This document shows positions 1 to 64,000 of a stretch of DNA of 64,000 nt, one piece after another. This stretch comes from Parcubacteria group bacterium Greene0416_36 (GTDB lineage Bacteria > Patescibacteriota > Patescibacteriia > VMEV01). Numbering within the stretch: position 1 is the stretch's first letter; every line of letters starts with the position of its first letter. Below the pieces are notes generated by a model that had not been told where the DNA came from, did not search any database, and was given only the letters and a program-made list of their open reading frames with translations. Location of the stretch: NCBI GenBank assembly GCA_007375725.1, contig VMEV01000002.1, positions 45,992-109,991 on the forward strand. The letters run 5' to 3'. Position numbers and translations under genes: made by a program.

Positions 1-1
1 G

Positions 2-1954
2 GGCACGGCCAAGGCGGATGGCAAGAAAATTTTTGTGGATTCCGAGTCGGCTCGCATGGGATTACGGTTTGCCGGCGTGCTGGAAGATCTGGGGAACCGC
101 ATCAAAATCAGCGCGAATTTTAAAAATTTGAATGAAGGGGAGCGGTCTCTCCGCGTATCTTTTCGTCTCCCTGTGAAGCTCGAAGAGGGGTATTGGTGGA
201 AGGATATTGCCACCCGAGAACTCATCGCCCCGAATACCGATTATGTCAATACCGTTCCTTTTGAAGATCTTTTGTCTGTTTCGGTTTCTTCATTTCCTTT
301 GGCATCGGTTGATTTCAGTGGAAATGGTATTTCCATGGCCCAAAACCCGAAATCTGTGCGCATGATGCGTTTGGCTTATCGAGATGAGGCGGGACTGGTG
401 GGGGAGTATGATTTGGGATTATCTCCCCACACAGCCAGAGTCGCTCCTGGAGAAGCCAATTTTGAGATGATTCTTTTTTCTCATCCCGCAAAATATGGCT
501 ATCGGGGGAGTCTGGATCAGTTTTATAAATTTTATCCGGAGTCTTTTGCCAATCGAGTGAAATTGGAAGATGCCGGAATATTCAGTTTTTCCAGCGATAA
601 AGGTGAAATTGCTGATTTTGGCATGAATTATTACAAAGCGGATACCAATAATATTGCCAGTCTTGAAACTATTGCCGCGGATCCTGGTTTGGATGTGATG
701 GTCTACAATAATCCGCTCGAATATTGGCGAAGTGACGCCGTAGGGAATAATTTTTTCGGCCGTAATTTCAAGTATACGATTGTCTCGGAAGGCTTGGCCC
801 GCACCTTGCTTTTTCGTGATTATGAGGTGGCCTTTATGGATCCCCTATTCAATCTGCCGCGCAATATGCTGACCGCCACGGTCCGAAATAGTGCGCTTTG
901 GATGACAGATAATGCCTCCGACAATTGGTTCAAAAACAGCCTGCCCACGGTCCGTTATCAGGATCCGATTGATTCTTTCATTCTCTATGTCGTGAATCCG
1001 GATTTGGATTTGCCCCGCATGAATTTTGGGAATCTTGTCTGGGGACTTCGCGTGGATCCGGCTCTCAAATCTTCCACTATTCGAGGACTTCTCCAGGGAT
1101 ATTGTGGCCTGGGTTCTTCCGAACGCGGGGATCCTTTCAATTATCGCCGAGATGATTTCGCGGTGTCCGACCATCCCCTGTCCTTTGATCCAAAAGTAAT
1201 GAAACCCGCTTCGATATTGGGCATGTCTTATGTGAAGTATGTGAAGAAAGTCTCGGAAGAAGTGGCCAAGACCGGGCAATATGTTTTTTGTGAGAGTCCC
1301 GAATCCCGCGTGGACTGGTGGTACGCGCCTTATGTCGACGGTTTTTATGTGCCCAAAAAGACGGAATTGTCGTCCTCGGCCATGCGTCCGGGTTCCGAAG
1401 GCAATTATCTCGAACATTTGCGGCTCCTTCGCACCAATGCCAAGGGTAAACCGGTCATTGTCCAAGAGTCCAATTCCACGGACACAGCCCGAGGAGGCAT
1501 TGATTATCGCGAATATATCCGCAAATCGGTTCTCTATGGTGTATTTCCTGGATTGTCTTCCCTGACCAAGGATAAGTCCGCTTTTCCTTATCTGGACTAT
1601 CATGCGGACATGAAGGTTTATATGCCTATCGTGAAGTCTCTCTATTCCGCCGGATGGCAGAGTATGACCTATGCCTCGGCCAATCATGCAAATATTTTGA
1701 TGGAGCGGTTTGGATCGAGCCAGGGTGGCAATCTCCTATTCACGATCTACAATAATTCAGCTACTCCCGTTGATTTTAAACTCTCACTTCCCAAAACCGA
1801 TTTAGCCTTGGGAGAAACGATTGTGATGGATAATCTCGTTACCAACTCAAAGATTTCCTCCACATTCAATGCGGACATTTTCATCGCGAATATGTCGCTG
1901 GGGGCAGGGGAATTGGCAGTACTCCGCGTCACGTCATCCCCGAGAGCCCCGTAG
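2..1954 (+). CDS. large hypothetical protein, 5' end probably truncated by window edge
   Basis: 639-aa ORF; reading frame open back to nt 2; no motif I can name. Confidence 0.5.
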   Translation, partial: GTAKADGKKIFVDSESARMGLRFAGVLEDLGNRIKISANFKNLNEGERSLRVSFRLPVKLEEGYWWKDIATRELIAPNTDYVNTVPFEDLLSVSVSSFPLASVDFSGNGISMAQNPKSVRMMRLAYRDEAGLVGEYDLGLSPHTARVAPGEANFEMILFSHPAKYGYRGSLDQFYKFYPESFANRVKLEDAGIFSFSSDKGEIADFGMNYYKADTNNIASLETIAADPGLDVMVYNNPLEYWRSDAVGNNFFGRNFKYTIVSEGLARTLLFRDYEVAFMDPLFNLPRNMLTATVRNSALWMTDNASDNWFKNSLPTVRYQDPIDSFILYVVNPDLDLPRMNFGNLVWGLRVDPALKSSTIRGLLQGYCGLGSSERGDPFNYRRDDFAVSDHPLSFDPKVMKPASILGMSYVKYVKKVSEEVAKTGQYVFCESPESRVDWWYAPYVDGFYVPKKTELSSSAMRPGSEGNYLEHLRLLRTNAKGKPVIVQESNSTDTARGGIDYREYIRKSVLYGVFPGLSSLTKDKSAFPYLDYHADMKVYMPIVKSLYSAGWQSMTYASANHANILMERFGSSQGGNLLFTIYNNSATPVDFKLSLPKTDLALGETIVMDNLVTNSKISSTFNADIFIANMSLGAGELAVLRVTSSPRAP

Positions 1955-1971
1955 TTGGTTCTCACGAATAT

Positions 1972-2050
1972 AAATCCCTCCCCAACCCTCCCTTTGACAA
2001 GGGAGGGGGTAGCAGCCTCCCCCTTGTCAAAGGGGGACTGAGGGGGATTT
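1972..2050. repeat. MITE-like palindromic element copy 1 (CCCTCCCTTTGACAAGGGAGGG / CCCCCTTGTCAAAGGGGG halves)
   Basis: near-perfect ~79 bp palindrome directly after stop of gene 1; same element recurs 5 more times in window. Confidence 0.8.
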
Positions 2051-2391
2051 GGTGTTTGCCTTCTACACCCTTACTTTTTCCAATTTCAAAAGCCAGCTTG
2101 AATTACTTCTCGCTGGCTTTCTTGTTGCTTATCTCGTTCGTAGCTCTTTATTCTTCTATTTCGCCACCCTCCTTGGCAAGGGAATAATGTCGACTTGGGT
2201 TCGTCCCATTATATTTGCTTTAGGGATCGGACGGATTTTTGGGACCGGTCTATAATTTTTTTGTTTTGGTTTCTGGGGCAATTGGGACAATTGTAGGTCT
2301 AATTTAATTCCAAGTCCTGATATTAAGACGATCAATATTACTTGCATTATTGACTCCTGAAAATTTAAAAAAATACGAATGGATCACAATT

Positions 2392-2934
2392 TTATTTTTG
2401 ATAGTGACCTAAAAGAGCACAAGTTGCCCTTACTATGATAGGTCTTTTTTGTTCGGGAGCGAGACATACAAAATTGGTTATCTGTACATCTTGAGCGCTT
2501 GTCGTTTTTCGTCCTAGGTAGACTAGCTGGGCAAAAATCCATACTGCCTCATGTTCATTTATTTCTAGCTCGGTTTTTAACGTTTCAATAGGAGCTGTTT
2601 TTATTGCCTCTAGAGTCTTTTTGGGAATGAGTCGTTGTACGAGTTCTGCAATAGATTTGGACAGTGCTTTTTCTTTTTTTGAGAGTCCTACGACTTCCTC
2701 AATCATAACAACGGCAGGCGCTACAAGAAGGTGGGTTTTTGGTACCTCTTTCCCACCTAGATTATTCCAACACAACATATCTTTTAATATTGCTGTATCT
2801 TGCTTGCTCAGATTGATTTCTTTGCATCTATCCATGAATTTCTGTTCTGCTGGATGAATCTGCTTCTCCATGATGGTTTCCTTTGATTTGAAATGTACGG
2901 TTCGTGAATTTAAAAAGTGTTCTATGCTTAACAT
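2392..2934 (-). CDS. hypothetical protein
   Basis: 180-aa ORF, no recognisable motif; internal Met (MEKQIHP) may be true start. Confidence 0.4.
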   Translation of the reverse strand: MLSIEHFLNSRTVHFKSKETIMEKQIHPAEQKFMDRCKEINLSKQDTAILKDMLCWNNLGGKEVPKTHLLVAPAVVMIEEVVGLSKKEKALSKSIAELVQRLIPKKTLEAIKTAPIETLKTELEINEHEAVWIFAQLVYLGRKTTSAQDVQITNFVCLAPEQKRPIIVRATCALLGHYQK

Positions 2935-3131
2935 GCATTTATTATCTTGTCAAGTTCTTATTTGCCTTTAATTATGATAAAAAAGAAGGGATACTGACAT
3001 GGGATTGCTTCTCTTCGCTAAAGTGCGAAGATCGCAATGACAGTTGTTGGTATTGTTTATTTCTAAATAGGTCTTTCAGTCCGGAATCAGGTAGGCTATG
3101 AAACAATTTTTCGTAGTCTAGAGAATTCGGA

Positions 3132-5363
3132 TTGAGGATGCAATATTTTATGATGCTCGAACAGAATTTTGTCCTGCCATGGGCCGGACGAGAATTGAAA
3201 GTCACCTTGGGGAAAATGGCGTGGCAGACCAATGGCAGCGCTTTGGTGAGCTATGGAGGGACTCAGGTCTTGGCGGCCGTGGTCATGGGGCCGGAACGTG
3301 CGGGAGTGGATTTTTTTCCGCTCATGGTGGAATTTGAAGAGAAAATGTACGCGGCAGGAAAGATCAAGGGATCGCGTTTCATCAAACGAGAAACCAGACC
3401 CTCCGATGAAGCCGTATTGTCCGCTCGATTGGTGGATCGTACTGTGCGCCCTCTTTTCTCACAAAAAATCCGCCGAGATGTGCAGCTTGTTTTGACCGTG
3501 CTCTCAGTCGATGACGAGAGTCCGTCGGATGTACCGTCGCTCGTGGCAGGTGCCTTGGCCCTCCACATTTCTGATATTCCATGGGCCGGACCGGTTGCCG
3601 GCGTACGCGTGGCCAAGCTCGATGGCTCGTGGATTGTGAATCCGACCAATGATCAGCGGGAGAAGTCACAGGCGGAATTGATCGTGGCCGGAAGCGGAGA
3701 GACCACCATCATGATCGAATGCGGGGCCAATGAAGTGAATGAGGCTGATACCTTGGCCGCGATTGATTTGGCTCAAACAAATTTAGGGCCGGTGGTGAAG
3801 TGGATGAATGAAATTCGAACTAAAGCCGGAAAACCCAAACTTGATTTATTGTCCCTCAAGACTGAGACGGAAAAAGAATTGTATCGCAATGTGGAAGAGA
3901 TGAAAGAAAAAATTGAGGCTTTGATTGAAAAGTCCGTGAATCAATATTTGTTGGACAGCGCCAAAGGAACTAAGCAGCTTCGCAAAGAATCCATCAAAAC
4001 CATGCAGACCGAAATCAAGGCCGCTCTTTTGGGCGAAGGTTTGAATGAGGAGGTCTTGAATTTGGCCCTGGCGGATTTTAAAATGATGGTCGAATTGTAT
4101 GTGTCCAAAGCGATTTTGGAGCAGGGTTTACGCGTGGATGGACGCAAATTGGACGAGATCCGCCCTCTCAAATTGGAAGTGGGAACGCTCGAGAGAACCC
4201 ATGGCAGCGCTCTGTTTTCTCGCGGGGAAACGCAAGTATTGTCCGTGGTTACTCTCGGCGCGCCCGGAGACGAGCAGACACTTGACGGCATGGAAGAAGA
4301 TGGAACGAAACGATACATGCATCATTATAATTTTCCGGGTTATGCCGTGGGCGAGGCCAAGCCTTTCCGCGGACCTTCCCGCCGAGATATCGGTCATGGC
4401 GCCTTGGCTGAAAAGGCCGTCGCCCTCATGCTTCCCCCGAAGGATCAGTTTCCCTATACCGTCCGCGTGGTGTCTGAGACCCTCACTTCCAATGGTTCGA
4501 GTTCCATGGCATCCGTGTGCGGATCGACTTTGTCACTGCTCGACGCCGGTGTTCCGATCCGACGACCGGTGGCGGGTATCGCCATGGGCATTGCCACCAA
4601 TGAATCCGGCAAGTTTCGCGTATTCACCGACCTTCAAGATCTCGAAGATTCTGAGGGAGGTATGGATTTCAAGATCGCGGGAACTCGGGAAGGCATCACT
4701 TCCATCCAAATGGACACCAAAACCAATGGCCTTACCCGAGAAATGATCAAAACCACCTTAGACATGGCCAGAAAAGCCAGATTCGAAATTTTGGACGCGA
4801 TCGCGGCGGTCATCCCCACTCATCGAAAGGAATTATCTCCCTATGCTCCCCGCATTGAGGTGATCAAGATCAATCCCGAGAAAATCGGCGATGTCATTGG
4901 TCCCGGCGGCAAGATCATCCGCGAGATCACGGAGAAGAGTGGCGCGACTATTGATATTGAACAGGACGGCACGGTATTCATTTCCGCCAAGAGCCCCGAG
5001 TCTATGAAAATTGCCTCGGACTGGGTCCGCAATTTGACCCGCGAGGTCATGGCCGGCGAAGTATTTGAAAATGCGAAAGTCATGCGCCTTATGGATTTCG
5101 GTGCTTTCTGCGAAGTATTGCCTGGTCAGGAAGGGCTGGTGCATGTTTCAGAAATTTCCTATGCCCGCACCAATCTGCCGTCGGACGTTCTCCAAGTCGG
5201 CGATATCGTAAAAGTCAAAGTCCTCGAAATCGATTCCATGGGCCGCATGAATTTGTCCATGAAAGCGCTATTGCCCAAGCCAGAAGGTTATATCGAACAG
5301 CCGCGAGCTCCAAGGCGAGAGGGTCCTCCAAGAGGGGGGCGAGGCGGGGGATTTAGACGGTAG
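3132..5363 (+). CDS. pnp: polynucleotide phosphorylase (PNPase)
   Basis: two RNase PH-like domains (RRDIGHGALA), KH and S1 (GEVFENAKV...GLVHVSEI) domains, RGG-rich C-terminus. Confidence 0.9.
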   Translation: MRMQYFMMLEQNFVLPWAGRELKVTLGKMAWQTNGSALVSYGGTQVLAAVVMGPERAGVDFFPLMVEFEEKMYAAGKIKGSRFIKRETRPSDEAVLSARLVDRTVRPLFSQKIRRDVQLVLTVLSVDDESPSDVPSLVAGALALHISDIPWAGPVAGVRVAKLDGSWIVNPTNDQREKSQAELIVAGSGETTIMIECGANEVNEADTLAAIDLAQTNLGPVVKWMNEIRTKAGKPKLDLLSLKTETEKELYRNVEEMKEKIEALIEKSVNQYLLDSAKGTKQLRKESIKTMQTEIKAALLGEGLNEEVLNLALADFKMMVELYVSKAILEQGLRVDGRKLDEIRPLKLEVGTLERTHGSALFSRGETQVLSVVTLGAPGDEQTLDGMEEDGTKRYMHHYNFPGYAVGEAKPFRGPSRRDIGHGALAEKAVALMLPPKDQFPYTVRVVSETLTSNGSSSMASVCGSTLSLLDAGVPIRRPVAGIAMGIATNESGKFRVFTDLQDLEDSEGGMDFKIAGTREGITSIQMDTKTNGLTREMIKTTLDMARKARFEILDAIAAVIPTHRKELSPYAPRIEVIKINPEKIGDVIGPGGKIIREITEKSGATIDIEQDGTVFISAKSPESMKIASDWVRNLTREVMAGEVFENAKVMRLMDFGAFCEVLPGQEGLVHVSEISYARTNLPSDVLQVGDIVKVKVLEIDSMGRMNLSMKALLPKPEGYIEQPRAPRREGPPRGGRGGGFRR

Positions 5364-5382
5364 AAAACATTAGGGCAAAAAG

Positions 5383-5469
5383 CAACAAATCCCCCTCAAT
5401 CCCCCTTTGACAAGGGGGAGGCTGCTACTCCCTCCCTTGTCAAAGGGAGGGCTGGGGAGGGATTTGTTG
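5383..5469. repeat. MITE-like palindromic element copy 2 (opposite orientation to copy 1)
   Basis: CAACAAATCCC...TTTGACAAGGGGG..CCCTTGTCAAAGGGAGGG...GGGATTTGTTG directly after pnp stop. Confidence 0.8.
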
Positions 5470-5504
5470 TTTGATCATTAAATATCACTTTTTAAAAGAT
5501 AGAT

Positions 5505-6866
5505 ATGAAACATTTTTTGTTCATTCTTTCGCTTTTATTTGTCGCCCTCCCCGCCGCCGCCTTTACTCCTCTCGAACAGCAGTCGGTGGTCAAAATTGAA
5601 GTTTTTCGAAATGTGGGGGATCGGGACGCGGTACAGCAGGGGTCGGGGTTTTTTGTGAATTATGAGGGGTGTGCGGTCACCACGGCTCACGTGCTTTATA
5701 ACCAGCTTAATCGCAGTGAAGTATTTCCCGTGATTAAAATTTACGTGCCAGAAAATATCCGCAAGAATCCGGTCTCGCATGGATTGGCCGATATTCGTTA
5801 TTTGGATCCCAAACTCGATGTGGCGGTTGTGTGCCTTCGAGATCCTCACGGATTTTTTTATCATCCCTTATCTCTGCTTCCTGCTGGAGAATACAATAAT
5901 CTCGAGATTGGCGAACTCATGTATTTGGGAGGGTATCCCATTATCGGGGGATCGACTCCCGTGTATTCGCAGTCCCATATCGTAGGATTTTGGGACAATC
6001 CCAATTTATCCGAGCTCCTCAAACTCGATTATTTCGATGCGCAAAATATCACCTTGTTCAAGGTGGATGGGATCATGGGCCCCGGAGGTTCCGGCGGGCC
6101 GGTACTCTCTGCCAAGCGGGGTAATGCGGTGGTTGGCATGGTTTTCGCCTCCAGCCTCTCTCCCAGCGGCATCAATTTTCTGCTTTCCTCCGATACCATC
6201 CAAAAAGGTTTGGATACCTATCGTGCCGTAGAGAATCAAAAAGCCTCGACGGACTCGCCTTGCGTCTTTGATCCGGCCAAGGGGCTTTATGGGAAGAACG
6301 GGAAGGATTTTTATGATATGCTTTGTTCCCGCTTCCGTGACCCGAAAACTGAGCAGGTAGTATCTCTCAACTATGAGGACCGGTGCAAACGTCCTATGCC
6401 TCGCCAGCGGCTCTACGATGCCTCATCTTACATTATCTCAGGACGCGGGAATGTGGATTCTCTCTGGCAGTATTTGATTAAATTGTGTTCTCCCGAGCCC
6501 GCAGGGGCGAAAGACCCCTCGCCCCTGCCTTCTCCTCGAAATGGAGAAGTGTCGATCCCCAAAATAGGAGAGGGTTCTCTTTTAGTCGAGAAAATATTCG
6601 CTTATGGGAAACCCCGAGTGGAGGATTTGAAGACGGAACAGTCCGCCGCTCTGAAATTAAAAAGCGAATTGGTGAAAATTCTCGGCGCCAAAAATCTCAA
6701 AATCTCCGATAAAAATTGGTCATCCTTGGTCAATGCTTATGTCTACGGCCAATATCCCATCCCCGCCATCGCCCGCTCCATTCAGCTGGGCGGCTACACC
6801 GTCCACCCCCAAATTGCCTTTGGCGAGTGGAAGAAATCGGGGGATTATGCCAGGGGGATGAAATAG
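5505..6866 (+). CDS. secreted trypsin-like (S1-type) serine protease domain protein
   Basis: signal peptide; TAHVL histidine region and GPGGSGGPV serine motif. Confidence 0.55.
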   Translation: MKHFLFILSLLFVALPAAAFTPLEQQSVVKIEVFRNVGDRDAVQQGSGFFVNYEGCAVTTAHVLYNQLNRSEVFPVIKIYVPENIRKNPVSHGLADIRYLDPKLDVAVVCLRDPHGFFYHPLSLLPAGEYNNLEIGELMYLGGYPIIGGSTPVYSQSHIVGFWDNPNLSELLKLDYFDAQNITLFKVDGIMGPGGSGGPVLSAKRGNAVVGMVFASSLSPSGINFLLSSDTIQKGLDTYRAVENQKASTDSPCVFDPAKGLYGKNGKDFYDMLCSRFRDPKTEQVVSLNYEDRCKRPMPRQRLYDASSYIISGRGNVDSLWQYLIKLCSPEPAGAKDPSPLPSPRNGEVSIPKIGEGSLLVEKIFAYGKPRVEDLKTEQSAALKLKSELVKILGAKNLKISDKNWSSLVNAYVYGQYPIPAIARSIQLGGYTVHPQIAFGEWKKSGDYARGMK

Positions 6867-6883
6867 AAATAAACAACAAATTA

Positions 6884-6976
6884 GCAACAAACCCATCCCT
6901 AACCCTTCCCTTAACAAGGAAGGGAACAGCAACAAACATCCCCCTTATTTAGGGGAGGAGGAGAGGGGTTTGTTGC
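6884..6976. repeat. MITE-like element copy 3 (diverged: CCCTTCCCTTAACAAGGAAGGG)
   Basis: same flank pattern GCAACAAAC...GGGGTTTGTTGC and hairpin halves; after protease gene. Confidence 0.6.
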
Positions 6977-6992
6977 TTACTTTCTATTATAT

Positions 6993-8147
6993 ATGTCTCT
7001 ATTTTTCAAACGTATATTGTTTTTGATGGTCTGTTTGTTTATGCTGCCCCTTTCCGGCTTTGCACAAGAGGCCGTCGAATATGTTCCCAATGAATATTTT
7101 AAGGCGAAAGTAATCGAGGTTCTCGAAGAGGGGGAAATTGAGAAATATGAAGGGGTGAAAGAGACGTATCAAAAAGTGAGGATTGAATTGTTGGATGGGG
7201 CGGAGGCGGGGAAGCGAATGGATCTCGAGCAGGGAAAAACATTCACGCTTCAGAAAAATCAAGTAGTGGCCAAGGGAGAAAGTGTCGTGGTGATCAAAAC
7301 GCCGGTGGGGGAGAATATCCAGTATTTTATTACGGATTCGTACCGTCTGAGTTCCATGGCGTGGCTACTTGCTTTTTTCGTGGCTCTGACGGTATGGGTC
7401 GGGAGGAAGCGCGGGGCCATGTCTTTTTTGGGACTCGTTTTTTCGATTGCGGTCCTCTATTGGGTCATTCTGCCACTATTTGCCAAAGGATATAGCGCTC
7501 TCTGGGTAGGAATTTTGGGAGCTATCGGCATTGCGACGATTTCGATTTATGTCTCTCATGGTAGGAATATCAAATCCACGATTTCTCTCGTTTCTATTAT
7601 TTTGTCACTGATTCTGACAACTATCGTTTCTTATTTGGCGGTAGGGGGAGCGCATTTGCTGGGGCTGGGATCGGAGGAATCGGTATTTGTCGGGCAACTT
7701 ACGACCTTGGATCTCCAGGGGCTTTTACTCGCGGCCATGATTTTGGGAGCACTCGGCGTACTCGATGATATTGTCACGGCGCAGGTTTCGTCGATTTACG
7801 AACTTCGTCGCGCGAATCCGGCTCTGGGATTTCGGGAGCTCTATCGCCGGGGCCTCAATATCGGAAAAGATCATATTGCCTCGCTTGTGAATACCTTGGT
7901 TCTGGCCTATGTCGGCGCGAGTCTGCCTCTATTTTTACTGTTTTACCTCGACAGCCAGGTCCCATTCTGGGTGACGCTCAATAGCGAGACGATTGCTCAG
8001 GAGGTGATCCGAACCCTGTCCGGCAGTATCGGCCTCGTTTTGTCCGTGCCGATCGCGACCTCGCTCGCGGCGTGGGTGTTTGGGAGGAGGGAGTTGGTGG
8101 TGGCTTCGGGGGAGAATTCTGATAGTCATGCGGGGCATGGGCATTGA
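6993..8147 (+). CDS. multi-pass membrane protein with N-terminal extracytoplasmic domain (possibly YibE/F family)
   Basis: signal peptide, ~110-aa soluble domain then >=6 hydrophobic helices; family call from memory only. Confidence 0.35.
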   Translation: MSLFFKRILFLMVCLFMLPLSGFAQEAVEYVPNEYFKAKVIEVLEEGEIEKYEGVKETYQKVRIELLDGAEAGKRMDLEQGKTFTLQKNQVVAKGESVVVIKTPVGENIQYFITDSYRLSSMAWLLAFFVALTVWVGRKRGAMSFLGLVFSIAVLYWVILPLFAKGYSALWVGILGAIGIATISIYVSHGRNIKSTISLVSIILSLILTTIVSYLAVGGAHLLGLGSEESVFVGQLTTLDLQGLLLAAMILGALGVLDDIVTAQVSSIYELRRANPALGFRELYRRGLNIGKDHIASLVNTLVLAYVGASLPLFLLFYLDSQVPFWVTLNSETIAQEVIRTLSGSIGLVLSVPIATSLAAWVFGRRELVVASGENSDSHAGHGH

Positions 8148-8426
8148 TTTTTATTTGCTAAATTAATTGAAAATCTAGTTGCCGAGGAATCCTCGGCAAC
8201 TGTTTCGCATTTGAGCGACGCAAAAATTGAAAGAATTGGCGAAATTTAATCAGAAGCAATTAAAGTAAAAAATAAGATACATTGGATATCTTATTTTATG
8301 CGGCTTTATTCAAAACTTCGGTATTTCTCATGTAAGAAATCCTTTAGAAAAGATGAAAGATTTATAAAGTACTAAACTAGGAATAAAATTACACCTCATA
8401 ATTATTTTCGTCAATAGTTGTATTGG

Positions 8427-8533
8427 CTGAGTCACCTGCACTTTGCGGATGTCCTTTATTTGTAGAGACGCGCCATGGCGCGTCTCTACAAATAAAGGAC
8501 AAAATTCCGTAGCTTCCTAGGTGCAGGTGATTC
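8427..8533. mobile_element. 107 bp MITE-like element with 15 bp terminal inverted repeats and REP core GTAGAGACGCGCCATGGCGCGTCTCTAC, flanked by 11 bp direct repeat AGTTGTATTGG
   Basis: TIRs CTGAGTCACCTGCAC / GTGCAGGTGATTCAG; identical 11-mer at 8416-8426 and 8534-8544 (target-site-duplication-like). Confidence 0.6.
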
Positions 8534-8631
8534 AGTTGTATTGGGTTTTGTAAATTATGAATTAAGAACCGCCTTGACTTGTCCGGCACAAGGTTTAATG
8601 TGAGTTCAAAATATTCTTAACTCCATTTCTT

Positions 8632-9639
8632 ATGCAATCTCAAATTTTGACTTCTTCCACGGAGATCACGCGCGCGACGAAGAAGGAACTGATGGATGCG
8701 TATCACGAACTACTCAAGAAATATAAGGATGATTCTGTATCCTCAGAATCAAAATCTGGGGATCCAAAAAAGGAGTCGGATATAAAAGAATCCGGGCCGG
8801 TTTTTTCGACAGGCAAAGATATTTTTGAGTCTATTCATGCGGCTCGTGGATCGGTGCAAGATTTTCTAGGTCAAATAGAGGGATTGCTGATGGGGAAATT
8901 TTCGGAACTCAAAAAGATGGAAGAGCAGCTGGCACATGGGCAGTCGCAATTAAAACTCCAGTATGATATTGAGGCCAATTCAGCTTCTCTCCTCGCTTTG
9001 ATTCGTGCTAATGATGAGAGCCGGCAGAAATTTGATAAGGAAAAAACAGCCCAGAAACAATTGTGGGCGGAAGAAGTGGAAGCCTCTGGGAAGCAGCGAA
9101 AAAGAGATGAGGAGGAATATTTGTATGCCTTGGAAATCAAAAAGAAAAAAGACGCCGAAGAGCAGGCGGAGATGCGAAAGAAATTTGATCAAGAAATTCA
9201 TTCTAGGGAGAAAGTTTTGATTGACCGCGAGAAAAATATGGCCGATAAAGAATCGGAATTCACCCGCCTCCAGGCTTTGGTCTCGAATTTTGACGCGCGC
9301 ATTGAAGAGACTCGCAAACATGCAGCTGCGGAAACGGAAAAAAGGCTGAAAATCGAGCATGAGGTGGCCATGACCCTTCTGAAAAAAGAAATGGATACTC
9401 AAAAAATAGTGGATTCTTCGAAAATTCATACTCTGGAATCCTTGATGGAATCGCAAAAACAAGGTGTGCGCGAACTTCAGGAGCAGCTTGCCAAGGCCAA
9501 TTCTCAAGTGCAGGAAGTGGTTCTGCGCACCATCGACAGCTCCGCGGGCGGCAAGGCCCTAGATGCGGTTAATAAAATCGCCCTAGAGCAGGCCAAAGGC
9601 GGGGTTTCTCAAAATAAATTCGGCAATAATCGGAATTGA
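8632..9639 (+). CDS. K/E-rich coiled-coil protein, function unknown
   Basis: 335-aa ORF, heptad-like charged repeats. Confidence 0.45.
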   Translation: MQSQILTSSTEITRATKKELMDAYHELLKKYKDDSVSSESKSGDPKKESDIKESGPVFSTGKDIFESIHAARGSVQDFLGQIEGLLMGKFSELKKMEEQLAHGQSQLKLQYDIEANSASLLALIRANDESRQKFDKEKTAQKQLWAEEVEASGKQRKRDEEEYLYALEIKKKKDAEEQAEMRKKFDQEIHSREKVLIDREKNMADKESEFTRLQALVSNFDARIEETRKHAAAETEKRLKIEHEVAMTLLKKEMDTQKIVDSSKIHTLESLMESQKQGVRELQEQLAKANSQVQEVVLRTIDSSAGGKALDAVNKIALEQAKGGVSQNKFGNNRN

Positions 9640-9660
9640 TTTGATGAAAAAAACTATAAA

Positions 9661-9707
9661 AAAGTGTAAGGGGTCCGACGTTACGTCGGACCCCTTACAC
9701 TTTTTTT
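9661..9707. terminator. bidirectional intrinsic terminator hairpin (A-run / GTAAGGGGTCCGACG..CGTCGGACCCCTTAC / T-run)
   Basis: 20 bp stem, A-tract upstream and T-tract downstream, between convergent genes. Confidence 0.7.
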
Positions 9708-9709
9708 AC

Positions 9710-10195
9710 TTATCCGCAATCCCCGCACTTCCCATAAAACTCGATTTTATGATTCTCGATGGAGAATTTATTCTTTGATTCGATATTTTTTTCAATTTTT
9801 GACACAAGCATTTCATCCAGCCGTATGTGGTAAATATGCTGGCAGGTATTGCAGAGAAAATGATGGTGGTGGTCTTCTTTGCTAGAGGCCTCGTATCTTT
9901 TTTTGCCCTCTCCCAAATCGATTTCCGATACTAATTTTTTCTTTATAAGAGTCGATAACGCCCGATAAATTGAGGTTTTATTGAGGCTTATTTTTTTTGT
10001 TTTGAGCGATGAGAGGATTTCAGGCACGGAAATAGGGGCGTTTTTTTCAAGAATCTCGAGTATTTCTTTTTTCCCCTGACTCAATTTGAGTCCGGCGGCG
10101 GCGATTTTTTCTTCGATGGAGAGTTTATTCATATTAAAACTTAATATGCAACTATGTTGCGTTTGCAATATAAATGTGTTCGGGAAAAGAGTCAA
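9710..10195 (-). CDS. Fur-family metalloregulator (Fur/Zur/PerR)
   Basis: winged-helix N-term, HHHHFLCNTC...H and CGDCG metal sites; likely true start at internal Met MNKLSIEEK (~10132). Confidence 0.8.
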   Translation of the reverse strand: MTLFPNTFILQTQHSCILSFNMNKLSIEEKIAAAGLKLSQGKKEILEILEKNAPISVPEILSSLKTKKISLNKTSIYRALSTLIKKKLVSEIDLGEGKKRYEASSKEDHHHHFLCNTCQHIYHIRLDEMLVSKIEKNIESKNKFSIENHKIEFYGKCGDCG

Positions 10196-10278
10196 TAGGT
10201 GGCTCTTTTTTTATTTTGTCCGACATTGGAAAGGGTCGGTTTTATTTATTTTTTATAGGTTGAAAGGGGTGAAAAAAA

Positions 10279-10308
10279 GGTAGGGGCACAGCGCGCTGTG
10301 CTCCTACC
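10279..10308. repeat. REP-like hairpin GGTAGGGGCACAGCGCGCTGTGCTCCTACC (A-run upstream, T-run downstream)
   Basis: GTAG...CTAC palindrome; related copies inside glycosyltransferase gene at 56169-56226. Confidence 0.55.
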
Positions 10309-10580
10309 TTTTTTTGAGGTGGCGCTATAAAAGAATACCGACGGCTCTTTGGCTTGTTAATAAGTTCATTTACAAAGATAGAAAACTGGTTTAAATCTTC
10401 TTTCAGATCAAAAATTTTTGTTCTCTTTATCCGTAAGACTCTTGGGGTTCTGGGTATGATTAGCTTTCCCTTCTTAACCGGGGCACAAGTGTTTTATTTC
10501 TCCACTGTTAAGTTTGGACCCCCGAGTCTTACGGATTTTCTTTGTAATTATCAGATTTTTTATCATTTTTTTATAAATAT

Positions 10581-10988
10581 ATGGATCTCAATCGCGTGTT
10601 TTTAATCGGTCATGTAGTCAAAGAGGTGGAAGTGAAAAAACTAGATAGCGGCAAGCAGTGTGCGCGTATTCTCGTGGCTACTAATTTCAAAAAAGGCAAA
10701 GAGGGGGAGAGTGAGGCTTTGTTTCACGAGGTGGTTGCCTGGGACAAGTTGGCCGAGATTGCGGCGAGTTATCTGGCCAAAGGGAAAAAGGTCTTTTTCG
10801 AAGGCCGATTGGACTATCGCTCGTGGGTGGACAAGGAGAATAAAAAACATTTCCGCACCCAGATTGTCGCGGATGAGATGATCTTGCTCGACCGAAAAAA
10901 TCCCGTCGGTGAGGTAAGCCGCGAGGAAACCGAAGAAGGATCCGTCAAGGTAGGGCTTTCGGAAGATCCGTTTGGGTCGGCGGCGTAG
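10581..10988 (+). CDS. ssb: single-stranded DNA-binding protein
   Basis: OB-fold pattern LIGHVVKEVEVK...RILVATN...VVAWDKLAE...RLDYRSW. Confidence 0.75.
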   Translation: MDLNRVFLIGHVVKEVEVKKLDSGKQCARILVATNFKKGKEGESEALFHEVVAWDKLAEIAASYLAKGKKVFFEGRLDYRSWVDKENKKHFRTQIVADEMILLDRKNPVGEVSREETEEGSVKVGLSEDPFGSAA

Positions 10989-11206
10989 GGTTAGGGTCCG
11001 GGAGGGGGAGAGGATAGCTAATAGCCTAGCCATTCGCTCCTCCTTCCGGAATATTTGCGGGTGATTCGTCGCCGCGGGTGAGGGGCCGGACGGAGAAAAA
11101 GGAAAATCAGACCCGCTGCTAATAGAGGGTCTGATTTTTTTATAAACGACAAGGTTTTATCCTTGGCAATAAAAGAATAAAAAGAAAACCCGCCCTGTTT
11201 AGTTTC

Positions 11207-12319
11207 GTGGATAAGTTGTTGATTTCTAGGTATTCTTTTAAAATGAATAGGGTTATAATAATGGAAAATTCTTTAGTCTTTTTTAACTTTATGGGGGGAA
11301 ATTATGATTCTTGGTTGATTGATATTGAGTCTTTTCCAGCGGATAAAAGCTGGGAAGAGAGGATCAAGTTTTTAATTGGTTTTGCTGTCTTGGCTCCTTC
11401 TAGCCACAATAGCCAGCCTTGGGTATTCAAGATTCGCGAGAATGAACTGTTTATAAATTTTGAGGCATCACGCGATCTGCCAGGAAGCGACCCCGGTGGC
11501 AGGCAGGCATGGACAAGCATTGGATGTGCAATGGAGAATTTGTGTATTTCATCTTCTTTTTACGGGCTTTCTTATAAAATAGAATATTTTTTTGTGGGGA
11601 CGGAAGAACCTTTTGTGAAGGTGATTTTTGAGTTAGCGAAAAATAATGCGGTTAGGCCTTCCCGTACTCTCATGCAGGCAATGCTCAATCGCCGTACCAA
11701 TAGAGGTGCTTATGGCAGGAAGATTCCTCTAGATTTTATTTCTGATGCGGCGGGATTCAATTCTCCGGCGTGCCGTATTGATTTTGTGAGCGATCCTGCT
11801 GGAATAGAAAAAATCGGCGAGATTGTCATTTCTTCGACTATTGATGCTTTCCGCAATCCGCTTTTTGGGCAGGAGCTTTCTGGGTATGTGAAATCCAACT
11901 GGACCCGAGCGGGCGCGGGTATTCCGGGTTTCGCGTTGGGGATTCCGGCTCCTATTTCACTTCTTGCTTCCTTTATGGTTCGCCGATTCAATATGGGAGA
12001 GCTGGGGGCCAAACAGGACCGGCAATTATACCGGGAAGGAACGCCGGTTTGGGGGATGGTGTCCTGTTCGGGGGACCATCGGAAAGATTGGGTTTGCGCT
12101 GGCATGCTGTACGAGAAACTTGCGCTTTTGGCAACCAAAAAAGGATTGGCGAGCGCCATGCAAGCTGCTCCTGTCCAGGTTGGCGAGTATTGGAAGAGCC
12201 TGCAGGAAGTTTTCCGGACGAGTTTTCGTCCGCTGGCCTTGTTCCGTTTGGGTTATCCCAGCCGCGAGGCTCGGCCCACTCCGCGCTTTTCGGCGGATCA
12301 GGTTTTGATTAGCCGCTAA
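11207..12319 (+). CDS. nitroreductase-family protein (two-domain, Acg-like)
   Basis: SHNSQPW motif; alternative start MENSLVFF ~11261; first gene of tight plus-strand cassette. Confidence 0.55.
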   Translation: MDKLLISRYSFKMNRVIIMENSLVFFNFMGGNYDSWLIDIESFPADKSWEERIKFLIGFAVLAPSSHNSQPWVFKIRENELFINFEASRDLPGSDPGGRQAWTSIGCAMENLCISSSFYGLSYKIEYFFVGTEEPFVKVIFELAKNNAVRPSRTLMQAMLNRRTNRGAYGRKIPLDFISDAAGFNSPACRIDFVSDPAGIEKIGEIVISSTIDAFRNPLFGQELSGYVKSNWTRAGAGIPGFALGIPAPISLLASFMVRRFNMGELGAKQDRQLYREGTPVWGMVSCSGDHRKDWVCAGMLYEKLALLATKKGLASAMQAAPVQVGEYWKSLQEVFRTSFRPLALFRLGYPSREARPTPRFSADQVLISR

Positions 12320-12329
12320 AATTTTTTTT

Positions 12330-14873
12330 ATGCAGAAAATTTCATGCCAGAGTTATCCGGACTTTGATAATCATGAATGCGTGGTCAAGATTGAGGATTC
12401 CTCCGTGGGACTTCTCGCTTTTATCGCGATTCATAATAGCGCCTTGGGTCCAGCCACCGGTGGAACGCGTATGTTTGATTACGGGACGGAAGAAGGGGCT
12501 GTCGCCGACGTGCTCCGCCTTTCCCGTGCGATGACCTACAAGTGCGCGGCTGCGGACGTGCCACATGGGGGAGGGAAGGCTGTGATCATGGGGGATCCTA
12601 GAAAAATGAAGACTCCGGCGCTTCTGCGCGCTTTTGCCAAAGCGGTCAATGAGCTGGAAGGAGCTTTTTCAACTGGAACCGATGCGGGGATTACAAAGGA
12701 AGATGTAGAAATCATGAGAGAAGTATCCGGTTTTATCAATGGGAAACATGGGGGAGACCCTGCTCCTTATGCGGCTCTGGGCACTTTTTATGGAATCCAA
12801 AGCGCATTACTGGAATGTTTCGGAAACGCGGATTGTCATGGGAGGGTCGTGGCCATCAAGGGAATAGGAAAAGTGGGGAGATCTTTGATCAGCCTCTTGG
12901 ACAAAGCAGGCGCGAAAATCATCGCGGCCGACATCGATGATGCCGCGGTCGCCTGGGTTAAGTCTCATTTTCCGTCGGTTCGATTGGCCAGTCCGTGGGA
13001 GATCCACCGCCAGAGGGCAGACGTGTTTTGTCCCTGTGCCATGGGGGGGGAGATCAGCCGCAAGGCCGCAATGGAAATTACGGCACGGATTGTCTGTGGC
13101 GCGGCCAATAACCAACTAAGGGATCCGGCTTGCGAGCAGATTTTATTTGGCCGAGGTATTTTGTATGTGCCTGATTTTGTCGCCAATGCTGGGGGGCTGA
13201 TCCATGTGGTCGACGAACTGGCTCCTCTGGGTTATGACGCGGACCGGGTTCGAGAGAAAATCAATAATATCAGATCCTTACTGGGGAATATTTTTGAGCT
13301 TGCAAGGAGGGATCTGCGGCTTCCCAACCAGGTGGCCGAGGAGATTGCAGAAAAAAAATTCAATAAAAAATATCCGGCAAGTCCTTTGGAGATTCACGAG
13401 AATGCAAAAACCCTCCTAGATCTTTATCTTTCCAAGGAAGACCCTTTTTGGGAAAGTTTGAGGGAGAAGAGAACCCTGGAACTGTTCCACGCGGCTGCCC
13501 GTTTGGTGCCCGCTTACTCTGATTTTCTCAAAAAACATGAAGTGAATCCTTCTAAAATCCGGACGTGGTCGGATTTCCAAAAAAATGTTCCCGTGATGGA
13601 TAAGAAAAATTATCTCCGGGCCTATCCCCTAGAGGCGATGACTTGGGGAGGAACCCTCAAAGGGAAGCCCCTTAATTTTGCCGCGACTTCAGGCTCCACT
13701 GGCGTTCCCTTCTATTTTCCCAGAAGCCCGCAGCTGGAGTGGCAGTGTTCGCTGACCCTCGAACTTTTTCTCCGGAGCAGTTCATTTGGCACCCAGGGTC
13801 CAATCGCAGTGATCAATGCTTTTTCTATGGGCGTGTGGATGGGCGGAATGATCACGTTCAAAGCGTTTGACATGATCAATCAGCGAGGCCATTGCCCGGT
13901 TTCGGTTCTATGTACCGGCAACAGCAAGCCGGCTATTTTTGCCGCTCTCCGCGAGTGGGCGCCGCACTTCAGCGAGGTCATTCTCATTGGTTATCCGCCC
14001 TTTATCAAAGATGTGATCGACGAGGGGCCGTCGGAGGGAATTGACTGGTCGAAGATCCGTTTGAGGCTGCATTTCGCGACCGAATCTTTTTCTGAAGAGT
14101 TTCGCGATTATATGGCCCAAAAAGCCTCTCTCAAAAATCCGTATTTGGACACCATGAATATTTATGGTTCCGCGGATATCGGCGCCATGGGTTTTGAGAC
14201 TCCCCAAGCCATACTTTTTAGGAAGTTGATTGTATCTAGCTCCGAGGCCGCTCAGGCTCTCTTCTCGGGCAAGACGGCAACGCTTGCGCAGTTCAATCCT
14301 TATTTCATCAATTTTGAAGCTCCGGATAAAAATGTTCTTCTCAGCGGCGACAACACCATTCCGCTTCTTCGGTACTCGCTGGGAGATAAGGGGGGGGTTT
14401 TGTCTTATAAGGATATGACTGCTCATATGGATACCCATGTTCCGCTGTGGAGGGAAGAAATGTCAAAAGCGGGGATCGTCCAGAGATATTCATTGCCGTT
14501 TGTCTATGTTTATGAGCGGGGAGACCTGTCCGTGAGTTTGTATGGAGCCAAGGTCTATCCGGAAACGATCCGAAAAGTTTTTCTCGAGGGCAGGTTCAGT
14601 GATTTCTATACTGGCAAGTTCACCTTGATTGTTCGCTATGACCAGGAGCAGAACCAGCATCTGGAGGTTCATGTGGAACAAAAAAAAGATGCTCCTCGGT
14701 CAGATTCTAAAATGCTCGCCGATGCGATTGTCGCCCTTTTGGTGCATGAAAATGCCGAGTACCGAAGTCATCATGATCAAATTCCGGACAAGGTTTTGCC
14801 GGACGTGATTCTATGGCCATTTGGGGATCCTCTGCATTTCGGGCCCAATCCCAAACAGCAGTGGATCAAATGA
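12330..14873 (+). CDS. fusion: Glu/Leu/Phe/Val-type amino-acid dehydrogenase (N) + PaaK/CapK/F390-synthetase-like adenylate-forming domain (C)
   Basis: GGTRMFDYG...MTYKCAAADVPHGGGKAVIMGDP and Rossmann IKGIGKVGRSL; C-half TSGSTGVPFYFP adenylation motif. Confidence 0.6.
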   Translation: MQKISCQSYPDFDNHECVVKIEDSSVGLLAFIAIHNSALGPATGGTRMFDYGTEEGAVADVLRLSRAMTYKCAAADVPHGGGKAVIMGDPRKMKTPALLRAFAKAVNELEGAFSTGTDAGITKEDVEIMREVSGFINGKHGGDPAPYAALGTFYGIQSALLECFGNADCHGRVVAIKGIGKVGRSLISLLDKAGAKIIAADIDDAAVAWVKSHFPSVRLASPWEIHRQRADVFCPCAMGGEISRKAAMEITARIVCGAANNQLRDPACEQILFGRGILYVPDFVANAGGLIHVVDELAPLGYDADRVREKINNIRSLLGNIFELARRDLRLPNQVAEEIAEKKFNKKYPASPLEIHENAKTLLDLYLSKEDPFWESLREKRTLELFHAAARLVPAYSDFLKKHEVNPSKIRTWSDFQKNVPVMDKKNYLRAYPLEAMTWGGTLKGKPLNFAATSGSTGVPFYFPRSPQLEWQCSLTLELFLRSSSFGTQGPIAVINAFSMGVWMGGMITFKAFDMINQRGHCPVSVLCTGNSKPAIFAALREWAPHFSEVILIGYPPFIKDVIDEGPSEGIDWSKIRLRLHFATESFSEEFRDYMAQKASLKNPYLDTMNIYGSADIGAMGFETPQAILFRKLIVSSSEAAQALFSGKTATLAQFNPYFINFEAPDKNVLLSGDNTIPLLRYSLGDKGGVLSYKDMTAHMDTHVPLWREEMSKAGIVQRYSLPFVYVYERGDLSVSLYGAKVYPETIRKVFLEGRFSDFYTGKFTLIVRYDQEQNQHLEVHVEQKKDAPRSDSKMLADAIVALLVHENAEYRSHHDQIPDKVLPDVILWPFGDPLHFGPNPKQQWIK

Positions 14874-14915
14874 TTGCCAACTATTTTTTTAATCTTTTAT
14901 TTTTGATGAAAAAAT

Positions 14916-16100
14916 ATGAATATCGAGCAGTTTTTGCTGGAAAAACAAAAAGAGAATCTAGATATCAGCCGGCCTCTCGTTTTAAATTTGGCGGCTGAGT
15001 CTGGGAGAGTGCTTCTGGAATATCTCACTAAAGATGGCAAAATCGCTCGGGTATCGGATGATTTCGAGGAGCAGATGCGGGAATATTTTGCGGTAGAGCA
15101 TCCGGAACTTATTTTCCATCCTGAGTTTAAAAAATATTTCGAAGATTATTGGCAGGGCCTCCTCCACGAGAAGCCAAGATGGCAGCATGGAGTCTGGGTT
15201 TATTTTCCATGGATGCTGTCATTGATTCATGTCTTGGATGAAGAGGCATTCAATTGTGTCCGCACGGCTAGAAATAAGCACCTGATTACGGAAGCGGAAC
15301 AGAAAAAGTTTTATGAATCGACCATTGGAATCGCCGGCCTCAGCGTGGGAAATAGCGTGGCTCTCTCTATTGTTTTGGGCGGGGGAGCCAAGCGCATCAA
15401 GCTGGCTGATTTTGACCGCTTGTCCCTGTCCAATCTCAACCGCATCCGCGGCGGGGTGGAGTGTCTGGGTTTTCTGAAGGTCGAGATGACCGCGCGACAG
15501 ATCTACTCGCTCAATCCGTTTACAGAAGTGGAGTATTTCCCTGGCGGCCTCAATGAAGAGAATATGGATCGTTTTTTCGACGGGCTGGATCTCGTCGTCG
15601 ACGAAATCGATAATCTCGGCATCAAATACCGGATACGTCAGGAAGCCAAAAAACGCAAGCTGCCGGTTGTCATGGCTGCGGATAACGGTGATAATGGCGT
15701 GGTAGATATTGACCGTTATGATCTGGATCCTGAGCTCGAATTTTTCCATGGCCGCATGGGAGATCTCAAGTACGAAGATCTGATCCGCCTCAATAAGATG
15801 GAGATCGGGAAATTGATCACCCGGCTGGTGGGGCCTGAGAATGTGACTGAAAGAATGCAGCAGTCTCTCATGGAAATTGGAAAAACCGTGGTGTCCTGGC
15901 CTCAGCTGGGGGGCGCGGCGCTTCTCAACGGCTCGGCCGTTGCCTATTGCGTGCGTAGGATTCTCAATCATCAAAGTGTGTTTGATAACCGCACTCTCAT
16001 TTCATGGGATGAACTTATGGATCCTGAGCATAATACGGATCTGCAAAAAAAGCACCGAGCGGAGCTGACCCTCGAATTTAAGAAAAAGTTCGGTTTATAA
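14916..16100 (+). CDS. ThiF/MoeB/E1-like adenylyltransferase-family protein with ~130-aa N-terminal extension
   Basis: IGIAGLSVGNSVA...IKLADFDRLSLSNLNRI Rossmann/E1 signature. Confidence 0.6.
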   Translation: MNIEQFLLEKQKENLDISRPLVLNLAAESGRVLLEYLTKDGKIARVSDDFEEQMREYFAVEHPELIFHPEFKKYFEDYWQGLLHEKPRWQHGVWVYFPWMLSLIHVLDEEAFNCVRTARNKHLITEAEQKKFYESTIGIAGLSVGNSVALSIVLGGGAKRIKLADFDRLSLSNLNRIRGGVECLGFLKVEMTARQIYSLNPFTEVEYFPGGLNEENMDRFFDGLDLVVDEIDNLGIKYRIRQEAKKRKLPVVMAADNGDNGVVDIDRYDLDPELEFFHGRMGDLKYEDLIRLNKMEIGKLITRLVGPENVTERMQQSLMEIGKTVVSWPQLGGAALLNGSAVAYCVRRILNHQSVFDNRTLISWDELMDPEHNTDLQKKHRAELTLEFKKKFGL

Positions 16101-16167
16101 AAAAGACGATGGGATTACAGGGTGGAATAAGTTATAATATAATAAATTTATTTTTGTTTCGTCCCTT

Positions 16168-17040
16168 ATGAAAGCTGAACAGAGATTGTTGGGAAAGTTT
16201 GCAACTCCATTTACCCTCGGTCAAATAGATGTGGGAAATTTTCGGATCAATTACATTCAAGGGGGAAAAGGCGAGCCTCTGTTACTCATTCATGGAGCTA
16301 ATATCGGATGGGGCCAGTGGCACTTGAATCTGGATGAAATGGCTAAAAAAAATGAAGTATTCGCGATAGATTTACCAGGATCAGGAGGATCGACTAAAAT
16401 AGAAATGAAGGACTCAAATCTCGAAGAAGATTTTGTGGAGACAGTTCATCAGTTTCTAGAAAAAAAAGGAATTACTCAAGTAAATATCTGCGCACATTCT
16501 TTGGGTGGTTGGGTGGCTTTAAAGCTGTCACTTCGGGCCCCTCAACTTGTGAAGAAAATGGTGCTTCTCAGTCCGGTAGGGCTTTCTTCGTATTTGCCTT
16601 GGCAATATCGACTGATGGGTTTTTCTTTTTTCGTAAGAGTGCTTACCCAGAAATGTGTTCCGGTGAATAGAAAGAATATGGCAGATTTTCTAGGTAGTGT
16701 ATGCAAAAAGAAAGATTTTTTGACGGATGATTTCGTCGATTATTATTTTGAATCTATAACAAGGGGGGAGAGAGTGACACACCCCTTTTGGTGTATCCAC
16801 CGATTGTGTGATATTGGCAAGATGAGGTCTGAGTTTTATTTAGCGGATGAAATAAAAACCATCCGTGCGGAAGTACTATGGATTTGGGGCAGGGAAGATC
16901 CTTTATTTCCATTGAGAAAGAATGCCAATATTTCAAATGCTTTGAAAGGAAAAACTGAAGTTTTTGAGAATACTGGGCATGTTGCCTGTCTTGAAAATCA
17001 TTCGTTATTTAACGAGATTTGTTGTAGGTATCTGGGATAA
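16168..17040 (+). CDS. alpha/beta-fold hydrolase
   Basis: HGANIG oxyanion region, nucleophile elbow HSLGGWVA, C-terminal His. Confidence 0.6.
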   Translation: MKAEQRLLGKFATPFTLGQIDVGNFRINYIQGGKGEPLLLIHGANIGWGQWHLNLDEMAKKNEVFAIDLPGSGGSTKIEMKDSNLEEDFVETVHQFLEKKGITQVNICAHSLGGWVALKLSLRAPQLVKKMVLLSPVGLSSYLPWQYRLMGFSFFVRVLTQKCVPVNRKNMADFLGSVCKKKDFLTDDFVDYYFESITRGERVTHPFWCIHRLCDIGKMRSEFYLADEIKTIRAEVLWIWGREDPLFPLRKNANISNALKGKTEVFENTGHVACLENHSLFNEICCRYLG

Positions 17041-17061
17041 AAATACAAATTACAATTCCTT

Positions 17062-19230
17062 ATGGGGGGAGTTATAGCGCTAAGGCTAGGTATTTTGAGC
17101 GTTGTTATCGTTTTGAATTTTTTCGTTTCAATTTTTGTTTATAGAAAAAATCGCCAAAGTGCGACGAATATTATATTCGTTATTCTTACAGCTTTGATTT
17201 CCGCTTGGCTGGTAGTTTTGTTTTTGGCTGATTATCCTGAGCTTAATTTATTTTGGGCCAGAATGACTAATTTTGTGGCAACGGCGATGAGCCTTGCTTT
17301 TTTGCTTTTGGTTCACACATTACCAGACTTTCAGCTGAGAATGCGAAAACGTAGTTTGTTTTTTCTGCTAAGCGTGACCCTGATTGTCATGATAGCGACT
17401 GTTTCTCCCTATACATTTACAGGGATTGATATTGTGGATGGGGTTCGGCAAGTAAAAGTGGGGCCTGGGATGATTTTGTTTTCTCTGTTCAACCCTCTGT
17501 GTAATATCGCAGCTATTTATTTGCTCTTCGAGAAATATCGACGTGCTTCTGGGATAGAGAAACAGCAGCTGCGATTTATTCTTTTGGGTATTTTCGTCAT
17601 GTTCGCGATGATTATCGCGACTATTTTGATTCCTGTTTTATTTTTTCAGCAGCATTTTTACGTCGCCTTTGCTCCTTTGTATGCATTGTGTTTTATTTTT
17701 GGAACAGCTTATTCAATTGTCAAATATCGTTTCCTTGATATCCGCCTCGTGATACGAAAAAGCGTGGCATATGCATTGTCGCTGAGTGTGACCTTGGGGG
17801 TTTGCGGGCTCATCATGAATGCAATGATCTATGCGAGCCCCTATCAGTCCTGGTTCGGTTATTTTATTTTGGTTTTGGGCATTGTTTTATTCAATCCTAT
17901 CCACAAAAAAATATTGGTTATTTCCAATCGGTATTTTTTTCAGTCTTTTTATGATTATAGGAAAGCTCTGCTTGAAACTGGCCAGAAAATTTTGAGTCTC
18001 ATTACCCTCGAAGATATTTCGCGGGAGATTTTCGTACCCCTCTTGCGCAATTTACAGCTGGAATTTTGCGGCATTTATCTTTCATACAAAAAACCGTTTT
18101 TTCACGCCTTGTCTGAATCGGGAGAATTTGAAGTTCCCAAAAAAGAATTAGCGTCGCTCGCTCATTTATTGTCTCTTTATTCAAAAGGTAGAATTATTCT
18201 GGCTCAGGAATTCTATTCCCGCAAATTTCATCTTTCGGCTGAATTCAAGCAAAAGATGGTGAGCAATAAAATTGAGGTGATTTTGCCGCTCATTTCAGGT
18301 AAAAATTTTCTTGGGTTTTTATTTTTGGGCTCCAAAATTTCACGAGAACCCTTCACTCTTGAAGATATTCAGCTTTTGGAGCTTATCAATACCCAGCTTT
18401 CCCCGGCCATTGCCAATGCTAGCCACTTCCGAGAGCTCAAAATCGTCAATGTCCATTTGGAAGAAAAAGTGGCCGAACAAGTGCAAAAAATCCGAGATCT
18501 TTATGATGTCAAAGCCGAATTTTTGAGCATTAGCTCCCATCAGCTCCGAACCCCTCTGACCGTCATCATCGGGATGCTCGATATGATTCGAGAGGGAGCG
18601 GTGCGCGGCAAAAAACGCGATGATTTTTTATCTAAAGTAATGGCTTCGGCTGTGAGACTGAACCGGGTTGTCAATGATATTATGGATTCCCATGAATTGG
18701 ACCGTGGCGCCAAACATTACAAAAAAGGCCTTGTTGATTTACGTGATATGATTAAAAATGTCTATGATGCTTTTTTGCCTAAAGCTCAAGAGAAAAATGT
18801 GGAATTGAAATTAGATTTTGTATCTAGTAATTCATTGATTTGGGCGGACCCTAAAATTCGAGATGTTTTTGTCAATCTGATCGATAATGCCCTCTGCTAT
18901 ACCCCTAAAGGGGCGGTGACGGTGAAACTCTACAATTCAGATGCCCATCATGTTGGCGTGGACGTGGTGGATTCTGGGGTTGGCATGTCGAAAGATACGA
19001 TTGCGTCTCTCTTTCAGAAGTTTTCGCGAGGGAAGAATATTCGGCAGATCCGTCCCAATGGATCGGGGTTGGGATTGTTTATTGTGCGAAAAATTCTTGA
19101 AAATAATCACGGATCCGTTGAGGCAACCTCTATGGGAGAAGGTACTGGCAGTACCTTTTCCGTGCGCCTGCCGATTGCTTCTCCCAAATATTTGGTCCGG
19201 TCAGCGGAAAAGGAAAATGAAACCGAGTAG
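17062..19230 (+). CDS. sensor histidine kinase with multi-TM N-terminal sensor region
   Basis: ~7 TM helices, HisKA H-box ISSHQLRTPLTVI, HATPase_c (DNALCYT..GSGLGLFIV). Confidence 0.75.
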   Translation: MGGVIALRLGILSVVIVLNFFVSIFVYRKNRQSATNIIFVILTALISAWLVVLFLADYPELNLFWARMTNFVATAMSLAFLLLVHTLPDFQLRMRKRSLFFLLSVTLIVMIATVSPYTFTGIDIVDGVRQVKVGPGMILFSLFNPLCNIAAIYLLFEKYRRASGIEKQQLRFILLGIFVMFAMIIATILIPVLFFQQHFYVAFAPLYALCFIFGTAYSIVKYRFLDIRLVIRKSVAYALSLSVTLGVCGLIMNAMIYASPYQSWFGYFILVLGIVLFNPIHKKILVISNRYFFQSFYDYRKALLETGQKILSLITLEDISREIFVPLLRNLQLEFCGIYLSYKKPFFHALSESGEFEVPKKELASLAHLLSLYSKGRIILAQEFYSRKFHLSAEFKQKMVSNKIEVILPLISGKNFLGFLFLGSKISREPFTLEDIQLLELINTQLSPAIANASHFRELKIVNVHLEEKVAEQVQKIRDLYDVKAEFLSISSHQLRTPLTVIIGMLDMIREGAVRGKKRDDFLSKVMASAVRLNRVVNDIMDSHELDRGAKHYKKGLVDLRDMIKNVYDAFLPKAQEKNVELKLDFVSSNSLIWADPKIRDVFVNLIDNALCYTPKGAVTVKLYNSDAHHVGVDVVDSGVGMSKDTIASLFQKFSRGKNIRQIRPNGSGLGLFIVRKILENNHGSVEATSMGEGTGSTFSVRLPIASPKYLVRSAEKENETE

Positions 19231-19296
19231 GTTGTATGGTTTTTATTGGAAAATGGCTAGAGGAAGCTGATTATTTTTTTTATATCCGTGGCATTT

Positions 19297-19325
19297 GTAG
19301 GGACGTTGCATTGCAACGTCCCTAC
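19297..19325. repeat. REP-like hairpin GTAGGGACGTTGCATTGCAACGTCCCTAC (extended stem 19290-19332)
   Basis: perfect palindrome after kinase gene; near-identical copy at 59959-59986. Confidence 0.55.
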
Positions 19326-19376
19326 AAATGCCACTAATTTGTGCTTATCTACACCTTATCCACATTGTGAATTACT

Positions 19377-20105
19377 ATGAAAGAGCAACTCATCAATTTA
19401 GGTTTTTCCGATTCCCAGGCCCGTTCGTACGAGATATTGCTCGAGCATCGTTGGGTTTTACCCTCCACCTTGGCCAAATTTTTGGGTATTTCACAAACCG
19501 GAGCGCAGAAGATTTTGAATTTCTTTTCCAGCGAAGGGTTGGTCCGTCAGCGGCCCATTGGCAAGAAAAATTATTACGGGATTACAGATTTGGGGGCGTT
19601 CGAAGATTTTTTGGCGCGGCGGGAGCTCCGGGCACTTCGAGAAATGGAGCGTCAAAAAGAGGAGGGCAGGAAGGCTCTCCAGGACGCGCACTTGAGTTTC
19701 TCCCAGAAAAATAAGGATTTATCGGTGTTTTTCGTCGATGGCCCCTCTCGTCTTTCCCATATCGAGACTCATATTCTCAATTGTGTCTCCGGCGATATTT
19801 TGGGGTTTTCTAGCGGTGAATTGAAATATAAAACTCTCACTGCCAAGTCCCCTGCCCAGCGATTCAAGATTATTTATACCGGCCCAAAATGCTCGCTTCC
19901 CAAAAAAGGCCAAGAACATTTCAGGGTGAAAGACCCCGCAGACTTGCCTCAAAATACGGTCGAAGTATTGCTGTTTCCGGACAAGGTTATTTTTGTGCTG
20001 GATGAGCAGGACCGCAATCTGGTCCTCTTGGATCCCTCGGTGGTGGAGACCCTTCGCTGCCTATTTTCATTGGCATTATCTAGCTCCCGAGTCGTTAAGC
20101 TTTAA
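19377..20105 (+). CDS. putative TrmB/MarR-like HTH transcriptional regulator
   Basis: N-terminal winged-helix pattern SDSQARSYEILLEH...LPSTLAKFLGISQTGAQKIL. Confidence 0.4.
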   Translation: MKEQLINLGFSDSQARSYEILLEHRWVLPSTLAKFLGISQTGAQKILNFFSSEGLVRQRPIGKKNYYGITDLGAFEDFLARRELRALREMERQKEEGRKALQDAHLSFSQKNKDLSVFFVDGPSRLSHIETHILNCVSGDILGFSSGELKYKTLTAKSPAQRFKIIYTGPKCSLPKKGQEHFRVKDPADLPQNTVEVLLFPDKVIFVLDEQDRNLVLLDPSVVETLRCLFSLALSSSRVVKL

Positions 20106-20291
20106 GCGCCGTCGCTTTTTGTATTTTAAACTGAACTAATTCGGTTTTTAATTCTGCCTTGTCTTTATTACATATATTTTATTTATCAACCCGTCTGTGT
20201 TTTTGTTGACAAATTGTGGATAACTCTGGTAAGCCTTATATCAATAATGTTTTATAACATTATTGGTTCTTTATAATCATATCTAGGGGGT

Positions 20292-20864
20292 ATGAGACAA
20301 AAAATATTTTTGTCTTCGGCCTCGGGAACCCTCTCCGCCACGGAAAGCTTGGTGGCTGTTGCCCGGTTTTTGTCGGGCGAGGGGCATCATCTTTTCTCCG
20401 ACCGAGACGCTCTCTCTGCAGCCCACCACTCGATCATTCTCTCTTCCGCTCTGGGAGATTCGCCACGAGAGATTGCGGGGCTGATGGATGCCTTTGTTTT
20501 TGAGGCCTCCGGAATGGATTTTGAAAAAGGTCTGTGGATGGCGTGGGCGGCGCTTGAAAGGAAGCCCGTTCTGGTTCTCGTGCCAAAAGGCAAACAAGCA
20601 AGTAGTTCTTTACGGGAATGGGAAAAATCATCGGATTTTTGTTCCCGCGTGGCGTATTATAGCCGCCATAATATCAAAGCGGTCGTGGCCGGTTTTCTCC
20701 AGTCCTTGGCTTTTTTCACCGAACGGGAAAATTCGGTGAAATTCACCCTCCGCGTTCAGCCCAAGCTTTTGGGCCATTTGCGCGGCAAGGCCCATCGAAT
20801 GGGAATCACTTCGGCCCGACTTTTGCGGGATCTGATCCGTGAAGATTTTCTGAAATCCCTCTAA
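20292..20864 (+). CDS. hypothetical protein, possible C-terminal ribbon-helix-helix
   Basis: 190-aa ORF; C-term FTLRVQPKLLGHLRGKAHRMGITSARLLRDLIRE resembles RHH/CopG. Confidence 0.35.
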   Translation: MRQKIFLSSASGTLSATESLVAVARFLSGEGHHLFSDRDALSAAHHSIILSSALGDSPREIAGLMDAFVFEASGMDFEKGLWMAWAALERKPVLVLVPKGKQASSSLREWEKSSDFCSRVAYYSRHNIKAVVAGFLQSLAFFTERENSVKFTLRVQPKLLGHLRGKAHRMGITSARLLRDLIREDFLKSL

Positions 20865-20872
20865 AAAGTTGA

Positions 20873-20897
20873 AAGCCTGTATCGTTGATACAGGCTT
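20873..20897 (+). terminator. intrinsic terminator hairpin AAGCCTGTATC-GTTG-ATACAGGCTT + T-rich tail
   Basis: 9 nt after stop of 20292-20864. Confidence 0.5.
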
Positions 20898-21004
20898 ATA
20901 TTTTTCCGGTGTTTTATGACACATTTTTTTCTCCTTTAAAAGAACTTTTTTGTTTATCCTGATTTTATCAGCCAATCCTCTCCCCACAAGCAAGACTGGC
21001 TGTT

Positions 21005-21238
21005 TCAGGCGCTGATCGTGACCGGGTCGAGTATGTCGAAACTTTTTTCCACAAAGGCCTTTGTTGCGGTGATATCATCCCCTGTTATGTCAGCCATTGT
21101 CGCAATGGCTTGTTTGTGGTACAAGGCTCCTTTATCAAAGACTGCCTTGAGTTGAGCGATTATTTGCGTATCGAGAGCATTGGCTGATCCGCTCATTATT
21201 CTCACCAATGTATTATATTTAACTGTAGGTATACCCAT
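21005..21238 (-). CDS. small hypothetical protein (77 aa)
   Basis: ORF only; divergent from 21410 gene. Confidence 0.3.
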   Translation of the reverse strand: MGIPTVKYNTLVRIMSGSANALDTQIIAQLKAVFDKGALYHKQAIATMADITGDDITATKAFVEKSFDILDPVTISA

Positions 21239-21409
21239 TGCAGTCTCCTTTCAAGGAGAGCCATTTAAAATAACTCCAATTTACAAGTTTCATTACAGGC
21301 TATATTATAAGTTTTTTTGTGTCAAGTTGCAAAATGTGGATAAAAGTATTAAGTTTTCCTATTCGGGATTGTTATTTTTAAATATATTTTTTTTGTCTGG
21401 AGAGTTTTT

Positions 21410-22531
21410 ATGTCTGATTTATACGATAGATCATCAGCTATTTTGTCAAGTTTAAAGGTTACGAATGTCAGCAAAGGTCAGAAAATTAGGATGTTTTTTG
21501 CTGAAATTGTACAGTTTTATGTTTGGAGTGTGTTACCACCTGGTAAGTGTGCGTTGAGAATTCCAGAGAATTATAGATCAGGCGAGAAATTTAGTGACTT
21601 TAATCGTCTGAATTTGAAAGAGGCGGTTATTGCATTTCGTAAGATTTTTTTTGAAGAAGGAGGGTATCAGTGTTTATGGCCGCGGTGCTCTTATAGAGCA
21701 GAACATGGATTTGTTCTCAAGCTGGGCTATAAAGAAATGTTACGGAAGATTTTCCACTGGCATCAGGAACAAATTGAATCTGCGTCGATTGATGAGATTA
21801 TAGATTTTTTCGCTAAAATAGAAGAGGAGGAAAAACATCAGAAAAAGTCGATAGCCTGTCCTCATTGCCGTTGGTCGATGACCGCTATCTATTCGGAAGA
21901 AACTGTGGCTGAATATATTGATAAAGAGCTGAATTTTGATGTCCCTCCGGAAGATAAAACAAAGTTTTATCCGGTTTGGTCTACGATGGGGGATCCTTAT
22001 GACAATCGTATCTGTGGACTTTGTTTTGGGGCGATTACAATTAGGCAAATGTTTTCCTTCCTCTTTGTAAGAGAAGAATATAATTCGACGCATCTTCTGA
22101 ATGCTGGGATATTATATGCTAAGAGGCTCAAAACATTTTGGGATACCAAAAAATTGAATGCTTTGATGCCTTTTGCTTTGGTTTATATTCTTGGGACGAC
22201 ATTGGATTATCGAAATCGTGCCGCAAAAGATAATCAATTGGGATTGGAGCCAATTATTTTTTTGACACACCATATCATGTACCATGCTCAGAAAAATGGA
22301 AATAATTGGTTATTTTTGGCGACTAGAGATAAATCTTTGCTGGGCATTTTATCGGCGGCTGGATTTGAAGCGGTTCCTTCTCTTCCAGATGAACCTAGAG
22401 AATTTGCTTTGGAAGAGCAATGGACCATTCTCTATCATTCAGATGTCGGATCATTATTAGCTGTTGTGCAAAATACAAAACCCTCTGAATTCGCTCATCT
22501 GTTAAAAATGTGCGGGAAAGCATTCCACTAA
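21410..22531 (+). CDS. hypothetical protein with three Cys pairs (CLWPRC, CPHC, CGLC)
   Basis: 373-aa ORF; possible zinc-binding pairs; no family assigned. Confidence 0.45.
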   Translation: MSDLYDRSSAILSSLKVTNVSKGQKIRMFFAEIVQFYVWSVLPPGKCALRIPENYRSGEKFSDFNRLNLKEAVIAFRKIFFEEGGYQCLWPRCSYRAEHGFVLKLGYKEMLRKIFHWHQEQIESASIDEIIDFFAKIEEEEKHQKKSIACPHCRWSMTAIYSEETVAEYIDKELNFDVPPEDKTKFYPVWSTMGDPYDNRICGLCFGAITIRQMFSFLFVREEYNSTHLLNAGILYAKRLKTFWDTKKLNALMPFALVYILGTTLDYRNRAAKDNQLGLEPIIFLTHHIMYHAQKNGNNWLFLATRDKSLLGILSAAGFEAVPSLPDEPREFALEEQWTILYHSDVGSLLAVVQNTKPSEFAHLLKMCGKAFH

Positions 22532-22751
22532 TGTTACTTATAACTAGTCCTAATAGGCTAGTTATTCTATTTTATAGCCAGCCCAGCTTGACTAAAATTC
22601 TGTCCAGTACCCGGAAAATTGGGCACGATTATAGGGATAAAAACCAAAATTAGTTCAACAAAATTGGAATTTTAAAAAAAAGTCCTAAGCCGGGCTTTTT
22701 TTATTGTGTTTTGTTTTGATTGCATTATAATGAAAAGATTTCATTATCTCT

Positions 22752-24386
22752 ATGAATTTGGTCTGGATATTTTCATTGATTGTTTCATTGGGGGCTTTTA
22801 TTTTAGGAGCCATTATTTTCTTGTATAAAAGCAAAAAAGGATCTAATTCGATCTTTGCATTGCTCTGTATCCTCTTAGGTTTTTGGTCTTTTTCTAATCT
22901 CCTTTCTTTTGGATCTTCAAATGACATTCAAATTTTATTCTGGTCTCAATTGACAATTGTCGGACCTTTTTTTGCCGGGCCTTTATTGTTCTTGTTTAGT
23001 ACGGTTTTTCCCGTACATCAGAGTATCTCAAGGAAATTTTTGTTTTATTTGTTTACGCCCGCTTTTCTTTCTTTGTTATTTGTTTTTTCGAGGTGGAATA
23101 TCTCGTCGGTATCTTCCGGCAATGAGTCACTTCAATTTGAACCCGGATTATTATATATCGTTTTGTTTATTTATCTCATGACTACGGTATCCGGCGCATT
23201 TTATAATTTGAGACTTTCATTTCTTCAGTCTGATGATACTTTAATCCGATCTCAAATTAAATTGGTTTCTTTGGGTTTCATCTGTTTGACCGCCCTAGGA
23301 GGGGGGACTAATTTGATTTCGCCTTTGTTTTTTGGAAATTCTCAAGGCTCTATTTGGGGGCCGCCTGTCTCTTTGTTTTTATTCATTATCTTTATCGGCC
23401 TCGCCATTCTTCGATACCGATTCCTTAATATCAGATTAATTTCCGTTCATGCCATTTCATTTTTCATCGCCTTTATTTTATTGTTTCAGGCTTTTTTTTC
23501 CGTGTCTGGCTTGGAATTGGCCTTCCGATTTTTATTTTTTATCATTGTTTCGATTTTATTGTTCTTCTTGTCCCGCTCCGTCGCGCATGAGATCAAAATC
23601 AAAAACGAATTAGCAAATTTGAACGTGGAATTGTCCCGGACAAACCGGAAGCTTGAGAATTTGAATAACCGTCTGCAGGTTTTGGATATCGCGAAATCCG
23701 AGTTCGTCTCTATCGCATCTCATCAGCTCCGGACGCCGCTGACTGTCATGAAGGGCTATCTGTCCATGATCGGCGAAGGGGTTTTTGGGCCGATGTCGTC
23801 TCGGCCGCTGCGAGACGTGATGAATAAAATGACGCGGAGTACGGACCGCTTGATCGATCTGGTCAATGATCTGCTCAATGTCTCGCATATCGAGAGCGGC
23901 AAGCTGGATTTGTATTGGGAGCACTTGGATGTTGGGGAATTGGCCTCGTCCGTCGTATCGGATCTGGCACCCAGAGCCTCCGTGAAAAAAATTAATATTC
24001 AGCTCAATCGGCCTTCGTTTGTGGTGGGCAAAGTTAAATCCGATGGCCGAAAATTGGCGGAAGTAATGACGAATTTGATCGATAATGCGATTAAATATTC
24101 TCCGGAGAATACGGTTGTGGATATCTTTGTCTATCAAAAATCAGGAGATGTCTTTTTTTCCGTCAGGGACCAAGGGATCGGTGTTGATCCCGCTAATATC
24201 GAGCGCTTGTTTCAGAAATTTTCTAGGATGGATGAGACTTATGTCACGAGGGTAGAGGGGTCGGGGCTGGGACTTTTTGTATGCAAAAAACTGATCGACA
24301 TGTTCGGCGGCCGTATTTGGGCTGAAAGCCGCGGCAAAGGCCACGGCTCCACTTTCACCTTTGCCCTGAAAGTTGTGGAATCATAA
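22752..24386 (+). CDS. sensor histidine kinase, multi-TM, paralogue of 17062-19230
   Basis: H-box IASHQLRTPLTVM, HATPase_c GSGLGLFVCKKLI; N-terminal ~8 TM helices. Confidence 0.75.
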   Translation: MNLVWIFSLIVSLGAFILGAIIFLYKSKKGSNSIFALLCILLGFWSFSNLLSFGSSNDIQILFWSQLTIVGPFFAGPLLFLFSTVFPVHQSISRKFLFYLFTPAFLSLLFVFSRWNISSVSSGNESLQFEPGLLYIVLFIYLMTTVSGAFYNLRLSFLQSDDTLIRSQIKLVSLGFICLTALGGGTNLISPLFFGNSQGSIWGPPVSLFLFIIFIGLAILRYRFLNIRLISVHAISFFIAFILLFQAFFSVSGLELAFRFLFFIIVSILLFFLSRSVAHEIKIKNELANLNVELSRTNRKLENLNNRLQVLDIAKSEFVSIASHQLRTPLTVMKGYLSMIGEGVFGPMSSRPLRDVMNKMTRSTDRLIDLVNDLLNVSHIESGKLDLYWEHLDVGELASSVVSDLAPRASVKKINIQLNRPSFVVGKVKSDGRKLAEVMTNLIDNAIKYSPENTVVDIFVYQKSGDVFFSVRDQGIGVDPANIERLFQKFSRMDETYVTRVEGSGLGLFVCKKLIDMFGGRIWAESRGKGHGSTFTFALKVVES

Positions 24387-24476
24387 ATTTAGAATTTAGG
24401 TTATAATTGGATTATAATTTTCTTCTGTTGGCTATTTTTGTTGAATCCTGAATCCTTATTCCTAAACCCTAAACTT

Positions 24477-25919
24477 ATGAAACGTACCAAAATTGTCTGT
24501 ACCCTGGGCCCCTCTTCTTGGGATCCCTTAGTTCTGGAAAAAATGATACGAGCCGGCATGAATGTCGCGCGTATTAATTTTTCTCACGGGTCTTATTCAG
24601 ATCACGCGAGAATTATCCGAACCATACGAAGCGTGGCCAAAAAGTGCGGACAAGATATTTTGATCCTGCAGGACTTGCAGGGTCCGCGCATTCGCCTCGG
24701 CGATTTGCCCAGCGAGGGAGTTTCTGTTTCCAAAGGGGATCGAGTGGTTTTTGTGGGCGAGTCTCTATTCGCCGGCAATTATTCCGGAAAAAATAAAGAC
24801 TGCATCATTCCGATGCAGTATGAAAAACTCTATCAAGATCTGAAACCTAGAGACATGATTTTGGTCGAAGACGGGACTAAGCGGTTTGTCGTCGAGAAAA
24901 GTACAGCCTCTGGAATTATCACGAAAGTGGTGGTAGGTGGCGTGCTCAAAACGCACAAAGGCATGAATATGCCGGGAGTGGATCTCGGCGTGGATGTTAT
25001 TACCAAAAAAGATAAGGCTGATTTGGAATTCGGTCTCAAAATGGAAGTGGATTTTGTCGCACTCTCCTTTGTCCGAGATGCACGCGATATCCACAGGCTC
25101 GAATCCTTGATTCGCGCTTGTGATTCAAAAGCAAATCCGGGTATCATCGCCAAAATTGAGCGGGAAGAAGCCATTGCCAATCTTGATGAAATTATCAAGG
25201 CTGCCAGCGGCATCATGGTGGCGAGGGGCGATTTGGGCATTGAGCTGGCGGCCGAACGTGTGCCTCTCCTTCAGAAGGAAATCATCCATCGCTGCCGATT
25301 TTATGCAAAACCGGTGATTGTGGCCACGCAGATGCTTGATTCCATGATCGCCAATCCCCAGCCGACTCGAGCCGAGGTATCCGACGTGGCCAATGCGGTG
25401 ATCGACCGCTCAGATGCGGTAATGCTCTCCGGCGAGAGCGCGGCCGGGAAGTATCCGGTCGAAGCCGTCGAGATGATGGCTAGAATTATCCACGAAACCG
25501 AATCCTCGGAGGAAGACAATGCTGGCTGTGGGGAATTAGGCGATCCTCGCCTTTGGGATGAATTCCTCGCCTGGAGCGCTTTTCACGCCTTTAGCTGGCA
25601 CTTGGTGGACGCGATCGTCGTATTTGACGATACGGAATCCGGTTATCGGGCAGGCTGGGTGGCTCGTTATCGTCCCCGTGTTCCCATTCTGGTTTTTTCC
25701 AGAGATAAGCTCCTAGGCCGCCAGTCCCTCTTATTCCGCGGGGTACAATCTTATTCTTATCGCTGGGACTCTTGGGAGGAATGCCTCTCCAAAGCCTCTG
25801 GAATGATCTCCAAAGAGGGAATCCTCCCAAAAGGCTCCACCATCCTCTGTCTCGGCTCCGAACAGCACCCTGGCTTAAAATCCGGCTTCATGGACCGAAT
25901 GCAGTGGGTGAAGCTATAA
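24477..25919 (+). CDS. pyk: pyruvate kinase
   Basis: MKRTKIVCTLGP...ARINFSHG N-terminal signature, MVARGDLG, barrel and C-domain. Confidence 0.85.
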   Translation: MKRTKIVCTLGPSSWDPLVLEKMIRAGMNVARINFSHGSYSDHARIIRTIRSVAKKCGQDILILQDLQGPRIRLGDLPSEGVSVSKGDRVVFVGESLFAGNYSGKNKDCIIPMQYEKLYQDLKPRDMILVEDGTKRFVVEKSTASGIITKVVVGGVLKTHKGMNMPGVDLGVDVITKKDKADLEFGLKMEVDFVALSFVRDARDIHRLESLIRACDSKANPGIIAKIEREEAIANLDEIIKAASGIMVARGDLGIELAAERVPLLQKEIIHRCRFYAKPVIVATQMLDSMIANPQPTRAEVSDVANAVIDRSDAVMLSGESAAGKYPVEAVEMMARIIHETESSEEDNAGCGELGDPRLWDEFLAWSAFHAFSWHLVDAIVVFDDTESGYRAGWVARYRPRVPILVFSRDKLLGRQSLLFRGVQSYSYRWDSWEECLSKASGMISKEGILPKGSTILCLGSEQHPGLKSGFMDRMQWVKL

Positions 25920-25930
25920 ACAACAAAAAA

Positions 25931-26017
25931 GGCATTAGGTTATTAGGTATTAGCTTCTTAGGAACAACAGAAACCGTGGCTGTTTCCTAATAAGCTAATG
26001 GCCTAACGCCTAATGCC
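25931..26017. terminator. long imperfect inverted repeat built from TTAGG/CCTAA units, A-run and T-run flanks (convergent terminator pyk/rnj)
   Basis: GGCATTAGGTTATTAGG...CCTAACGCCTAATGCC between two converging genes. Confidence 0.55.
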
Positions 26018-26027
26018 TTTTTTTGAG

Positions 26028-27959
26028 TTAAACCTCAATAATCACTGGCAATACCAGCGGCCGCCGCTGAGTTTTGGTATAGAGGAATTGGCCGATTTCA
26101 TTGCGAATTTTTGATTTGAGATAGGTCTCATCCGCTGCGGATTTCGGATCTTTGTCTTCGAGTAATTTCTTGATTTTAAGCCGTGTCTGCTCAATGAGTT
26201 TTTTATTCTCTTTCATATAAACAAAGCCTCGGGAGATGATATCGGGACTGCCGATCAATTCGCCGGTTTTTTGAGCGACCGTGGCGATGATCACGCACAT
26301 GCCGTCTTCAGCCATTTGTTTTCGGTCGCGGAGCACGACATGATTGACATCGTCTACGCCTAACCCGTCGACAAATACATATTCGGCTGGGAGTCGGGTG
26401 GAGGTGAGGTGGCCGATGTCGCGCGTGAACTCCATAACTTGTCCGTTTTCAGCCACGATAATGCGTCCTTCATGGATACCCACTTCTCGGGCCGCCTGGG
26501 CATGAGCCTCAAGCTTAAACCGAGTGGCTTCAATGGGCACGAGGTATCGGGGCCGTATGAGGCGCATCATGAGTTTGAGATCTTCTTTTTTTGCGTGACC
26601 TCCGGCATGCACGTCCATCATTTCTGTATGAATGATCTTTGCTCCTTGTTTGCAGAAAGTGTCTTTGAGATTCTGAACCGTGCGTTCATTGCCCGGAATC
26701 ACGGAAGAGGAGAAAATGACAGTATCGCCTTTTTTGATCGAAAGGAATTTATGTTCGCCATTGGCAAAACGCATGAGGAAGGCACGGTCTTGCCCCTGAG
26801 CTCCGGTGCCGATGACCAAGAGCCGGTTGTCGGGCACATGCTGGGCGTCCTTGGCGTCTTCCAAGAGCTGTCCGGGGGCAAGTTTGAGATATCCGAGTTT
26901 GTGGCAGATATCCACGTTATTGACCATGGATCGGCCTTCAAATAATACTTTTCGGTTGTATTTGGCGGCCAGGTCAATGAGGATTTGCAGACGTGCTATC
27001 TGGGAGGCAAAGGTTCCCACCACGATACGCCCCGGAGCGTTGTTGAAAATAATATCCATGTCTCGCTTGACGTCGGATTCGGAGATTTGATAGCCCTCCT
27101 GATCCGCGTTGGTGCTGTCGAGCAGCAATGCCAAGACCCCTTCATTGCCGAACGAAGCATATTTGCCGAGATTAGCGGGCAGGTCCGGAGCGATGGGCGA
27201 AAAGTCGATTTTGAAGTCCGCGGAGTGGAGCACCAGTCCTGCGGGCGTGTACACGGCAATACCAAAAGTATCTGGAATCGTATGGTTGACTCGGAAGAAT
27301 TCGATTTGAAAATGTTTGCCCAGCTTGATTCTAGATTTTTCGTCTACCAAGGTAATATTGTAGGGCGGAATATCTTTGAAATCTTCGTGCCGCTGATTGA
27401 TCAGGCCTGCTGTGAGCTTTCCGGTGAATATAGGAGGATTTCCAAGCCGTGGAATCAAATGAGGAATCGCTCCGATATGATCGTAGTGGCCGTGAGTGAT
27501 GACCACTCCTCGGAGCCGGTCTTCCTTTCCCTTGAGATAGGAGATATCTGGAATGACATAATCAATCCCCAACATGGCTTCTTCCGGAAACTGAAGACCC
27601 ATATCAATGATGATGATATCGTCTTCATATTCCATGAGAGTCATGTTACGTCCGATTTCCTCGAGCCCTCCCATGACCGCGATTTTGAGTTTTCCTCCTT
27701 TGTATTCTCCGAAATCATATTTCAGGAGAGAGCGGGAGAGTTTTGGCGCGGCGATATCGCCCGCGGGTTGGGTCTGTGTATATTCTCTGGGGCGATAGAC
27801 TTCCGCGTTGCGGTTGGCTCCATGATAGTTGTTTTGCGCGGCTCCTTGTCTTGGCGCCGAATTGGGCTTATATGCTTTTCGTAGCTGGGGCTGAACCGTG
27901 AAAGGATCAACCTCGGGTTTTTGGCTATTGTTAATAGGTTCTTGTTTTGCGTCTAACAT
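26028..27959 (-). CDS. rnj: ribonuclease J (metallo-beta-lactamase / beta-CASP) with ~85-aa N-terminal extension
   Basis: VITHGHYDHIGAIP motif, beta-CASP region, RNase J C-terminal domain. Confidence 0.85.
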   Translation of the reverse strand: MLDAKQEPINNSQKPEVDPFTVQPQLRKAYKPNSAPRQGAAQNNYHGANRNAEVYRPREYTQTQPAGDIAAPKLSRSLLKYDFGEYKGGKLKIAVMGGLEEIGRNMTLMEYEDDIIIIDMGLQFPEEAMLGIDYVIPDISYLKGKEDRLRGVVITHGHYDHIGAIPHLIPRLGNPPIFTGKLTAGLINQRHEDFKDIPPYNITLVDEKSRIKLGKHFQIEFFRVNHTIPDTFGIAVYTPAGLVLHSADFKIDFSPIAPDLPANLGKYASFGNEGVLALLLDSTNADQEGYQISESDVKRDMDIIFNNAPGRIVVGTFASQIARLQILIDLAAKYNRKVLFEGRSMVNNVDICHKLGYLKLAPGQLLEDAKDAQHVPDNRLLVIGTGAQGQDRAFLMRFANGEHKFLSIKKGDTVIFSSSVIPGNERTVQNLKDTFCKQGAKIIHTEMMDVHAGGHAKKEDLKLMMRLIRPRYLVPIEATRFKLEAHAQAAREVGIHEGRIIVAENGQVMEFTRDIGHLTSTRLPAEYVFVDGLGVDDVNHVVLRDRKQMAEDGMCVIIATVAQKTGELIGSPDIISRGFVYMKENKKLIEQTRLKIKKLLEDKDPKSAADETYLKSKIRNEIGQFLYTKTQRRPLVLPVIIEV

Positions 27960-28177
27960 AAGTACTATAAATAGATTGTCAAAATGAATTGATCAATTAA
28001 TTAAAAAATCATTCTTAAATCAAAAGAAAAAAATTGATTTCCCGCCAGAGGCGGACAATCGTCGTTTTTTTATAAAAAAATAATGGGCTAATATCAGCCG
28101 AAATAAGCTGATACAAGCTATTTTTTGAGAGTGAATGATTAAGAGAGTATATCACGTTCTATGGAAAAATCAATGGG

Positions 28178-28261
28178 TGCTGGCGGCCGGATTTGAACCG
28201 ACATGATCGAGCGATCGCTAGTCTCTGAAACTAGTGTGTCTACCAATTCCACCACGCCAGC
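28178..28261 (-). tRNA. tRNA-Leu (anticodon CAG), type II with long variable arm; CCA not encoded
   Basis: cloverleaf by hand: acceptor GCTGGCG/CGCCAGC, anticodon stem CTAGT/ACTAG loop TTCAGAG, T-loop TTCAAAT. Confidence 0.85.
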
Positions 28262-28272
28262 TTAATTTCTTG

Positions 28273-28300
28273 GTAAGGGCGTATTGCAATACGCCCTTAC
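28273..28300. repeat. REP hairpin GTAAGGGCGTATTGCAATACGCCCTTAC (family A), between SBP gene stop and tRNA-Leu
   Basis: identical 28-mer also inside and just after the RAYT gene (41268, 41569). Confidence 0.6.
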
Positions 28301-28307
28301 CAAGAAA

Positions 28308-30200
28308 TTATTTCCAAACTCGTTTTGTTTCAATATACCACTCACTGAGATTATTAAACCGGTCGCTGGGTTTGACGATATGATCGATATCGAAATTCTT
28401 GATGTCGTTCGACAAAATGTAGTTGTAGGTGGGGCTGTAAAGAAACAGCGCGGGAATTTCCCCCGATAGAATCTCTAGAAACTGTTTATATAATACTTCT
28501 CTCTGTGTCAAATCTTGATTTTGACGGGCATCGATGATAAGTTTATCGGCATTTTTGTCGGCAAAAGAGGTGAGGTTAAGTCCGGGGTCCTTGGCTTGAG
28601 AAGAATGCCAAAAAGCATAAGGATCGGGATCCAATCCGATATTTTGACCGTAGAGGAGGGCCTCATACTGCCGTTTTTTGATGATTTCTTTTTGTATTTT
28701 TGGGGCGTCAAATAATTTGAGCTCTACCTGCGCTCCAATTTTTTCCCAATAGTCTCGGATCAGTTCTGCTGCTTTTTTGTTTTCCGGATGATCTACCGTT
28801 GTAAGAGAGATGGAAAGAATATGGCCGTCTTTTTCACGGAAAAACTCTTGAGATATGGAGGGAGTTGCTGAATTTTCTAGAAAGGGTTCGAGTTCCTGAT
28901 CGGGTATGTTTTTGGGGTCTTTATCTGACAGTGCGGCGGGGAGGGTTTTATCTTTTTCCGAATCTTTTTTTGCGGCGAAGTTTTTTTCCATCCGGGTTCG
29001 GAGCTGTTTTATCGCTTGTTTTTTTTGCCTGTCTTTATACTCCTGCTGTGATATTTTCTGATATCCCGCCTCTTCGAGTAATTGATTGGCTTTTTGGGGA
29101 TCATAGGAGTCAGAGGGGGTTTGGGGGCCAAGAGATAAGAGGGGGTTATCAATCATTTTTCCTTGTTCTTCCAGCGCATAGTCAATGATTTTTTGTTTAG
29201 AAATCGCAAGTGACAGGGCCTGCCGGACGGTTTTGTTCTGGAGAATATTATTTTGATCTTGGTTGAAAAAAATGGCGGTATATTGAGGGAATGAGAGGGG
29301 GTGGGTAATCAAATGTTGGTTGCCCCTGATTGAGTCTTGTTCTTTTTGAGGCAAGAAATTGATGCCGTCGATTGTGCCATTTTGTATAGCGAGAGTGAGG
29401 TCGGTGGTATTTGCGAAAAAACGGAATTCAATTTTCTCTAGATAGGGTCTCTCTCCGTAAAAATTATCATTTCGGACTAGCGTATAAGATAAAATGGTTC
29501 CTTTCTTGTCTTTTTCTAGGGAATCAAACTTCCAAGGTCCGGAACCGATAGGTTTGCGATTATATTCCACGAGTTTCCAGTTTACAGCTGGGATTTCAGC
29601 CCAAATATGTTTGGGCAAAATCCCGAAAGTCAGGAGAGTGGGAAAAGGGGCGAAGGGCTTTTTGAGGGAAAATTTGAGCGTGTGGGGATCGATTTTTTGA
29701 TATTCTACTCCCCTGAGGCTTAGAAATAAAGGGCTTTGATAGGCCGGATCTAAAATGGCGTCAAGAGTAGCCACGACATCATCGGCATTAAATTTAGCCC
29801 CATCATGCCAATAGACATCTTGGCGCAGAGTGAGGGTGTAGATCAGGGAATCACTGGATATCTCGTAGTCGAGAGCCAGATCGGGTACGAGTTCTTGTTC
29901 TTTATTATATTTGAGCAATCCTGAATACACGAGGGAAGAGATATCATTGTCGATATCGCTGGTTTGAGAGAAGAGCGGATTCAAATAGAGCGGCGTGCCG
30001 ATGCTTCCTTCCGTATATTTGCCTCCCGATTGGGCGACTAGTTGTGTCCGGTTTAATATAAAAGAGGCTCCGATATAGGCGAAGCTCAACACAATAATAG
30101 AGAGCAGTATTTTTAACAGCAGATTTTCTCGGCGTGATAGAATTTTGGGCGTGCTGCGAATCTGTTTCCAAGTGGGAATTTTTTTTCTTTCCAAAAGCAT
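28308..30200 (-). CDS. extracellular solute-binding protein family 5 (OppA/DppA-like) with N-terminal membrane anchor
   Basis: SBP_bac_5-like core (YTLTLRQDVYWHDGAKFNADDVVATL); ORF-track N-terminus overlaps secG, true start likely Met ~30200. Confidence 0.6.
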   Translation of the reverse strand: MLLERKKIPTWKQIRSTPKILSRRENLLLKILLSIIVLSFAYIGASFILNRTQLVAQSGGKYTEGSIGTPLYLNPLFSQTSDIDNDISSLVYSGLLKYNKEQELVPDLALDYEISSDSLIYTLTLRQDVYWHDGAKFNADDVVATLDAILDPAYQSPLFLSLRGVEYQKIDPHTLKFSLKKPFAPFPTLLTFGILPKHIWAEIPAVNWKLVEYNRKPIGSGPWKFDSLEKDKKGTILSYTLVRNDNFYGERPYLEKIEFRFFANTTDLTLAIQNGTIDGINFLPQKEQDSIRGNQHLITHPLSFPQYTAIFFNQDQNNILQNKTVRQALSLAISKQKIIDYALEEQGKMIDNPLLSLGPQTPSDSYDPQKANQLLEEAGYQKISQQEYKDRQKKQAIKQLRTRMEKNFAAKKDSEKDKTLPAALSDKDPKNIPDQELEPFLENSATPSISQEFFREKDGHILSISLTTVDHPENKKAAELIRDYWEKIGAQVELKLFDAPKIQKEIIKKRQYEALLYGQNIGLDPDPYAFWHSSQAKDPGLNLTSFADKNADKLIIDARQNQDLTQREVLYKQFLEILSGEIPALFLYSPTYNYILSNDIKNFDIDHIVKPSDRFNNLSEWYIETKRVWK

Positions 30201-30294
30201 GCGTATGGCATGGTCTTCTTGTTTTGTCTCATCGCTGGTCTCGACTGTCCTAGAAAATCTGTTGGGATTGAATCGGTCAAAAATTGCCACAGAT

Positions 30295-30504
30295 CTAGTA
30301 TAAAATATTAACAAGGGCCAATATGAAAAAAGCGACCGAACACAGAATGGTGATACGGTGAATGATTTTTTCCGCTCCCCGTTTGGTCTGATAGAGGGCG
30401 CCGGAGCCCCCAAAAATGCCTCCCAAAGAAGATCCTTTTCCCTGAAGAAGAACCAGGACGATGAGAATGATTGATAATATGAGCTGTGTAATATCGAGAG
30501 CCAT
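30295..30504 (-). CDS. secG: preprotein translocase subunit SecG
   Basis: 69 aa, two TM helices, LLQGKGSSLGGIFGGSG...KRGAEK signature. Confidence 0.6.
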   Translation of the reverse strand: MALDITQLILSIILIVLVLLQGKGSSLGGIFGGSGALYQTKRGAEKIIHRITILCSVAFFILALVNILY

Positions 30505-30719
30505 AGAACTAAGTTATATAAGTCACAAGTTATAAATGACAAGTCATTAGTTATTTATCACGCCATAGTCCCGCCTTTTGCGGGGCGAAGGCGGACAAGT
30601 AGACAGCCAAGGGGAGAGGTGGTTTTATTTGTGATTTGTCATTTGTGACTTGTGATTTCTGTTGTTTAACATAGTCTACCATATCAAAATTCGCTTGTCG
30701 GTGTCAATCGAGACGAGTC

Positions 30720-31505
30720 GTGGATTCTAAATGTAAAAATGCGTATAATGCCTTTGATCTTACCTCGGTTTATTTTATGGAAGAGCAAAAAAATCCTCCG
30801 GACCGGAAATTTATCTCACAAATCTTATTTTTCGCCCTTTTGTTTCTAGTTCTTGTGGCTGTGGGAGCTGGAATTGCTTTGTATTCATTTTTTCAATCTG
30901 AAAAGTCGCTGGGGCCTGGCGAATTATCCGGAGGCGCCATAACGGTCACCGAGTATGGGGATCCGGTGATCGGCCCGGCCAATGCTCTTATATCGGTCTA
31001 TGAATTCTCAGATTTTTCTTGCTCTTTCTGTCGCCAATCAGCTGATAGTCTTCGTTCCATATTGCTTCGCTACGATGGAAAGGTAAAATGGGTTTATAAA
31101 GATTTTCCGATTGCCTCGCTTCATCCCAACGCAATGATAGCCGCTATGGCTGGAGCCTGCGCCCATGAGCAGGGAAAATTCGTGGCCATGCACGATGCGA
31201 TTTTTGCCAATCAGCAATATCAAAGCCGTGAGAATTTGATCCGATACGCCAAAACCGTGGGCCTCGGCCAATCCCAGTTTATCGAGTGTTTGGATTCCAG
31301 CAAATTCCAGTCCGAGGTGGAGAGCGATTTGCGCGAAGGGATATCTCTCGGTGTCACTGCCACCCCCACTTGGTTCATCAATGGGCAGAAGATTGAAGGG
31401 GCGTTGTCGGAGGAGGAGCTGGCCAAGATATTTGATCAAATTCTTGGAGAAATTAAGAATGAAGAATTAAGAATGAACAGCCAATTCACTGTTGTTCATT
31501 CTTAA
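30720..31505 (+). CDS. membrane-anchored DsbA-like thioredoxin-fold thiol-disulfide oxidoreductase
   Basis: CSFC active-site CxxC, single N-terminal TM; possible start at MEEQKNP ~30777. Confidence 0.55.
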   Translation: MDSKCKNAYNAFDLTSVYFMEEQKNPPDRKFISQILFFALLFLVLVAVGAGIALYSFFQSEKSLGPGELSGGAITVTEYGDPVIGPANALISVYEFSDFSCSFCRQSADSLRSILLRYDGKVKWVYKDFPIASLHPNAMIAAMAGACAHEQGKFVAMHDAIFANQQYQSRENLIRYAKTVGLGQSQFIECLDSSKFQSEVESDLREGISLGVTATPTWFINGQKIEGALSEEELAKIFDQILGEIKNEELRMNSQFTVVHS

Positions 31506-31526
31506 TTCTTAATTCTTCATTGTTTT

Positions 31527-32441
31527 TTGTGTATGCGTTCATTCCTCCTCTTCATCCTTTCTTTTGCTATCGGGACCGGCGTGTTTGCCTGGACCAATCC
31601 GACGGCCACGCCTCCTAATAATAATGTGGCGTTGTTTAGTCCTTGGCAGCCGAGCGGGAGTGATATTTTTTTTAGTGCGGGCAATGCAAGTGTGGGGACC
31701 AATACTGCTCTGACTCCGCTGACCCTCAAGGGCCCCCAGATTCCGGTTTTTTCGAGCGCGACTCGTGGAACCCTTACTGTTACGGGAGACTATACCGCCG
31801 GGCGTTATATGGCGATTGATTTTGCTTACAATCCAACGGCTAATCCGACCGCGCGTATTGCCGCGTATCATGATGGCGGAGGATCTCGATTATATTTGGG
31901 GACTTCTTCAAATTATGCCAGCGGTATTACTAGCTATGGTTTGACCGTGGATCCCAGCGGTAATGTGGGGGTAAAAATGTCGCCCAATGGGCCGACCTTG
32001 CATGTCAATGGCGCCATTGGAGCTACACAGTGGGTGGGAGCAGGGTGCGAGACAGGATGCAGTGCGGATGCTTATGTCCTCCTCTATCCCGATGGCCGAG
32101 GAGTGGCCACTACCGGCTGGCAGGTGGCTTCGGATGCACGCCTGAAGAAAAATGTGATTCCTCTTGGCGGCATGTTTGATAAAATTGAGCAATTACGGGC
32201 CGTGGAATTTGAATGGAAAGATCCCAAGAGGAATCAAGGCAAACAAATCGGATTCATCGCGCAGGAAGTGGAAAAAGTGATGCCTGTCTTGGTGAGCCAA
32301 GACATGACCGGATATAAAAATGTCAATTATGGCGTTGTCTCGGTCATGCTTGTAGAGGCCATGAAAGAAATGAACGCCAAGTATCAAAAACAAATCGAGA
32401 GTTTGGAAGAGAGAGTGAGGGAATTGGAGGGGCGAAAATAG
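31527..32441 (+). CDS. secreted tail-fibre-like protein with C-terminal intramolecular-chaperone (peptidase S74-like) domain
   Basis: C-term SDARLKKNVIPL...EWKDPKRNQGKQIGFIAQEVEKVMPVLVS matches endosialidase-chaperone pattern. Confidence 0.55.
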   Translation: MCMRSFLLFILSFAIGTGVFAWTNPTATPPNNNVALFSPWQPSGSDIFFSAGNASVGTNTALTPLTLKGPQIPVFSSATRGTLTVTGDYTAGRYMAIDFAYNPTANPTARIAAYHDGGGSRLYLGTSSNYASGITSYGLTVDPSGNVGVKMSPNGPTLHVNGAIGATQWVGAGCETGCSADAYVLLYPDGRGVATTGWQVASDARLKKNVIPLGGMFDKIEQLRAVEFEWKDPKRNQGKQIGFIAQEVEKVMPVLVSQDMTGYKNVNYGVVSVMLVEAMKEMNAKYQKQIESLEERVRELEGRK

Positions 32442-32490
32442 ACACATAAAAAATTGCAGGGGTAGGTTTCAAACTTACCCCTGTAATTTT

Positions 32491-33006
32491 TTATTCCACG
32501 ACCTCCGGCGCGAATTTCGGCAGTGGTCTATTATCAAAAAAATTGATTTCGGTGGCGTTGATTTCGGTTTCGTAGGTGAGGTCGTCGGTGGATGATATCT
32601 CTATATTGATTCCGGTTGTGAGAGAATTGATGGTTGGTGGATTATCTAGTGCGGGAAGAATGGGATTGTTTTTAAAAGCCACGGCGGTACTTAGAGACCA
32701 AGTTATTATTCTTTCGATGGGTGCTGGGATTCGGAGGGGGTGCAGTACGATTTGTGCCGTCTCTAGGACCATGGTTCGATTGGAAGCGTCCATGCTTCGG
32801 ATGATGCCTGAAATAGTATTGCTTGGCGCGGATGGATACAAATTATCCAAAAAATCGGTCGCTTGTTTTAGTTCGGAGCGTATTTTTTCTTTCTCCATTC
32901 TTTCCTGTCCGAGCCGGTGGTCCAGATTCCAGATGGCGTAACCTCCCGCAACCGATAGAGCGAGAAGACAAAAAAATACGAATAGATATTTGGCGGAAGG
33001 ATGCAT
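32491..33006 (-). CDS. hypothetical membrane-anchored protein
   Basis: N-terminal TM, 171 aa. Confidence 0.35.
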   Translation of the reverse strand: MHPSAKYLFVFFCLLALSVAGGYAIWNLDHRLGQERMEKEKIRSELKQATDFLDNLYPSAPSNTISGIIRSMDASNRTMVLETAQIVLHPLRIPAPIERIITWSLSTAVAFKNNPILPALDNPPTINSLTTGINIEISSTDDLTYETEINATEINFFDNRPLPKFAPEVVE

Positions 33007-33158
33007 ATAAAAAATTATTTATTTTCTGTCATTATAGTTTTTTTATTTGCGGGTGGGAAATGATATGCTAGGTGGTAGGAAGTAGTTGGTAGTGAGTAGG
33101 AAATAAAAATTACTATAACTACTCACTACTCCCTACAAACTACTCACTAATTTTTTCT

Positions 33159-33833
33159 ATGTATAAACGCATCATTCAACAATCCGCCGTCTCGATCATC
33201 ACCTTCGGCGTGTTGGTCGTGGGTTACAACGCCATGGGCGCAGCATGGGTGGGGCCGACGGCCAATCCGCCGGGCAATAACGCGGAAGCGCCCATCAATG
33301 TGGGAGCCGCCGCGCAGGTGAAATCTGGAAGCTTAGGGCTGGGGGTGGCAGTTCCTTCCGCGCCTCTTCATATTCAGGGAAATGGAGGGGTTTTACGCCT
33401 GCAGAGCAATGTGGCGGGGATTGCCGGCAGTGTGAATACAATGTTTTATGATAGCTCGGGAACTCGCCTCGGATATGTGGGGGACGCCTCTTCGGGGAAC
33501 AACCACATTTATCTCGGGTCAGATGTGGGGAATGTGTATCTGAATACTGCCGCGGGTGCCGGAGTGACCGTGACGGCCGGGGGCAATGTCGGCATCATGA
33601 ATGCCAGTCCGACGTCTCGATTGCAAGTGTCCGGCAATCTACGCGTTGATGGATCGATATGTTTTGGCACGGATTGCCGCAGTTCGTGGCCCATAATACC
33701 TGGCACTGGGACTGAAGAATATATTGTCACGAATACTACCGGATTTATTCGTTGTCCGAGCGGGAAAGTGATGACCGGAGTCGGATATTCTGCCTCGGGA
33801 GACGATCATGTCACTTATCTTATCTGTCGATAA
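33159..33833 (+). CDS. secreted tail-fibre-like repeat protein
   Basis: N-terminal AWVGPTANPPGNN motif shared with 31527 gene; GNVGI / SRLQVSGNLRV fibre-like repeats. Confidence 0.45.
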   Translation: MYKRIIQQSAVSIITFGVLVVGYNAMGAAWVGPTANPPGNNAEAPINVGAAAQVKSGSLGLGVAVPSAPLHIQGNGGVLRLQSNVAGIAGSVNTMFYDSSGTRLGYVGDASSGNNHIYLGSDVGNVYLNTAAGAGVTVTAGGNVGIMNASPTSRLQVSGNLRVDGSICFGTDCRSSWPIIPGTGTEEYIVTNTTGFIRCPSGKVMTGVGYSASGDDHVTYLICR

Positions 33834-33875
33834 GTAAAGCTTCGACACTTTGATTTCTTTAAATTATTTTGAATT

Positions 33876-34433
33876 ATGAACGAAAAATTACAAAATGTTC
33901 TTTTAATTTTTTTGATTGGGGCTGTACTGGCTTTGGGTTTTGTGTCTCTAAATTTGGCCAGAGATATAGGCGGCTTGAAAATGAGCAATGCACTGGTTAG
34001 AGGAGGCCAGGATATTGTAGCCACCCCATCACCGGATACCACTCCATCTGCAGAGATAAATATTGCATCTGATCTATCTCGCCTAGACACCGAGATAGAA
34101 AATCAAATCCGATCGGTGCAGGGCAATACCCATTCTGCTTTTGGGATAGTAAAATCGGTAGGAGACGCTCAATTGACGTTGGATTTGCGTTTACCCAGTT
34201 TGTCTTCTTTGAAAGGCATGGATTCTTCTATTGAGAAAAGAAATCTCGTTTTGAAATTGACTCAAGAAACCCTTTTCGACGGGATCAATCGGGTCGATAT
34301 CAAAGCCGGAGATGTTCTGGGTTTTGACTCCGTAGAGAGTGTTTATTCCGAGCGGGAGGTGTCGGCCAGAAGAGTTCTTTCTTTCCAGAATGCGGTTCTC
34401 GAGTATTTGGGAGGCACCTTGGTGGATGATTAA
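33876..34433 (+). CDS. hypothetical membrane-anchored protein
   Basis: N-terminal TM, 185 aa. Confidence 0.35.
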   Translation: MNEKLQNVLLIFLIGAVLALGFVSLNLARDIGGLKMSNALVRGGQDIVATPSPDTTPSAEINIASDLSRLDTEIENQIRSVQGNTHSAFGIVKSVGDAQLTLDLRLPSLSSLKGMDSSIEKRNLVLKLTQETLFDGINRVDIKAGDVLGFDSVESVYSEREVSARRVLSFQNAVLEYLGGTLVDD

Positions 34434-34493
34434 AGGAGGCATTAGGCTTTTAGGCATTAGCTTATTAGGGACAGCCTCATAGCCTAGCTTGTG

Positions 34494-35333
34494 TTAAATT
34501 TCTGATAATTGCATTACATTTTTGAGAAGAAAGGCCACCGTGAGTGGTCCTACTCCTCCAGGAACGGGGGAGACAAGAGATGCGCGATTTTTTACACTAT
34601 CAATATCCACATCTCCTACGATTTTTCTAGGAGCGATTTTATTGATTCCGACATCAATGATGATTGCTCCTTTTTTGATATTCTCGCCCCTGATCCATTG
34701 AGGCTTTCCGCATGCGGTCACGAAAATATCGGCATTTTTTGTGGCGTCGAAAATGTCGGTATCTCGGCAGGATTTCCATGAGCCGCCGATATTTTTATCG
34801 GCCAGAATTTTGAGAATGGGTTTGGAAAAGATTTCACTATTAGATGTGATGAGTGCATTTTTTCCCGCGAGATTTTGTCCTGTCGATTCGAGGAGAATCT
34901 TGATTCCCGCGGGGACGGGGGAGAGAATCGCGTCCGGGTCGCCTCGCAGGAATTTCTCCAGATTGGCGGGGTGGAAGCCATCGGCGTCTTTCTCGGGATC
35001 GATTGCCTGGATGGCTTGGTTGGGATTGAGTTGAGCGGGGAGTGGGAGCTGGAGGAGGATTCCGTGGACGGTTTTGTCTTCATTCAAATTTTGAATTTGT
35101 GCTGATAATTTTTTTTGCGTGGTATTTTTCCTCATTTTGAATAATCGAAACTCCACCCCGATTTTTTGGCAGGCTTTTTGTTTGAGCGCGATATATGTTT
35201 TGGAAGAGGGATCTTGGCCAACTAAAATAGCCGCTAAAATGGGTTTTAGCTGTTTTGAGGATATTTCAATTCGTAACTCATCCAGGATTTTTTCGGCGAG
35301 CACTCGGCCGGGGAGGAGGGGCATAGTTGACAA
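34494..35333 (-). CDS. folD: bifunctional methylenetetrahydrofolate dehydrogenase/cyclohydrolase
   Basis: ILVGQDPSSKTYIALKQKACQKIG and VPGGVGPLTVAFL motifs. Confidence 0.85.
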   Translation of the reverse strand: MSTMPLLPGRVLAEKILDELRIEISSKQLKPILAAILVGQDPSSKTYIALKQKACQKIGVEFRLFKMRKNTTQKKLSAQIQNLNEDKTVHGILLQLPLPAQLNPNQAIQAIDPEKDADGFHPANLEKFLRGDPDAILSPVPAGIKILLESTGQNLAGKNALITSNSEIFSKPILKILADKNIGGSWKSCRDTDIFDATKNADIFVTACGKPQWIRGENIKKGAIIIDVGINKIAPRKIVGDVDIDSVKNRASLVSPVPGGVGPLTVAFLLKNVMQLSEI

Positions 35334-35402
35334 AAATATTTAAAAATGATAGTATATCTATACCATTCTGTTTAAAGATATCAGATTTTTTGGAGATATT
35401 CC

Positions 35403-35873
35403 ATGAAAATACTCACAATTATTGTTTTTTTGATTTGTTCTGTTTCCATTTTTGGGGCTTATTGTGGGAAGAATCTTGTTCCTAGACGTGTAAAGGCTGT
35501 TAAACCTGTATTGGTTGAAATCGATTTTAATGATTGTTTTTGGGAAACTGGAAAATATGAATGCCTTCGGGCTGACGGGTCTATCAGTGATACTAATATT
35601 CAATTTGAGATAGTCAAAGTAGCTGGTGGTGGTGAGATTCGTTTTAGTATTGATGACTCTTCCATCGAATTGACTCAGGCTCAATTGAAACATAAATCAG
35701 CTCCGAGGTTGGGTTTTAAGATAGAGAAGGAAAATGGCGTATTTATTGCTCGTGTTCCAAAGATTGTCATTGAGCAGGGCTATTTTTTTGATGGTCTTGT
35801 GATCGGAAATCGTAATGGCGGTGGTCATAAATGGATTGTGCCTTATCAAATAATTAGAAAAAATAGAAAATAA
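35403..35873 (+). CDS. hypothetical secreted protein
   Basis: signal peptide, 156 aa. Confidence 0.35.
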   Translation: MKILTIIVFLICSVSIFGAYCGKNLVPRRVKAVKPVLVEIDFNDCFWETGKYECLRADGSISDTNIQFEIVKVAGGGEIRFSIDDSSIELTQAQLKHKSAPRLGFKIEKENGVFIARVPKIVIEQGYFFDGLVIGNRNGGGHKWIVPYQIIRKNRK

Positions 35874-36008
35874 AAAAGAAAGGAATACCAGCGCGTCAGC
35901 ACTAAATTTGACGGCTGGTTTTTTGATTTTATCCTAAAAAAGTTCAAGCCATCGCGCAGGTTTGCGGATGGCTTTTTCGGTGCCTAACTTATTAGAAGTT
36001 TTAGGCTT

Positions 36009-36491
36009 TTAGGCAGGGACGGTCTCGGCTTCATGAGTTTCAAGTGTCATTTCTTGCGTGGTAGGAACAGGGTGATTGTTTTGATTTGTCATGTTTACAA
36101 TCAAGCGTTCTACAGGAAAGTCAAGGCCATTGGCAAGTATTGTCCTATTTCCTAGCCCATCGGTTTTGCGGTTAAAGGGACCGAGGCTGGAGACGGACAC
36201 GGCTCGGATTGGAAATTCGTTGTGGGAGAGCGATTCGATTTTTCCGGTGTATATGCCAGAAAAAAGGGATAAGTCGATGTTGCTGGTGAGTGGTTTGGTT
36301 TCGAAAAAATTTATTGTAGGCAATGGAGCCTTGATATTTTCAGCGAACCACCTTTTGAGTGCTTGCTCGGGGGTTTCGCCATCGAGTACTTCGCCACCAA
36401 AAAGCTCGTGGTGCCAGCGGTCATTGATTTTCATGACGAGAATCTGGTTCTCGTCAGTGAAAAGAACCAGTCGAACCCAATTTTTCTTCAT
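36009..36491 (-). CDS. probable NUDIX hydrolase
   Basis: approximate Nudix box FGGEVLDGETPEQALKRWFAENIK; start taken at internal Met MKKNWVRL. Confidence 0.45.
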   Translation of the reverse strand: MKKNWVRLVLFTDENQILVMKINDRWHHELFGGEVLDGETPEQALKRWFAENIKAPLPTINFFETKPLTSNIDLSLFSGIYTGKIESLSHNEFPIRAVSVSSLGPFNRKTDGLGNRTILANGLDFPVERLIVNMTNQNNHPVPTTQEMTLETHEAETVPA

Positions 36492-36684
36492 CTTAAATCC
36501 TCCCTTTAAATAAATATTCTCTAAAAATATAGAGTAGAGGTTAGAGAAAAAAGAACCGCGATTCATACTAGAATCTTACAAAGAAGAGTAGCATGGGGAG
36601 GGGATTTTTGACAATGATTTATTTTTTGATTTTTTATCAAAATGGGTTCAAGATAAAAAAGGTAGATTCTAACTAAAGTATTTT

Positions 36685-36843
36685 ATGAGCAAACAAACTG
36701 TGGGAGAAATAAAAAATGATTTAGAAGAGGACGATTTGGATTCTTCAATTTTAGATTCAGCTATTAAAGAAGCCTTGGACGATTTGAAAAACGGGCGTGT
36801 TCATTCACATGAAGAAGTTTGTAAATTGTTTGGGATTAAATGA
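36685..36843 (+). CDS. small acidic protein (52 aa), below ORF-track cutoff
   Basis: ATG..TGA intact, ends directly at the 36872 hairpin; weak resemblance to small antitoxin-like proteins. Confidence 0.3.
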   Translation: MSKQTVGEIKNDLEEDDLDSSILDSAIKEALDDLKNGRVHSHEEVCKLFGIK

Positions 36844-36871
36844 AATTTGAGAGATTTTTTATAAAAAAATA

Positions 36872-36899
36872 GTAGAGACGCGCCATGGCGCGTCTCTAC
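36872..36899. terminator. REP hairpin GTAGAGACGCGCCATGGCGCGTCTCTAC flanked by A-run/T-run (bidirectional terminator, family C)
   Basis: perfect 28 bp palindrome between convergent small ORF and glyA; same core as 8462-8489. Confidence 0.6.
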
Positions 36900-36917
36900 T
36901 ATTTTTTTATGATCTCT

Positions 36918-38165
36918 CTAAATATATTTCACCCCCTCATAAAGCGGAAATTTTTCCGTCATCTTCTCCACTTCTTTTTTCACTTCTGCGTGGATATTCG
37001 TGTCGTCAATATTTTCCAAGACGCGCACGATCCAGTGTCCGACTTGCTCCATTTCTTTTTCCTTCATCCCGCGGGTTGTAAGAGCCGGGGTGCCGATGCG
37101 CAGTCCTCCCGGATCCTGTGGGGGGCGAGAGTCAAAAGGCACGGCGTTTTTGTTGGTGTGGATTCCGGCCACGTCAAGGGCGTCTTGAGCCTGTTTTCCG
37201 GAGAGATTTTTATTGGCGAGGTCGATTAAAATAAGATGATTGTCCGATCCGCCGGAGACGAGAGTGAAGTCGTGCTCACGGAGAATATTACAGAGAATTT
37301 GAGTATTGAGAAGGATTTGCTTGGAATACTGCTTGAATTCGTCCGTCATGGCCTCGGCAAAACACACCGCTTTTCCGGCGATGATGTGCTCGAGAGGGCC
37401 CCCCTGAAGGCCAGGGAAGATGGCCTTGTCGATTTTGGAGGCGATATCTTTGTCATTGGAGAGAATGAGTCCGCCTCGAGGACCTCGGAGGGTTTTGTGA
37501 GTCGTTGAAGTTACCACATGCGCATGTGGTATTGGGTTGGAGTGGACTCCTGCGGCGACAAGTCCGGCGATATGGGCCATGTCCACCATGAAGAGGGCTC
37601 CGATTTCGTCGGCGATCGCTCGAAAAGCGGGGAAGTCCCATTCGCGCGAGTAGGCCGAAGCGCCGGCGAGAATCATTTTGGGTTTGAGTTCGAGGGCGAT
37701 TTTACGAACTTCCTCCATATCAATTCGTCCGGTTTTGGGACTCGCGCTGTAGAATGAGAATTTGAAAAGTTTTCCCGAAAAGTTGACCGGGTGTCCGTGA
37801 GTGAGGTGTCCTCCGTGATCGAGTTTGAGCGAGAGAATCGTATCGCCAGGTTGAAGGAGCGCCAAATATACCGCCATATTAGCCTGCGAACCCGCGTGTG
37901 GCTGAACATTGGCATAGGCACATCCGAAAAGCTTTTTCGCGCGGTCAATCGCCAGTTTTTCGATCTCGTCAATCCACTCATTGCCGCCATAATAGCGTTT
38001 GCCTGGGTAACCTTCCGCGTATTTATTGGTCAGCACGGATCCTGCGGCTTCCAGCACCGCTTCGGACGTATAATTTTCCGACGCAATCATCTCGAGTCCG
38101 TTTCGCTGGCGCGCGAGTTCGTTTTGGAGGAATTGGGCGAGGATGGGGTCGCGATGGGAGAGCAT
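36918..38165 (-). CDS. glyA: serine hydroxymethyltransferase
   Basis: PLP-lysine region [28 protein letters not shown]. Confidence 0.9.
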
Positions 38166-38297
38166 AGGGAATTAAAAATTAAGAATGAAGAATGAAGAAT
38201 GAAGAATTTTCTGCAACCTTATCAAATATAAAGGGGTTTGGACAGTTGCAAAATGATTTATTTTGTGTATAATTATCTAATTATTATCAGACAATTT

Positions 38298-38594
38298 ATG
38301 AATTTAAATTTTGTATCCACCACTCAGCTACAAAAAAATCCCAGTAAAGTATTGAATGAAGAAGGTATTCAAATTGTGCTTAAAAATAATCAGATGCAGG
38401 GGGTTATTTTTTCGGCTAAAATTGCCAAGCGTTTTTTGGATTTAGCCACATTGAGGCAGATTCAGGAGGAGCTTTATGAAATGTCGGATCCCGAGACGGT
38501 CAAAGTGATTGAAGAAGGCCGATCGGGAAAGAAAAAAGGCGTGGATTTTTTTGATTTCATGAAACAATATGGCGTACAAGGTAGAAAACGTTAG
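38298..38594 (+). CDS. small protein, possible Phd/YefM-like antitoxin fold
   Basis: N-term FVSTTQLQKNPSKVL...IQIVLKNNQMQGVIFS pattern; start at internal Met of ORF 38238. Confidence 0.3.
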   Translation: MNLNFVSTTQLQKNPSKVLNEEGIQIVLKNNQMQGVIFSAKIAKRFLDLATLRQIQEELYEMSDPETVKVIEEGRSGKKKGVDFFDFMKQYGVQGRKR

Positions 38595-38643
38595 TTTATC
38601 AATTGTGATCATGGTTTGAATTTAAAAATGTTATCTTAATACT

Positions 38644-38994
38644 ATGCCCCTTTATTTGATAGAAGAACCGATTTCTATTGAAAGGCTGAAAGAAATTGCC
38701 AGTGAACGTTTTGGTGATATGGTTAAAGTTGTTGTAGATATTGAAAAAGGGGCTATGGTTGTAGGGGGAGAATTGCATGCTGATGAAGAATCAGATCTGA
38801 TCGGAAGAGGATCGATGCAGGAAAATTTATGGGGGATCAATTTATATCCCGACATTACCGGAGAGAATTGGCTAGAATTTGATTCAATGATCAATGTTCG
38901 TCCTAGGCAAAATAATCGTACTCGAGGGGTTGAGGACCCTGATATTAGAGAGAAAATCAATCGCCTTGTTGATCAATTGGTGAAGCGATCATGA
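38644..38994 (+). CDS. hypothetical protein
   Basis: 116 aa; overlaps next ORF by 4 nt (ATGA). Confidence 0.35.
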   Translation: MPLYLIEEPISIERLKEIASERFGDMVKVVVDIEKGAMVVGGELHADEESDLIGRGSMQENLWGINLYPDITGENWLEFDSMINVRPRQNNRTRGVEDPDIREKINRLVDQLVKRS

Positions 38995-39332
38995 TTTTAG
39001 ATTTTATGAACACTATGCACTCTGTAGAAAATTGGCATGTATTATCTCTGTCTTCTCAGATGGGCAATATTGGCAGTGAAATTTCAAGGGCAAAAAATTG
39101 GAGAGGCCGAAATGATATTCAATATATAAAAGCATTGGAACGAGCTTTTGAATTGTTGGATTTGACATTATCGGATCCCGCACGAAATCATCAGCTTCGT
39201 GAAATTTCCAGAGTGCGCGAAGTTCTCGCTGATATTTATCTCGGATCGTTTGAATATAAAACCACTCTCGAAGATTTAGACCGCTATTTCATGCCCTTTG
39301 CGATTGTCGCAAGAAAAGAAATGAATCGATAA
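38991..39332 (+). CDS. hypothetical protein
   Basis: 113 aa, translationally coupled to 38644 gene. Confidence 0.35.
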   Translation: MILDFMNTMHSVENWHVLSLSSQMGNIGSEISRAKNWRGRNDIQYIKALERAFELLDLTLSDPARNHQLREISRVREVLADIYLGSFEYKTTLEDLDRYFMPFAIVARKEMNR

Positions 39333-39336
39333 ATTT

Positions 39337-39579
39337 ATGAGCGAATCCAAAAAACGCCTCAAACTCGTAGTGACTGAAAAATGTATCGGGTGCGTGACCT
39401 GTGAGGTTTTGTGCCCCGAAGTTTTCAAACTCGAAAACGACGGCCGCGCCCACATCAAAGACGGCTTCGACGCGGAGAAAAATAAAAAGGGCATCGACGA
39501 GTCGATATTGGCGTGCCCGACTCAGGCGATTGAGTGGCAGTCTGAGGACACCCCGTCATCCCCGAATTCTGCAGCGTGA
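39337..39579 (+). CDS. small ferredoxin
   Basis: CIGCVTCEVLCP ... ACPTQAI cysteine pattern. Confidence 0.6.
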   Translation: MSESKKRLKLVVTEKCIGCVTCEVLCPEVFKLENDGRAHIKDGFDAEKNKKGIDESILACPTQAIEWQSEDTPSSPNSAA

Positions 39580-39658
39580 TTTTTTGACACGGTAAGTTTG
39601 GATCGGGGATCTCAGGTCCCTAAAATTTTTTTATCGGTATTCACACGACCGCAAAAAA

Positions 39659-39688
39659 GGTAAGGGCTCAAAATTTTGAGCCCTTACC
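39659..39688. repeat. hairpin GGTAAGGGCTCAAAATTTTGAGCCCTTACC + T-run; core of ~100 bp repeat unit E (copy 1, ~39632-39733)
   Basis: whole ~100 bp unit duplicated at ~40274-40378. Confidence 0.55.
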
Positions 39689-39776
39689 TTTTTTAGATGG
39701 GGGGAATAATTTGAGAATAAAAAAATCAGAACCTTGGATGGTCTGAAATTTTGTGAGGTGGAGTAGTCCTCTGGTT

Positions 39777-40067
39777 TTATTTTTCTTTCTTTAGATACTC
39801 CGTCAAAGCTTCAACCATGATTGTTGATATGGCTTCTTCTTTGTTCTCTGGATTCTTAGTATAAGCGATCTGTACCAATTTGTTGTAGAGAGGAGAGGTA
39901 CATCCTCCTTGGAAAAAAGTATCGAGATGTATTTTTATACCGTTTCTTATTAGTGTACTTATCTGCACTTCTGTTATGGTTGATGTTTTTCGGATTTTCT
40001 CGAAGAATTCTTTTTCGAAAGCAATACTATGAATCACTTTCTTTTCTTTTTTTGTTTTTGCTAGCAT
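39777..40067 (-). CDS. hypothetical small protein
   Basis: 96 aa ORF between repeat E copy 1 and 56-bp motif copy A. Confidence 0.3.
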   Translation of the reverse strand: MLAKTKKEKKVIHSIAFEKEFFEKIRKTSTITEVQISTLIRNGIKIHLDTFFQGGCTSPLYNKLVQIAYTKNPENKEEAISTIMVEALTEYLKKEK

Positions 40068-40132
40068 TTTATACCCTTTTTATTTGTGGATTTAGGATCT
40101 GAACACTGAAATCTTTTTACTATAGATCTTAT

Positions 40133-40190
40133 TTTTTGTCAATATACCCATCCTCCTCATTATTTTGTAAGATAGGCGGGAATTGGGGAA
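40133..40190. repeat. ~56 bp conserved motif TTTGTCAATATACCCATCCTCCTCATTATTTTGTAAGATAGGCGGGAATTGGGGAA (copy A)
   Basis: repeated at 40866-40922 (abutting RAYT start) and 45318-45377. Confidence 0.5.
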
Positions 40191-40303
40191 GGTAGAGATA
40201 AAATACGAATTAATGATTAGGTCTTTAGGCCCGCTTTAGGGCGAAGTGGGAGGATCTCATCTACTTGGGGTCTCTTATCGATACTCACTTGACGGCTAAA
40301 AAA

Positions 40304-40333
40304 GGTAAGGGCTCAAAATTTTGAGCCCTTACC
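40304..40333. repeat. repeat unit E copy 2 hairpin GGTAAGGGCTCAAAATTTTGAGCCCTTACC
   Basis: identical to 39659-39688 including flanks. Confidence 0.55.
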
Positions 40334-40433
40334 TTTTTTAGCGGGGGGGGGAATAATTTTGGAATAAAAAAATCAGAATTTTCATTCTGAGTTTTTTGCG
40401 CCTAGATTTGCGGACGCGATTTTTATATTGCGA

Positions 40434-40817
40434 TTAGCATTTTTTCAACTCATGACACTTGGTGTCAGTTTCATGGTCTACTAAAACATTCATTTCTTTG
40501 GAAAGTTCATCCTTTAAAAATTGAGCTTTTAATTTTTCAAGACTTATGTTCTCTGGGCAATAATCGTTGCATTTACTTATTGCCGTCAGTATTATTTCGG
40601 GCAGTTTGTGCTTGATGTAGGGGCCAAATAATGAACCCTCATCTTCCGTCACCAACATATTCAAAATATGTTGGATTGTACTTTTTAACATTTTTACCAC
40701 CCTAAAATTGCGGTCTATTGGACATCTTATGTCAGGCCCAGATTTTTGAAGAAAGTGGATGGTCTGGACCATTAGATTCACGCAGAACTCTATTGTATTC
40801 ATGGTTTGTCCTTTCAA
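40434..40817 (-). CDS. hypothetical Cys-containing small protein
   Basis: 127 aa ORF between repeat E copy 2 and 56-bp motif copy B. Confidence 0.3.
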   Translation of the reverse strand: MKGQTMNTIEFCVNLMVQTIHFLQKSGPDIRCPIDRNFRVVKMLKSTIQHILNMLVTEDEGSLFGPYIKHKLPEIILTAISKCNDYCPENISLEKLKAQFLKDELSKEMNVLVDHETDTKCHELKKC

Positions 40818-40865
40818 AAAGAAGTTTTTGTAAAAAGCTGTTATCTTTTTAGCATTCTTTTTTTA

Positions 40866-40922
40866 TTTTGTCAATATACCCATCCTCCCCATTATTTTGT
40901 AAGATAGGCGGGAATTGGGGAA
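40866..40922. repeat. 56-bp motif copy B, immediately 5' of RAYT start codon
   Basis: ends GGGAATTGGGGAAAT-ATG; ORF-track N-terminus (MSIYPSS...) is read-through of this motif. Confidence 0.5.
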
Positions 40923-40924
40923 AT

Positions 40925-41527
40925 ATGTCGGTCACATATGAATGGGAGCGGAAATCGATGAGACTTGTGGGCTATGATTATTCGAAGCCGGGGTTTTATT
41001 TTGTGACGGTTTTGACGAAGGATAGGGAATGTTTGTTTGGGGAGATTGAAGAGGGGGAGATGAGGTTGGGTGAGATGGGAAAGATTGCGGAGGGAGAGTG
41101 TTTGAAAACTTCGGAGATTCGAAAAAACATCAAGGTTGATTGTTTTGTGGTGATGCCAAATCATGTTCATGGGATTATTGAGATTATGGATGTTGACGGC
41201 GATCCGGGTAAGGACAATGTACTCGAGTCTCGACCTGGTAAGGGCACGGTGCTTGAGAGTCTACCCGGTAAGGGCGTATTGCAATACGCCCTTACCTCGA
41301 GTCGGGTGGGGTTTCGTTCTCCGTCCAATAATCTTGGTGCCGTGATCAGGGGATATAAATCATCAGTCACCAAACAAATCAATGACCTTCGTAATACCCC
41401 GTGCAATCCTGTCTGGCACCGCAACTACCACGATCACATCATCCGATCACTGGAGGAACTTGAAAATATCCGAGAGTATATAAAAAATAATCCACGAAGA
41501 TGGAAAGACGATCCGGAGAATGTTTAA
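40925..41527 (+). CDS. REP-associated tyrosine transposase (RAYT; IS200-like HuH transposase) carrying in-frame REP/tandem-repeat insert
   Basis: HuH motif MPNHVHGII, C-terminal WHRNYHDHIIRS...IREYIKNNPRRW; standalone, no IS ends recognised. Confidence 0.7.
   Translation: MSVTYEWERKSMRLVGYDYSKPGFYFVTVLTKDRECLFGEIEEGEMRLGEMGKIAEGECLKTSEIRKNIKVDCFVVMPNHVHGIIEIMDVDGDPGKDNVLESRPGKGTVLESLPGKGVLQYALTSSRVGFRSPSNNLGAVIRGYKSSVTKQINDLRNTPCNPVWHRNYHDHIIRSLEELENIREYIKNNPRRWKDDPENV
41204..41306 (+). repeat. three tandem ~30 bp repeats (CCnGGTAAGGnCAnnGTnCTnGAGnCTCnA), third containing REP GTAAGGGCGTATTGCAATACGCCCTTAC (41268-41295), in-frame inside RAYT
   Basis: encodes PGKDNVLESR / PGKGTVLESL / PGKGVLQYAL in the loop where RAYTs normally have a Gly-rich segment. 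Confidence 0.65.
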
Positions 41528-41568
41528 ATATATGAATTTTTTAAATCTGATTCATAGCAAGGACGCAA

Positions 41569-41596
41569 GTAAGGGCGTATTGCAATACGCCCTTAC
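41569..41596. repeat. REP GTAAGGGCGTATTGCAATACGCCCTTAC 42 nt downstream of RAYT stop
   Basis: third identical copy of family A. Confidence 0.6.
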
Positions 41597-41788
41597 GGGT
41601 TGGAGCAATGGCTCCGTGGCAAATATTATCCCCGCGGGGGATATACTTTTTGATTTATAAATTATTATCATAGCAATTTTTTGACAGATTAATTTTAAAA
41701 TTACACGAGATTGCCGCGCTCCCCTCGGAAATGAATCATGACTCTGTCATGATTCTAGGCTCGGGATCGCTCGCAATGACACTATCAT

Positions 41789-44773
41789 ATGCAAGAACAA
41801 AAAAAATCCTTCCTCTCTGAAATAGAGGAAAAAATACTCGAATTTTGGGACAAAGACAAAACATTTGAGAAGTCGGTAAACGAGCGGCCGGAATCAAAGC
41901 CTTATGTCTTTTATGACGGGCCTCCTTTTGCGACCGGTCTCCCTCATTATGGACATATCTTGGCGTCGACTTCCAAGGATATGGTTCCGCGATACTGGAC
42001 CATGAAAGGGTATCGGGTGGAGCGGCGGTGGGGATGGGATTGTCATGGCCTTCCGATCGAAAACATCGCTGAAAAGGAACTCAAAATCAGTGGCAAAAAA
42101 GCGATTGAGGAGATGGGCATTGATAAATTCAACGAGTTTTGCCGATCGAAAGTGCTCACTTATGCCAAGGATTGGGGGACAATAGTGCGTCGCATCGGCC
42201 GATGGGTGGATTTTGATAATGCCTACATGACCATGGATAATTCGTATATCGAGTCCGTGTGGTGGGCATTCAAGCAAATGCATGGAAAGGGCCTGATATA
42301 CGAAGGCAAAAAAGTGCTTCTCTACTGCTCCCGCTGTGAGACGCCGATTTCGAATTTCGAGATAGCGATGGATAATAGTTATAAGGATGTGGAGGAGGAA
42401 ACCGCTATCGCGAAATTAAAAATTAAAAATGAAAAATTAAAAATTGGAACAACAAATAATACTTACTTTTTGGCGTGGACGACGACACCGTGGACCCTAG
42501 TAGGGAATTTGGCATTGGCGATCAATAAAGATTTTGAATATGTGGTGGTGGCGAAAGATGGGATGAATGAGCAAATGATCTTGGCTAAGTCGGCATTTGA
42601 AAAACAGCAGGATTTGTATGCGGGATATTCGGTGGTGGAAACAGTTCGGGGGGAGAAACTATTAGATTTGGAATATGAACCGCTCTACGAGATGAATGCG
42701 GGCGGCAAGCGGGGATTTTATGCTTTGGATGGGGGAGCGGATGTGACTGCGGATGATGGAACGGGTATGGTCCATATGGCCATGTATGGTGAGTTCGACT
42801 ATGAAATGGCCAAGAAATATGATTTGCCTCAGATCATTCATTTGGATGAAATGGGAAAACTCAAAGAAGGGCCGGAAGCTTGGAAAGGCGTTTATTTCAA
42901 GAAATTGAATGGTTTGGTTTTGGAAGATCTCAAAAGTCGGGGACTTTTATTTGCTTCTCCGAAACATAGTCATTCGTATCCATTCTGTTATCGCTGTGCC
43001 ACGCCACTCTATTACGCGCCGATCCCGGCTTGGTTTATCGCCGTATCTAAAATCAAATCTCGTCTCCTCGAACTAAACGCGACGGGAAAAAATACCAATG
43101 GCAAAGATGTGGGCATCAATTGGGTACCGGATCATCTCAAGGAGGGCCGGTTCAAGAACAGTCTCGAAGGCGCGCCGGACTGGAATATTTCCAGAAACCG
43201 TTATTGGGCCTCTTCGATTCCCGTGTGGAAATGCGTGGATTGCGGAAAGCAGGAAGTTTTCGGATCCGTACAAGAATTGCGAGATAAGGCGACCAATCTC
43301 AAAGAATTAGGCTTGGAAAAAGCCGAGATCGATCTGCACAAACATGTTGTGGATAAAATATTGGTGGAGTGTGAGTGTGGTAAATCGATGCATCGTATTC
43401 CCGAAGTCATTGACTGCTGGGTGGAAAGCGCGTCCATGCCTTTCGCGGCGGAACATTACCCCTTCGAAAATGCTAAAAAATTCGAGCATTCATTTCCAGC
43501 TCAATTTGTCAGCGAATATATCGCTCAAACCCGGGCGTGGTTCTACGTTTGTCTTGTTCTCTCTGGAGCAGTATTCGACAAGATTCCTTTTGAAAATGTG
43601 GTGGTGACTGGTACGATCATGGCCGAGGATGGCACGAAAATGTCCAAATCTAAAGGGAATTATCCGGATCCCATGGGACTGATCAACCGTTTTGGTGTCG
43701 ATGCTCTGCGTCTCTATCTCATGTCTTCTCCTGTAATGAAAGGCGAATCCCTCAATTTTTCTGAGAAAGGCGTGGATGAAATGGCCAAGAAAGTCGTGAT
43801 GCTCTTGTATAATGTGGTGAATTTTTATGAGTTGTTTGTAACAAATCCCCCTCGGTCCCCCTTTGACAAGGGGGAAGAGGGTGTTGTTTCCCCCTCCCTT
43901 GTCAAAGGGAGGGTTGGGGTGGGATTTGTTGCCTCTACCCCATCGACAGGAAACATTCTCGACCGCTGGATCCTGTCCAAATTGAATACTCTGATTACTG
44001 AGATGACCGAAAAATATGATCGCTATGAACTAGTCGATGGCACGCGGCTGCTTCCTTCCTTCATCGATGAACTCTCCACCTGGTATGTCCGCCGTTCGCG
44101 GGACCGGTTTAAGGGGGAGGATGAGGCGGATCGACAAAGCGCTTTAGCGACTCTGGGTTTTGTTTTGTCGGAGCTTTCTAAACTGCTGGCTCCCGTTGCG
44201 CCCTTTACGGCTGAACAGGTTTGGATGCGGCTGGGTAATAAAACCTCGGTGCATTTGGAACCGTGGCCGGTCGCCAGTAAGGGCGTGGATGAAAAAGTGG
44301 TGGAAGAGATGGATTTTGTCCGAAAAATTGTCGAAGATGTTCATCGCCAGCGCGCAGAAGCGGGCGTGAAGGTGCGACAACCTCTTGGAAAAGTAGAATT
44401 AACTCTTCCTTTCGGACTTTCTCGAGATTTGGTTGATATTTTGAAAGATGAAGTGAATGTACTCGAAGTGATTCAGAAAAAAGGGGAGTGGAAAGTAGCG
44501 CTTGATACTCAACTTACTGAAGAACTTAAAAAAGCTGGAATGTTTCGAGAACTGGTCCGCCAGATCAACGGCATGCGAAAGGAATCAGGACTCTCGATCG
44601 GTGATTTTGTCACCATGGAATACCTCTCTGATCCTCAATTATCTGCTTGGATTGAATCTAATCGCGAGATATTAGCCAAACAGGTTTTGGCTTCGAAGAT
44701 TGTGGCGGGAGGGGATGGAGGGAAGGAACTGGATTTGGATGGGAAGAAGTTGGTGTGGAAAATTGTGAAATAA
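41789..44773 (+). CDS. ileS: isoleucyl-tRNA synthetase carrying in-frame MITE-derived 31-aa insert
   Basis: HIGH variant PHYGHIL, KMSKS, editing and anticodon-binding regions; insert at 43841-43932. Confidence 0.9.
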   Translation: MQEQKKSFLSEIEEKILEFWDKDKTFEKSVNERPESKPYVFYDGPPFATGLPHYGHILASTSKDMVPRYWTMKGYRVERRWGWDCHGLPIENIAEKELKISGKKAIEEMGIDKFNEFCRSKVLTYAKDWGTIVRRIGRWVDFDNAYMTMDNSYIESVWWAFKQMHGKGLIYEGKKVLLYCSRCETPISNFEIAMDNSYKDVEEETAIAKLKIKNEKLKIGTTNNTYFLAWTTTPWTLVGNLALAINKDFEYVVVAKDGMNEQMILAKSAFEKQQDLYAGYSVVETVRGEKLLDLEYEPLYEMNAGGKRGFYALDGGADVTADDGTGMVHMAMYGEFDYEMAKKYDLPQIIHLDEMGKLKEGPEAWKGVYFKKLNGLVLEDLKSRGLLFASPKHSHSYPFCYRCATPLYYAPIPAWFIAVSKIKSRLLELNATGKNTNGKDVGINWVPDHLKEGRFKNSLEGAPDWNISRNRYWASSIPVWKCVDCGKQEVFGSVQELRDKATNLKELGLEKAEIDLHKHVVDKILVECECGKSMHRIPEVIDCWVESASMPFAAEHYPFENAKKFEHSFPAQFVSEYIAQTRAWFYVCLVLSGAVFDKIPFENVVVTGTIMAEDGTKMSKSKGNYPDPMGLINRFGVDALRLYLMSSPVMKGESLNFSEKGVDEMAKKVVMLLYNVVNFYELFVTNPPRSPFDKGEEGVVSPSLVKGRVGVGFVASTPSTGNILDRWILSKLNTLITEMTEKYDRYELVDGTRLLPSFIDELSTWYVRRSRDRFKGEDEADRQSALATLGFVLSELSKLLAPVAPFTAEQVWMRLGNKTSVHLEPWPVASKGVDEKVVEEMDFVRKIVEDVHRQRAEAGVKVRQPLGKVELTLPFGLSRDLVDILKDEVNVLEVIQKKGEWKVALDTQLTEELKKAGMFRELVRQINGMRKESGLSIGDFVTMEYLSDPQLSAWIESNREILAKQVLASKIVAGGDGGKELDLDGKKLVWKIVK
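43841..43932. repeat. MITE-like element copy 4, inserted in-frame within ileS coding sequence
   Basis: ACAAATCCCC..CCCTTTGACAAGGGGG..CCCTCCCTTGTCAAAGGGAGGG..GGGATTTGTTGC; 93 bp = 31 codons, translated as ...PFDKGEEGVVSPSLVKGRVG... Confidence 0.75.
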
Positions 44774-44790
44774 AGAGGGTATCAAACAAA

Positions 44791-44836
44791 AGTAAAAGCG
44801 GTCCGAAGTAATATCGGACCACTTTTACTTTTTTAC
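44791..44836 (+). terminator. intrinsic terminator after ileS (AGTAAAAGCGGTCCGA..TCGGACCACTTTTACT + T6)
   Basis: hairpin shares GGTCCGA...TCGGACC core with terminator at 9661. Confidence 0.65.
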
Positions 44837-45317
44837 AGGAGGCCAAGAAAAGAAGGTTGACAGTAGGCACGTTTTTGTCTATCATAAAGATAGATTACCC
44901 CGCACGGTAAAGAGAATTCCTCCTTACGTCCGGCTTGTATATGTACGGGGTTCTATCTTTTCATTGCTTTAAAATGGCCTTACCGGGCCTTTTTAGTTAT
45001 GATCAACATCATTAAGAAAATTAATGAGAGAATCAAAACTATAGAGTCCATAATTCATCACCTCCTTTCCTGGGAATTTTGAACGGACGAGTCTTTTTAC
45101 ACAAGCCCATTATCTTAATGGCTTTTTTTATATTTGGGTAGATCGTTTTATCCCCATAAACCACAGCCACCTTGTCGGACAGGGTGTTTTTTAAAATTAA
45201 AAAAACCAGAGATTTCTGGTTAATTTTTCTGCAATATTAAATTTAGATTTTTATTTTTTCTGATTTTTTAACACCCCCCCCGCTAATAAACTGAAACTAT
45301 AATCTTTTTTATATTTT

Positions 45318-45377
45318 TTGTCAATATACCCCTTCCCCTCATTCTTTTGTAAGATGAACAAGGAATTTGGAGTGGGG
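45318..45377. repeat. 56-bp motif copy C (TTTGTCAATATACCCCTTCCCCTCATTCTTTTGTAAGATG...) ~150 nt upstream of ruvA
   Basis: third copy, 3' part diverged. Confidence 0.45.
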
Positions 45378-45520
45378 TTACAATATTGATTGCGTTTAAG
45401 ATGAGATCCCCGATTCTAACTTTAGCGGTACTGCATTGTTTTATTGTTCGGGGATGACGGTTTATACGAGGATGTTGGTCGTCACCTAAATCCTAGATCC
45501 TTAATCCTGAATCCTAATTT

Positions 45521-46099
45521 ATGTTAGGCTGGCTCCGCGGCACAATCCGCTATCTCTCCTCCCGCCATATCATTCTCGATATCGGCGGAGTTGGGTATGA
45601 AGTTTGGGTTCCGACACGTCTGTCCGGGTCTTTTTTACCTGATTCCACCGCGGAATTTTTCATTCATCATATCATCCGCGAAGATGCCAATTTACTTTAC
45701 GGGTTTCCCACGAGCGGGGAGTTGGAGTTGTTTAAGTTGCTGCTGACTGTCTCCGGCGTGGGACCCAAGACGGCGCTCTCGGTGCTCGACGGCGCGGAGC
45801 CTCTCGACATTATCCGCGCTTTGGGCCAGGAAGATGCGTCATTTTTCAAAAATATTTCAGGGATAGGCGCCAAGACTTCGGAGCGGATCATTCTTGAACT
45901 TAAGGGGAAGGTCGAGAAAATGTCGGCCTCGTCTCTGGGGGGAGAGTCCAGCATGGCATATCAAAATCAAGAAGATATTATTTCGGCCTTGGTGGCTTTG
46001 GGGTATCAGGCGGTATCCGTGCGCCGGATTGTTCGCGAATTAGGGCCCGTGGCTTCGGCTCAGGAAGGCATCCGCCGGGCATTGGCGAAGTTGAAGTGA
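45521..46099 (+). CDS. ruvA: Holliday junction branch-migration protein RuvA
   Basis: MLGWLRGTI...VGYEVWVP OB domain, HhH LLTVSGVGPKTALSVL. Confidence 0.85.
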   Translation: MLGWLRGTIRYLSSRHIILDIGGVGYEVWVPTRLSGSFLPDSTAEFFIHHIIREDANLLYGFPTSGELELFKLLLTVSGVGPKTALSVLDGAEPLDIIRALGQEDASFFKNISGIGAKTSERIILELKGKVEKMSASSLGGESSMAYQNQEDIISALVALGYQAVSVRRIVRELGPVASAQEGIRRALAKLK

Positions 46100-46107
46100 T
46101 AGTAGGC

Positions 46108-46156
46108 TGTTTCTCCCTTCCTTGTTAAGGGAAGGGTTGGGGATGGGTTTGTTGCT
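46108..46156. repeat. half copy of MITE-like element (copy 5, matches right half of diverged copy 3)
   Basis: CCCTTCCTTGTTAAGGGAAGGGTTGGGGATGGGTTTGTTGC directly after ruvA stop. Confidence 0.5.
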
Positions 46157-46165
46157 AATATTTTT

Positions 46166-47194
46166 ATGCGTTTTTTCCCTCCAAAATCTCTCATCTCTCC
46201 CATTTTTGTGGCATTTTTTTTATTCGTGATCTTTTTGATGTGGACGCATTTTAAAAACCGAGAGTCATCTGATTTGATCGCCATTGATTGGTATGGCACG
46301 TCTCTGGGAGTATCCACGGCTCATGAAGAAGCCTCACTTCTCGGGCTCAAAAAGCATTTTGGCAGGGATGTGAAGATCCAATTCCATTATATTTCTAAGC
46401 TCGGTGAGAGCGGGAAATTTGAGAGTGTTTTGGCTGGGGGGCAGGAATCGTCGGCGGAGTTGGACCGAGATATTCTGGAAAATAAAGTGAAATTAGTATT
46501 TCAGAAATATCAGTCAGATTTATTCGCAGATTATTTACGGATCAGTGCATTGACCCTGGATTATACGTGGAAAAATCGACTGCCTTTTTTGAATGAAGAT
46601 GATTTTGAAATTTCCTGGCGCTTGGGCCGAGAGGGGGAGTCATTACTGCGGCAAGAGTGGCTGGATTTCGAAGAAATTCGCGCTGAGTTGAATCTTCCGG
46701 ATACCGCTTTCTCGCTTTTGCTTGTGGATGGCCGGCCTTACTTCGGGAAGATCGAATTGCTGGCCCTTTCATCCATGATCGCCCGGCAAAATTTTCCTAA
46801 TTCGTCTAATGCCGAGTATAATTATAAAGGCATTCCTCTCTGTTACGATCATTCGCAGTGCCGTGAGTTTCCCGATTTGGAAGGAATCTGTGCCTCTAGG
46901 CATTGCCAATATTATGGGGCGCCAGAGATCAAATTGAATATTCTGGATGATTCTCTGCCCCGCTCGGCCGCCGTGATATCCGCCATGAGAAAAAGACACC
47001 CCGAGCTGGATTCTGTTTTCTGGCAAGAGCCGGACGCCAAAGACATCCGCCAGAAAACCGGCATCAAATCCGGCCCCGTCTATTGGCTCAGCGACACCCT
47101 CCGCGATTCGGTTCTCTTTGGCAGATACCTAGATAATAATGAAGTTGAGATTGTCGGAGGATTGATAGTTTTGAAGGAGTTGAGAATCGAATAA
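46166..47194 (+). CDS. hypothetical membrane-anchored protein
   Basis: N-terminal TM, 342 aa, Cys-containing C-terminal region. Confidence 0.4.
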   Translation: MRFFPPKSLISPIFVAFFLFVIFLMWTHFKNRESSDLIAIDWYGTSLGVSTAHEEASLLGLKKHFGRDVKIQFHYISKLGESGKFESVLAGGQESSAELDRDILENKVKLVFQKYQSDLFADYLRISALTLDYTWKNRLPFLNEDDFEISWRLGREGESLLRQEWLDFEEIRAELNLPDTAFSLLLVDGRPYFGKIELLALSSMIARQNFPNSSNAEYNYKGIPLCYDHSQCREFPDLEGICASRHCQYYGAPEIKLNILDDSLPRSAAVISAMRKRHPELDSVFWQEPDAKDIRQKTGIKSGPVYWLSDTLRDSVLFGRYLDNNEVEIVGGLIVLKELRIE

Positions 47195-47249
47195 TCTCTT
47201 TTGGCTGTTTCATTCGTCATTCTTAAATTCGTAATTCTTCATTGATTTT

Positions 47250-48152
47250 ATGCCCCCCCAACTCTCTGATCAACAATTATCTTTGGGATATTGGCTGGTC
47301 CAGAACAGGCAGAATTTTCGTAATATCGGCGTCGCGATTCTTATTATCCTCAATCTGGGTCTGTGGGGATACAGTTCTTGGCGCTGGATTAAGGTCTTTG
47401 CCATTGACAAGGCCCATCATGAGGCCATGATGGCCGAATTTTCGGCCAATTATGTGAATTATGAAGGTGTGCATACCTGGGACGCGCCCCTCCCTTTCGT
47501 GAATCTGGGGGCGTGGGCACTGGATGCGGGAGGCGGGAGATATGATCTCGTGGCTAAGCTCCGCAATCCTAATAATCAGTGGCTGGCCCTGATTGAATAC
47601 CGTTTTACAGCATCGGACCCGAAAGTGACCACGAAAATTTACAAAGATTTTATTTTGCCTGGGGATTATAAATATTTCATGGATCTGGGCGTGGAGAGCA
47701 AATCCAGTCTCGCCACTCCGCGGATCAATATCGTGAGTCTCCGCTGGCAAAAAGTGGTGGGCGCACTACAAAAAAAGAGCAAAGCACTCCGCATCGATGT
47801 GTCCGACGCTAAATTTCTAGGAAATCGTGGTCTGGGTCTGGGAGACGCTCTCGATATTTCTAGGGTTGAATTCAAGGCCAAGAATAATTCCTCTTATAAT
47901 TTTTGGAAGGTGGGGTTCAGCGTGGTCGTGCTCGCGGGAACCAAACCCGTCGCGGTCAATTATTTATTGGCCGATGATTTTGTCTCGGGTAGCGAGAAAT
48001 TTCTGGACGTGTCTTTTTTTAACAAACTGTCGGCTTCCACGGGCGTGGAAGTGAAGCCGGATCTCAATATTTGGGACATGAAAAATTATCGCGATTTCTC
48101 AGGCGCATTGGGGGCGGATATCAAGGATTTTGGAGATTTTAGGAGGCAGTAA
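47250..48152 (+). CDS. hypothetical membrane-anchored protein
   Basis: N-terminal TM, 300 aa. Confidence 0.4.
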   Translation: MPPQLSDQQLSLGYWLVQNRQNFRNIGVAILIILNLGLWGYSSWRWIKVFAIDKAHHEAMMAEFSANYVNYEGVHTWDAPLPFVNLGAWALDAGGGRYDLVAKLRNPNNQWLALIEYRFTASDPKVTTKIYKDFILPGDYKYFMDLGVESKSSLATPRINIVSLRWQKVVGALQKKSKALRIDVSDAKFLGNRGLGLGDALDISRVEFKAKNNSSYNFWKVGFSVVVLAGTKPVAVNYLLADDFVSGSEKFLDVSFFNKLSASTGVEVKPDLNIWDMKNYRDFSGALGADIKDFGDFRRQ

Positions 48153-49284
48153 TTGTTCTATGCGATACCTCAATCTGTTTTCCGCATTCTGGAGGCTGGA
48201 CTGGATTTTAATTTCTTCCGTGATTTTATTGTCTCTATTGGGTCTGGCATCTATTTACTCCGCCAATTTGGGGATTATTGGAGGGACTTTTTTGACTTTC
48301 AAAAAACAGTTGCTGTTTTTGGGGGGAGGCCTCGTGTTTTTATTTTTGGGCGCGGGGATGGATTATCGAATTTTGAAAAATTATACGCGCCCTTTGTATT
48401 TTGTTACTCTCGCGATTTTATTGTTTGTCTTGTTTTTCGGATCCGTTCAGCGCGGAACAAGGGGCTGGCTGAATTTTGGCGTGTTTAGTTTTCAGATTGT
48501 CGAATGGGCCAAGCTGGTAGCTGTTGTTTTTATGGCGAGCTACTTGTCCGAATGGGCCAGGTTGCTCAATCAATGGCGGCATGTTTTTACTAGCGGGGTG
48601 GGTGTTTTTTTGTTGTTTGTATTGGTTTTCCTCCAGCCGGATTTTGGTTCGAGTATGGTCATTTTTTTTCTTTGGCTGTCAGTTTCGCTCGTTTCAGGGA
48701 TCAAAAAAACGCATTTTCTCATGATTTTGTCTCTGCTCGCTCTGGCCGCTGCTATCGGCTGGGTCGGATTTCTCAAACCCTATCAAAAAGATCGCATCGA
48801 ATCGTTTTTGGATCCTTATGCTGATCCTTTGGGCCGCGGATATAATTTGCATCAGGCTCTGATTGCCACTGGCGGAGGGGGGTTTTGGGGGAAAGGGCTG
48901 GGCGCCGGATCACAAAGCCAGCTTAAATTTCTTCCCGAATCCCAGACCGATTTTATTTTCGCGGCCATTTCTGAAGAGCTGGGGTTTGTCGGATCGACTT
49001 TTCTACTGGTTTTATTTGGCATTTTATTTTGGCGGATGTATCTCATTATTCGAAACGCTCGGGATGATTTTGGCCTTTTCTTGGTTTTGGGGATATGGAT
49101 TGTGTTTTGGATCCAGGTGGTGATCAATGTGGGGATGAATATCGGCATCATGCCAGTCACCGGCATCTCTTTGCCCTTTGTCAGCTATGGGGGCAGTTTT
49201 TATCTCGTGGCTATGTTTATGGTGGGGCTTTCCCAAAGCGTTCACCTCCGTGTTGATTCCATGGAATTGGACAGCCGCGATTGA
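48130..49284 (+). CDS. FtsW/RodA/SpoVE-family peptidoglycan polymerase
   Basis: PDFGSSMVIFF, ESQTDFIFAAISEELGFVGS, SLPFVSYGGS; real start probably Met ~48160. Confidence 0.75.
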   Translation: MEILGGSNCSMRYLNLFSAFWRLDWILISSVILLSLLGLASIYSANLGIIGGTFLTFKKQLLFLGGGLVFLFLGAGMDYRILKNYTRPLYFVTLAILLFVLFFGSVQRGTRGWLNFGVFSFQIVEWAKLVAVVFMASYLSEWARLLNQWRHVFTSGVGVFLLFVLVFLQPDFGSSMVIFFLWLSVSLVSGIKKTHFLMILSLLALAAAIGWVGFLKPYQKDRIESFLDPYADPLGRGYNLHQALIATGGGGFWGKGLGAGSQSQLKFLPESQTDFIFAAISEELGFVGSTFLLVLFGILFWRMYLIIRNARDDFGLFLVLGIWIVFWIQVVINVGMNIGIMPVTGISLPFVSYGGSFYLVAMFMVGLSQSVHLRVDSMELDSRD

Positions 49285-49399
49285 TTTTTCTCTGGCTTTA
49301 TATTATGCTCGGAAAGTGAATTGACCTCGCCCTGATTTTCGTTTAAAATAGTCTGAAATTAGCACTTTTTTATTAAAGGCCAGTTTCCTATATAATTCT

Positions 49400-49750
49400 A
49401 TGTTTAGGCAGAATCATCCACTCGATTCGCTTCCAGAAGGCATTCATTCACTTTCTCTGTGCCCGATCTGCCAATCGAAATATAATCCCATCGGCGTTCG
49501 GATCCTGGAGGAGCGGGAAGGGTCTCATTTGGTATATTTTACTTGTAGGAATTGCGCAGGTTCGGTGGTCTCGGTTGTCACTCATGTGGGGATCGGTATT
49601 TCTTCCGTGGGAGTTTTGACTGATTTATCAGCCGATGAAGTTGTCCGCTACGCTCATGGGGAGGATCCGATCGCTTTGGACGATGTTTTGGAATTGCATG
49701 CTTGGATTGAGGATCCTAGGAAAAAATATTTGGAATTTTTAATGAATTAG
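49400..49750 (+). CDS. hypothetical protein with CxxC...CxxC zinc-ribbon-like motif
   Basis: CPICQSKYNP ... CRNCAGS. Confidence 0.35.
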   Translation: MFRQNHPLDSLPEGIHSLSLCPICQSKYNPIGVRILEEREGSHLVYFTCRNCAGSVVSVVTHVGIGISSVGVLTDLSADEVVRYAHGEDPIALDDVLELHAWIEDPRKKYLEFLMN

Positions 49751-49787
49751 GAGAATTTATAATTAAGGATTTTGTTTTCATAAAGGT

Positions 49788-50525
49788 ATGGTAGTCTCTC
49801 TAAAAGCTCAAAAACGAGAAGCTTTTGGCCGTAAAAATCAGAGCGTCCGCGAGGAAGGGTGGGTGCCCGGGGTGATTTATGGCAAAAAATTTAATAATGC
49901 CTCTATATCTGTACGCAAGGGTGAACTGGAAAAAGTTCTTCGTCAGGGAGGTTCTTCCGGTCTAGTAAAGGTGGAGATTGAGGGCGGGGAAAATATTGAT
50001 ACTCTCCTTCAGGATTTTCAATATCATCATTTGAGCGGCGATATTTCTCATGTGGATTTTCTCAAAATCGACATGAATGAACCCATTACCGCTTCCGCCA
50101 GTGTGGTGATCAAAGGCAAATCTAAAGCCATCACCGAGCTTGCCGGCACTTTGATCAATAAGATCAACCGCCTGACTATCAAATGTCTTCCGAAGGATTT
50201 GATCTCTTCGATCGAGATTGATATTTCCGTGATTGAAAAACTAGGGCAATCCATTAAAGTCAAAGATGTCGTTCCTCCTGCCGGAGTTCAGATCCTCAAT
50301 TATCCCACGGATGTGATTGTGGTGGTTCCCGTGCCTCGTCTCTCCAAGCATGAAGAGGCGTCTGCGGCCGAACAGGTCGGGCCTTTGGCTGTCGAGAAGG
50401 TGGAGACAAAGAAGAAAGAGGATGGCGAAGAGGGTGCCGAGGCTCCAGCCGCTGGTTCGCCTGCCGTCGGAAAAGACGGCAAGGAGCCTGCCAAGGATGC
50501 CAAGAAAGACAATGCCAAAAAATAA
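49788..50525 (+). CDS. rplY: 50S ribosomal protein L25 / general stress protein Ctc
   Basis: LKAQKREAFGRKNQSVREEGWVPGVIYG N-terminal signature, acidic K-rich tail. Confidence 0.8.
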   Translation: MVVSLKAQKREAFGRKNQSVREEGWVPGVIYGKKFNNASISVRKGELEKVLRQGGSSGLVKVEIEGGENIDTLLQDFQYHHLSGDISHVDFLKIDMNEPITASASVVIKGKSKAITELAGTLINKINRLTIKCLPKDLISSIEIDISVIEKLGQSIKVKDVVPPAGVQILNYPTDVIVVVPVPRLSKHEEASAAEQVGPLAVEKVETKKKEDGEEGAEAPAAGSPAVGKDGKEPAKDAKKDNAKK

Positions 50526-50549
50526 TCAAGCATTTACTTTTTTCTTTTC

Positions 50550-51611
50550 ATGTCGCATCCACACAAAAATAAAAAACGTTTTTTTTTAATGGGATTGGGA
50601 GGGTGCTGCGGATTTGTAGCTCTTGGATTATTTTTATTCTCCGCGGCTTCTCCTTTTGGCGTATTTCAGTCTGCCATATCGAATCGAGATATCAAAAAGG
50701 ACAGCGAGCTTGTCGCCGCGGTCCCCCAGATATCTCGATTTTTAGATGGCGTGAAAGTGAACCAAGGGAAAGAAAATCACTTTCCCATCGCCGCCATGAT
50801 TGAGAATCATACCGAAGCCCGTCCCCAGTCCGGCCTTGCTAAGGCTCAGCTGGTTTTCGAGGCGCCTGTGGAAGGCGGCATCACCCGATTTTTAGCCGTG
50901 TTCACGGATTATTCGAGAGTGGAGAAAATGGGTCCGGTTCGTTCCGCGCGTCCCTACTATTTGGATTGGGCTATGGAATTTGACCCCCTGTATCTCCATG
51001 TCGGAGGAAGCGAGGATGCGCTTGATAAGTTGAAGCAAATCGGCATCCGCGATCTCGATCAGTATTTCGAGTACCAATATTATTGGCGTTCTCCGTCTCG
51101 AGCCGCGCCCCACAATGTCTACACTTCCGGCGAGCTTCTTGGCCGCGCTCTTCGAGACAAGGATCTCGAAGGCAAGACGGGTAATTTCACCCCGTGGAAA
51201 TTCGCGGACGCGGGCATGGACGGTGGGGTGGAAACTTCTTCCGTGAAAATTTCTTTTTCTTCTCCGGAATACGAAGTGAATTGGAAATATGACGCGGCGA
51301 AAAAGTCCTATGCCCGTTTTTACGGAACTGTCCTTCATACGGACGAAGACGGGACTGCGATCGAGGCGAAAAATATCGCACTTCTGTACACTCCGATTTT
51401 AATTATCGATGAAGTGGGCCGCCGCAGTGTCGAGACCTTGGGCACTGGCCGCGCCGTTATTTTTCAAAATGGAAAAGCCTTTGAAGGGACATGGGAGAAA
51501 CTGAACCGTAAATCGCGCCTCCGATTTTTTGTGAATGAAAAAGAGGTGGAATTCGTGCCCGGGGCGACTTGGGTGGAGGTGGTGTCGAAGACTTTTGATA
51601 TTGCGTGGTAA
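50550..51611 (+). CDS. secreted or lipoprotein, possibly DUF3048 (YerB-like) family
   Basis: signal peptide; EAPVEGGITRFLAVF-type motif; family call from memory. Confidence 0.4.
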   Translation: MSHPHKNKKRFFLMGLGGCCGFVALGLFLFSAASPFGVFQSAISNRDIKKDSELVAAVPQISRFLDGVKVNQGKENHFPIAAMIENHTEARPQSGLAKAQLVFEAPVEGGITRFLAVFTDYSRVEKMGPVRSARPYYLDWAMEFDPLYLHVGGSEDALDKLKQIGIRDLDQYFEYQYYWRSPSRAAPHNVYTSGELLGRALRDKDLEGKTGNFTPWKFADAGMDGGVETSSVKISFSSPEYEVNWKYDAAKKSYARFYGTVLHTDEDGTAIEAKNIALLYTPILIIDEVGRRSVETLGTGRAVIFQNGKAFEGTWEKLNRKSRLRFFVNEKEVEFVPGATWVEVVSKTFDIAW

Positions 51612-51613
51612 GA

Positions 51614-51699
51614 ACAACAAATCCCTCCCCAACCCTCCCTTTGACAAGGGAGGGGGTGGCCTCCCCCTTGTCAAAGGGGGATTGAGGGGGATTTGTTGC
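51614..51699. repeat. MITE-like element copy 6, between DUF3048-like gene and pilin gene
   Basis: CAACAAATCCCTCCCCAACCCTCCCTTTGACAAGGGAGGGGGTGGCCTCCCCCTTGTCAAAGGGGGATTGAGGGGGATTTGTTGC. Confidence 0.8.
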
Positions 51700-51708
51700 T
51701 TCAAATAT

Positions 51709-52125
51709 ATGAACAAAAAAGGTTTTACGTTAATCGAATTGCTGATTGTCGTGGTGATCGTGGGGCTTTTGTCCACGGCGGCGATCATGAGTTTTGGTTC
51801 GGCCAGAATCAAGGCGCGGGACGCAAAAAGGGTGGGGGATATCGCGGCTCTCACTAAGGCTCTGACTCTCTACATGAGCAGCAAAAATATCTATCCGGTG
51901 ACGGTTCCGGAGATCTGTCTGGACGGCACGGATTTGGTCAATGACGCGCTCATTGACGAAGGCGTGGTGGCGACTCCTATCCGAGACCCTCTCTACCCCG
52001 ATGACGTCGTCAAATGCTACCGCTACTCCTCCAATGCCGCCGGCACTCAGTACACTCTCAAATATTTTCTCGACACCACTAGTGACTCCGGCGAGGCGGG
52101 GGATCATAGTGTGTATAATGACTAG
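51709..52125 (+). CDS. type IV pilin-like protein (prepilin N-terminal cleavage/methylation domain)
   Basis: MNKKGFTLIELLIVVVIVGLLS class III signal; ORF-track N-terminal extension is MITE read-through. Confidence 0.7.
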   Translation: MNKKGFTLIELLIVVVIVGLLSTAAIMSFGSARIKARDAKRVGDIAALTKALTLYMSSKNIYPVTVPEICLDGTDLVNDALIDEGVVATPIRDPLYPDDVVKCYRYSSNAAGTQYTLKYFLDTTSDSGEAGDHSVYND

Positions 52126-52223
52126 TGTTTTGGCCGAGTCCCATCTTGATTTTTTTGAAAAAATTCTTTCGCTCTTGGTATAATGAGAGGGAGAGAGTTT
52201 TTTATTATTGATTTTTTAAATAT

Positions 52224-52742
52224 ATGAGTAATTTGGAGCAACCGTCAATGTCAGGAAAAAATGAACCTAAGAAGCCAGACCTTCAAACTCAATTAAAGAA
52301 ATTTTTAGGTAAATTGCCAGATAGTGGGGGGGAAAATAAATCCGAAAAGCCACCATTACAGCCATTCGTCCCAGATAAATTAGAAAAATTTCTAGGTCGT
52401 AGTTTGCCAAAGAGTGAGGGGCCAAAGATTAAAGACGTGATTGCACAAAAGGAGAAGGAAGAGGAAGAAAGGGTGATAGCAGAAGATTTGGCTGGCACGG
52501 GTGATGTTCAATTCGATGAACCTAAAACACAGGGTCAGGGAACGGATGTTTGGAAAGAAAAGGAATTTGGGCCAGTATCTGCGAAAATACAAAAAACATC
52601 TGAGATAGAAAAAAAATATGAGAAATATTATAAGGAGACTGGCGAATTGAAGGGGAAAGAGCCTTTATCAAAAGAAGGAGAAGCAAAAAAACATATTAAA
52701 GAAGATCCCTTTAAAACATTTGCAAAATCAAAAAAATCATAA
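52224..52742 (+). CDS. hypothetical K/E-rich low-complexity protein
   Basis: 172 aa ORF. Confidence 0.3.
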   Translation: MSNLEQPSMSGKNEPKKPDLQTQLKKFLGKLPDSGGENKSEKPPLQPFVPDKLEKFLGRSLPKSEGPKIKDVIAQKEKEEEERVIAEDLAGTGDVQFDEPKTQGQGTDVWKEKEFGPVSAKIQKTSEIEKKYEKYYKETGELKGKEPLSKEGEAKKHIKEDPFKTFAKSKKS

Positions 52743-52798
52743 CCGTATTTTAAAAGCCATTAAAGAAGTTCTTTAATGGCTTTTGCTGTGGCAAACAG

Positions 52799-53383
52799 CT
52801 AAACAATTTTTTTTATTTGATATAAATTGTTTATTTTTTTTATCGTGTCATTGTTGGCAATTCCTTTTATTACTGCATACTGTAGCAGAATAATGCCGTC
52901 AAACTCTTGCTTCAGAAGTTTTAGGGTATCGGCGGTATCATGAAAAATATTTAGATCGGTCGGATCGAGAAATAGCGATATGAGCTGGAATTTTAGACAT
53001 TTGAATAAATCAAATGTTTCATCTGTTTGTTTTAAATATATGTCTGCAATGGCTTCGAGTATTTTTCGGATATCCCTCTTGACCGGGTCGCGCCATTCTG
53101 TAATTGTGGCGAGATACTGCGAGCATTGAGAAATGGCATGATCCAAATGTGTTTCAGATACGAAACTTCTCGCCCAAAATTTGACGTAATATATAAATAT
53201 ACCGTCTACAAAGGGGAGCAATTCTTCATCATTCTCTGTCTTCGGGAGATTTTGAGCTAAATATTTCAATTGTTCCTCCAAATTTTCAATTGCTTTTTTG
53301 GGGTCTTCCCGTGCTTTTAAAATTGCTTGATCGAAATCTCCGTGGATAGAGCCATACTCTCTTTTTTCAATTTGTTGTGGCAC
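52799..53383 (-). CDS. hypothetical protein
   Basis: 194 aa ORF. Confidence 0.3.
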   Translation of the reverse strand: MPQQIEKREYGSIHGDFDQAILKAREDPKKAIENLEEQLKYLAQNLPKTENDEELLPFVDGIFIYYVKFWARSFVSETHLDHAISQCSQYLATITEWRDPVKRDIRKILEAIADIYLKQTDETFDLFKCLKFQLISLFLDPTDLNIFHDTADTLKLLKQEFDGIILLQYAVIKGIANNDTIKKINNLYQIKKIV

Positions 53384-53585
53384 GTCCTTCTCCTTAATTC
53401 GAAGTTGATAATGTACGTTCTACTTTCCTGTCTGGTACCATCTCATTTTTATCTATCAATAGTCAATATTGACTTTTTATCTCTTTGCCTGTATAATAAA
53501 TTGTTGAAATTTGAATAGTGTTCTTTCTTAGATGTATAATATAAACGAATTATTTTATACATCTAATTTTTAAAGGGGAAATAAT

Positions 53586-53855
53586 ATGGGATTTTTTGAA
53601 GCGGTGGGTTTGAAATCGAAGGTGGAAGCACCTAAGAAGGTAGATCGAGAGGCTATGCGAAAAATGTTGGATGAGTCGGGTGCTTCTGGGGCTCAAAAAA
53701 TTAGAAAGGAGGAAATGGGTGAGGAAGAAAATATGGAGCAAGGCACTTCAGAGATGCTAGACGCAGCTTTGGAGGAAGAAAAATCGGCTAAAGAAGAAGC
53801 GAAAAAAACTCCTCAGCAAAGAGCTCAAGATTTATTGAAGTCGATAAAAAAATGA
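53586..53855 (+). CDS. hypothetical small K/E-rich protein
   Basis: 89 aa ORF. Confidence 0.25.
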   Translation: MGFFEAVGLKSKVEAPKKVDREAMRKMLDESGASGAQKIRKEEMGEEENMEQGTSEMLDAALEEEKSAKEEAKKTPQQRAQDLLKSIKK

Positions 53856-53903
53856 GAGGAAAAACAATTTGCGAAATTTTTAAGAACACCTTTTGGGGTG
53901 TTC

Positions 53904-54440
53904 TTATTTTTCATATTGACTGGGTTTATTATCCCCAATCTTTTGGACAATTCTGGATTCGCGAGTTTTTCCTTGTTTTCTAAGTCGATGTGCGAGGTCA
54001 AAAAAAGAATATGTTTCAAATCCGCACAGTAATATCCTCATGACGCTGTAATATAAAGCCAATTGAGCATTCCCTGCCTTATCCAGTATTTTGGCGATAT
54101 CTTGAAGCTGCTTATCTAATTCTATTAGCAAAACGTTCCAATTTTTATCATTTTTATCAGCTGTTATTTTGTAGTTGTTGATAGGCGCTACAATTTCATC
54201 GATAGCTTTTTTGAGGCTATCTGTCTGAATTTCTTGATATGCTTTTTTGGTGTGAATAAGAAGACTGCTTAGCCATTTTTTCTTATCGGGCAAGTCTATC
54301 TCTGAGATGAGATGGTAAATCCATTTTCTTTTCGAGTGAATAATGGATGGGGTAGATTTCATGGGATATTCTCCTGAGTACAATTTAGGAAAAAAATTGT
54401 GGAATGTACAAAACTGATTAAAAATTACCATTTCCCCCAT
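53904..54440 (-). CDS. hypothetical protein
   Basis: 178 aa ORF. Confidence 0.3.
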   Translation of the reverse strand: MGEMVIFNQFCTFHNFFPKLYSGEYPMKSTPSIIHSKRKWIYHLISEIDLPDKKKWLSSLLIHTKKAYQEIQTDSLKKAIDEIVAPINNYKITADKNDKNWNVLLIELDKQLQDIAKILDKAGNAQLALYYSVMRILLCGFETYSFFDLAHRLRKQGKTRESRIVQKIGDNKPSQYEK

Positions 54441-54530
54441 TCCTTGACAACATTTGTTGTTACGTATACACTATTGGGGTGTTTTTTTAACTCAAAGATT
54501 GCATTTCATAATCCTGTGGGGGGAGATTAA

Positions 54531-55145
54531 ATGCTGGTAATGCAAAAGATCGATAAGGAAAGCCTGTCTGATGTTGTCTCTGATTCCAACAAAAAGACGG
54601 GGCCTTGTATTCGAATGATAATCGTTGCGAAATCGAAGAAATCGGCAGATTCAGCGGTTTCGATCGTGGCTCCTGATAAGACTCCGTCTTTGGCGGAGAA
54701 ATTTATTTCTAATTCTCGTTTTCCGACATCCGGAAGCAAGCAGACGAGACAGGGTTTGATGATTCCCATGTTTCGCCGAATTTTTGAGGAATCGATTGAG
54801 GATGTCAACGTTCGCGCGAAAGTCTGCCCGATGTCAGTTTGGGTTCGAGCTCTCGAGGTTGCCTTTGGTCCTATGGAGCTTGAAAATAGTAGTTCAGAAG
54901 AGATTGAGAAACGAGAGATGAAGAAAAGGAGTATTTTGTTGGATTGCTTATATGCACAACAAAAACGGAAGGACAAAAGAGAACTCAAGGCTCTTTTTTC
55001 AAAAAAAATAGGAACGGAGAAAAAGAGCATTTTTTTGGATTATTTGTACGACAAGCCAAAATGGGCGAAAATGCTAAGGAATGATCGCATTAGAAGAAAG
55101 AGGAATTGGAAGCATTTTTGCGTTTTAGCGGCAGAAAAAGTGTAA
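54531..55145 (+). CDS. hypothetical protein (strand assignment uncertain, competing minus ORF 54527-55030)
   Basis: 204 aa ORF. Confidence 0.2.
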   Translation: MLVMQKIDKESLSDVVSDSNKKTGPCIRMIIVAKSKKSADSAVSIVAPDKTPSLAEKFISNSRFPTSGSKQTRQGLMIPMFRRIFEESIEDVNVRAKVCPMSVWVRALEVAFGPMELENSSSEEIEKREMKKRSILLDCLYAQQKRKDKRELKALFSKKIGTEKKSIFLDYLYDKPKWAKMLRNDRIRRKRNWKHFCVLAAEKV

Positions 55146-55237
55146 GATAAAAATAGAAGGAACAAAATTTAGATCGGCATCTCGTTTGGGGATGCTGGTT
55201 TTTTTATTTGAAGGGGAAATTGGTAGAATAGTGGCGT

Positions 55238-57343
55238 ATGAATTTTCTCGGAAAAATTTCCGTCATCATCGCCTGCTTCAACTATGGCCGATTCATTGAA
55301 GAGGCCATTGAGAGTGTCCTGGAATCCACGTTTCAGGATTTTGAAATTGTGGTGGTGGATGACGGGTCTACAGATCCGGAGACGATTCGAGTGCTGGACG
55401 CGCTGGATCATCCAAGAATTCGATTGGTTCGACAGAAAAATCAGGGGCTCGCTATGGCTCGTAATAATGGCATAGAGGCGAGTTTCGGCGAGTATTTTTT
55501 GCCTCTGGACGCGGATGATAAAATTGCGCCGACGATGCTGGAAAAGTTTGTTGCCGTACTGGAAACTCGGCCTGATGTGGGGTTTGTTTATTCGTGGATT
55601 CAATTTTTTGGAGATGAAAATCGGGTTTTTAAAACTCAGGACGCGGATTTGAGCATTCTTCGCGAAGAAAATATCTGCTGTGGGTGTTCTTTGGTTCGAA
55701 AAGAGGCGTGGCGCGAGGTCGGGGGCTATGTTCCGGGTCTCTACGGGTACGAAGACTGGAATCTGTGGATTACTCTCGTTGAGAATGGCTGGCTGGGGGT
55801 TTCGATTCCCGAGATCCTTTTCTATTACCGTCGCCACGGCAAAACCATGCTCGCCGACGGCCAGAGCCGGCACTGGTATTTGATGGGGGAGATGGGGAAG
55901 TTGCATGCCCCCATGATCAGTGAGGGCGCACACATAGGTGCGCCCCTACGGGAGGGGGTTGCTTTGGTAAAAAAATTCCAAAATAAACTCACCTCCGAAG
56001 ACCTCCTCAATTGGCGCCTCTGGAAACAGTCTCCCTGGTACATGGCCAAGCGCACAATTCCCAATGGGATTAAATGGAAGGTCAAAGTCGTGTATTGGAA
56101 GATCAAGTCTTTATTTTTGAGGGGGAAAAAAGAGGCGGCGAGGCGCGAGATTTTGGCGGGGGTGGCGCGTAGGGGCACAGCGCGCTTGTCCGCCGTAGCT
56201 TTAGCGAAGGAGGGCTGTGCCCCTACGCGGGGTGAAGGGGTAACCAAAAAATCCATTCTCTATATCCTCCCCACCGTCTCGGTTGGCGGGGTTGAAAAGA
56301 CCGCGCTTGATACGATTCAGGCACTCCGAGGCGAGTTTGATTTCACGATTATTGTCAGTCAAAAAGGCGAGCACGCTTGGGCAGAGGCCTTCCGATCGGC
56401 AGGGGCACAGCTATTTTTTCTTGAAGACATTCGCGACCCATCACTGTGGGTCGAATTGCTACGGGGGGTGATTGCATTACGGAGAATCGAAGTGATTCAT
56501 ATCGCGAATTCGATTTGGGGCTATAGCCAAACCGCTTGGATTAAGGAGAAGTTCCCACATATCCGCATCATCGATATTTTTCAGGGTGGGGAAGTGGAAG
56601 GGGGCGTGATCGGCTGGAATCGGCAGTTCGAGGGGAATATCGACCAAACGATCGTCGTGAATTCCGGATTGTTCGAGAAATTGATCCATAAAGGCTCGCC
56701 GAGGGAGAAATTCATTTGTATTCCCAATGGCGTGTCGCTCTTGAAATTTTCTCGGGATAAAGTGGTTGTATCCGGAGAAGAGATTCGTTGGAAATGGGGA
56801 TTGCCTCTAGACCGTCCTATTATTTCTTTTGTCTCCCGTCTGTCTTCTGAAAAGAATCCTCTTTTTTTTCTTGAAGTCGCCAAAGCCATCCATGCCGCGC
56901 GTACGGGTGCCTTTTTTGTGGTTGCCGGATCGGGATATTTGCAGGATTTATTTTTAAATAAAAGAGCGGAGTTGAAACTGGAACATTCTCTCCGGTATTT
57001 TCCTCATCTACAGAATATTCCCGAACTGCTCAGCGTTTCATCGGTACTGGTCAATACGTCACTGACCGAAGGCTGGTCGGTGGCGATTCTGGAGGCTATG
57101 GCCATGGAAGTGCCGGTGGTGGCGTCTCGGATCTGGCAGAATGCGGCCTTGGTGGAAGAAGGGAAAACCGGACTCTTGGCTGATCTGGGCAATGTGAATG
57201 CTTATCGAGACTCGATTTTGCAGGTGCTGGATGATCCTTATTTATCCGGAGCGTTGGCTCTGAATGCGCGCAAAAAAGTGGTCGAGGAATATGGAATAGC
57301 AAAAATGGCGTCGAGGTATCGGGATTTGTATTTTTCCTATTAA
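55238..57343 (+). CDS. glycosyltransferase fusion: family 2 (N) + family 1/GT4 (C), linker containing REP-like sequences
   Basis: GT2 VVDDGS...DADD; GT4 C-term EGWSVAILEAMAMEVPVVAS; REP-like at 55924-55947 and 56169-56226. Confidence 0.65.
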   Translation: MNFLGKISVIIACFNYGRFIEEAIESVLESTFQDFEIVVVDDGSTDPETIRVLDALDHPRIRLVRQKNQGLAMARNNGIEASFGEYFLPLDADDKIAPTMLEKFVAVLETRPDVGFVYSWIQFFGDENRVFKTQDADLSILREENICCGCSLVRKEAWREVGGYVPGLYGYEDWNLWITLVENGWLGVSIPEILFYYRRHGKTMLADGQSRHWYLMGEMGKLHAPMISEGAHIGAPLREGVALVKKFQNKLTSEDLLNWRLWKQSPWYMAKRTIPNGIKWKVKVVYWKIKSLFLRGKKEAARREILAGVARRGTARLSAVALAKEGCAPTRGEGVTKKSILYILPTVSVGGVEKTALDTIQALRGEFDFTIIVSQKGEHAWAEAFRSAGAQLFFLEDIRDPSLWVELLRGVIALRRIEVIHIANSIWGYSQTAWIKEKFPHIRIIDIFQGGEVEGGVIGWNRQFEGNIDQTIVVNSGLFEKLIHKGSPREKFICIPNGVSLLKFSRDKVVVSGEEIRWKWGLPLDRPIISFVSRLSSEKNPLFFLEVAKAIHAARTGAFFVVAGSGYLQDLFLNKRAELKLEHSLRYFPHLQNIPELLSVSSVLVNTSLTEGWSVAILEAMAMEVPVVASRIWQNAALVEEGKTGLLADLGNVNAYRDSILQVLDDPYLSGALALNARKKVVEEYGIAKMASRYRDLYFSY
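56169..56226. repeat. interrupted REP-like palindrome GTAGGGGCACAGCGCGC...GCTGTGCCCCTAC inside glycosyltransferase ORF
   Basis: arms match 10280-10307 hairpin; read in-frame as ...RRGTARLSAVALAKEGCAPTRG... Confidence 0.55.
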
Positions 57344-57385
57344 TTCTTTACAATAATCTAATAATCAAAATAATTCATCAAAATT

Positions 57386-58393
57386 ATGACAGTCAAAAAT
57401 ATTGGAGGGCTGGGAGTCTCGCTATTCGCTCTGGCCCTACTTTTAGCGCCAGAGGCCGCTCGAACCGCTGGTTCCGGCGGAGGCGGGGGAACTGTTGTCA
57501 CACCTCCTCCCGTTGCTTGTACGGCCGATACCTGGTCCTGTACTTCATTTGGCGAATGTTCTGCTGAAGGGAGGAAAACTCGTGTTTGCACTATGACTGA
57601 TAATTGTCCCACAGCTGAGACCCCGAAGCCTTCGGAGTCTGAGGCTTGTACTCCTCCGGCTAAGCCACTGGAGACGCCCAAACCTACTACCACCACATCT
57701 CCCGTTGCTGACAAATGCACAGCGGATGAATTTGACTGCACCGAATTTGCTCAGTGCGGCGAGAATGGAAAACAGGTTCGCAAATGCGTGATGAAGAAAG
57801 ACTGCGCGGGGGTCACGACACCAAAACCCGAGGAAGAACGCGTTTGTCCGGGTCTCCGCTGTGGACAGCTGGATACGCTCGAGAAGCGTGTGTCCTGTCG
57901 CCTCAAATTATCGGAATCCGAACTCGCCTCTGAGTTCAAGCTTTTGTATTATCCTGAATACTGCAAGACCGGAAAGACCGATGATTGGAAGAAGGGATGT
58001 ATTGCCCTCTACCAATCTTTTGGAAAGTGCTGGAAGATGCCGGTCGGCGAGAAGCGAGTGGGTTGTGCCAAGGAAGTATTGTCTATCGGTGATTTGAATA
58101 AAGAAAAAGACGCTTGTATTGGCAAAAAAGGTACTGAGAAAACCGCTTGCGTGGAAGCCATGACCAAGAAAGTGAAGAATTTTGTGCTCTTTAATCTCTA
58201 TGAATTGTCGCAGAAGGCTGAGACCCTACTCAAACAAGGCAAAGCTACTACGGAACAGGTCGCCGCTTTCGATGTCTATATTGAAACCAAGAAACAAGAG
58301 CTTCAAACCAAAAATACCGTTGCCGATTGGAAGCGCATTGCCGGCGAAGTCAAAGCCAAATGGGCTGAATTTGTCAAAAATGTAAAAAAATAA
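57386..58393 (+). CDS. secreted protein with two tandem Cys-rich repeats
   Basis: signal peptide; CTADxxxCTxFxxCxxxGxxxRxCxMxxxC repeated twice, Pro/Thr linkers. Confidence 0.4.
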   Translation: MTVKNIGGLGVSLFALALLLAPEAARTAGSGGGGGTVVTPPPVACTADTWSCTSFGECSAEGRKTRVCTMTDNCPTAETPKPSESEACTPPAKPLETPKPTTTTSPVADKCTADEFDCTEFAQCGENGKQVRKCVMKKDCAGVTTPKPEEERVCPGLRCGQLDTLEKRVSCRLKLSESELASEFKLLYYPEYCKTGKTDDWKKGCIALYQSFGKCWKMPVGEKRVGCAKEVLSIGDLNKEKDACIGKKGTEKTACVEAMTKKVKNFVLFNLYELSQKAETLLKQGKATTEQVAAFDVYIETKKQELQTKNTVADWKRIAGEVKAKWAEFVKNVKK

Positions 58394-58484
58394 CGATCAA
58401 TAATAAATGAATCATTACGGATGATCTATTTGCCTTGACTGTTTCATTCGTAATTCATAATTTGTAATTCTTAATTGATTCTCT

Positions 58485-58913
58485 ATGGCAAAAAATATTA
58501 TATTGGCGCTCATCGCGGTTGCGGTCATTGGCGGCGGGATTTATTATGCTACCTCCCGTAATGACGGGTATACTTCCAAATGGGAGAAAAAGGATAAGCT
58601 TCCTGTGAATGGCGGAAATAAAGATGATGTAAGAAAGATGGAGGAACAGAAGATGCTGGAGTCTTGCATGGCTCTATATGGATCCGGCAAGGTGGATCCT
58701 TCGTCGATGAAGGGTTGCCAGGATTATTGCAAGACGATGATAGAGGGCGGCACGCGGATGGACGCTCAAAAGACCGAAATGTGTGCGAGCATGATGAAAG
58801 GATTCGAAGGTTCGTCCGCTGCCACCCCCGCTTCCGAATCCGAACTTTTGCTCCAGGATAATCTGGACGAATCCTTGGATTCACTCAAAATTTTGGAGCA
58901 GGTAGGGAGCTAG
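58485..58913 (+). CDS. hypothetical secreted Cys-containing protein
   Basis: N-terminal TM/signal, 142 aa. Confidence 0.35.
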   Translation: MAKNIILALIAVAVIGGGIYYATSRNDGYTSKWEKKDKLPVNGGNKDDVRKMEEQKMLESCMALYGSGKVDPSSMKGCQDYCKTMIEGGTRMDAQKTEMCASMMKGFEGSSAATPASESELLLQDNLDESLDSLKILEQVGS

Positions 58914-58977
58914 TGAATGATCATATTTTAAAGTAGTCTTTTGAAAGCTGGCTCCTTCGTCGAAAGCCAGCTTTTGT

Positions 58978-59931
58978 GTGAAGGTGATGATTGGAGCTCA
59001 TTTTGTCACAAAAAATATGGGACTCGCTCAATTACAAAAAATAAAACGAATGAAAGTCGTGGAGCCTATTGTATTGGATGCTTCTCTTCTAAAGAAAGTG
59101 TCAAGGGCTTATGGCGAAGATCGTTTGCCCGATATAAAAAAGCGCGTGGAAGAATTGGATTATTATCGTATCCGTTATCAATCCGGTAAATATGAAGTCG
59201 AAGGATTTGTCATTGAGCCGAAGATGGGAGAAAATTTGCCCTGTCTTATTGTTAATCGCGGGGGATCGGGGGATTTTGGAAAGTGGGAAATGGAGAGATT
59301 ATTTGGTTTTCTGTCGAGGTTTGCCTCATGGGGTTACATTGTAATCGCTTCCCAGTATCGTGGATGCGGAGGGAGCGAGGGCAAAGATGAATTTGGGGGA
59401 TCGGATATTGAGGATGTTGTGAATTTGTATAAAATTCTCAAGGATTATCCGAGAGCTGATACGGAGAAGATCGGTATGTATGGAGCGAGCCGTGGCGGAA
59501 TGATGACCTATTTGATGCTTGCAAAAGTTCGCTGGTTGCGGGCTGCTGTTTCCGTTGCGGGGCTGGCGAATAAATTCCGGCAGCAAGAATTGCGTCCGGA
59601 TATGAAAGAGCATCAAGCTTTATTTTTCAACCCCACAAAAGCTGAATTAACAAGAAGATCTGCGGTATTTTGGGCGGATCAATTCGCAAAAAAAACGCCA
59701 TTGCTCATGATTCATGGGACGGCGGATTGGCGCGTGTCAGTTTTGGATTCTATTGAATTGGCTCAAGAATTGTATGAAAATAAAATTCCGTTTCGTCTGA
59801 ATGTGTTGGAAGGAGGAGATCATGGTTTGACGGAACATGATGCCGAAAAAATGAGGCAAATCCATGACTGGTTTGACCGTTTCGTCAAAAAAGGAGAAAA
59901 ATTACCGAATTTGAAATATCATGGGAAATGA
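58978..59931 (+). CDS. alpha/beta hydrolase (prolyl-oligopeptidase / dienelactone-hydrolase-like)
   Basis: nucleophile elbow MYGASRGGM, HGTADWRV, C-terminal His; start may be Met ~59017. Confidence 0.55.
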   Translation: MKVMIGAHFVTKNMGLAQLQKIKRMKVVEPIVLDASLLKKVSRAYGEDRLPDIKKRVEELDYYRIRYQSGKYEVEGFVIEPKMGENLPCLIVNRGGSGDFGKWEMERLFGFLSRFASWGYIVIASQYRGCGGSEGKDEFGGSDIEDVVNLYKILKDYPRADTEKIGMYGASRGGMMTYLMLAKVRWLRAAVSVAGLANKFRQQELRPDMKEHQALFFNPTKAELTRRSAVFWADQFAKKTPLLMIHGTADWRVSVLDSIELAQELYENKIPFRLNVLEGGDHGLTEHDAEKMRQIHDWFDRFVKKGEKLPNLKYHGK

Positions 59932-59958
59932 TGATTTTGTTTTAAACGTCGACCATTG

Positions 59959-59986
59959 AGTAGGGACGTTGGATGCAACGTCCCTA
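59959..59986. repeat. REP-like hairpin GTAGGGACGTTGGATGCAACGTCCCTAC (family B copy 2)
   Basis: 28 nt after hydrolase stop; near-identical to 19297-19325. Confidence 0.55.
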
Positions 59987-60136
59987 CTCAATGGTCTGAC
60001 ATTGACTCATCACCCTTTCTTTTATAGACTAAAACAATTATTAAATTTGGATTTTTGAGATTCTGTTGTTTCTAGATCCTGAATCCTTCCGCCAAAGGCG
60101 GATCCGCCTTTGGCGGAAAATCCTGAATCCTAATCT

Positions 60137-61903
60137 ATGTTTCGTACCAATACCTGCGGAGAACTCACTTCTTCGTTTGTCGGGAAAAAGGTCATGCTTT
60201 CGGGTTGGGTGCAGACTCGGCGCGATTTGGGGGGATTTATTTTCATTGATTTACGCGATCGTTTTGGTGTCACTCAAATCACTTTTTCCAAAGACGAGAA
60301 TCAGGCTCTCTGGGAGTCGGTGGATAAGCTTCGCTCGGAGTATGTGATTCGCGTGGAAGGCTCGGTGGTAGCTCGAGAAAAAAATAATATCAATTCTAAG
60401 TTAGCAACAGGAGAAATTGAACTCAAAGCTCGAGTCTTAGAAGTTCTCAATCCTTCCGAGCCTTTGCCTTTTGATTTATTTGGTCCGGATGCGGACAGCG
60501 TGAACGAGGAATTACGTTTGAAATATCGATTTTTGGATTTACGCCGGCCCCGCCTGCGAGACAATATTTTGTTCCGCGCGAAAATGATCCGCTATATCCG
60601 CAATTGGATGGAGAATACCGGTTATACCGAGTTTCAAACTCCGATTTTGACGGTCTCGTCACCTGAAGGATCGCGCGATTATTTGGTTCCGTCCCGACTT
60701 CACCCCGGGAATTTTTACGCGCTTCCTCAGGCGCCCCAGCAATTCAAGCAGCTCCTCATGATTTCGGGATTCGACAAGTATTTTCAGATCGCTCCGTGTT
60801 TCCGCGATGAAGACGCCCGTGCTGACCGCGCGCCCGGTGAATTCTATCAGCTCGACGTAGAATGCAGTTTCAAGACCCGCGATGAATTTTTGTCGGAGAT
60901 GGAGCCGCTATTCATTGATTTGACCGAGCAATTGACGGATAAAAAAGTATGGAAAAAGCCTTTTCCCCGCATTCCTTACAAACAGGCTCTGGATCTCTAT
61001 GGTTCGGATAAGCCGGATTTGCGCTATGGTTTGGAGTTCCACAATCTGACTGATTGGGCCAAGAAAAGCGCGGTCAAGATTTTCCACGGCGCGGATCATA
61101 CCAAGGGTATTTGTGTCTCCGGCGGAGCGGAATTTTCCAGAAAGGAAATTGAGGAAGAATTTGAAAAGACGGCCCAGGATAATGGCGCGGCGGGTCTGGT
61201 CTGGCTTAAGGTGAGGGATAGTGGACTTGAAGGATCGATTGCGAAATTGCTCACACCGGAGGATCAAGCTTATTTGATTCGTGAATTCGGGGCTAAAAAA
61301 GGCGATATTATCTTTATCATTTCAGCGGAATATTCGATTCTCTGCCGCTCCTTGGGACGCGTGCGCAACTTGGCGGCGGCCAAGAAGGGCCTCGCGGATC
61401 CCAAACTTATTGCTTGGGCATGGGTCGTCGATTTCCCCATGTATGAATACAATGATGAATTAAAAAAGATTGATTTTGTTCATAATCCCTTCTGCATGCC
61501 TCAAGGCGGCATGAAGGCTCTCTCGGAAATGGATCCGATCTCGATTTTGGCCGATCAGTATGACGTGGTGGCCAACGGCCTCGAGATCTGTTCGGGTTCA
61601 GTGCGCAACAATCGGCCGGATATTATGTATAAGGCCTTTAGTATCGCTGGGTACACGAAAGAAGAGGTGGACGCGAAGTTTGGCCACATGATCCGCGCCT
61701 TTTCTCTGGGCGCGCCTCCGCACTGCGGGTTTGCTCCTGGCATCGACCGTCTGGTGATGCTTTTCTCCGGCGAGAAAAATATCCGCGAGATCATTCCTTT
61801 TCCCAAGAATCAGGCCTGCCAGGATTTGATGATGAACGCGCCTGGGGAAGTGCGGCCGGAACAGCTGAGGGAATTGAAGATTAAGGTGGATTTGAAGATG
61901 TAA
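60137..61903 (+). CDS. aspS: aspartyl-tRNA synthetase
   Basis: N-terminal OB anticodon-binding domain, class II motifs FRDEDARADRAPGEFYQLD and GLDRLVMLF. Confidence 0.9.
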   Translation: MFRTNTCGELTSSFVGKKVMLSGWVQTRRDLGGFIFIDLRDRFGVTQITFSKDENQALWESVDKLRSEYVIRVEGSVVAREKNNINSKLATGEIELKARVLEVLNPSEPLPFDLFGPDADSVNEELRLKYRFLDLRRPRLRDNILFRAKMIRYIRNWMENTGYTEFQTPILTVSSPEGSRDYLVPSRLHPGNFYALPQAPQQFKQLLMISGFDKYFQIAPCFRDEDARADRAPGEFYQLDVECSFKTRDEFLSEMEPLFIDLTEQLTDKKVWKKPFPRIPYKQALDLYGSDKPDLRYGLEFHNLTDWAKKSAVKIFHGADHTKGICVSGGAEFSRKEIEEEFEKTAQDNGAAGLVWLKVRDSGLEGSIAKLLTPEDQAYLIREFGAKKGDIIFIISAEYSILCRSLGRVRNLAAAKKGLADPKLIAWAWVVDFPMYEYNDELKKIDFVHNPFCMPQGGMKALSEMDPISILADQYDVVANGLEICSGSVRNNRPDIMYKAFSIAGYTKEEVDAKFGHMIRAFSLGAPPHCGFAPGIDRLVMLFSGEKNIREIIPFPKNQACQDLMMNAPGEVRPEQLRELKIKVDLKM

Positions 61904-61920
61904 GACATGTAAGGCAAAAA

Positions 61921-61966
61921 ACTGTAAGGGCTCCGATGTTACATCGGAGCCCTTACAGTTTTTTTA
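61921..61966 (+). terminator. intrinsic terminator ACTGTAAGGGCTCCGATGT-TA-ACATCGGAGCCCTTACAGT + T7
   Basis: 19 bp stem right after aspS; GTAAGGG..CCCTTAC ends like the REP family. Confidence 0.7.
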
Positions 61967-61983
61967 GGCACTGACATATCAGT

Positions 61984-63042
61984 TTGGTTAAAATCGAAAA
62001 AAAATTTAAAATAAAGATGGAGGGCTATTTTGAGCCGAAGGTTCATCCGCCTATGGCGGGTTTCTTCTTTATGTTTATGATAACCGGACTATTAGATTTT
62101 TTATTGGGAGGTCAGATGGTGGGGATCCTTTTAGGCCAGGAGCCGAAAACCAAAACAATACGATGGGAGCCCGTGCGTTATTTCGTGGATCCGTACCTTT
62201 TTTCTTCGTCTCTTCCGGCGAGTCCCGACCGTCCTCGGCCCATTCCGCCCATACGGAAAGATTTTTCCAATATGGGGGTGGATATTACGGGACGATCAGC
62301 GATCGTGATGGACCAGAAAACCAAGGCAGTGCTCTTTGCCAAAGACGCGGATACTCCGATGCCTATCGCTTCTATTACAAAATTGGTTTCTTTATTAGTG
62401 GTTCTGGATGCTAATCCCAATTTGTCGGGGCAGGCATTTTTGGATCGGAAAGACTATTTGCAGGAAGGCATCCGTGTGGTATTCCCCAATGAAACCTATT
62501 TGATCAAAGATCTTTTTTTTGCAGCCTTGGTGGGATCGGACAATAATGCCATCGCGCTTCTGGCTCGTTCGACGAACTTATCCAAAGAAGAATTTGCGGC
62601 TCAAATGAATGCTATGGCCGCCACAATTGGAATGAAGGGGGCCTTGTTTGTGGAACCGACCGGGCTTGATCCTCTGAATATAGCTTCCGCGCAGGGTGTG
62701 GCACTGCTTTTGGATTACGCATCGGAGAAGCCGTACATGAGTACAGGGAGCCGCATGACTCAATATGTTTTCACTCCGGTAGGCTCGGCGGTCCGCCGCG
62801 CGGCCAATAGCACGGATAAGCTTTTGGGTACTTATTTGTCCCGAAGTCCCTACTCGGTGAATCTTTCAAAAACCGGATATATTGAAGAGGCTCTTTATTG
62901 TTTTTCTTTGCTGGTGTCCAATACCGAGAAAAAGGCATCCTTGGTTGGAGTGGTTCTGGGGTCGCAAGGCGCGCGGGAACGTTTTGACGAAGTGGAGGAT
63001 TTAGTCGCGTGGAGTTTAGATAATTATATTTGGTATGAGTAA
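61984..63042 (+). CDS. D-alanyl-D-alanine carboxypeptidase (serine-type, PBP5/S11-like)
   Basis: SITK (SxxK), GSDNNA (SxN), SKTGY (KTG); N-terminal TM, start may be internal Met. Confidence 0.7.
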   Translation: MVKIEKKFKIKMEGYFEPKVHPPMAGFFFMFMITGLLDFLLGGQMVGILLGQEPKTKTIRWEPVRYFVDPYLFSSSLPASPDRPRPIPPIRKDFSNMGVDITGRSAIVMDQKTKAVLFAKDADTPMPIASITKLVSLLVVLDANPNLSGQAFLDRKDYLQEGIRVVFPNETYLIKDLFFAALVGSDNNAIALLARSTNLSKEEFAAQMNAMAATIGMKGALFVEPTGLDPLNIASAQGVALLLDYASEKPYMSTGSRMTQYVFTPVGSAVRRAANSTDKLLGTYLSRSPYSVNLSKTGYIEEALYCFSLLVSNTEKKASLVGVVLGSQGARERFDEVEDLVAWSLDNYIWYE

Positions 63043-63811
63043 TGCTTCGCTCGAAGTCAAGAAAATCATAGTGGGGAATTGGAAATCGTATTTGAATTTT
63101 TGCCAGAGCGTAGAACTCGCTTTTGATTTGGAAAAAAAGATCAATTTCTTGGAGCCTGCGGTTCGCGTGATTATTTGTCCCTCCTCCATTGCTCTTTCTT
63201 CGATTCGCCCCATGCTTCGGGATATATTTTTGGGTGCGCAGGATGTCTCGGCATATCCGGTTGGGGCTTATACCGGAGAAATAACGGCCGAGAATCTTTT
63301 TTCTTTGGGCTGCTCTTATGTTATTATCGGCCATAGCGAGCGGCGGAAATTTGTGGGAGAGTCAGATAATTTGGCCAATAGAAAAGTGCTCTCGGCTTTG
63401 GCCAATAATTTGGTGCCGATTTTGTGCGTGGGCGAAACAGCCTCTCGGCGAGAAGAGGGGAAATTGGAACAGGTGATCCGAGTCCAGTTGGAAAAAGGTT
63501 TGGCAAGCGTAAAATTAGACAATACCCATTTACTCATTGCTTATGAGCCGATATGGGCGATAGGCACGGGGCGCGCGTGTTCCCCGGAGGACGCAAAGGA
63601 GGTTGCGCGGTTTGTGCGGCAGTGGCTGGGGGAGCGTTTTGGCGAAGGATCTTCCAGCGTAGGAATTCTCTATGGTGGATCAGTGAATCCGGAGAATGTG
63701 CTTTCGTATACGCAATTAAAAGAGGTTGACGGGGTTTTGGCGGGGGGGGCTTCCGTGAAGCTTTTAGATTTTTATAAAATCGTCGAAAAAATCAGTATTA
63801 GCCTGTTATAG
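63035..63811 (+). CDS. tpiA: triosephosphate isomerase
   Basis: IIGHSERR, AYEPIWAIGTG, LYGGSV motifs. Confidence 0.85.
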   Translation: MSNASLEVKKIIVGNWKSYLNFCQSVELAFDLEKKINFLEPAVRVIICPSSIALSSIRPMLRDIFLGAQDVSAYPVGAYTGEITAENLFSLGCSYVIIGHSERRKFVGESDNLANRKVLSALANNLVPILCVGETASRREEGKLEQVIRVQLEKGLASVKLDNTHLLIAYEPIWAIGTGRACSPEDAKEVARFVRQWLGERFGEGSSSVGILYGGSVNPENVLSYTQLKEVDGVLAGGASVKLLDFYKIVEKISISLL

Positions 63812-63814
63812 TTT

Positions 63815-64000
63815 ATGTATGATTTGATTCCATTTTTAGTGATAGGAGGGGCGGTGGCGGGCATTATTTTTATTTTGAGCCGAAGGTGGAATGATATTGT
63901 GTCGTTTAGTCCGAAAGATGAGGAATCTTCGGGGGATAAAGCAATCAAAAAACAGTTGGTGGAGCGGAGAATGGACCGCATCATTAAAGAGAAAAAAGAA
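63815..64000 (+). CDS. 5' part of a membrane-anchored hypothetical protein (runs off window)
   Basis: ATG then hydrophobic stretch IPFLVIGGAVAGIIFIL, no stop before window end. Confidence 0.25.
   Translation, partial: MYDLIPFLVIGGAVAGIIFILSRRWNDIVSFSPKDEESSGDKAIKKQLVERRMDRIIKEKKE

Follow-up and report, generated by a model that had tools for sequence, protein, structure and literature searches.

How a short REP core came to sit at the centre of a small element with inverted ends and flanking direct repeats, and whether such elements are what spreads REP cores, are the questions raised by positions 8416-8544 of the DNA analysed here, a 64,000-nucleotide stretch of a contig from Parcubacteria group bacterium Greene0416_36 (hereafter the window). 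The element sits in a 484-bp spacer that separates a YibE/F-family gene upstream (6993-8147, + strand) from a gene encoding a hypothetical protein of 335 aa downstream (8632-9639, + strand); no homologue of the flanking gene came closer than 39% identity. A hairpin (8177-8201) comes after the YibE/F-family gene, and the element has a promoter-like site (8361-8389) on one side and the next gene's start codon on the other. It was present in each assembly examined, namely the window, L001, L240 and the Logan contig L002.

Read from left to right, a direct repeat, AGTTGTATTGG (8416-8426, unstranded), precedes the structure enclosing the REP, here called the shell, which begins with a terminal inverted repeat (TIR), CTGAGTCACCTGCAC (8427-8441, + strand), followed by a spacer of 8 nt, TTTGCGGA (8442-8449, + strand), and an outer arm, TGTCCTTTATTT (8450-8461, + strand), which belongs to a locus-specific palindrome and adjoins the REP. 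The REP itself, GTAGAGACGCGCCATGGCGCGTCTCTAC (8462-8489, unstranded), is a double-foot REP and a perfect palindrome of 28 nt; with the flanking T8461 and A8490 it makes up the 30-nt consensus unit. On its right are the second outer arm, AAATAAAGGACA (8490-8501, + strand), a spacer of 19 nt, AAATTCCGTAGCTTCCTAG (8502-8520, + strand), asymmetric with respect to the 8-nt left spacer, the right TIR, GTGCAGGTGATTCAG (8521-8535, - strand), and the second copy of AGTTGTATTGG (8534-8544, unstranded), which shares the last 2 nt of the TIR. A CGGA in the left spacer can pair with a TCCG in the right one. The two outer arms and the REP core inside them form a perfect palindrome of 26+26 nt (8450-8501).

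The TIRs of 15 bp with one mismatch reported in the initial annotation were recovered as such: 8427-8441 and 8521-8535 are complementary at 14 of their 15 positions, and within the window the 15-mer was found solely in these two arms. The same annotation described a 107-bp element with the 11-mers immediately outside its ends. The direct repeats are indeed exact, and the only two exact copies of AGTTGTATTGG in the window are those at the shell ends, but the coordinates were inconsistent with one another: the right TIR ends at 8535 and overlaps the right 11-mer by 2 nt (AG). This overlap sets the duplication at 9-11 bp and the element at 107-109 bp. Two parses are equally possible, one with an element of 107 bp, ends of 13 nt and a duplication of 11 bp, the other with an element of 109 bp (8427-8535), full 15-nt ends and a duplication of 9 bp, TTGTATTGG (8418-8426 and 8536-8544). 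The sequence beyond each 11-mer differs between the left and right flanks. A longer tandem duplication containing the 11-mer was looked for at the locus and none was detected, so that an origin of the shell repeats by tandem duplication was rejected. The shell has no coding capacity, the sole ORF across it (8389-8589, - strand, 66 aa) being without a Pfam match. Of the features expected of a MITE, it has TIRs, an abutting target-site duplication and a small, non-coding size.

We scanned the window for sites at which an inverted repeat, 10 nt or longer, is abutted by a direct repeat of 5 nt or more. Exactly one match was returned, the shell, with its direct repeat of 11 nt. In 100 simulated windows (first-order Markov), the longest abutting direct repeat was usually 0-5 nt and reached 8 nt once. 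The shell signature is beyond chance and non-random; what had been read as the mark of transposition with target-site duplication, inverted ends with an abutting duplication of 9-11 bp, is a real feature of this DNA. The assembly variant L001 (GCA_007379055.1, VMHD01000001.1, Parcubacteria group bacterium Gr01-1014_18) contains an identical element; a single 22-nt indel, away from the element, sets it apart from the window. Logan contig L002, listed for 4 samples, begins at the palindrome centre and includes the right half of the element. Its presence in an independent assembly variant, and that of its right half in L002, indicated that the element is not an assembly artefact.

Folded as single-stranded DNA, the shell region reached -48 kcal/mol (z = -13.7). 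This very stable fold and its position between the promoter-like site and the next start codon would suit a host cis element such as a terminator, an attenuator, an sRNA or a protein-binding site, the direct repeat being coincidental; other REP hairpins in the window, flanked by A-runs and T-runs, do resemble bidirectional terminators, and the copy at 36861-36910 has both an A-run and a T-run next to it. The hairpin at 8450-8501, however, lacks a T-run on either strand (its flanks are GCGGA and AAAATTCC) and was not called in a terminator scan. Rfam searches, carried out as a region scan with E-values and over the whole window at gathering thresholds, returned one tRNA and otherwise hairpin matches of a generic sort to miRNA models; with no family above noise, a known structured RNA at the element was rejected. 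The direct repeat is also far beyond chance, and the arms are conserved nowhere else searched. We regard a host cis element as extremely improbable, and the absence of a terminator T-run indicates that the shell with its REP is probably neutral cargo.

The REP core could be assigned to a class. Double-foot REPs are defined by a 5' GT[AG]G and a 3' C[TC]AC foot and are tied to TnpA_REP (RAYT) subclass 2.4, which has the motifs NH[IFV]H, WQ and YIxNNP, an expected length of about 194 aa and a distribution over 'Cyanobacteria, Bacteroidetes and various phyla'; REPs in frame within the tnpA_REP gene, between HuH and Y, are unique to this subclass (PMC6006769). The core carries the feet GTAG...CTAC on a perfect 28-nt palindrome and is a double-foot REP of the RAYT subclass 2.4 type. 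Scanning one genome per species with the pattern TAGAGACGCG-N6-CGCGTCTCTA returned at least 120 stretches. Among the matches listed, these came from Nostocales and other Cyanobacteria, Bacteroidota, Chloroflexota, Omnitrophota, Acidobacteriota and Methylococcales, as well as from at least 8 CPR genomes of several lineages. The full GTAG...CTAC was present in 104 of the 124 core copies among the matches listed; the apex, meaning the central six bases, was self-complementary in 93 of the 124, again among the matches listed (ATTAAT, CCATGG, ATGCAT, AAATTT and others). The commonest next bases outward are T and A, giving the 30-nt unit, a length that accounts for about two dozen copies lying in frame inside long ORFs. 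Literature searches with the core string retrieved solely unrelated primer matches and those with the peptide strings no match. An allele without the REP (an empty site) was sought for a related REP on Parabacteroides plasmids and was not found.

The window also contains a candidate enzyme. A gene resembling RAYT/TnpA_REP and encoding 200 aa (40925-41527, + strand) lies 32 kb from the element. It was found by translating around the REP at 41268; phmmer with an approximate E. coli RAYT query missed it. Its product contains GFYFVTVLTK, a HuH motif (PNHVHGII) and a Y motif (YIKNNP); at the W motif it has WH in place of WQ. It matched NCBIfam NF047646 'REP-associated tyrosine transposase' (E 6.7e-18) and, weakly, Pfam Y1_Tnp, with scores under the curated cut-offs (65 bits against 80 for NF047646; also 20 against 23). 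The NF047646 alignment was split in two stretches, consistent with an in-frame insert, and a REP (41268-41295) does lie in frame between HuH and Y, where it is read as GKGVLQYALT; it adjoins two degenerate 30-nt units. More than 6,300 homologues were retrieved, many of them named 'REP element-mobilizing transposase RayT', the nearest with 54% identity and from Bacteroidota/Balneola. A further REP identical to the in-frame one, GTAAGGGCGTATTGCAATACGCCCTTAC (41569-41596, unstranded), lies 42 nt past the stop codon, and two REPs of another family (39660-39687 and 40305-40332) lie upstream of the gene. Flanked by the REPs at 40305-40332 and 41569-41596, the gene has the arrangement of a REPtron. 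The window encodes a subclass-2.4-like RAYT, which justifies the label REP in its strict sense; the initial annotation's use of that label for the core was borne out by the double-foot REP and by the RAYT of the matching subclass.

The REPs within and beside this gene belong to the GTAAGGGC family and the core of the element to the GTAGAGACGCG family. Given this mismatch, action of the RAYT on GTAGAGACGCG REPs is deduced from homologues elsewhere. RAYT-like ORFs were found near the core in other loci (L005, L044, L069, L106, L120 and L062), and the RAYTs of L005, L106 (twice) and L120 contain a GTAGAGACGCG REP in frame, read as RDAMHRVST or RDAINRVST. The window RAYT is homologous to that of L120 (E 1e-37). 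The window RAYT probably mobilises the REPs of this genome.

We then considered the REPs of the source contig over 79.5 kb, made up of the window, about 7.6 kb upstream and about 7.9 kb downstream (L240 + window + L236). This stretch contains 12 double-foot REPs, two with identical cores and 10 related, which fall in the sequence families GTAGAGACGCG, GTAAGGGC..., GTAGGGAC..., GTAGGGGCAC... and GTAAGGGGTCC...; all are intergenic save the one within the RAYT gene. Perfect outer arms of 7-12 nt, different at every site, abut the REP at 10 of the 12; they are missing from the REP inside the RAYT gene and from its immediate downstream neighbour. Among the matches listed from other genomes, outer arms of at least 5 nt were found at 10 of 131 REPs, versus the 10 of 12 here (Fisher p 1.5e-8). 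The second copy of the identical REP (36872-36899, unstranded) has the outer arms ATAAAAAAATA and TATTTTTTTAT, with convergent ORFs on either side, and no TIR or duplication was found around it. Neither a TIR nor an abutting direct repeat was found at any of the 11 other REPs of the 79.5 kb.

These observations separate the REP from the shell. Since 10 of the 12 REPs have locus-specific arms of their own, the nested stem is a feature of the REP, not of the shell: the stem described in the initial annotation is present around the core, and perfect, but its attribution to the MITE did not hold. Likewise, the identical REP at 36872 with other flanks and the 11 REPs devoid of TIR or duplication indicated that REP and shell are independent.

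To us, the most interesting residue of the analysis is that almost every REP lies in a palindrome specific to its locus. One tentative idea, which we hold to be rather doubtful, is that in this CPR genome the double-foot REPs of the RAYT type either land exactly at the middle of a perfect palindrome or create such a palindrome around themselves. A Y1 enzyme might insert the REP structure-specifically into the hairpin or cruciform tips of perfect palindromes; alternatively, hairpin-primed template switching, seeded by the REP once it has inserted, might render the arms symmetric. The central palindrome of the MITE would then be just one such target. From plain insertion into existing terminator loops one would expect remnants of the loop, of which none was detected. 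If the idea is true, the locus would be a natural record of REP deposition by RAYTs. To our knowledge, this deposition step has never been directly shown, and the reason why 10 of 12 REPs lie in perfect palindromes would bear on the still unproven mechanism of REP dissemination by RAYTs.

The arms also bring in an account of the shell that dispenses with a transposase, in which palindrome-driven template switching or hairpin-primed repair synthesis seeded by the REP would have generated the nested inverted repeats and perhaps also the duplication at their flanks. The perfect outer arms of the other REPs would come from the same process, which could explain why arms are so frequent here in comparison with the matches listed from other genomes. 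It would agree with the REP-free hairpins of the contig (about 18 listed), which mostly have ordinary asymmetric loops, a contrast suggesting that arms become symmetric in association with a REP. Two details point the same way: the copy at 36861 has, by eye, an extra outer inverted repeat of 7 nt (GAGAGAT / ATCTCTC) with asymmetric spacers, and of two duplicated REP loci, 39653 and 40295, one has arms longer by 3 nt. Such a process explains inverted repeats, but not an exact direct repeat of 9-11 bp outside both arms, and no comparable direct repeat was found at any other REP locus; moreover, the flanks do not account for the sequence of the 8-nt and 19-nt spacers. We therefore give this origin little credence.

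Further copies of the shell, which the initial annotation had proposed to find and compare, were sought widely. Neither the window nor the whole 79.5-kb stretch of source contig yielded a second copy. In JGI metagenomes, the TIR pair was sought with the pattern TCACCTGCAC-N50-80-GTGCAGGTGA; the 113 stretches obtained were all unrelated GC-rich sequences or other families, and none extended to CTGAG/CTCAG. When the element was searched by blastn against plasmids and phages, the REP region alone matched and the shell was not found. Searching by protein words, with the arms translated without the REP, gave no candidates, and no shell surrounded the core in other genomes among the more than 120 core copies sampled. 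The shell is a singleton in all sequence searched. By definition, a MITE is a family of copies; CTGARTCACCTGCAC is the string that would mark further ones. Besides the Y1 RAYT, no transposase was found in the Pfam listings for the called genes of L001, L236 and L240, loci that span part of the 79.5 kb. Two other identities for the shell were considered. It does not fit an integron attC site, whose R' core GTTRRRY is not matched by GTTGTAT, nor a REPIN, its arms CTGAGTCACCTGCAC having neither a GTAG foot nor a hairpin of their own and being flanked by the direct repeat.

These results bear on the proposal that REP cores are generally carried by larger mobile units, in which case the whole 107-109 bp unit would have transposed, REP included, and MITEs of this kind would spread REP cores. 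The TIRs and the duplication do enclose the REP, and passenger REPs exist: a Nostocales TIR repeat of about 90 nt constantly holds the same REP (AAATTT apex). The shell is nevertheless without a second copy in any search, the 11 other REPs of the 79.5 kb, one of them identical, do without it, and the presumably cognate RAYT in the window would make a separate vehicle for the REP unnecessary. Spread of REP cores by such units seems unlikely, and the general form of the proposal was not upheld for this genome.

Collectively, we judge it reasonably probable that two unrelated kinds of small mobile DNA are combined at this locus, a solitary MITE-like transposition relic and a REP of the RAYT type nested within it. 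Past transposition with target-site duplication is the simplest explanation of the shell; with one copy and no transposase with matching ends found, it is the architecture that points to this step. A DDE-type cut-and-paste transposase may have inserted the shell (8427-8535) at a staggered cut of 9-11 bp, which would leave TTGTATTGG or AGTTGTATTGG duplicated. The REP would have been mobilised by the RAYT via single-stranded hairpin chemistry and, as a nested passenger, most likely entered the central palindrome of the shell. The palindrome TGTCCTTTATTT|AAATAAAGGACA would stem from REP placement or maturation in this genome, not from the shell. The predicted empty-site junction is TCAATAGTTGTATTGGGTTTTGTAAAT, and a shell without the REP would read …TGTCCTTTATT[T/A]AATAAAGGACA…. 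As arms accompany the REPs and a RAYT is present, the REPs appear to spread by their own RAYT-linked route, the shell being one context of many. Two layers of selfish DNA, a shell of the DDE type and a REP of the Y1/RAYT type, would thus be nested in a very small CPR genome. The analysis places a complete REPtron (RAYT, in-frame REP and flanking REPs) in Parcubacteria and corrects, for this genome, the idea of MITEs as REP carriers; its practical value is modest.

The closest known system is that of the subclass 2.4 or Bertels group 4 REPtrons, with which the window has in common the feet and the motifs NH[IFV]H and YIxNNP (Quentin, Siguier, Chandler, Fichant 2018, PMC6006769). The flanking REPs and the REPs in frame between HuH and Y of this subclass are likewise found in the window, L005, L044, L106 and L120. 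Unlike the described members, the window REPtron has a CPR/Parcubacteria MAG as its host, WH in place of WQ, several REP families that start with GTAA and not GT[AG]G, perfect and locus-specific outer palindromes at nearly all of its REPs, and one REP in a shell of TIRs and duplication. REPs at the centre of longer palindromes have been described as A. variabilis GTAG-15, T. roseum GTAG-23 and H. neapolitanus CGTC-1 (PMC3733652; Di Nocera, De Gregorio, Rocco 2013); those palindromes fit a consensus, that is a repeated target or carrier, whereas the outer palindromes of the window each differ in sequence. REPINs are non-autonomous hairpins made of two inverted REPs; they are tied to a RAYT present in single copy and create no target duplication (Bertels and Rainey 2011, PMC3116915). 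The locus resembles them as a hairpin-forming, non-autonomous unit linked to a RAYT, and the shell differs in that its arms are not REPs and are flanked by a direct repeat.

Carriers of the REP were found in Nostocales and relatives, where it lies within a TIR element of about 90 nt, TAGACATCTCCGAAAAAGAATG-REP-...TTTCTGGAGATGTCTA, at seven independent sites with different flanks (L008, L027, L064 twice, L089, L102 and L109). That carrier is multi-copy and every copy is TA-bounded, whereas the shell of the window is single-copy, unrelated in sequence and bounded by a duplication of 9-11 bp. The same 28-mer was also found nested in itself (L009, L020 and L061) and inside heptamer repeats (L068, L076 and L092). 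Elhai and colleagues (2008, Genome Res 18:1484) reportedly described minitransposons of heterocystous cyanobacteria in which small dispersed repeats (SDR) are nested; a tiny palindromic repeat is said to occur inside MITE-like elements, inside itself and inside heptamer arrays.

For the shell, the comparison is with MITEs derived from DDE elements. Insertion sequences of the DDE type with duplications of at least 9 bp include IS1 and the IS4 family; the ends of IS10 and IS50 start with CTGA/CTGAC and their duplication is 9 bp. Termini in CTGA together with a 9-bp duplication are presumably reminiscent of the branch of the IS4 family that holds IS10 and IS50. Like DDE-derived bacterial MITEs, the shell is short and non-coding, with TIRs (15 nt, from CTGA) and a duplication of 9-11 bp; it differs from them in having no demonstrated family, parent IS or similarity to a known element. 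A REP in a MITE-like element and a REPtron are both of known kinds, met here in a CPR host, and the locus is a minor variation on them.

Nine REPs in the window, in 5' to 3' order at 9666-9698, 10280-10307, 19297-19325, 28273-28300, 36872-36899, 39660-39687, 40305-40332, 59960-59987 and 61924-61956, each occupied the exact midpoint of a perfect palindrome. The palindromes were locus-specific, with arms of 7-12 nt that often combined an A-run and a T-run, resembling a bidirectional terminator. The REPs themselves were of the GTAG/GTAA...CTAC/TTAC type and fell into at least 6 sequence families; all were intergenic, mostly just 3' of genes. Palindromic arms were far commoner at REPs here (10/12 double-foot REPs in the window and adjoining parts of its contig, 79.5 kb) than in other genomes (10/131 among the matches listed). 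At 60087-60118 there was also a REP-free palindrome, perfect over its 32 nt (TTCCGCCAAAGGCGGATCCGCCTTTGGCGGAA). Four Logan contigs (L002 and L237-L239) start at perfect-palindrome centres, located at 8475/8476 and ~60095-60102, indicating that these palindromes fragment de Bruijn assemblies.

The window also contained a complete REPtron, made of a RAYT (TnpA_REP)-like gene at 40925-41527 on the forward strand, annotated as 'hypothetical protein' in the source genome, and REPs on either flank (segments 39653-39731 and 40298-40378 upstream; 41569-41596 downstream). The gene itself carried an in-frame double-foot REP (41268-41295), adjoined by two degenerate 30-nt GGTAAGG units. Its closest homologues were from Bacteroidota/Balneola, with 54% identity. 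Upstream, the two 81-nt REP-plus-tail segments were 92.6% identical, and the outer arms of the copy at 40298-40378 were 3 nt longer than those of the copy at 39653-39731. A promoter-like 57-nt segment (TTTGTCAATATACCCATCCTCCCCATTATTTTGTAAGATAGGCGGGAATTGGGGAA) was located directly 5' of the RAYT start (40866-40922), with a second copy (98% identity) 730 nt further upstream at 40134-40190.

Among the matches listed in other genomes (loci L003-L122), the arms of the 28-30 nt REP seen at 8462-8489 recurred unchanged across very distant phyla. At some of these loci, the REP was in frame within apparently ordinary genes, identified by eye as encoding RecG-like helicase (L037), TsaD/Kae1-like (L055), HypF-like (L073) and MnmA-like (L103) proteins. 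The REP was nested within its own copies in L009, L020 and L061, and was found inside cyanobacterial heptamer arrays in L068, L076 and L092. In the window, AAGAATG/AAGAATT heptamer-like repeats formed a 63-nt hairpin at 31455-31517; a related heptamer run was present at 38176-38203. A related REP, GTAGAGACGGGGCACGCCCCGTCTCTAC, was detected on the Parabacteroides distasonis plasmid NZ_OY725768.1 (locus L241, 1501-1545), 13 nt beyond the point where an S41 peptidase gene is annotated to end. The outer arms of this REP, TTATTT/AAATAA, are identical to the inner flank of the REP at 8462-8489. No REP-less allele of this site was found among plasmids.

A second repeat family of ~90 nt was represented in the window by copies at 1972-2051, 5380-5471, 43840-43931 and 51613-51701 and by diverged copies at 6880-6975 and 46114-46159. 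This REPIN- or MITE-like repeat contains two hairpins (CCCCCTTTGACAAGGGGGA) between its inverted ends, (G)CAACAAATCCC...GGGATTTGTTG(C); a target duplication was not obvious at its copies. Over 19.6 kb, the window differed from GCA_007379055.1 solely by a 22-nt indel (AGGGGGACTGAGGGGGATTTGG) at 2031-2052, within one copy; this indel is a population or assembly variant inside the repeat. In Nostocales and Stigonema, the AAATTT-apex REP was a fixed internal part of another ~90-nt repeat, bounded by terminal inverted repeats (L008, L027, L064 at 7094-7182 and 7745-7833, L089, L102 and L109). Flanks differed between copies, and each copy was bounded by TA, a structure resembling that of an IS630/mariner-type MITE.

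Follow-up and report, generated by a model that had tools for sequence, protein, structure and literature searches.

The window analysed here, a 64-kb stretch of a contig from a tiny-genome groundwater bacterium of the Parcubacteria, contains 14 copies of double-foot REPs together with a RAYT (TnpA-REP) gene (Table 1). Each REP opens with 5′ GTA[A/G] and closes with the complement of this foot at the 3′ end, spans 28-33 bp, and has a centre that is free in sequence yet self-complementary. The foot is fixed and is mostly followed by GGGC, GGAC or AGAC, mirrored at the 3′ end. The pattern GTA[AG]…[CT]TAC with complementary 10-nt arms was searched in the window and in 200 dinucleotide shuffles of it, which gave 18 matches at 15 loci in the window, compared with a mean of 0.16 and a maximum of 2 in the shuffles. 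This enrichment (15 loci vs 0.16 expected) agrees with the superfamily of GTAG/GTAA-tagged hairpins described in an earlier, sequence-only reading of the same DNA.

Table 1 Palindromic elements and the RAYT gene in the 64-kb window (positions counted from its first nucleotide)
Feature	Span	Strand	Core or sequence	Arms	Context and remarks
Family C, copy 1	8450..8501		GTAGAGACGCGCCATGGCGCGTCTCTAC, 8462-8489	TGTCCTTTATTT/AAATAAAGGACA, 12 bp, site-specific	RNA fold -41.4 kcal/mol; no T-run after
Family S, copy 1	9658..9706		9666-9698	AAAAAAGT/ACTTTTTT	convergent genes either side, stops 9639 and 9710; terminator-like on both strands in scan
Family D	10272..10315		10280-10307, one G·T mismatch	AAAAAAAG/CTTTTTTT	spacer of divergent FUR and SSB genes
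Family B, copy 1	19288..19334		19297-19325	GTGGCATTT/AAATGCCAC, 9 bp, site-specific	tandem + strand genes either side
Family A, copy 1	28263..28310		28273-28300	TAATTTCTTG/CAAGAAATTA, 10 bp	SBP gene stop codon (28308-28310) inside right arm; left arm ends 1 nt from tRNA-Leu 5′ end (28261)
Family C, copy 2	36859..36912		36872-36899	ATAAAAAAATA/TATTTTTTTAT	18 nt past SHMT stop (- strand), then T-run on - strand
Family E, copy 1	39653..39694		39660-39687	AAAAAAG/CTTTTTT	convergent genes either side
Family E, copy 2	40293..40344		40305-40332		
RAYT (TnpA-REP) gene	40958..41527	+			189 aa
Family A, copy 2	41268..41295			no palindromic arms	in frame within RAYT ORF, peptide GKGVLQYALT
Family A, copy 3	41569..41596			no palindromic arms	41 nt past RAYT stop
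Family S relative	44788..44832		GTAAAAGCGGTCCGAAGTAATATCGGACCACTTTTAC, 44792-44828	AAAA/TTTT	18 nt past IleRS stop
One-footed REP	55924..55949		GGGCGCACACATAGGTGCGCCCCTAC		in frame (EGAHIGAPL), linker of GT2-GT4 glycosyltransferase ORF
Family D feet and stem, 32 nt inserted centrally	56169..56226				in frame (RRGTARLSAVALAKEGCAPT), linker of the same GT2-GT4 glycosyltransferase ORF
Family B, copy 2	59951..59996		59960-59987	GACCATTGA/TCAATGGTC, 9 bp, site-specific	28 nt past peptidase gene stop
Family S, copy 2	61916..61964		61924-61956	AAAAAACT/AGTTTTTT	20 nt past AspRS stop

Palindromes as described were found at all 14 coordinates listed in that reading, and several details of the list were revised. 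The second family B core starts one nucleotide after the position given (59959), and it differs from the copy at 19297 not by a C/G swap but by a shorter centre (GGATGC at 59960 vs GCATTGC at 19297). The elements at 9665 and 61923, taken for singletons, form one 49-bp family (family S) with three differing positions, each compensated on the opposite arm, and a more distant third relative of this family at 44792-44828 had been overlooked. The element at 56169 is indeed a family D copy, whose centre carries an insertion of 32 nt; the supposed family D remnant at 55924 is instead a different, one-footed REP. Identical 28-mers recur at unrelated sites of the window (C1/C2 and B1/B2), in flanks without common homology. 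Both family E copies are part of a segmental repeat of ~115 bp and are therefore not independent insertions.

Compared with 14 copies in the 64 kb, the 17 kb of the same contig beyond the window contained 0 further copies. An Rfam search matched only tRNA-Leu. An assembly artefact was ruled out for the window copies: all are internal, their neighbouring genes differ, and the NCBI, ENA and Logan assemblies agree on their sequence. The copies do not have the structure of REPINs (two inverted REPs and a spacer acting as one mobile unit), being single spacer-less palindromes with none paired within 100 bp; a zero-spacer collapse of a REPIN is one possible view of such REPs (Quentin et al., PMC6006769).

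Most copies lie between tandem genes, while two of the 14 occupy convergent spacers (9666 and 39660), one a divergent spacer; another three are located within genes, in frame (41268, 55924 and 56169). Nine of the 11 intergenic copies are located 7-101 nt downstream of a stop codon, seven of these at 7-41 nt. It had been suggested that several copies, flanked by A/T runs and placed between convergent genes, double as bidirectional terminators; the A-run/T-run arms were confirmed in seven copies, but the convergent placement applies only to the two just named. Since the terminator scan requires loops of 3-8 nt, it misses loop-free palindromes, and terminator calls were made by flank inspection and folding energies in its place. 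A G+C-rich hairpin with a T-run after a gene was recognised at 9666, 10280, 36872, 39660, 40305, 44792 and 61924. The label "terminator" fails for five intergenic copies (8462, 19297, 28273, 41569 and 59960) because they have no T-run. The position of the 10280 copy, in a divergent spacer, is odd for an element with terminator anatomy. Judged by anatomy, the seven A/T-armed copies would act as intrinsic, often two-way, terminators, and the copies without a T-run would form 3′ protective hairpins.

These observations raise the question of whether the palindromes are simply intrinsic terminators that resemble one another by convergence, with no mobile element involved. The seven copies with A-run/T-run arms after stop codons are compatible with this explanation, which is nevertheless highly improbable: exact 28-mers recur at unrelated sites and across phyla, in-frame copies occur in ORFs including the RAYT gene itself, five copies have no T-run, and one sits in a divergent spacer. 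The repeated identical cores and the linkage to the RAYT already contradict it.

The RAYT gene product matched the NCBIfam model REP_Tyr_transpos with E 3.7e-18, the match falling into two parts on either side of an insert. Its NCBIfam score was 65.8 bits (NF047646; under the cut-off of 80), and it matched Pfam Y1_Tnp weakly (20.3, under the cut-off of 23). Many of its 1773 homologs have been named RayT by JGI, and a profile of the homologs matched E. coli TnpA-REP (PDB 4ER8; E 2.3e-6). The HuH motif NH[IFV]H is present within MPNHVHGI (residues 66-73) and the Tyr motif YIxNNP within EYIKNNP; in an alignment of 27 homologs, H69, H71, Y174, I175 and N178 are invariant. The W motif, which as WQ marks the region of GTAG recognition in 4ER8, reads VWH here, with W153 conserved and H at position 154 where the clade has Q. 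The same WH is found in a few other RAYT homologs (P0007, P0013, P0025 and P0028). A coupling of this WQ-to-WH change with the GTAG-to-GTAA change of the foot was ruled out, as P0005 and P0027 combine WQ with a GTAA-type peptide. Classification as an IS200/IS605 insertion sequence, which would entail multi-copy tnpA with subterminal hairpins, often tnpB, and a Tyr motif of the form Y…Q, was also rejected: a single gene is present in 81 kb, it has YIKNNP (class 2), and no tnpB adjoins it.

Further analysis of the RAYT ORF revealed three tandem 30-nt units, starting at 41208, 41238 and 41268, the last of which is the REP. This in-frame copy lies in the variable insert between the HuH and Tyr motifs, and homologs carry at the same place RGVLQYAPT or VGAYCNTPL, which correspond to two reading frames of one palindrome; four of these in-frame copies in homologs were confirmed at the DNA level. 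In a REPtron, copies flank the RAYT gene; here one REP is inside the gene and one follows it, with none directly upstream, where the nearest (family E) is ~600 bp off with another gene between. The REP/RAYT interpretation offered by the sequence-only reading is supported by this RAYT-type gene and its two family A copies, one inside and one 41 nt after. Physical linkage to the RAYT is limited to family A; for families B-E and S, the partner could be a different RAYT encoded elsewhere in the genome, or there could be no RAYT partner at all. Double-foot REPs have been described for TnpA-Y1 subclass 2.4 (Quentin et al. 2018, PMC6006769), which is equivalent to RAYT group 4 (Bertels et al. 2017, PMC5581495), and a REP inside the RAYT gene with another just after it is a published arrangement for this subclass (PMC6006769). 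In our assessment, the palindromes are quite probably double-foot REPs that act as non-autonomous partners of the RAYT at 40958-41527, a predicted TnpA-REP of the HUH/Y1 single-strand DNA endonuclease-ligase type (subclass 2.4 / group 4).

Outside this genome, more than 70 genomes of many phyla were found to carry the family A core, in over 120 stretches altogether and mostly as GTAG-20 nt-CTAC, and the element is on this account one of a known kind, encountered here in a candidate-phyla-radiation (CPR) bacterium. G1, T2, A3 and T26, A27, C28 are invariant among 20 distinct 28-mers that had been selected with a palindrome filter; owing to this selection, pair counts on the 20 cores describe the pattern and are no test of it. 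Phages were discounted as carriers of the shared core, since 2.9 million viral contigs yielded just 9 stretches. Close-relative searches and other assemblies revealed neither an empty site nor an insertion polymorphism: the REP sites do not differ between assemblies of this organism, and in the search for close relatives the best homolog of a neighbouring 847-aa protein was 48% identical. CPR genomes are very small and thought to be poor in repeated DNA. A literature search for papers linking CPR with RAYT or REP found none, and the present results now place a REP/RAYT system in a CPR bacterium, with one 28-bp REP almost unchanged across many phyla.

By analogy with E. coli TnpA-REP and IS200/IS605, the RAYT would bind the hairpin and foot in single-stranded DNA, then cut and rejoin the strand, so that copies are seeded or exchanged. 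As a full palindrome, the element would present the same RAYT substrate on both strands. The cores might alternatively spread or be exchanged without the RAYT, with hairpins that have feet and A/T runs in common undergoing copy-choice or gene conversion, the RAYT being domesticated for another role or inactive here. At one orthologous site in metagenome relatives (L149 vs L144+L164), the same arms enclose different central 12 nt, an A-like vs an E-like core, as such exchange would predict, and it would also suit the presence of several core families beside a single visible RAYT and the Q-to-H change in its W motif. We regard RAYT-free spread as rather improbable, however, given that the RAYT ORF is unbroken, retains the catalytic motifs and carries its own REP, that identical 28-mers (C1/C2, B1/B2) lie in flanks without common homology, and that the same foot is shared across phyla, as recognition by a protein would predict.

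Not mentioned in the sequence-only reading is that the palindromes run on beyond the core into flanking sequence specific to each site. In 11 of the 14 copies, the palindrome extends perfectly for 7-12 bp into such flanks, against a chance expectation of about 0.001 copies with arms of at least 7 bp, and the pairing from core to arm is unbroken in all 11, with no leftover loop bases. In metagenome relatives, the arms reach ~20 bp and fill convergent spacers, and arm changes between relatives at orthologous sites are mirrored. At locus L150, two convergent, unrelated genes share their last 13 nt, which lie within the arms. A 38-bp arm at locus L136 was set aside; it extends to the end of its contig and could reflect a fold-back in the assembly. 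The genome of the window also has many long hairpins that contain no REP and have loops of 0-1 nt (25 stems of 12 bp or more vs 0.23 expected).

Such REP-free hairpins would be expected if REPs had entered existing hairpins, such as native terminators, at their loop or dyad centre; the arms would then predate the cores, without any need for symmetrising. The kept arms and swapped core at one orthologous site point in the same direction, and single-strand transposases require unpaired DNA, which is available in loops. Against insertion of this kind, pairing passes from core to arm without leftover loop bases in 11/11 copies, A/T-run arms alone would not make a working terminator stem, the L150 arms contain the ends of two unrelated genes, and arm differences between relatives are mirrored. 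We consider this explanation unlikely for these reasons.

We infer instead that the arms would arise by symmetrisation through template switching; homogenisation and expansion of arms by replication template switching have been published (PMC8794818, PMC13100816). Once established, the G+C-rich hairpin would serve as the stem of 3′-end structures, and a perfect hairpin would prime copying of one flank onto the other by replication template switching, producing identical, lengthening arms until coding or tRNA sequence halts their spread. The A/T-run arms could alternatively be kept by selection for two-way termination, with no special DNA mechanism. More generally, we propose, tentatively and with some doubt, that in some genomes the REP core seeds a self-symmetrising palindrome, in which repeated template switching copies flank onto flank until whole spacers, together with the last codons and stops of convergent genes, become one long perfect hairpin whose core stays an exchangeable cassette. 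REPs would in this way build and renew two-way terminators, and a reduced CPR genome would display this process in shortened form. If hairpin-primed copying is true, REPs would be a source of new 3′-end structures and of gene-end changes, and the arms would allow template-switch mutation in uncultivated bacteria to be read from sequence alone.

The system closely resembles subclass 2.4 in its 5′ GT[AG]G and 3′ C[TC]AC feet, the NH[IFV]H and YIxNNP motifs of the RAYT, the in-frame REP between HuH and Tyr, the REP adjoining the gene, and a patchy distribution over many phyla. It differs in its CPR host, in WH rather than WQ in the W motif, in the GTAA rather than GTAG foot of the RAYT-linked family, and in the site-specific palindromic arms of most dispersed copies, of which the compared literature on double-foot REPs makes no mention. 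With the GTAG-tagged REP superfamily (Di Nocera et al. 2013, PMC3733652) and the E. coli REP/TnpA-REP system (PDB 4ER8), it shares the GTAG tag, a small G+C-rich hairpin, an extragenic location mostly downstream of genes, occasional in-frame copies, and several families per genome. In those systems GTAG is unpaired and at one end, whereas here it is present at both ends and paired with its mirror; there is no bulge, and all copies are single, without head-to-head dimers, BIMEs or spacer REPINs. Like bidirectional intrinsic terminators, the elements place a G+C-rich stem between an A-run and a T-run just past stop codons, and in metagenome relatives the stem fills the convergent-gene spacer; unlike them, the stem is repeated and exchangeable, far exceeds in length and perfection what termination requires, and in about a third of the window copies is without a T-run. 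The perfect Watson-Crick stems, mirrored multi-base differences and outward growth recall template-switch inverted repeats (PMC8794818; PMC13100816), except that here the process would start at a mobile REP core and be bounded by stop codons and a tRNA gene.

We searched the window for palindromes bearing GTA[AG] at one end and [CT]TAC at the other, with complementary 10-nt arms, which identified 18 matches at 15 loci; 200 dinucleotide-preserving shuffles averaged 0.16 matches and never gave more than 2. The enrichment over shuffled sequence expected by the sequence-only reading was thus recovered, and direct inspection found every palindrome that it had listed in place. Fourteen loci comprise that set and one overlooked copy at 44792-44828. 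The fifteenth was set aside from the double-foot REPs because its structure differs: four GTAGnnn heptads (GTAGGAA, GTAGTTG, GTAGTGA, GTAGGAA) are followed by a 16-nt A/T spacer and four mirrored CTACnnn heptads, in a divergent spacer ahead of a gene starting at 33159. The window has a G+C content of 45% and a positive GC skew throughout, with most genes on the + strand, and it matches contig VMHD01000001.1 (GCA_007379055.1, Parcubacteria group bacterium Gr01-1014_18), a 22-nt indel being the sole difference found. It also carries a second family of hairpin repeats (~90 bp, …AAATCCCTCCCCAACCCTCCCTTTGACAAGGGAGGGGG…CCTCCCCCTTGTCAAAGGGGGATTGAGGGGGATTT…; copies ~94% identical), whose window copies each begin 2-18 nt past a stop codon, and two further perfect palindromes, one of which looks like an insertion with target duplication.

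The REP core is 28 bp long in families A, C, D and E and in copy B2, 29 bp in copy B1 and 33-37 bp in family S. Its ends are fixed, with GTA followed by A or G (the foot) and then mostly by GGGC, GGAC or AGAC, and the 3′ end mirrors this sequence. The centre varies by family yet is self-complementary. Apart from a single G·T at the 10280 copy, all pairs are Watson-Crick. The symmetry of families A, C, D and E extends across the four innermost bases, which a hairpin has to leave unpaired. While the palindromes themselves stood, their proposed grouping had to be revised. The supposed singletons at 9665 and 61923 form one 49-bp family (S; 9658-9706 and 61916-61964), differing at three positions that are each altered on both arms, one of them in the flank, and the missed copy at 44792 is a more distant member. 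The copy at 56169 has the feet and stem of family D around a 32-nt central insertion, and that at 55924, taken for a family D remnant, is a separate REP with one foot. Both family E copies lie within a ~115 bp segmental repeat. The REPs at 56169 and 55924 are both in frame within the ~130-aa linker that joins GT2 and GT4/GT1 glycosyltransferase domains in a 701-aa ORF; if the homologs are separate genes, the REPs may have fused two genes.

Eleven of the 14 copies are intergenic, and nine follow a stop codon at a distance of 7-101 nt. One (10280) occupies the divergent FUR-SSB spacer, and another (28273) separates the stop codon of a solute-binding-protein gene from the 5′ end of a tRNA-Leu, which would have to be processed from a transcript with a 24-bp hairpin on its 5′ side. 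Seven copies have A-run/T-run arms (arms being the palindromic flanks beyond the foot) and resemble intrinsic terminators, mostly two-way ones; a T-run is absent at 8462, 19297, 28273, 41569 and 59960. The earlier suggestion of bidirectional terminators between convergent genes therefore fits these seven copies as to their arms, but the convergent setting applies to only two copies (9666 and 39660). For A/T-run arms alone, selection for two-way terminators is a rival explanation.

The perfect palindrome extends 7-12 bp past the foot in 11 of the 14 copies, whereas ~0.001 copies with arms of at least 7 bp would be expected by chance; the armless copies are the two linked to the REP-associated tyrosine transposase (RAYT) gene and the intragenic one. 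Arm sequences differ among copies of the same family (TGTCCTTTATTT versus ATAAAAAAATA in family C, GTGGCATTT versus GACCATTGA in family B). Stems of 12 bp or more occur in 25 hairpins of the window, where 0.23 were expected; in 17 of these hairpins the loop is 0-1 nt long. Long arms are not general to double-foot REPs, since among 133 double-foot palindromes from ~75 other genomes, chosen solely by the family A core, extensions were near chance with a small tail: 0 bp (93), 1 (16), 2 (11), 3 (7) and ≥4 (6).

In metagenomes, 43 stretches matched an arm-plus-core pattern (AAAAAG + GTARGGGC-N12-GCCCYTAC + CTTTTT), most with a core that departs from window family E only in its G-type foot and a few bases at the centre. 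Their flanks are perfectly palindromic past the six required bases and vary by site, with a modal extension of 20 bp; 35 of the 51 double-foot palindromes at these loci extend by 13 bp or more. The palindromes usually fill a convergent-gene spacer, ending 0-9 nt from both stop codons. At one locus (L150), both convergent ORFs share their last 13 nt, GAAGTCATCATAA (…KSS*), because both ends fall within the arms. REPs could instead have been inserted into older hairpins, but hairpins predating those gene ends leave the shared 13 nt unexplained. The metagenome contigs L126-L168 also contain very long hairpins without a REP, with stems of 12-35 bp and, in most, loops of 3-5 nt. Each has its own sequence, A/T-rich towards the outside and G+C-rich towards the inside, e.g., AAACCAGTTTTGTGTTCTTCAGCGCCTGCGGCGCTGAAGAACACAAAACTGGTTT.

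Orthologous loci were compared at ~80% identity. L135 and L139/L168 have the same core with TT versus AA in the arms, mirrored on both arms; at the second site of L149 versus L144 and L164, the arms are nearly the same, again mirrored, and the core is swapped (A-like versus E-like), while at the first site of L149 versus L144 core and arms both differ. These comparisons indicate that arms evolve in concert and that cores are exchangeable. If the RAYT acts like E. coli TnpA-REP and IS608, it would bind the folded hairpin and foot on single-stranded DNA, cut and rejoin, thereby seeding or exchanging cores; copy-choice spread without the RAYT is a competing account. A nascent strand could then fold on the perfect core and copy its own flank into arms by template switching, a process known for homogenising and enlarging inverted repeats (PMC8794818, PMC13100816). 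Such spread would halt at constrained coding or tRNA sequence; the arm at 28263-28310 takes in a stop codon and stops 1 nt from the tRNA. In RNA, the hairpin would serve as the stem of a terminator or protect the 3′ end. We found no description in the literature consulted of palindromic arms continuing from a REP core, and, judged from sequence comparison, novelty may lie only in the site-specific self-symmetrising arms and in core swapping. In assemblies of this organism and its relatives, short-read contigs (L002, L125, L144 and L164) break exactly within REP cores (L002 spans window 36881 to 39682; L144 and L164 begin with the same REP), so REPs fragment these assemblies and MAG-based copy counts will be too low.

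Features of the window and of one related contig (L124)
Feature	Position	Strand	Details
RAYT candidate ORF	40958-41527	+	189 aa in the NCBI record's call
Family A copy inside RAYT ORF	41268-41295		in frame, peptide GKGVLQYALT
Family A copy after RAYT	41569-41596		41 nt past stop
Tandem 30-nt units in RAYT ORF	41208-41297		three units, GTAAGG at each start
Promoter-like stretch	40136-40192		~130 nt upstream of REP E2
Promoter-like stretch	40866-40922		directly upstream of RAYT start
~90-bp hairpin repeat	1972-2057
~90-bp hairpin repeat	5381-5469	reverse
~90-bp hairpin repeat	51613-51701
~90-bp hairpin repeat	L124 14876-14964
22-nt indel, window versus NCBI record	2031-2052		at edge of one ~90-bp repeat copy
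Heptad structure	33075-33143
tRNA-Leu(CAG) and adjoining REP palindrome	28176-28310	−	tRNA begins 1 nt past REP palindrome, which begins at upstream gene's stop codon
Glycosyltransferase ORF	55238-57343
20-bp perfect palindrome	37512-37531		TACCACATGCGCATGTGGTA, within SHMT coding sequence
Insertion-like palindrome	60076-60130		32-bp perfect palindrome TTCCGCCAAAGGCGGATCCGCCTTTGGCGGAA, two small hairpins, direct repeat ATCCTGAATCC on either side

The RAYT candidate matched Pfam Y1_Tnp weakly and the NCBIfam model “REP-associated tyrosine transposase” with an E-value of 3.7e-18, under the curated cut-off and in two stretches parted by an insert. Its homologs at E < 1e-5 number 1773, many called “REP element-mobilizing transposase RayT” by JGI, and a profile built from 27 homologs matches E. 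coli TnpA-REP (PDB 4ER8). The same REP position in homologs from Bacteroidota, Nitrospirota, Armatimonadota and Omnitrophota reads RGVLQYAPT or VGAYCNTPL, two reading frames of GTAGGGGCGTATTGCAATACGCCCCTAC, and four such in-frame REPs were confirmed on DNA. The tandem units of the window gene encode GKDNVLESRP, GKGTVLESLP and GKGVLQYALT, only the last being an intact REP; some homologs carry several 30-nt-type units and reach 240-295 aa. A near-identical 57-bp promoter-like stretch (TTGTCA-16-CATTAT…TAAGATAGGCGGGAATTGGGGAA) occurs twice, and its copy before REP E2 makes a short transcript ending there possible.

In a species-representative genome collection, the 20-nt centre of family A was found, among the matches listed, in at least 120 stretches and at least 70 genomes, bordered in most copies by GTAG…CTAC. 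They span Cyanobacteria, Planctomycetota, Atribacterota, Omnitrophota, Sumerlaeota, Nitrospirota, Chloroflexota, Bacteroidota and three CPR lineages; in viral contigs the core is rare (9 stretches). The same loci carry 28-bp double-foot palindromes with many other centres. This breadth and variety bear out the “superfamily” of the sequence-only reading, as a kind already described. Its REP/RAYT interpretation is likewise upheld by family A copies inside and after the gene and by the motifs MPNHVHGI and EYIKNNP, which fit the NH[IFV]H and YIxNNP patterns that mark TnpA-Y1 subclass 2.4, or Bertels group 4 (PMC6006769). We found no paper linking CPR or Patescibacteria with REPs or RAYTs. Double-foot REPs (5′ GT[AG]G, 3′ C[TC]AC) and in-frame REPs between the HuH and Tyr motifs have each been reported for subclass 2.4 only (PMC6006769); both occur in the window. 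Double-foot REPs with a subclass 2.4 RAYT are an established type of system, and it is the host group that is new.

Follow-up and report, generated by a model that had tools for sequence, protein, structure and literature searches.

An operon of the CPR/Patescibacteria, present in at least 341 species-level genomes and represented by more than 2000 protein clusters, combines a ThiF-like protein of the oxazolone synthetase group with a flavin oxidase, a PaaK-fold ligase and, in most loci, a membrane sensor kinase. We propose, at a probability of roughly one half, that across the CPR it directs the synthesis of a metabolite derived from amino acids, either an oxazolone or an N-acyl-α,β-dehydroamino acid, as a variant of the OxzAB, TyzACB and TrzAS systems. 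CPR bacteria have tiny genomes and almost no biosynthesis, and the operon is retained despite this scant capacity. If the proposal is right, oxazolone chemistry, so far found in Proteobacteria, Actinomycetota and Planctomycetota, reaches a new superphylum, the N-acyl amino acid substrate is made by a CoA-independent, all-amino-acid route, and an oxazolone pathway is genetically tied to a membrane sensor kinase. It would further offer a handle on what bacterial oxazolones do and on how ultra-small symbionts sense and signal, and would suggest what a large PaaK-fold family, specific to the CPR and lacking a Pfam model, is likely to do.

In the window, which is the whole 64,000-nucleotide stretch of DNA analysed here, five tightly spaced plus-strand ORFs occupy positions 11207-19230 (likely starts and ends in Table 1). 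The preliminary description gave spacers of 11, 43, 68 and 22 nt; these are coordinate differences, and the stretches between the genes in fact measure 10, 42, 67 and 21 nt. Its reading of the five genes as one operon was right. Median gaps in related loci are 3-12 nt between dehydrogenase and ligase, ligase and ThiF, ThiF and oxidase, and oxidase and kinase, and the conserved arrangement is far beyond chance. On the SSB side, a hairpin with a T-run (approximately 11108-11141) bounds the operon at its 5' side. The maximal ORF of the first gene (11207-12319, 370 aa) opens with GTG, but the gene probably starts at the ATG at 11291, since 14 homologues begin at the aligned M-x-x-N-Y-x-x-W. A -10-like TATAAT lies upstream of this gene at 11254-11259; a sigma-70 promoter was not assigned there, as a good -35 is absent and the promoter scan missed the TATAAT. 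An Rfam search of the window returned a single tRNA, far from the cassette.

Table 1. Features of the operon and its 3' flank in the window.
Feature	Position	Strand	Basis or remark
Flavin-dependent oxidase, nitroreductase superfamily, Acg/Rv3131 type	11291..12319	+	NF047509, part of NF005901, 2YMV
Amino-acid dehydrogenase domain, Leu/Phe/Trp dehydrogenase clade	12330..13379	+	PF02812, PF00208, PDB matches
PaaK-fold adenylate-forming ligase domain, CPR-specific family	13380..14873	+	AF2 model and Foldseek
ThiF-like ATP-dependent cyclase, TrzS/Rv1355c type, with N-terminal domain of ~120 aa	14916..16100	+	NF005901, BLASTP, AF2
α/β-Hydrolase with GxSxG motif (AHSLGG)	16168..17040	+	PF00561 (Abhydrolase_1), E = 2e-26; 290 aa
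Sensor histidine kinase, 7TM-GAF-HisKA-HATPase_c	17062..19230	+	Pfam (HisKA_7TM and others); 722 aa
20-bp perfect hairpin	19288..19334	+	Terminator-like scan; likely 3' end of the operon
TrmB-family transcription regulator	19377..20105	+	PF01978, E = 5e-7; separate transcription unit, only a possible associate

Gene neighbourhoods were counted in 47 fully flanked CPR loci, and neighbouring genes and small ORFs were clustered over about 80 loci. Whether the gene set co-occurs elsewhere, a question raised by the preliminary description, has a clear answer: co-occurrence is very strong, in hundreds of CPR bacteria. The "four-enzyme cassette" of that description, however, is not the conserved unit, which is ligase-ThiF-oxidase(-kinase). 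The ligase lies directly upstream of ThiF in all 47 loci (median gap 12 nt), and an oxidase adjoins ThiF in 42, with a TrzS-type domain in 31 and of the Acg type in 11. The multi-TM kinase, earlier named as a partner of the cassette, earns that place as a conserved last gene of the operon by following the oxidase in 36 of the 47 loci (median gap 3 nt), and each of the 7 loci sampled for its architecture encodes a 7TM kinase. The dehydrogenase is interchangeable and its fusion to the ligase is unique to the window genome. A hydrolase homologue occupies the same position in only two other loci (L075 and L077), and the hydrolase was set aside as an accessory, lineage-specific gene.

The ThiF protein (394 aa; PF00899, E = 4e-21) belongs with the cyclases of the TrzS/TyzB/OxzB group. 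It matches profile positions 4-350 of the NF005901 "Rv1355c family" model at 335.5 bits (E = 6e-100), with the next ThiF model at 81 bits, and BLASTP against an annotated Rv1355c family protein gave an alignment of 318 aa with 36% of residues identical (E = 1e-61). The NF005901 equivalog, which is defined on a single fused protein at 476 bits or more, is missed, as the window carries two genes scoring 335.5 and 61.9 bits. The ATP-binding motifs are intact and align with those of TcdA and the TrzS family; G138, G141, G145, D165, D167, N175-R176, K188, D229 and D232 are invariant among 26 homologues, and alignment suggests that the protein carries an Asp equivalent to TrzS D217. Its N-terminal extension had been called novel. 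It aligns, however, with the N-terminal part of NF005901 and occurs in actinobacterial homologues too; no counterpart was found in solved E1-like structures. In searches with the AF2 model (pLDDT 83), the top structural neighbour was AclA of Tenacibaculum discolor (9egb), for which we found no published description, and other neighbours were MccB, PaaA, MoeB, ThiF, Uba4, BubCD and Cap2. By sequence profile the nearest solved relative is TcdA (E = 3e-15), which likewise forms an oxazolone ring.

The window oxidase is encoded two genes upstream of ThiF in the same operon. It scores 179.6 bits (E = 1e-52) against NF047509, the Acg family FMN-binding oxidoreductase model, just under the cutoff of 199, which its homologue in L005 passes at 200.9 bits; among solved structures, Acg (2YMV, E = 2.5e-6) is the nearest in sequence. 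Against the oxidase part of NF005901 (profile positions 374-646) it reaches the 61.9 bits given above, with 21% pairwise identity, whereas a TrzS-type CPR oxidase reaches 179 bits over positions 373-716. We know of no demonstrated case of an Acg-type oxidase acting in oxazolone synthesis.

The pairing of a ThiF-like cyclase with a nitroreductase-superfamily flavin oxidase is itself a published module, contrary to the earlier statement that no described pathway is comparable: oxazolone synthetases were reported as OxzB in 2021, TyzBC in 2023 and TrzS (Rv1355c) in 2025. TrzS unites an ATP-dependent cyclase and an O2-dependent desaturase in one protein, and was shown experimentally to yield N-acyl tryptazolones (PMC12856293). 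The CPR loci resemble the TrzAS system of Mycobacterium and Rhodococcus (Rv1356c/Rv1355c; PMC12856293) in the cyclase, including its N-terminal region, and in the nitroreductase-superfamily oxidase partner, which in most CPR loci is of the TrzS type. They differ in that cyclase and oxidase are separate genes, that the window oxidase is Acg-type, that a PaaK-fold ligase and a deaminase stand in place of the TrzA acyltransferase, that a 7TM kinase is part of the operon, and that the host belongs to the CPR and not to the Actinomycetota. The tyrazolone pathways TyzACB (Rv2336-2338c; PMC10404671) and OxzAB (Pseudoalteromonas rubra; bioRxiv 10.1101/2020.06.11.147165) also have an N-acyl aromatic amino acid cyclised by an ATP-dependent ThiF protein and desaturated in an O2-dependent step, and in the former the two steps are carried out by separate proteins, TyzB and TyzC (PMC10404671), like the CPR ThiF and oxidase. 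The acyl donor in the CPR loci, by contrast, appears to be a deaminated amino acid. A ThiF and nitroreductase pair in operon-like order is likewise found in NasY-ThiF-nitroreductase(-methyltransferase) clusters, which make the N-acyl dehydrotyrosines stieleriacines, thalassotalic acids and kyonggic acids (PMC12479983). Their hallmark is NasY, a synthase of N-acyl amino acids, and ligase, deaminase and kinase are all absent from them. A PaaK-like ligase with a deaminase front end, and the distribution in the CPR, are apparently undescribed so far.

The second gene of the operon (12330-14873, 847 aa) encodes the fusion. Its N-terminal half is an ELFV dehydrogenase (PF02812 and PF00208, E = 1e-24 and 1e-17) nearer to Leu/Phe/Trp than to Glu dehydrogenases: its PDB matches are LeuDH at 261 bits, TrpDH at 241, PheDH at 179 and GluDH at about 83, and its best NCBIfam match is the Trp dehydrogenase ScyB at 276 bits, short of the equivalog cutoff of 600. 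The C-terminal half matches PaaK weakly by sequence (TIGR02155, 28.4 bits, E = 6e-7; equivalog cutoff 646), and a sequence search of the PDB gave no match. Its AF2 model (pLDDT 85, pTM 0.80) retrieved PaaK1/2 with Foldseek at E of about 1e-19, although at 13-16% identity, and then 2-hydroxyisobutyryl-CoA ligase, ClxA, GH3 amido synthetases and McbA. The earlier assignment of this half as a PaaK/CapK-type adenylating domain is thereby borne out at the level of the fold, and the other domain assignments agreed with the Pfam and NCBIfam searches. The ligase family comprises 1367 clusters, and all named matches among its top 120 come from CPR lineages. In relatives, dehydrogenase and ligase are separate genes or overlap by a few nucleotides; the fusion is seen in a single genome, and a stop codon lost in assembly could account for it.

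Three types of deaminating enzyme are interchangeable directly upstream of the ligase: across the 47 loci, this slot holds a dehydrogenase in 18, an aromatic ammonia-lyase in 7 and an aminotransferase in 5, with none in 17. The 11 lyase-adjacent ligases form the deepest clade, perfectly pure, with 51% identity within it and approximately 31% to the rest. ThiF, oxidase and kinase show no such split; the ligase alone co-varies with the type of deaminase.

The preliminary description pictured a small-molecule system with no YcaO, carrier protein or precursor peptide, and none was found in the window or among the recurrent neighbours. Clustering of ORFs of 18-90 aa in or beside the cassette over about 80 loci, in line with its suggestion to look for small ORFs nearby, gave no GG-terminated ORF and no conserved group; the sole recurring groups, two clusters of 3 loci each, are short and low in complexity and look spurious. 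The lack of a conserved small ORF, and of an acyltransferase family among the recurrent neighbours, speaks against a substrate borne on a peptide or carrier. A scan of 20 ORFs of the window, from 35 to 30542, detected no acyltransferase domain, no cluster of acyltransferases reaches as many as 4 of the approximately 80 loci, and no N-acyl amino acid synthase or acyltransferase of the OxzA, TyzA, TrzA or NasY kind adjoins the cassette. Since this enzyme defines the known systems, its absence means that we only infer the substrate of the ThiF protein and the oxidase.

In the proposed pathway, the dehydrogenase domain, a Leu/Phe/Trp-type enzyme by its matches, would oxidatively deaminate a presumably hydrophobic or aromatic amino acid to the 2-oxo acid. 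The fused PaaK-fold domain, whose coupling to deaminases is observed, would adenylate that acid and join it to a second amino acid at the α-amine, presumably in preference to CoA, and so replace the acyl-CoA-dependent N-acyltransferase. By homology, the TrzS-type ThiF would then adenylate the carboxylate of the N-acyl amino acid, with the amide oxygen closing the 5(4H)-oxazolone, and the Acg-type flavin oxidase would desaturate the Cα-Cβ bond. At a guess, the α/β-hydrolase of this sub-lineage may cleave the labile ring, or it may pass on the activated acyl group; the products of the NasY clusters are ring-opened N-acyl dehydroamino acids, which makes a role for a hydrolase possible. The 7TM histidine kinase, linked to the cassette in most loci, might connect it to signal transduction by sensing the product or controlling the operon.

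We favour the oxazolone model because the ThiF protein is TrzS-like, an oxidase is adjacent, ligase and deaminase are coupled, and ClxA, GH3 and McbA work independently of CoA. The GH3 acyl-acid amido synthetases, ClxA and McbA match the predicted ligase fold (Foldseek E = 1e-11 to 1e-8) and link an amine or hydroxyl straight to an adenylated acid, the activity proposed for the CPR ligase, but their identity to it is only 10-16% and the closest matches are CoA ligases (PaaK1/2, BT_0428 and 2-hydroxyisobutyryl-CoA ligase). These top matches speak for a rival reading, in which the ligase makes CoA thioesters from 2-oxo acids or coumarate in the use of aromatic or branched-chain amino acids, and the ThiF protein and oxidase act on another substrate. 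Pairs of TAL with coumarate-CoA ligase, or of a deaminase with a CoA ligase, are common, and the co-variation of ligase and deaminase fits this reading too. Nevertheless, no CoA-dependent enzyme, decarboxylase or β-oxidation gene recurs near the cassette, the ligase-ThiF-oxidase order, kept with gaps of 3-12 nt in almost every locus, speaks for a single pathway, and the distance to PaaK in identity and bit score is large; we regard an ordinary acyl-CoA ligase as unlikely. Further points weigh against the oxazolone model: the window oxidase is Acg-type, with 62 bits to the TrzS oxidase domain, 17 of the 47 loci have no nearby deaminase, and the known oxidases need O2, although water poor in oxygen is home to many CPR bacteria.

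Tailoring of a RiPP or other peptide would have the ThiF N-terminal domain bind a precursor, as in MccB, PaaA and TOMM C-proteins, and the oxidase act as a SagB/McbC-type dehydrogenase. TOMM clusters do pair E1-like with nitroreductase-fold proteins, MccB and PaaA are among the ThiF structural neighbours, and radical SAM/SPASM genes lie near 5 of the 47 loci, in L043 followed by a Cys-rich 47-aa ORF. These genes are sporadic, however, and look like a separate module; of the YcaO and precursor peptide expected of a TOMM, the former was not found in the window or the recurrent neighbours and no small ORF is conserved over about 80 loci, the ThiF protein fits the small-molecule enzyme TrzS far better than other ThiF models (335 versus at most 81 bits), and TrzS shares the N-terminal domain and needs no peptide, which makes peptide tailoring very unlikely. 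The ThiF fold and the neighbours MoeB, ThiF, Uba4, BubCD and Cap2 would also suit an E1 that acts on a sulfur-carrier or ubiquitin-like protein, in ThiS/MoaD thiocarboxylate formation or in conjugation or defence of the Bil, Bub or Cap2 type. We consider this highly improbable, given that the window and recurrent neighbours hold no GG-terminated small ORF, E2, JAB or rhodanese gene and that the ThiF, MoeB, MoeZ and SAMP-E1 models score 22-66 bits, far under their cutoffs (45-66 bits against 152-376 for ThiF/MoeB). PADLOC returned only generic E1 or E1-E2 matches of at most 31 bits and none for the other cassette proteins, and a defence system was rejected. Although TcdA is the best solved match by profile, a TcdA-like tRNA ct6A dehydratase with unrelated neighbours is extremely improbable: the match to NF011696 reaches 31.5 bits where the cutoff is 304, TcdA has no 120-aa N-terminal domain, and the order with ligase, oxidase and kinase is kept at gaps of a few nucleotides in dozens of species.

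Operons that join an autoinducer synthase to a multi-TM sensor kinase include agrBDCA, LuxM/LuxN and CqsA/CqsS. As in these, the small-molecule genes of the CPR cassette are co-transcribed with or adjoin a polytopic membrane histidine kinase, but there is no homology to their synthases or receptors, and a signalling role is hypothetical. N-acyl oxazolones resemble acyl-homoserine lactones, as noted by the authors of the TrzS study (PMC12856293). As a speculation that we consider doubtful, the cassette might form a signalling circuit complete in itself in episymbiotic CPR bacteria, with an all-amino-acid oxazolone or N-acyl-dehydroamino-acid autoinducer, made without fatty acyl-CoA by deaminase, ligase, ThiF and oxidase and sensed by the 7TM kinase together with receiver-only regulators. 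Patescibacteria would then have their first described chemistry of a quorum-sensing-like or host-sensing kind, and bacterial oxazolones a first physiological role. Receiver-only response regulators flank a third of the loci; the window contains no DNA-binding response regulator. TrmB genes adjoin the cassette in L004 and occur in 5 of the 47 loci, too few for TrmB to be taken as a core member, and a possible methyltransferase-like protein (a weak, sub-threshold NCBIfam match) recurs in 12 CPR loci.

ORF calling recovered the five plus-strand genes of the operon as they had been described (table below), with intergenic spacers of 10, 42, 67, and 21 nt. Two hairpins bracket the operon, and its neighbours are housekeeping genes (PNPase, trypsin-like peptidase, YibE/F, Fur, SSB, pyruvate kinase, and RNase J). 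The start of gene 1 is most likely ATG 11291, because 14 homologues begin at the aligned motif M-x-x-N-Y-x-x-W. The 847-aa product has a counterpart at 100% identity in Parcubacteria group bacterium Gr01-1014_18 (CPR/Patescibacteria). The domain assignments of the preliminary description were all borne out when the window proteins were compared with Pfam, NCBIfam, PDB, and structure models. Gene 1 scores 179.6 bits on NF047509 (NCBIfam cutoff 199) and has Acg (2YMV) as its closest solved structure. The ELFV dehydrogenase half of gene 2 is closest to Leu (261 bits) and Trp (241 bits) dehydrogenases and distant from Glu dehydrogenases.

Features of the operon and its surroundings (window coordinates)
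Feature	Position	Strand	Description
Gene 1	11207-12319	+	Acg/Rv3131-type nitroreductase-superfamily protein (oxidase)
Gene 2	12330-14873	+	847-aa dehydrogenase-ligase protein
Gene 3	14916-16100	+	ThiF
Gene 4	16168-17040	+	α/β-hydrolase
Gene 5	17062-19230	+	7TM-GAF-HisKA-HATPase kinase
Hairpin with T-run	~11108-11141		after SSB
20-bp perfect hairpin	19288-19334		after operon kinase; weak T tail only
20-bp perfect palindromic hairpin	9661-9703		between convergent genes; T-runs on both sides
Second 7TM kinase	22752-24386	+	HisKA_7TM-HisKA-HATPase, 544 aa
ORF	35-1954		639 aa; no significant Pfam family
ORF	2392-2934	-	180 aa; no significant Pfam family
ORF	8632-9639		335 aa; no significant Pfam family, no NCBIfam match
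ORF	20292-20864		190 aa; no significant Pfam family, no NCBIfam match
ORF	21410-22531		373 aa; no significant Pfam family

ThiF homologues of the window type fall into more than 2253 protein clusters, and the named matches among the top 120 hits all belong to CPR lineages (55-61% identity). When one genome per species was scanned, 341 genomes had a relative; the best 80 loci all come from Patescibacteria lineages or from metagenome-assembled genomes without a name. ORFs were called in these 80 loci and searched with the window proteins, and neighbours were counted in 47 loci flanked by 4 kb or more on each side. The PaaK-like ligase is present in all 47, an oxidase in 42, and the 7TM kinase in 36. 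Ligase, oxidase, and kinase accompany ThiF together in 35/47 loci, and the same set occurs on three independent metagenome contigs. Median gaps are short (dehydrogenase to ligase 3 nt, ligase to ThiF 12 nt, ThiF to oxidase 5 nt, and oxidase to kinase 3 nt), and the 7TM-HisKA-HATPase architecture is shared by each of the 7 kinases sampled. The oxidase is of the Acg type, as in the window, in 11 loci and of a second type, matching the TrzS oxidase domain (179 bits), in 31. The hydrolase, originally counted as a fourth enzyme of the set, is not a conserved member: besides the window it was found only in the related loci L075 and L077, where it occupies the same position. The dehydrogenase-ligase fusion, which may reflect a stop codon lost at about 13365-13400, occurs in the window only; as separate genes in relatives, its two parts lie 3-10 nt apart or overlap.

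Gene 3 matches the NCBIfam model "Rv1355c family protein" with 335.5 bits (E 6e-100) over profile positions 4-350 of 722, and positions 374-646 of this model align with gene 1. Since the two genes match successive parts of it, Rv1355c (TrzS) is a ThiF-oxidase fusion, one protein there whereas the window has two separate genes. In published experiments, TrzS used ATP to cyclise N-acyl tryptophan and O2 for the subsequent desaturation, yielding N-acyl tryptazolones (PMC12856293). Oxazolones do not survive acid or methanol (PMC12856293). Tyrosine is handled in the same way by TyzB/TyzC of M. tuberculosis and by OxzB of Pseudoalteromonas rubra (PMC10404671, bioRxiv 10.1101/2020.06.11.147165, PMC12596934), and NasY-ThiF-nitroreductase clusters from three phyla have been linked to N-acyl dehydrotyrosines (PMC12479983). 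The claim that no described pathway combines such enzymes thus fails for the pairing of ThiF with a nitroreductase-like protein. The ThiF assignment is further supported by 36% pairwise identity to an annotated Rv1355c family protein of a Mycolicibacterium plasmid (318 aa, E 1e-61), by ATP-binding motifs invariant across 26 homologues, and by TcdA, another enzyme that closes an oxazolone ring, as the best profile match among solved structures. A domain of about 120 aa at the N-terminus, predicted at high confidence in the structure model, had been regarded as a novel extension. It lacks a counterpart in solved E1-like structures, which align over at most 253 residues, and is common to the TrzS family and Streptomyces homologues. 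It is also carried by the stand-alone ThiF of L085, a locus on a Streptomyces sp. NBC_01426 plasmid (7977-9751; 34% identity over residues 1-368). There, a GNAT acyltransferase gene comes next, overlapping ThiF by 4 nt, which fits N-acyl amino acid chemistry, and no nitroreductase-like gene is annotated nearby; L085 may be a relative of the pathway with the cyclase alone.

Neighbour clustering and family scans revealed that, in loci lacking the dehydrogenase, an ammonia-lyase or an aminotransferase can take its place immediately upstream of the ligase. The 47 loci have a dehydrogenase in 18 cases, a lyase in 7, an aminotransferase in 5, and none of these in 17. The lyase is an aromatic amino-acid ammonia-lyase (PF00221, E 3e-160), with FlxA-type tyrosine ammonia-lyase as its best NCBIfam match (602 bits), and the aminotransferase is of the HisC family. 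Each of the three enzymes strips the α-amino group from an amino acid, leaving a carboxylic acid. To test whether ligase type varies with the deaminase, we placed 75 ligases in an identity-based tree. Its deepest branching sets apart exactly the 11 ligases that adjoin a lyase, 51% identical to one another and about 31% to the remainder, from all others. No lyase-linked split is seen in ThiF, oxidase, or kinase of the same loci, and ThiF is 57-64% identical across all groups. Such a pattern would arise if the product of the deaminase were the substrate of the ligase and if ThiF and the oxidase acted on an invariant part of the molecule.

We read the cassette as an oxazolone pathway fed by a ligase, with a probability of about 0.5. 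The data show the enzyme family memberships, the conserved operon, deaminase-ligase coupling, and intact ThiF motifs. The ligase would adenylate the deaminated acid and N-acylate a second amino acid with it, replacing the acyl-CoA-dependent acyltransferase of known systems; ThiF would then close the oxazolone and the oxidase would desaturate the Cα-Cβ bond. The hydrolase of the window's sub-lineage may open the labile ring, and the 7TM kinase may sense the product or regulate the operon. Unlike the known oxazolone systems, the cassette is missing their defining acyltransferase, and neighbour clustering in the scanned loci found no acyltransferase family recurring near it. In the literature searched, no paper ties ThiF or oxazolones to Patescibacteria, and no account describes an oxazolone pathway fed by a ligase and a deaminase.

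The main doubt is whether the ligase uses an amine rather than CoA as acceptor, and a plain CoA-ligase route is the corresponding rival. The ligase half of gene 2 has no sequence match in Pfam or PDB; its AF2 model (pLDDT 85, pTM 0.80) matches PaaK1/2 (Foldseek E ~1e-19), and further matches include 2-hydroxyisobutyryl-CoA ligase as well as ClxA, GH3 amido synthetases, and McbA. Much less likely readings are that gene 3 is a sulfur-carrier or ubiquitin-like E1, or acts as TcdA. Among structures, AclA (9egb) is the nearest neighbour of the gene 3 model. A RiPP system is also an unlikely rival: radical SAM genes occur close to the cassette in 5/47 loci, but the suggested search for small ORFs found none conserved near it. 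PADLOC returned no match to a defence system.

In L043, a radical SAM/SPASM gene (11940-13460, plus strand) lies 0.8 kb downstream of ThiF, and after it comes a 47-aa ORF whose C-terminus is Cys-rich (…SCDNGACYDCVSCDCASDCDK); the two look like a separate RiPP module. L078 and L019 each contain two ThiF copies within 6 kb. The second copy in L078 is paired with a second ligase gene, with a radical SAM gene between the two pairs, and the repeated copies suggest that the cassette was duplicated in tandem. In 12 loci, among them L050 (17823-18779, plus strand), a conserved protein of about 308 aa without a Pfam family is encoded between oxidase and kinase, with a median gap to the kinase of 4 nt; it is absent from the window. 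The protein may be a methyltransferase, judging from a weak PRK06202 match and a DLGAGG motif.

Of about 80 loci, 21 have receiver-only response regulators (~130 aa, without an output domain) flanking the cassette, among them L009, L012, L015, L051, L057, and L059. The regulator genes usually lie immediately upstream of the deaminase or ligase gene, sometimes two or three in tandem. A receiver query detected no response regulator anywhere in the window. The second 7TM kinase of the window, 3.5 kb downstream of the operon, matches the operon kinase with 138 bits. The hairpin between convergent genes is unrelated to the one following the operon kinase and, given its flanking T-runs, resembles a bidirectional terminator. 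Every 2-kb bin of the window (1-64000) has positive GC skew, with the cumulative skew climbing monotonically, and most long ORFs are on the plus strand; the whole window thus appears to lie on the leading strand of one replichore. A homologue of the 190-aa window ORF is found in L051, 5 kb downstream of ThiF.

Follow-up and report, generated by a model that had tools for sequence, protein, structure and literature searches.

Two secreted, phage tail fiber-like proteins of a Parcubacteria bacterium share an N-terminal module with a large family of candidate surface adhesins

Two genes in the 64-kb stretch of Parcubacteria group bacterium Greene0416_36 DNA analyzed here (the window, part of the metagenome-assembled genome of an ultra-small bacterium from groundwater; Table 1) probably encode Sec-exported surface fibers of the Parcubacteria cell, which resemble phage tail fibers and belong to a very large, lineage-specific protein family. 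The best reading of the two products is as trimeric cell-surface fiber adhesins analogous to the mosaic adhesive trimer (MAT) fibers of Bdellovibrio. The original prediction of host-encoded, secreted, tail fiber-like genes is supported, and both proteins are indeed tail fiber-like, but the S74 domain is found in gene 1 only, the Pfam scan of gene 2 being negative.

Table 1. Features of the two fiber-like genes and of the adjoining DsbA-like gene (window coordinates).
Feature	Position	Strand	Evidence or remarks
Membrane-anchored DsbA-like thioredoxin	30720..31505	+	Pfam Thioredoxin_4 4e-29, DSBA 4e-19
Gene 1: secreted tail fiber-like protein, C-terminal S74	31533..32441	+	302 aa
Gene 1 signal peptide MRSFLLFILSFAIGTGVFA, predicted SPase I site V-F-A↓W	31533..31589	+	Sequence and family cleavage-site statistics
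Gene 1 N-terminal peptide WTNPTATPPNNNVA	31590..31631	+	HMM E 4e-5
Gene 1 shaft and tip, residues 34-199	31632..32129	+	Contains GNVGV motif, Cys172/Cys176 pair
Gene 1 S74 intramolecular chaperone / autoprotease domain	32130..32438	+	Pfam, PHROG, PDB alignments
Gene 2: secreted fiber-like protein without S74	33159..33833	+	224 aa
Gene 2 signal peptide MYKRIIQQSAVSIITFGVLVVGYNAMGAA, predicted cleavage G-A-A↓W	33159..33245	+	Sequence, family statistics, AF2
Gene 2 N-module WVGPTANPPGNNAEAPINVGAAAQVKSGSLGL	33246..33341	+	HMM E 1.6e-15
Gene 2 beta-rich shaft	33342..33653	+	AF2 strands 70-146; weak PHROG tail-fiber match
Gene 2 C-terminal Cys knob	33654..33830	+	Motif census, AF2

The gene 1 ORF spans 31527-32441 with a mechanical start at TTG 31527, but translation more likely begins at the ATG at 31533, which agrees with the 302-aa deposited protein P0002 of Parcubacteria bacterium Gr01-1014_18, to which the gene 1 product is 100% identical. 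P0002 is deposited as a "cell wall surface anchor family protein"; an LPXTG cell wall anchor (sorting motif, hydrophobic segment and basic tail at the C-terminus) was rejected, as neither gene 1 nor gene 2 contains LP.T[GAN]. Residues 202-256 match PF13884 Peptidase_S74 (E = 1.1e-17) over profile positions 1-57 of 58, with a score of 64.5 bits against a Pfam cut-off of 22 bits. The domain opens at S200-D-A-R-L-K205, an SDxxxK Ser-Lys motif that aligns with SDeRLK and SDrRiK of the solved tail fibers 8jov and 6f45, and with the Pfam score this bears out the S74 chaperone end that had been read in gene 1. Gene 1 also matches many PHROG tail-fiber families, the similarity being limited to its C-terminal 100-180 residues. 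The last ~60 residues of the shaft and tip share 45% identity with the pre-S74 tip of P0003, a protein that is 80% identical to gene 1 over the N-terminal peptide stretch as well, and the chain ends in a short coiled-coil-like tail (...RVRELEGRK). The S74 domain is predicted to be released once the trimer has folded: positioned behind the tip, it would nucleate trimer folding and then cleave itself off at Ser200, leaving a mature chain of ~180 residues. Gene 1 shares S74 and the Ser-Lys motif with the phage fibers that bear S74/CIMCD (endosialidase K1F, the T5 L-shaped fiber and S16 gp37), and its GNVG(I/V) tip motif precedes S74 as in phage fibers with an intramolecular chaperone. Unlike phage fibers, it has a Sec signal peptide and a chromosomal, non-phage context, and it lacks the baseplate-binding N-domain of any PHROG family.

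The gene 2 product is 100% identical to a deposited hypothetical protein, P0001 (G01um101418_195). It matches no Pfam family at E ≤ 1 and thus has no S74 profile match. One tail fiber-type motif, GNVGI...SRLQVSGNLRV, lies in its shaft at 33582-33596; the GNVGI and SRLQVSGNLRV "repeats" described earlier are not repeats, as each protein has a single occurrence of what is the common tail-fiber motif GNVGIG..P..L.V.G. The C-terminal knob contains C-F-G-T-D-C-x3-W (C168/C173) and C-P-S-G-x2-M-x-G...Y-L-I-C-R (C199/C223), a tip type that is common to a subgroup of the family (motif census, 272 family proteins) and would form a small disulfide-closed knob. The alignment-based AF2 monomer of gene 2 is of moderate quality (pLDDT 70, pTM 0.34; the single-sequence AF2 model has a pLDDT of 35) and places residues 3-28 in a helix, the N-module in an extended coil (pLDDT ~70), beta strands after it, and a beta-hairpin at the end (205-223). 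This model has no significant fold match; its weak matches are mostly tail-fiber proteins, and its top Foldseek PDB matches, at a non-significant E of ~0.4, are Bdellovibrio fiber tips. A word-indexed homologue search with gene 2 returned the self-match only. The shafts of both gene 1 and gene 2 are short for a fiber.

Both proteins begin with a K/R-containing n-region, a hydrophobic stretch and a small-x-Ala site, followed by AWTNPTATPPNNN or AWVGPTANPPGNN; both thus fit the pattern of a Sec signal peptide with W-[TSV]-x-P-[TS]-x-x-P-[PAT]-x-x-N directly after it. A six-frame scan of the window for P[TS]..PP..N found these two sites only. The W-x-x-P-T-A-x-P-P-x-N-N motif shared by the two genes corresponds to the first 13 residues of a module of roughly 45 residues, with the consensus W-T-G-P-T-A-x-P-P-x-x-N-V-x-A-P-I-N-V-G-x-x-x-Q-x-K-x-G-x-L-G-V, which in its full form includes A-P-I-N-V-G...Q-x-K-x-G-x-L-G-V-N-x-L-A-V-F-G-N. 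The gene 2 N-module and the Ala preceding it represent positions 1-33 of the 45, and the gene 1 peptide with the Ala at -1 of the signal peptide represents positions 1-15, the remaining module being absent. With 14-15 and 33 module residues, respectively, gene 1 and gene 2 appear to be atypical members, possibly degenerate ones; besides them, a single short-motif protein was seen (P0006). The likeness covers only 13 residues of biased composition, which might suggest that two P/T/N-rich stretches of low complexity resemble each other by chance, sharing neither origin nor function. This reading is refuted, and its probability is negligible: an independent module HMM, trained on 136 family members other than the window proteins, was run on the 844 six-frame window ORFs of ≥40 aa, where it matched gene 2 (E = 1.6e-15) and gene 1 (E = 4e-5) and no further ORF below E 0.2, and an exhaustive profile search (below) places the module at the same position after a signal peptide in thousands of proteins. 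The motif noticed in the original prediction is therefore real and recurs. No Pfam or NCBIfam model covers the N-module; NCBIfam returned nothing at E ≤ 1 for gene 1, gene 2 or the canonical members P0016 and P0025, and the family profile, searched against PDB sequences, gave chance haemagglutinin matches only.

The "hydrophobic segment" noted previously at the start of both proteins is there, and it is a Sec signal peptide of the ordinary kind, ending in an SPase I-type site. In a set of 165 family members, Ala occupies position -1 in 93%, position -3 is mostly A/V/L, and Trp stands at +1 in 100%; this Trp lies at median residue 28, and K/R occurs in the n-region of 162 of the 165. The Ala, the Trp and its position point to the motif as the predicted mature N-terminus, not as a piece of some novel export signal. 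The hydrophobic stretch before the motif, the Ala at -1, the Trp at +1 and the lack of E5 led to rejection of a type IV pilin or pseudopilin identity. An alternative that we regard as unlikely, though deserving consideration, is that the signal peptide stays uncleaved, so that the N-terminal helix serves as a membrane anchor and the Pro-rich peptide, immediately above the membrane, as a trimer clamp or as a stalk through the wall, rather than docking through a free N-terminus. Monoderm surface proteins typically cross the wall by Pro/Thr-rich linkers; the AF2 helix of gene 2 is single and long, and the window encodes no partner protein to which a cleaved module could attach, the GYAWS-repeat protein described below being absent. 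The family cleavage-site statistics are, however, the signature of SPase I, and the ~20 near-invariant positions of the module would be superfluous in a plain spacer. In the preferred reading, signal peptidase I would cut after A-x-A and leave the invariant Trp as the first mature residue. The W-T-x-P-T-A-x-P-P-x-N-N segment, together with A-P-I-N-V-G...Q-x-K-x-G-x-L, would then form a constant, cell-proximal end that anchors the fiber on a conserved component of the envelope, and the remaining chain would form a short beta-rich shaft with an exchangeable binding tip at its end.

In the exhaustive profile search, no fewer than 6,872 protein clusters carried the module immediately behind the signal peptide at E ≤ 1e-3 (998 at E ≤ 1e-10), and the match began nearly always at residue ~18-45. 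A word-indexed search with a 51-column module profile returned fragments of ≤93 aa only and has no bearing on family size. The 76 genome loci with family genes are nearly all labelled Patescibacteria, the exceptions including loci that bear Alphaproteobacteria or Hyphomicrobiales labels. Tips among 127 family members comprise S74 (22), Gly_rich_2 (8), Shufflon_N (3) and Gp34_trimer (2), with GP38, Collar, T7 tail and C1q occurring singly. Paralogues within a locus share 45% identity in the signal peptide, 69% in the module and 32% in the remainder, the corresponding values between loci being 18%, 44% and 28%. The design of the family is a constant N-terminus joined to exchangeable tips that resemble those of phage receptor-binding proteins. 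No description of this family was found in the literature on Patescibacteria/CPR fibers, pili or MAT, or by searching for the motif strings; it was previously unnamed, and the signal peptide plus WTGPT..PP..N..APINVG serves as its sequence marker.

A constant N-terminus and a variable C-terminus are also the rule in phage fibers, and with the strong similarity of the C-termini to phage tail fibers and the predominance of tail-fiber proteins among the weak fold matches, one might take the two genes for remnants of a prophage or tailocin, that is, for true tail-fiber genes whose shared N-terminus formerly bound a baseplate. This is very improbable, given the Sec signal peptides on both proteins and the lack of any N-module relative in the 2.9 million viral contigs searched. 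As had been claimed for capsid, terminase and integrase genes, no phage structural, terminase or integrase genes were found among the profile-scanned larger ORFs of the window (35-19230 and 21410-44773), which are housekeeping or sensor genes; the neighbors include PNPase, histidine kinases, pyruvate kinase, RNase J, SBP_5, DsbA, FolD, SHMT and IleRS. The genes of relatives likewise lie in housekeeping surroundings, within the str operon or beside tRNA synthetases.

The DsbA-like gene lies 28 nt ahead of gene 1 and is read in the same direction; no terminator-like site was found between them, and the two may be co-transcribed. The DsbA-like protein may oxidize the paired cysteines of the exported fibers, including the disulfides of the gene 2 knob. 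The small membrane-protein genes flanking gene 2, at 32491-33006 (-) and 33876-34433 (+), were dropped as partners: they belong to no family, are not paralogues and are not conserved neighbors in relatives. In relatives, family genes occur in tandem arrays, placed in the fusA-tuf interval or ahead of pilB. A gene encoding a GYAWS-repeat protein, for which there is no Pfam or NCBIfam model, is present at 47 of the 76 related loci, a str/S10 context at 21 and a type IV pilus context at 6. A neighborhood was taken as typical if it combined a fusA-tuf or pilB setting with a GYAWS-repeat gene no more than 3 kb away. No GYAWS motif occurs anywhere in the 64-kb window, which also lacks a fusA-tuf or pilB context, the adjoining genes being unrelated housekeeping genes, so gene 1 and gene 2 could be orphan copies.

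The original prediction had also raised the possibility of pilus accessories, for which there is circumstantial support. Type IV pili are known host-attachment organelles of cultivated Patescibacteria (PMC11623550), and the fibers might be tip adhesins or other pilus-associated fibers that the N-module couples to the pilus machinery. Consistent with this, pilB/pilC lie within 4 kb of family genes in the 6 loci with a type IV pilus context, with the genes of L017, L029, L033, L051 and L062 immediately preceding pilB-pilC-pilins in the same orientation, and the Shufflon_N (PilV-type) domain occurs in some family members. Arguing against it are the lack of a prepilin peptidase motif (G↓F/M-x-x-x-E), the location of the hydrophobic stretch N-terminal to the conserved motif, and the 70 of 76 loci, and the window too, in which family genes do not adjoin type IV pilus genes; we regard a pilus-accessory role as quite unlikely. 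The R64 PilV shufflon adhesins nonetheless offer an instructive comparison, as they too have a constant N-terminus, variable C-terminal binding segments and tandem or cassette-like paralogues, and share Shufflon_N with a few members of a family in which some loci abut pilB-pilC. They differ in that the family has no class III (prepilin) signal and no invertible segments were seen in it, and the window genes lie away from pilus genes.

The closest likeness of the trimeric surface fiber adhesins proposed here is to the MAT superfamily of Bdellovibrio bacteriovorus (Caulton et al. 2024, Nat Microbiol, PMC10769870). These experimentally characterized fibers have a signal peptide, a conserved N-domain, a trimeric shaft and S74 or non-S74 tips, and their N-terminal domain has been proposed to bind a surface element, with a possible link to type IV pili (PMC10769870). 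The window genes show the same combination of a signal peptide and a fiber with S74 or an alternative tip. In both systems the genes are chromosomal and belong to a bacterium living on other bacteria; both have an invariant N-terminal region after the signal peptide, a phage-like shaft, exchangeable tips, and S74 and non-S74 subfamilies; both are annotated in databases as "cell wall anchor" or "tail fiber" proteins; and the proposed binding of the N-terminus to a surface element, with a possible type IV pilus link, applies to both. CPR is not mentioned in the MAT paper (PMC10769870), and a Bdellovibrionales S74 protein, P0022, lacks the N-module. The differences lie in the host, here a monoderm Patescibacterium and there a diderm predator; in length (224-302 aa for the window proteins versus ~1,000 aa); in the N-terminal element, which is a Pro-rich peptide of 15-45 residues here (up to ~100 in canonical relatives) and a beta-rich domain of ~130 aa in MAT; and in the fusA-tuf or pilB placement and GYAWS partner, which have not been described for MAT. 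The fibers are likely to function in recognition of or attachment to the surface of the host cell, or as a fibrous surface coat, of an episymbiotic bacterium.

The BclA exosporium leader of Bacillus offers a possible model of fiber anchoring by the module: after its cleavage, LVGPTLPPIPP attaches a trimeric fiber to BxpB. The likeness extends over ~6 residues and consists of a short Pro-rich G-P-T-x-P-P peptide that proteolysis uncovers, by prediction in the present family, at the foot of a trimeric fiber with a globular tip. The window genes differ in having no collagen repeat and no sporulation context, and the exosporium-leader model in NCBIfam gave no match at E ≤ 1. A bolder proposal, which we consider doubtful, is that the W-T-G-P-T... 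module is a new anchoring signal that becomes active only after cleavage by signal peptidase, the exposed, invariant N-terminal Trp-Pro-rich peptide plugging, possibly covalently, into a dedicated base protein, for which the candidates are the type IV pilus and the aromatic-rich GYAWS-repeat protein encoded alongside. This would constitute a Patescibacteria-specific display of interchangeable receptor-binding fibers, encoded in many lineages in the str operon between fusA and tuf, for which the window genes would be spare tips for the same socket. If true, this display system would be the main host-recognition organelle of Patescibacteria episymbionts.

The module and its GYAWS-repeat neighbor are both missing from Pfam and NCBIfam, annotation gaps that could easily be closed. 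Host recognition and attachment in Patescibacteria/CPR are little understood beyond type IV pili. With at least ~7,000 clusters that join tips of the phage receptor-binding type to a constant N-module, the family would be a prime candidate for the determinants of host range, and its genes are tandemly arrayed, often inside an operon that ranks among the most conserved and most highly expressed in bacteria. The principle illustrated by MAT, in which predators borrow the design of phage fibers, would extend to another set of bacteria living on other cells, one that is far larger.

Both open reading frames of the original prediction (gene 1 and gene 2, in the table) are present as described, and their products find exact matches in the protein collection, in the metagenome-assembled genome 'Parcubacteria group bacterium Gr01-1014_18' (Patescibacteria / Candidate Phyla Radiation). 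Gene 1 encodes a bona fide S74-domain protein, as had been proposed: Pfam Peptidase_S74 ('chaperone of endosialidase') scores 64.5 bits (E 1.1e-17) with nearly the entire profile covered, and the Ser-Lys motif of the S74 autoprotease is found at the start of the domain (S200-D-A-R-L-K205), in a stretch that aligns to the solved tail-fibre chains 8jov and 6f45. Gene 1 further matches dozens of PHROG tail-fibre families, solely via its C-terminal 100–180 residues. The deposited annotation, a 302-aa 'cell wall surface anchor family protein', is unsupported because the protein contains no LPXTG motif. Gene 2, deposited as a 224-aa hypothetical protein, has no S74 domain in a Pfam scan. Its tip instead carries the motifs C-x-G-x-D-C-x3-W and C-P-S-G-x2-M-x-G...L-x-C, a type it has in common with a family subgroup, Kaiserbacteria proteins among them. 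For gene 2, an AF2 model based on an alignment (pLDDT 70, pTM 0.34) predicts a helix at residues 3-28, an extended chain, short beta strands and a terminal hairpin. No significant fold match was obtained with this model; the best, non-significant PDB matches are Bdellovibrio fibre tips, and weak viral matches are mostly to tail fibres. The sequence GNVGI / SRLQVSGNLRV, taken earlier for a repeat, occurs once per protein and so does not repeat; it is a widespread tail-fibre motif, often located ahead of a tip.

The two proteins do share an N terminus, consisting of a basic residue, a hydrophobic stretch, small-x-Ala and Trp, with predicted cleavage between VFA and WTNPTATPPNNN in gene 1 and between GAA and WVGPTANPPGNN in gene 2. 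A six-frame scan found no further copies of the motif pattern in the window. Several S74 homologues from other metagenomes have the same start, extended as ...NNNVAAPINVGxxxQxKxGxLGVNGLAVFGN. The predicted 13-residue motif thus recurs, but its extent was underestimated, being only the start of a module of ~45 residues (the N-module), the extended chain of the gene 2 model. In most members of the family that carries it, the conserved region reaches ~100 residues, adding YLNFG..GYGIRDN.GTLEFKN.GG.W. A 51-column profile of the module, run exhaustively against 1.84 billion representative proteins, returned 6,872 clusters at E<=1e-3 and 998 at E<=1e-10, counts that derive from one self-built profile in which gene 2 was included. 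Chance similarity of the motif is ruled out by an independent HMM, built from 136 members with the window proteins excluded and tested on all 844 window ORFs that reach 40 aa in the six frames: it recovered gene 2 (E 1.6e-15, positions 1-33) as well as gene 1 (E 4e-5, positions 1-15), and none of the other ORFs scored below 0.2. At the sequence level the recurrence is real, and the alignments indicate that both genes encode truncated versions of the module, gene 1 severely so; P0006 is the only other short-form protein seen. Compared with P0003, a canonical member, gene 1 is 80% identical over the first 15 mature residues and 45% over the last 175, with a different middle, and in this alignment looks like a mosaic. 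The N-module has no model in Pfam (scans of 127 members) or NCBIfam, and no solved structure matching it by sequence was found.

The module match nearly always begins at residue ~18-45, directly after the signal peptide. Among 165 members, Ala occupies position -1 in 93%, A/V/L predominate at -3, and Trp is invariant at +1 (100%; median residue 28); the n-region contains K/R in 162, and 160 show an uncharged stretch of 12 residues or more. Such a pattern is characteristic of a Sec signal peptide that ends in a signal peptidase I site, which makes the motif the predicted N terminus of the mature protein. A less likely reading, an uncleaved membrane anchor topped by a Pro-rich stalk, would fit this pattern poorly. 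Identity between paralogues of one locus is 45% for the signal peptide, 69% for the module and 32% for the rest of the chain, against 18%, 44% and 28% when different loci are compared. As read from these identities, the family design is a constant N terminus joined to a variable C terminus. The C-terminal Pfam domains among 127 members are Peptidase_S74 (22), Gly_rich_2 (8), Shufflon_N (3) and Gp34_trimer (2), with single occurrences of GP38, Collar, T7 tail-fibre N-domain, C1q and others, and many remaining members end in Cys-rich knobs. At one relative locus (L003 7926-9098), S74 is replaced by a Hint/intein-like self-processing end (Vint E 2.9e-8, Hint 6.8e-8), by sequence a second type of autoprocessing C terminus in the family.

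A locus scan with one genome per species yielded 76 loci, nearly all labelled Patescibacteria, Paceibacterota, Kaiserbacteria, 'Saccharibacteria', Minisyncoccia, or Nealson-, Taylor-, Yonath-, Giovannoni- or Falkowbacteria. Restriction of the family to Patescibacteria is likely but not proven, since seven of the 76 loci are labelled otherwise (Hyphomicrobiales, Alphaproteobacteria, Roseiarcus, Ignavibacteriaceae). Two of these seven hold their fibre genes in mobile or defence islands. L005 1-16132 (Alphaproteobacteria, a 964-kb contig) and L031 1-16132 (Hyphomicrobiales) both carry fibre genes and GYAWS-repeat genes, a second unnamed family, beside Replic_Relax, TrwB/TraG coupling-protein, C5-methylase, SMODS and TIR genes. 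The setting resembles an island of mobile or defence genes, so that either these loci bear incorrect taxon labels or mobile elements carry the family.

Contexts were taken from ORF clustering around the 76 best loci, a non-random sample, with identities verified by Pfam. Same-strand tandem arrays of family genes are frequent, with up to ~nine copies. At 21 of the 76 loci, no more than 4 kb separates fibre genes from genes for EF-G, EF-Tu or ribosomal proteins, typically in the order rpsL-rpsG-fusA-[fibre genes]-tuf-rpsJ-rplC. In many Patescibacteria one to four fibre genes, mostly on the same strand, stand between fusA (EF-G) and tuf (EF-Tu), an insertion into the otherwise universal rpsL-rpsG-fusA-tuf-rpsJ operon that is seen at L003 4462-10988 and also at L004, L008, L013, L014, L019, L025, L041, L048 and L066; L044 and L039 have arrays, with as many as nine copies, directly upstream of rplC. 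A GYAWS-repeat gene is found within 3 kb at 47 of the 76 loci. In its product a signal or TM segment precedes ~four G[YW]AWS(D/E)xIGWIS repeats, and Ig-like or Cys-rich parts come after them (e.g., L003 7039-7923, L017 3170-4165, L029 6445-7605); this protein, which has no Pfam match, is a candidate for the N-module's partner. At six of the 76 loci pilB/pilC lie within 4 kb, most clearly at L017 3170-11305, L029 6445-16132, L033, L051 and L062, where fibre genes are directly upstream of pilB-pilC on the same strand and the operon also includes three pilin-like genes. A pilus-accessory role thus has some support from the neighbourhood of relatives, but the proteins are without a prepilin signal. 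A prophage remnant would be at odds with the signal peptides, with the genomic context among the larger ORFs scanned, and with the N-module's absence from 2.9 million viral contigs, in which the query used for the locus scan found no relatives.

The profile scan of the window covered the larger ORFs in 35-19230 and 21410-44773. The neighbours scanned have housekeeping or sensor functions (PNPase, two 7TM histidine kinases, pyruvate kinase, RNase J, a family-5 solute-binding protein, a DsbA-like thioredoxin, FolD, SHMT and IleRS). In agreement with the original prediction, no capsid, terminase or integrase gene is among them, and no tail gene either. The sole mobile-element hint among these ORFs is a 219-aa ORF. 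No terminator-like site separates the DsbA gene from gene 1, and the DsbA-like protein could oxidise the paired cysteines of gene 1 (C172/C176) and gene 2 (C168/C173 and C199/C223). The two small TM proteins beside gene 2 have no family match and no mutual similarity, and are not conserved beside fibre genes elsewhere. A kinase comparable to the window pair lies close to a fibre gene at L077 2509-4143. No GYAWS-repeat gene is present in the 64 kb, and none of the three contexts (translation genes, pilB/pilC, GYAWS) surrounds genes 1 and 2, which are therefore regarded as peripheral copies.

Features of the window at and around the two fibre genes
Feature	Position	Strand	Remark
HisKA_7TM histidine kinases, paralogous	17062-19230 and 22752-24386	both +	<6 kb apart; N-terminal 7TM sensor
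SBP_bac_5 gene, 744-aa TTG ORF	28308-30542	-	over-extended at 5' end
69-aa ORF, Gly-rich, membrane-type	30295-30504	-	other frame, inside SBP_bac_5 over-extension; looks like SecG to the eye
DsbA-like thioredoxin, membrane-anchored	30720-31505	+	ends 28 nt before gene 1 ATG
Gene 1, 302 aa	31533-32441	+	deposited start ATG 31533, six bases inside mechanical TTG ORF 31527-32441
Small single-TM protein, 171 aa	32491-33006	-	flanks gene 2
Gene 2, 224 aa	33159-33833	+	
Small single-TM protein, 185 aa	33876-34433	+	starts 43 nt past gene 2 stop
219-aa ORF	40868-41527	+	IS200-like Y1 transposase match, weak, sub-threshold (E 6.5e-4)

Phage-like fibre adhesins of bacteria are a known concept. In the mosaic adhesive trimer (MAT) fibres of Bdellovibrio, a signal peptide is followed by an invariant N-terminal domain, proposed to bind a surface element, then a trimeric shaft and an S74 or non-S74 tip; they are experimentally characterised, and bind prey glycans from the predator surface (PMC10769870). 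By design the window proteins would work like MAT fibres, a likeness of architecture; their conserved element is much shorter than the MAT N-domain. No description of the N-module, the GYAWS-repeat protein or fusA-tuf fibre genes in Patescibacteria was found in the literature searched, where absence is not proof; the module found across the lineage, the putative partner gene and the placement within the operon appear undescribed. Because the domain logic resembles that of phage receptor-binding fibres and MAT fibres, a sequence of export, trimerisation and display is proposed; what has been shown is the features of the sequences and the patterns seen on comparing relatives. The protein would be exported by Sec and cut by signal peptidase I ahead of the invariant Trp. 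Chains would then trimerise, in gene 1 driven by S74 and followed by cleavage at Ser200, leaving ~180 residues per chain. The constant N-terminal module would keep the fibre on the cell, where its tip may meet a target and mediate adhesion.
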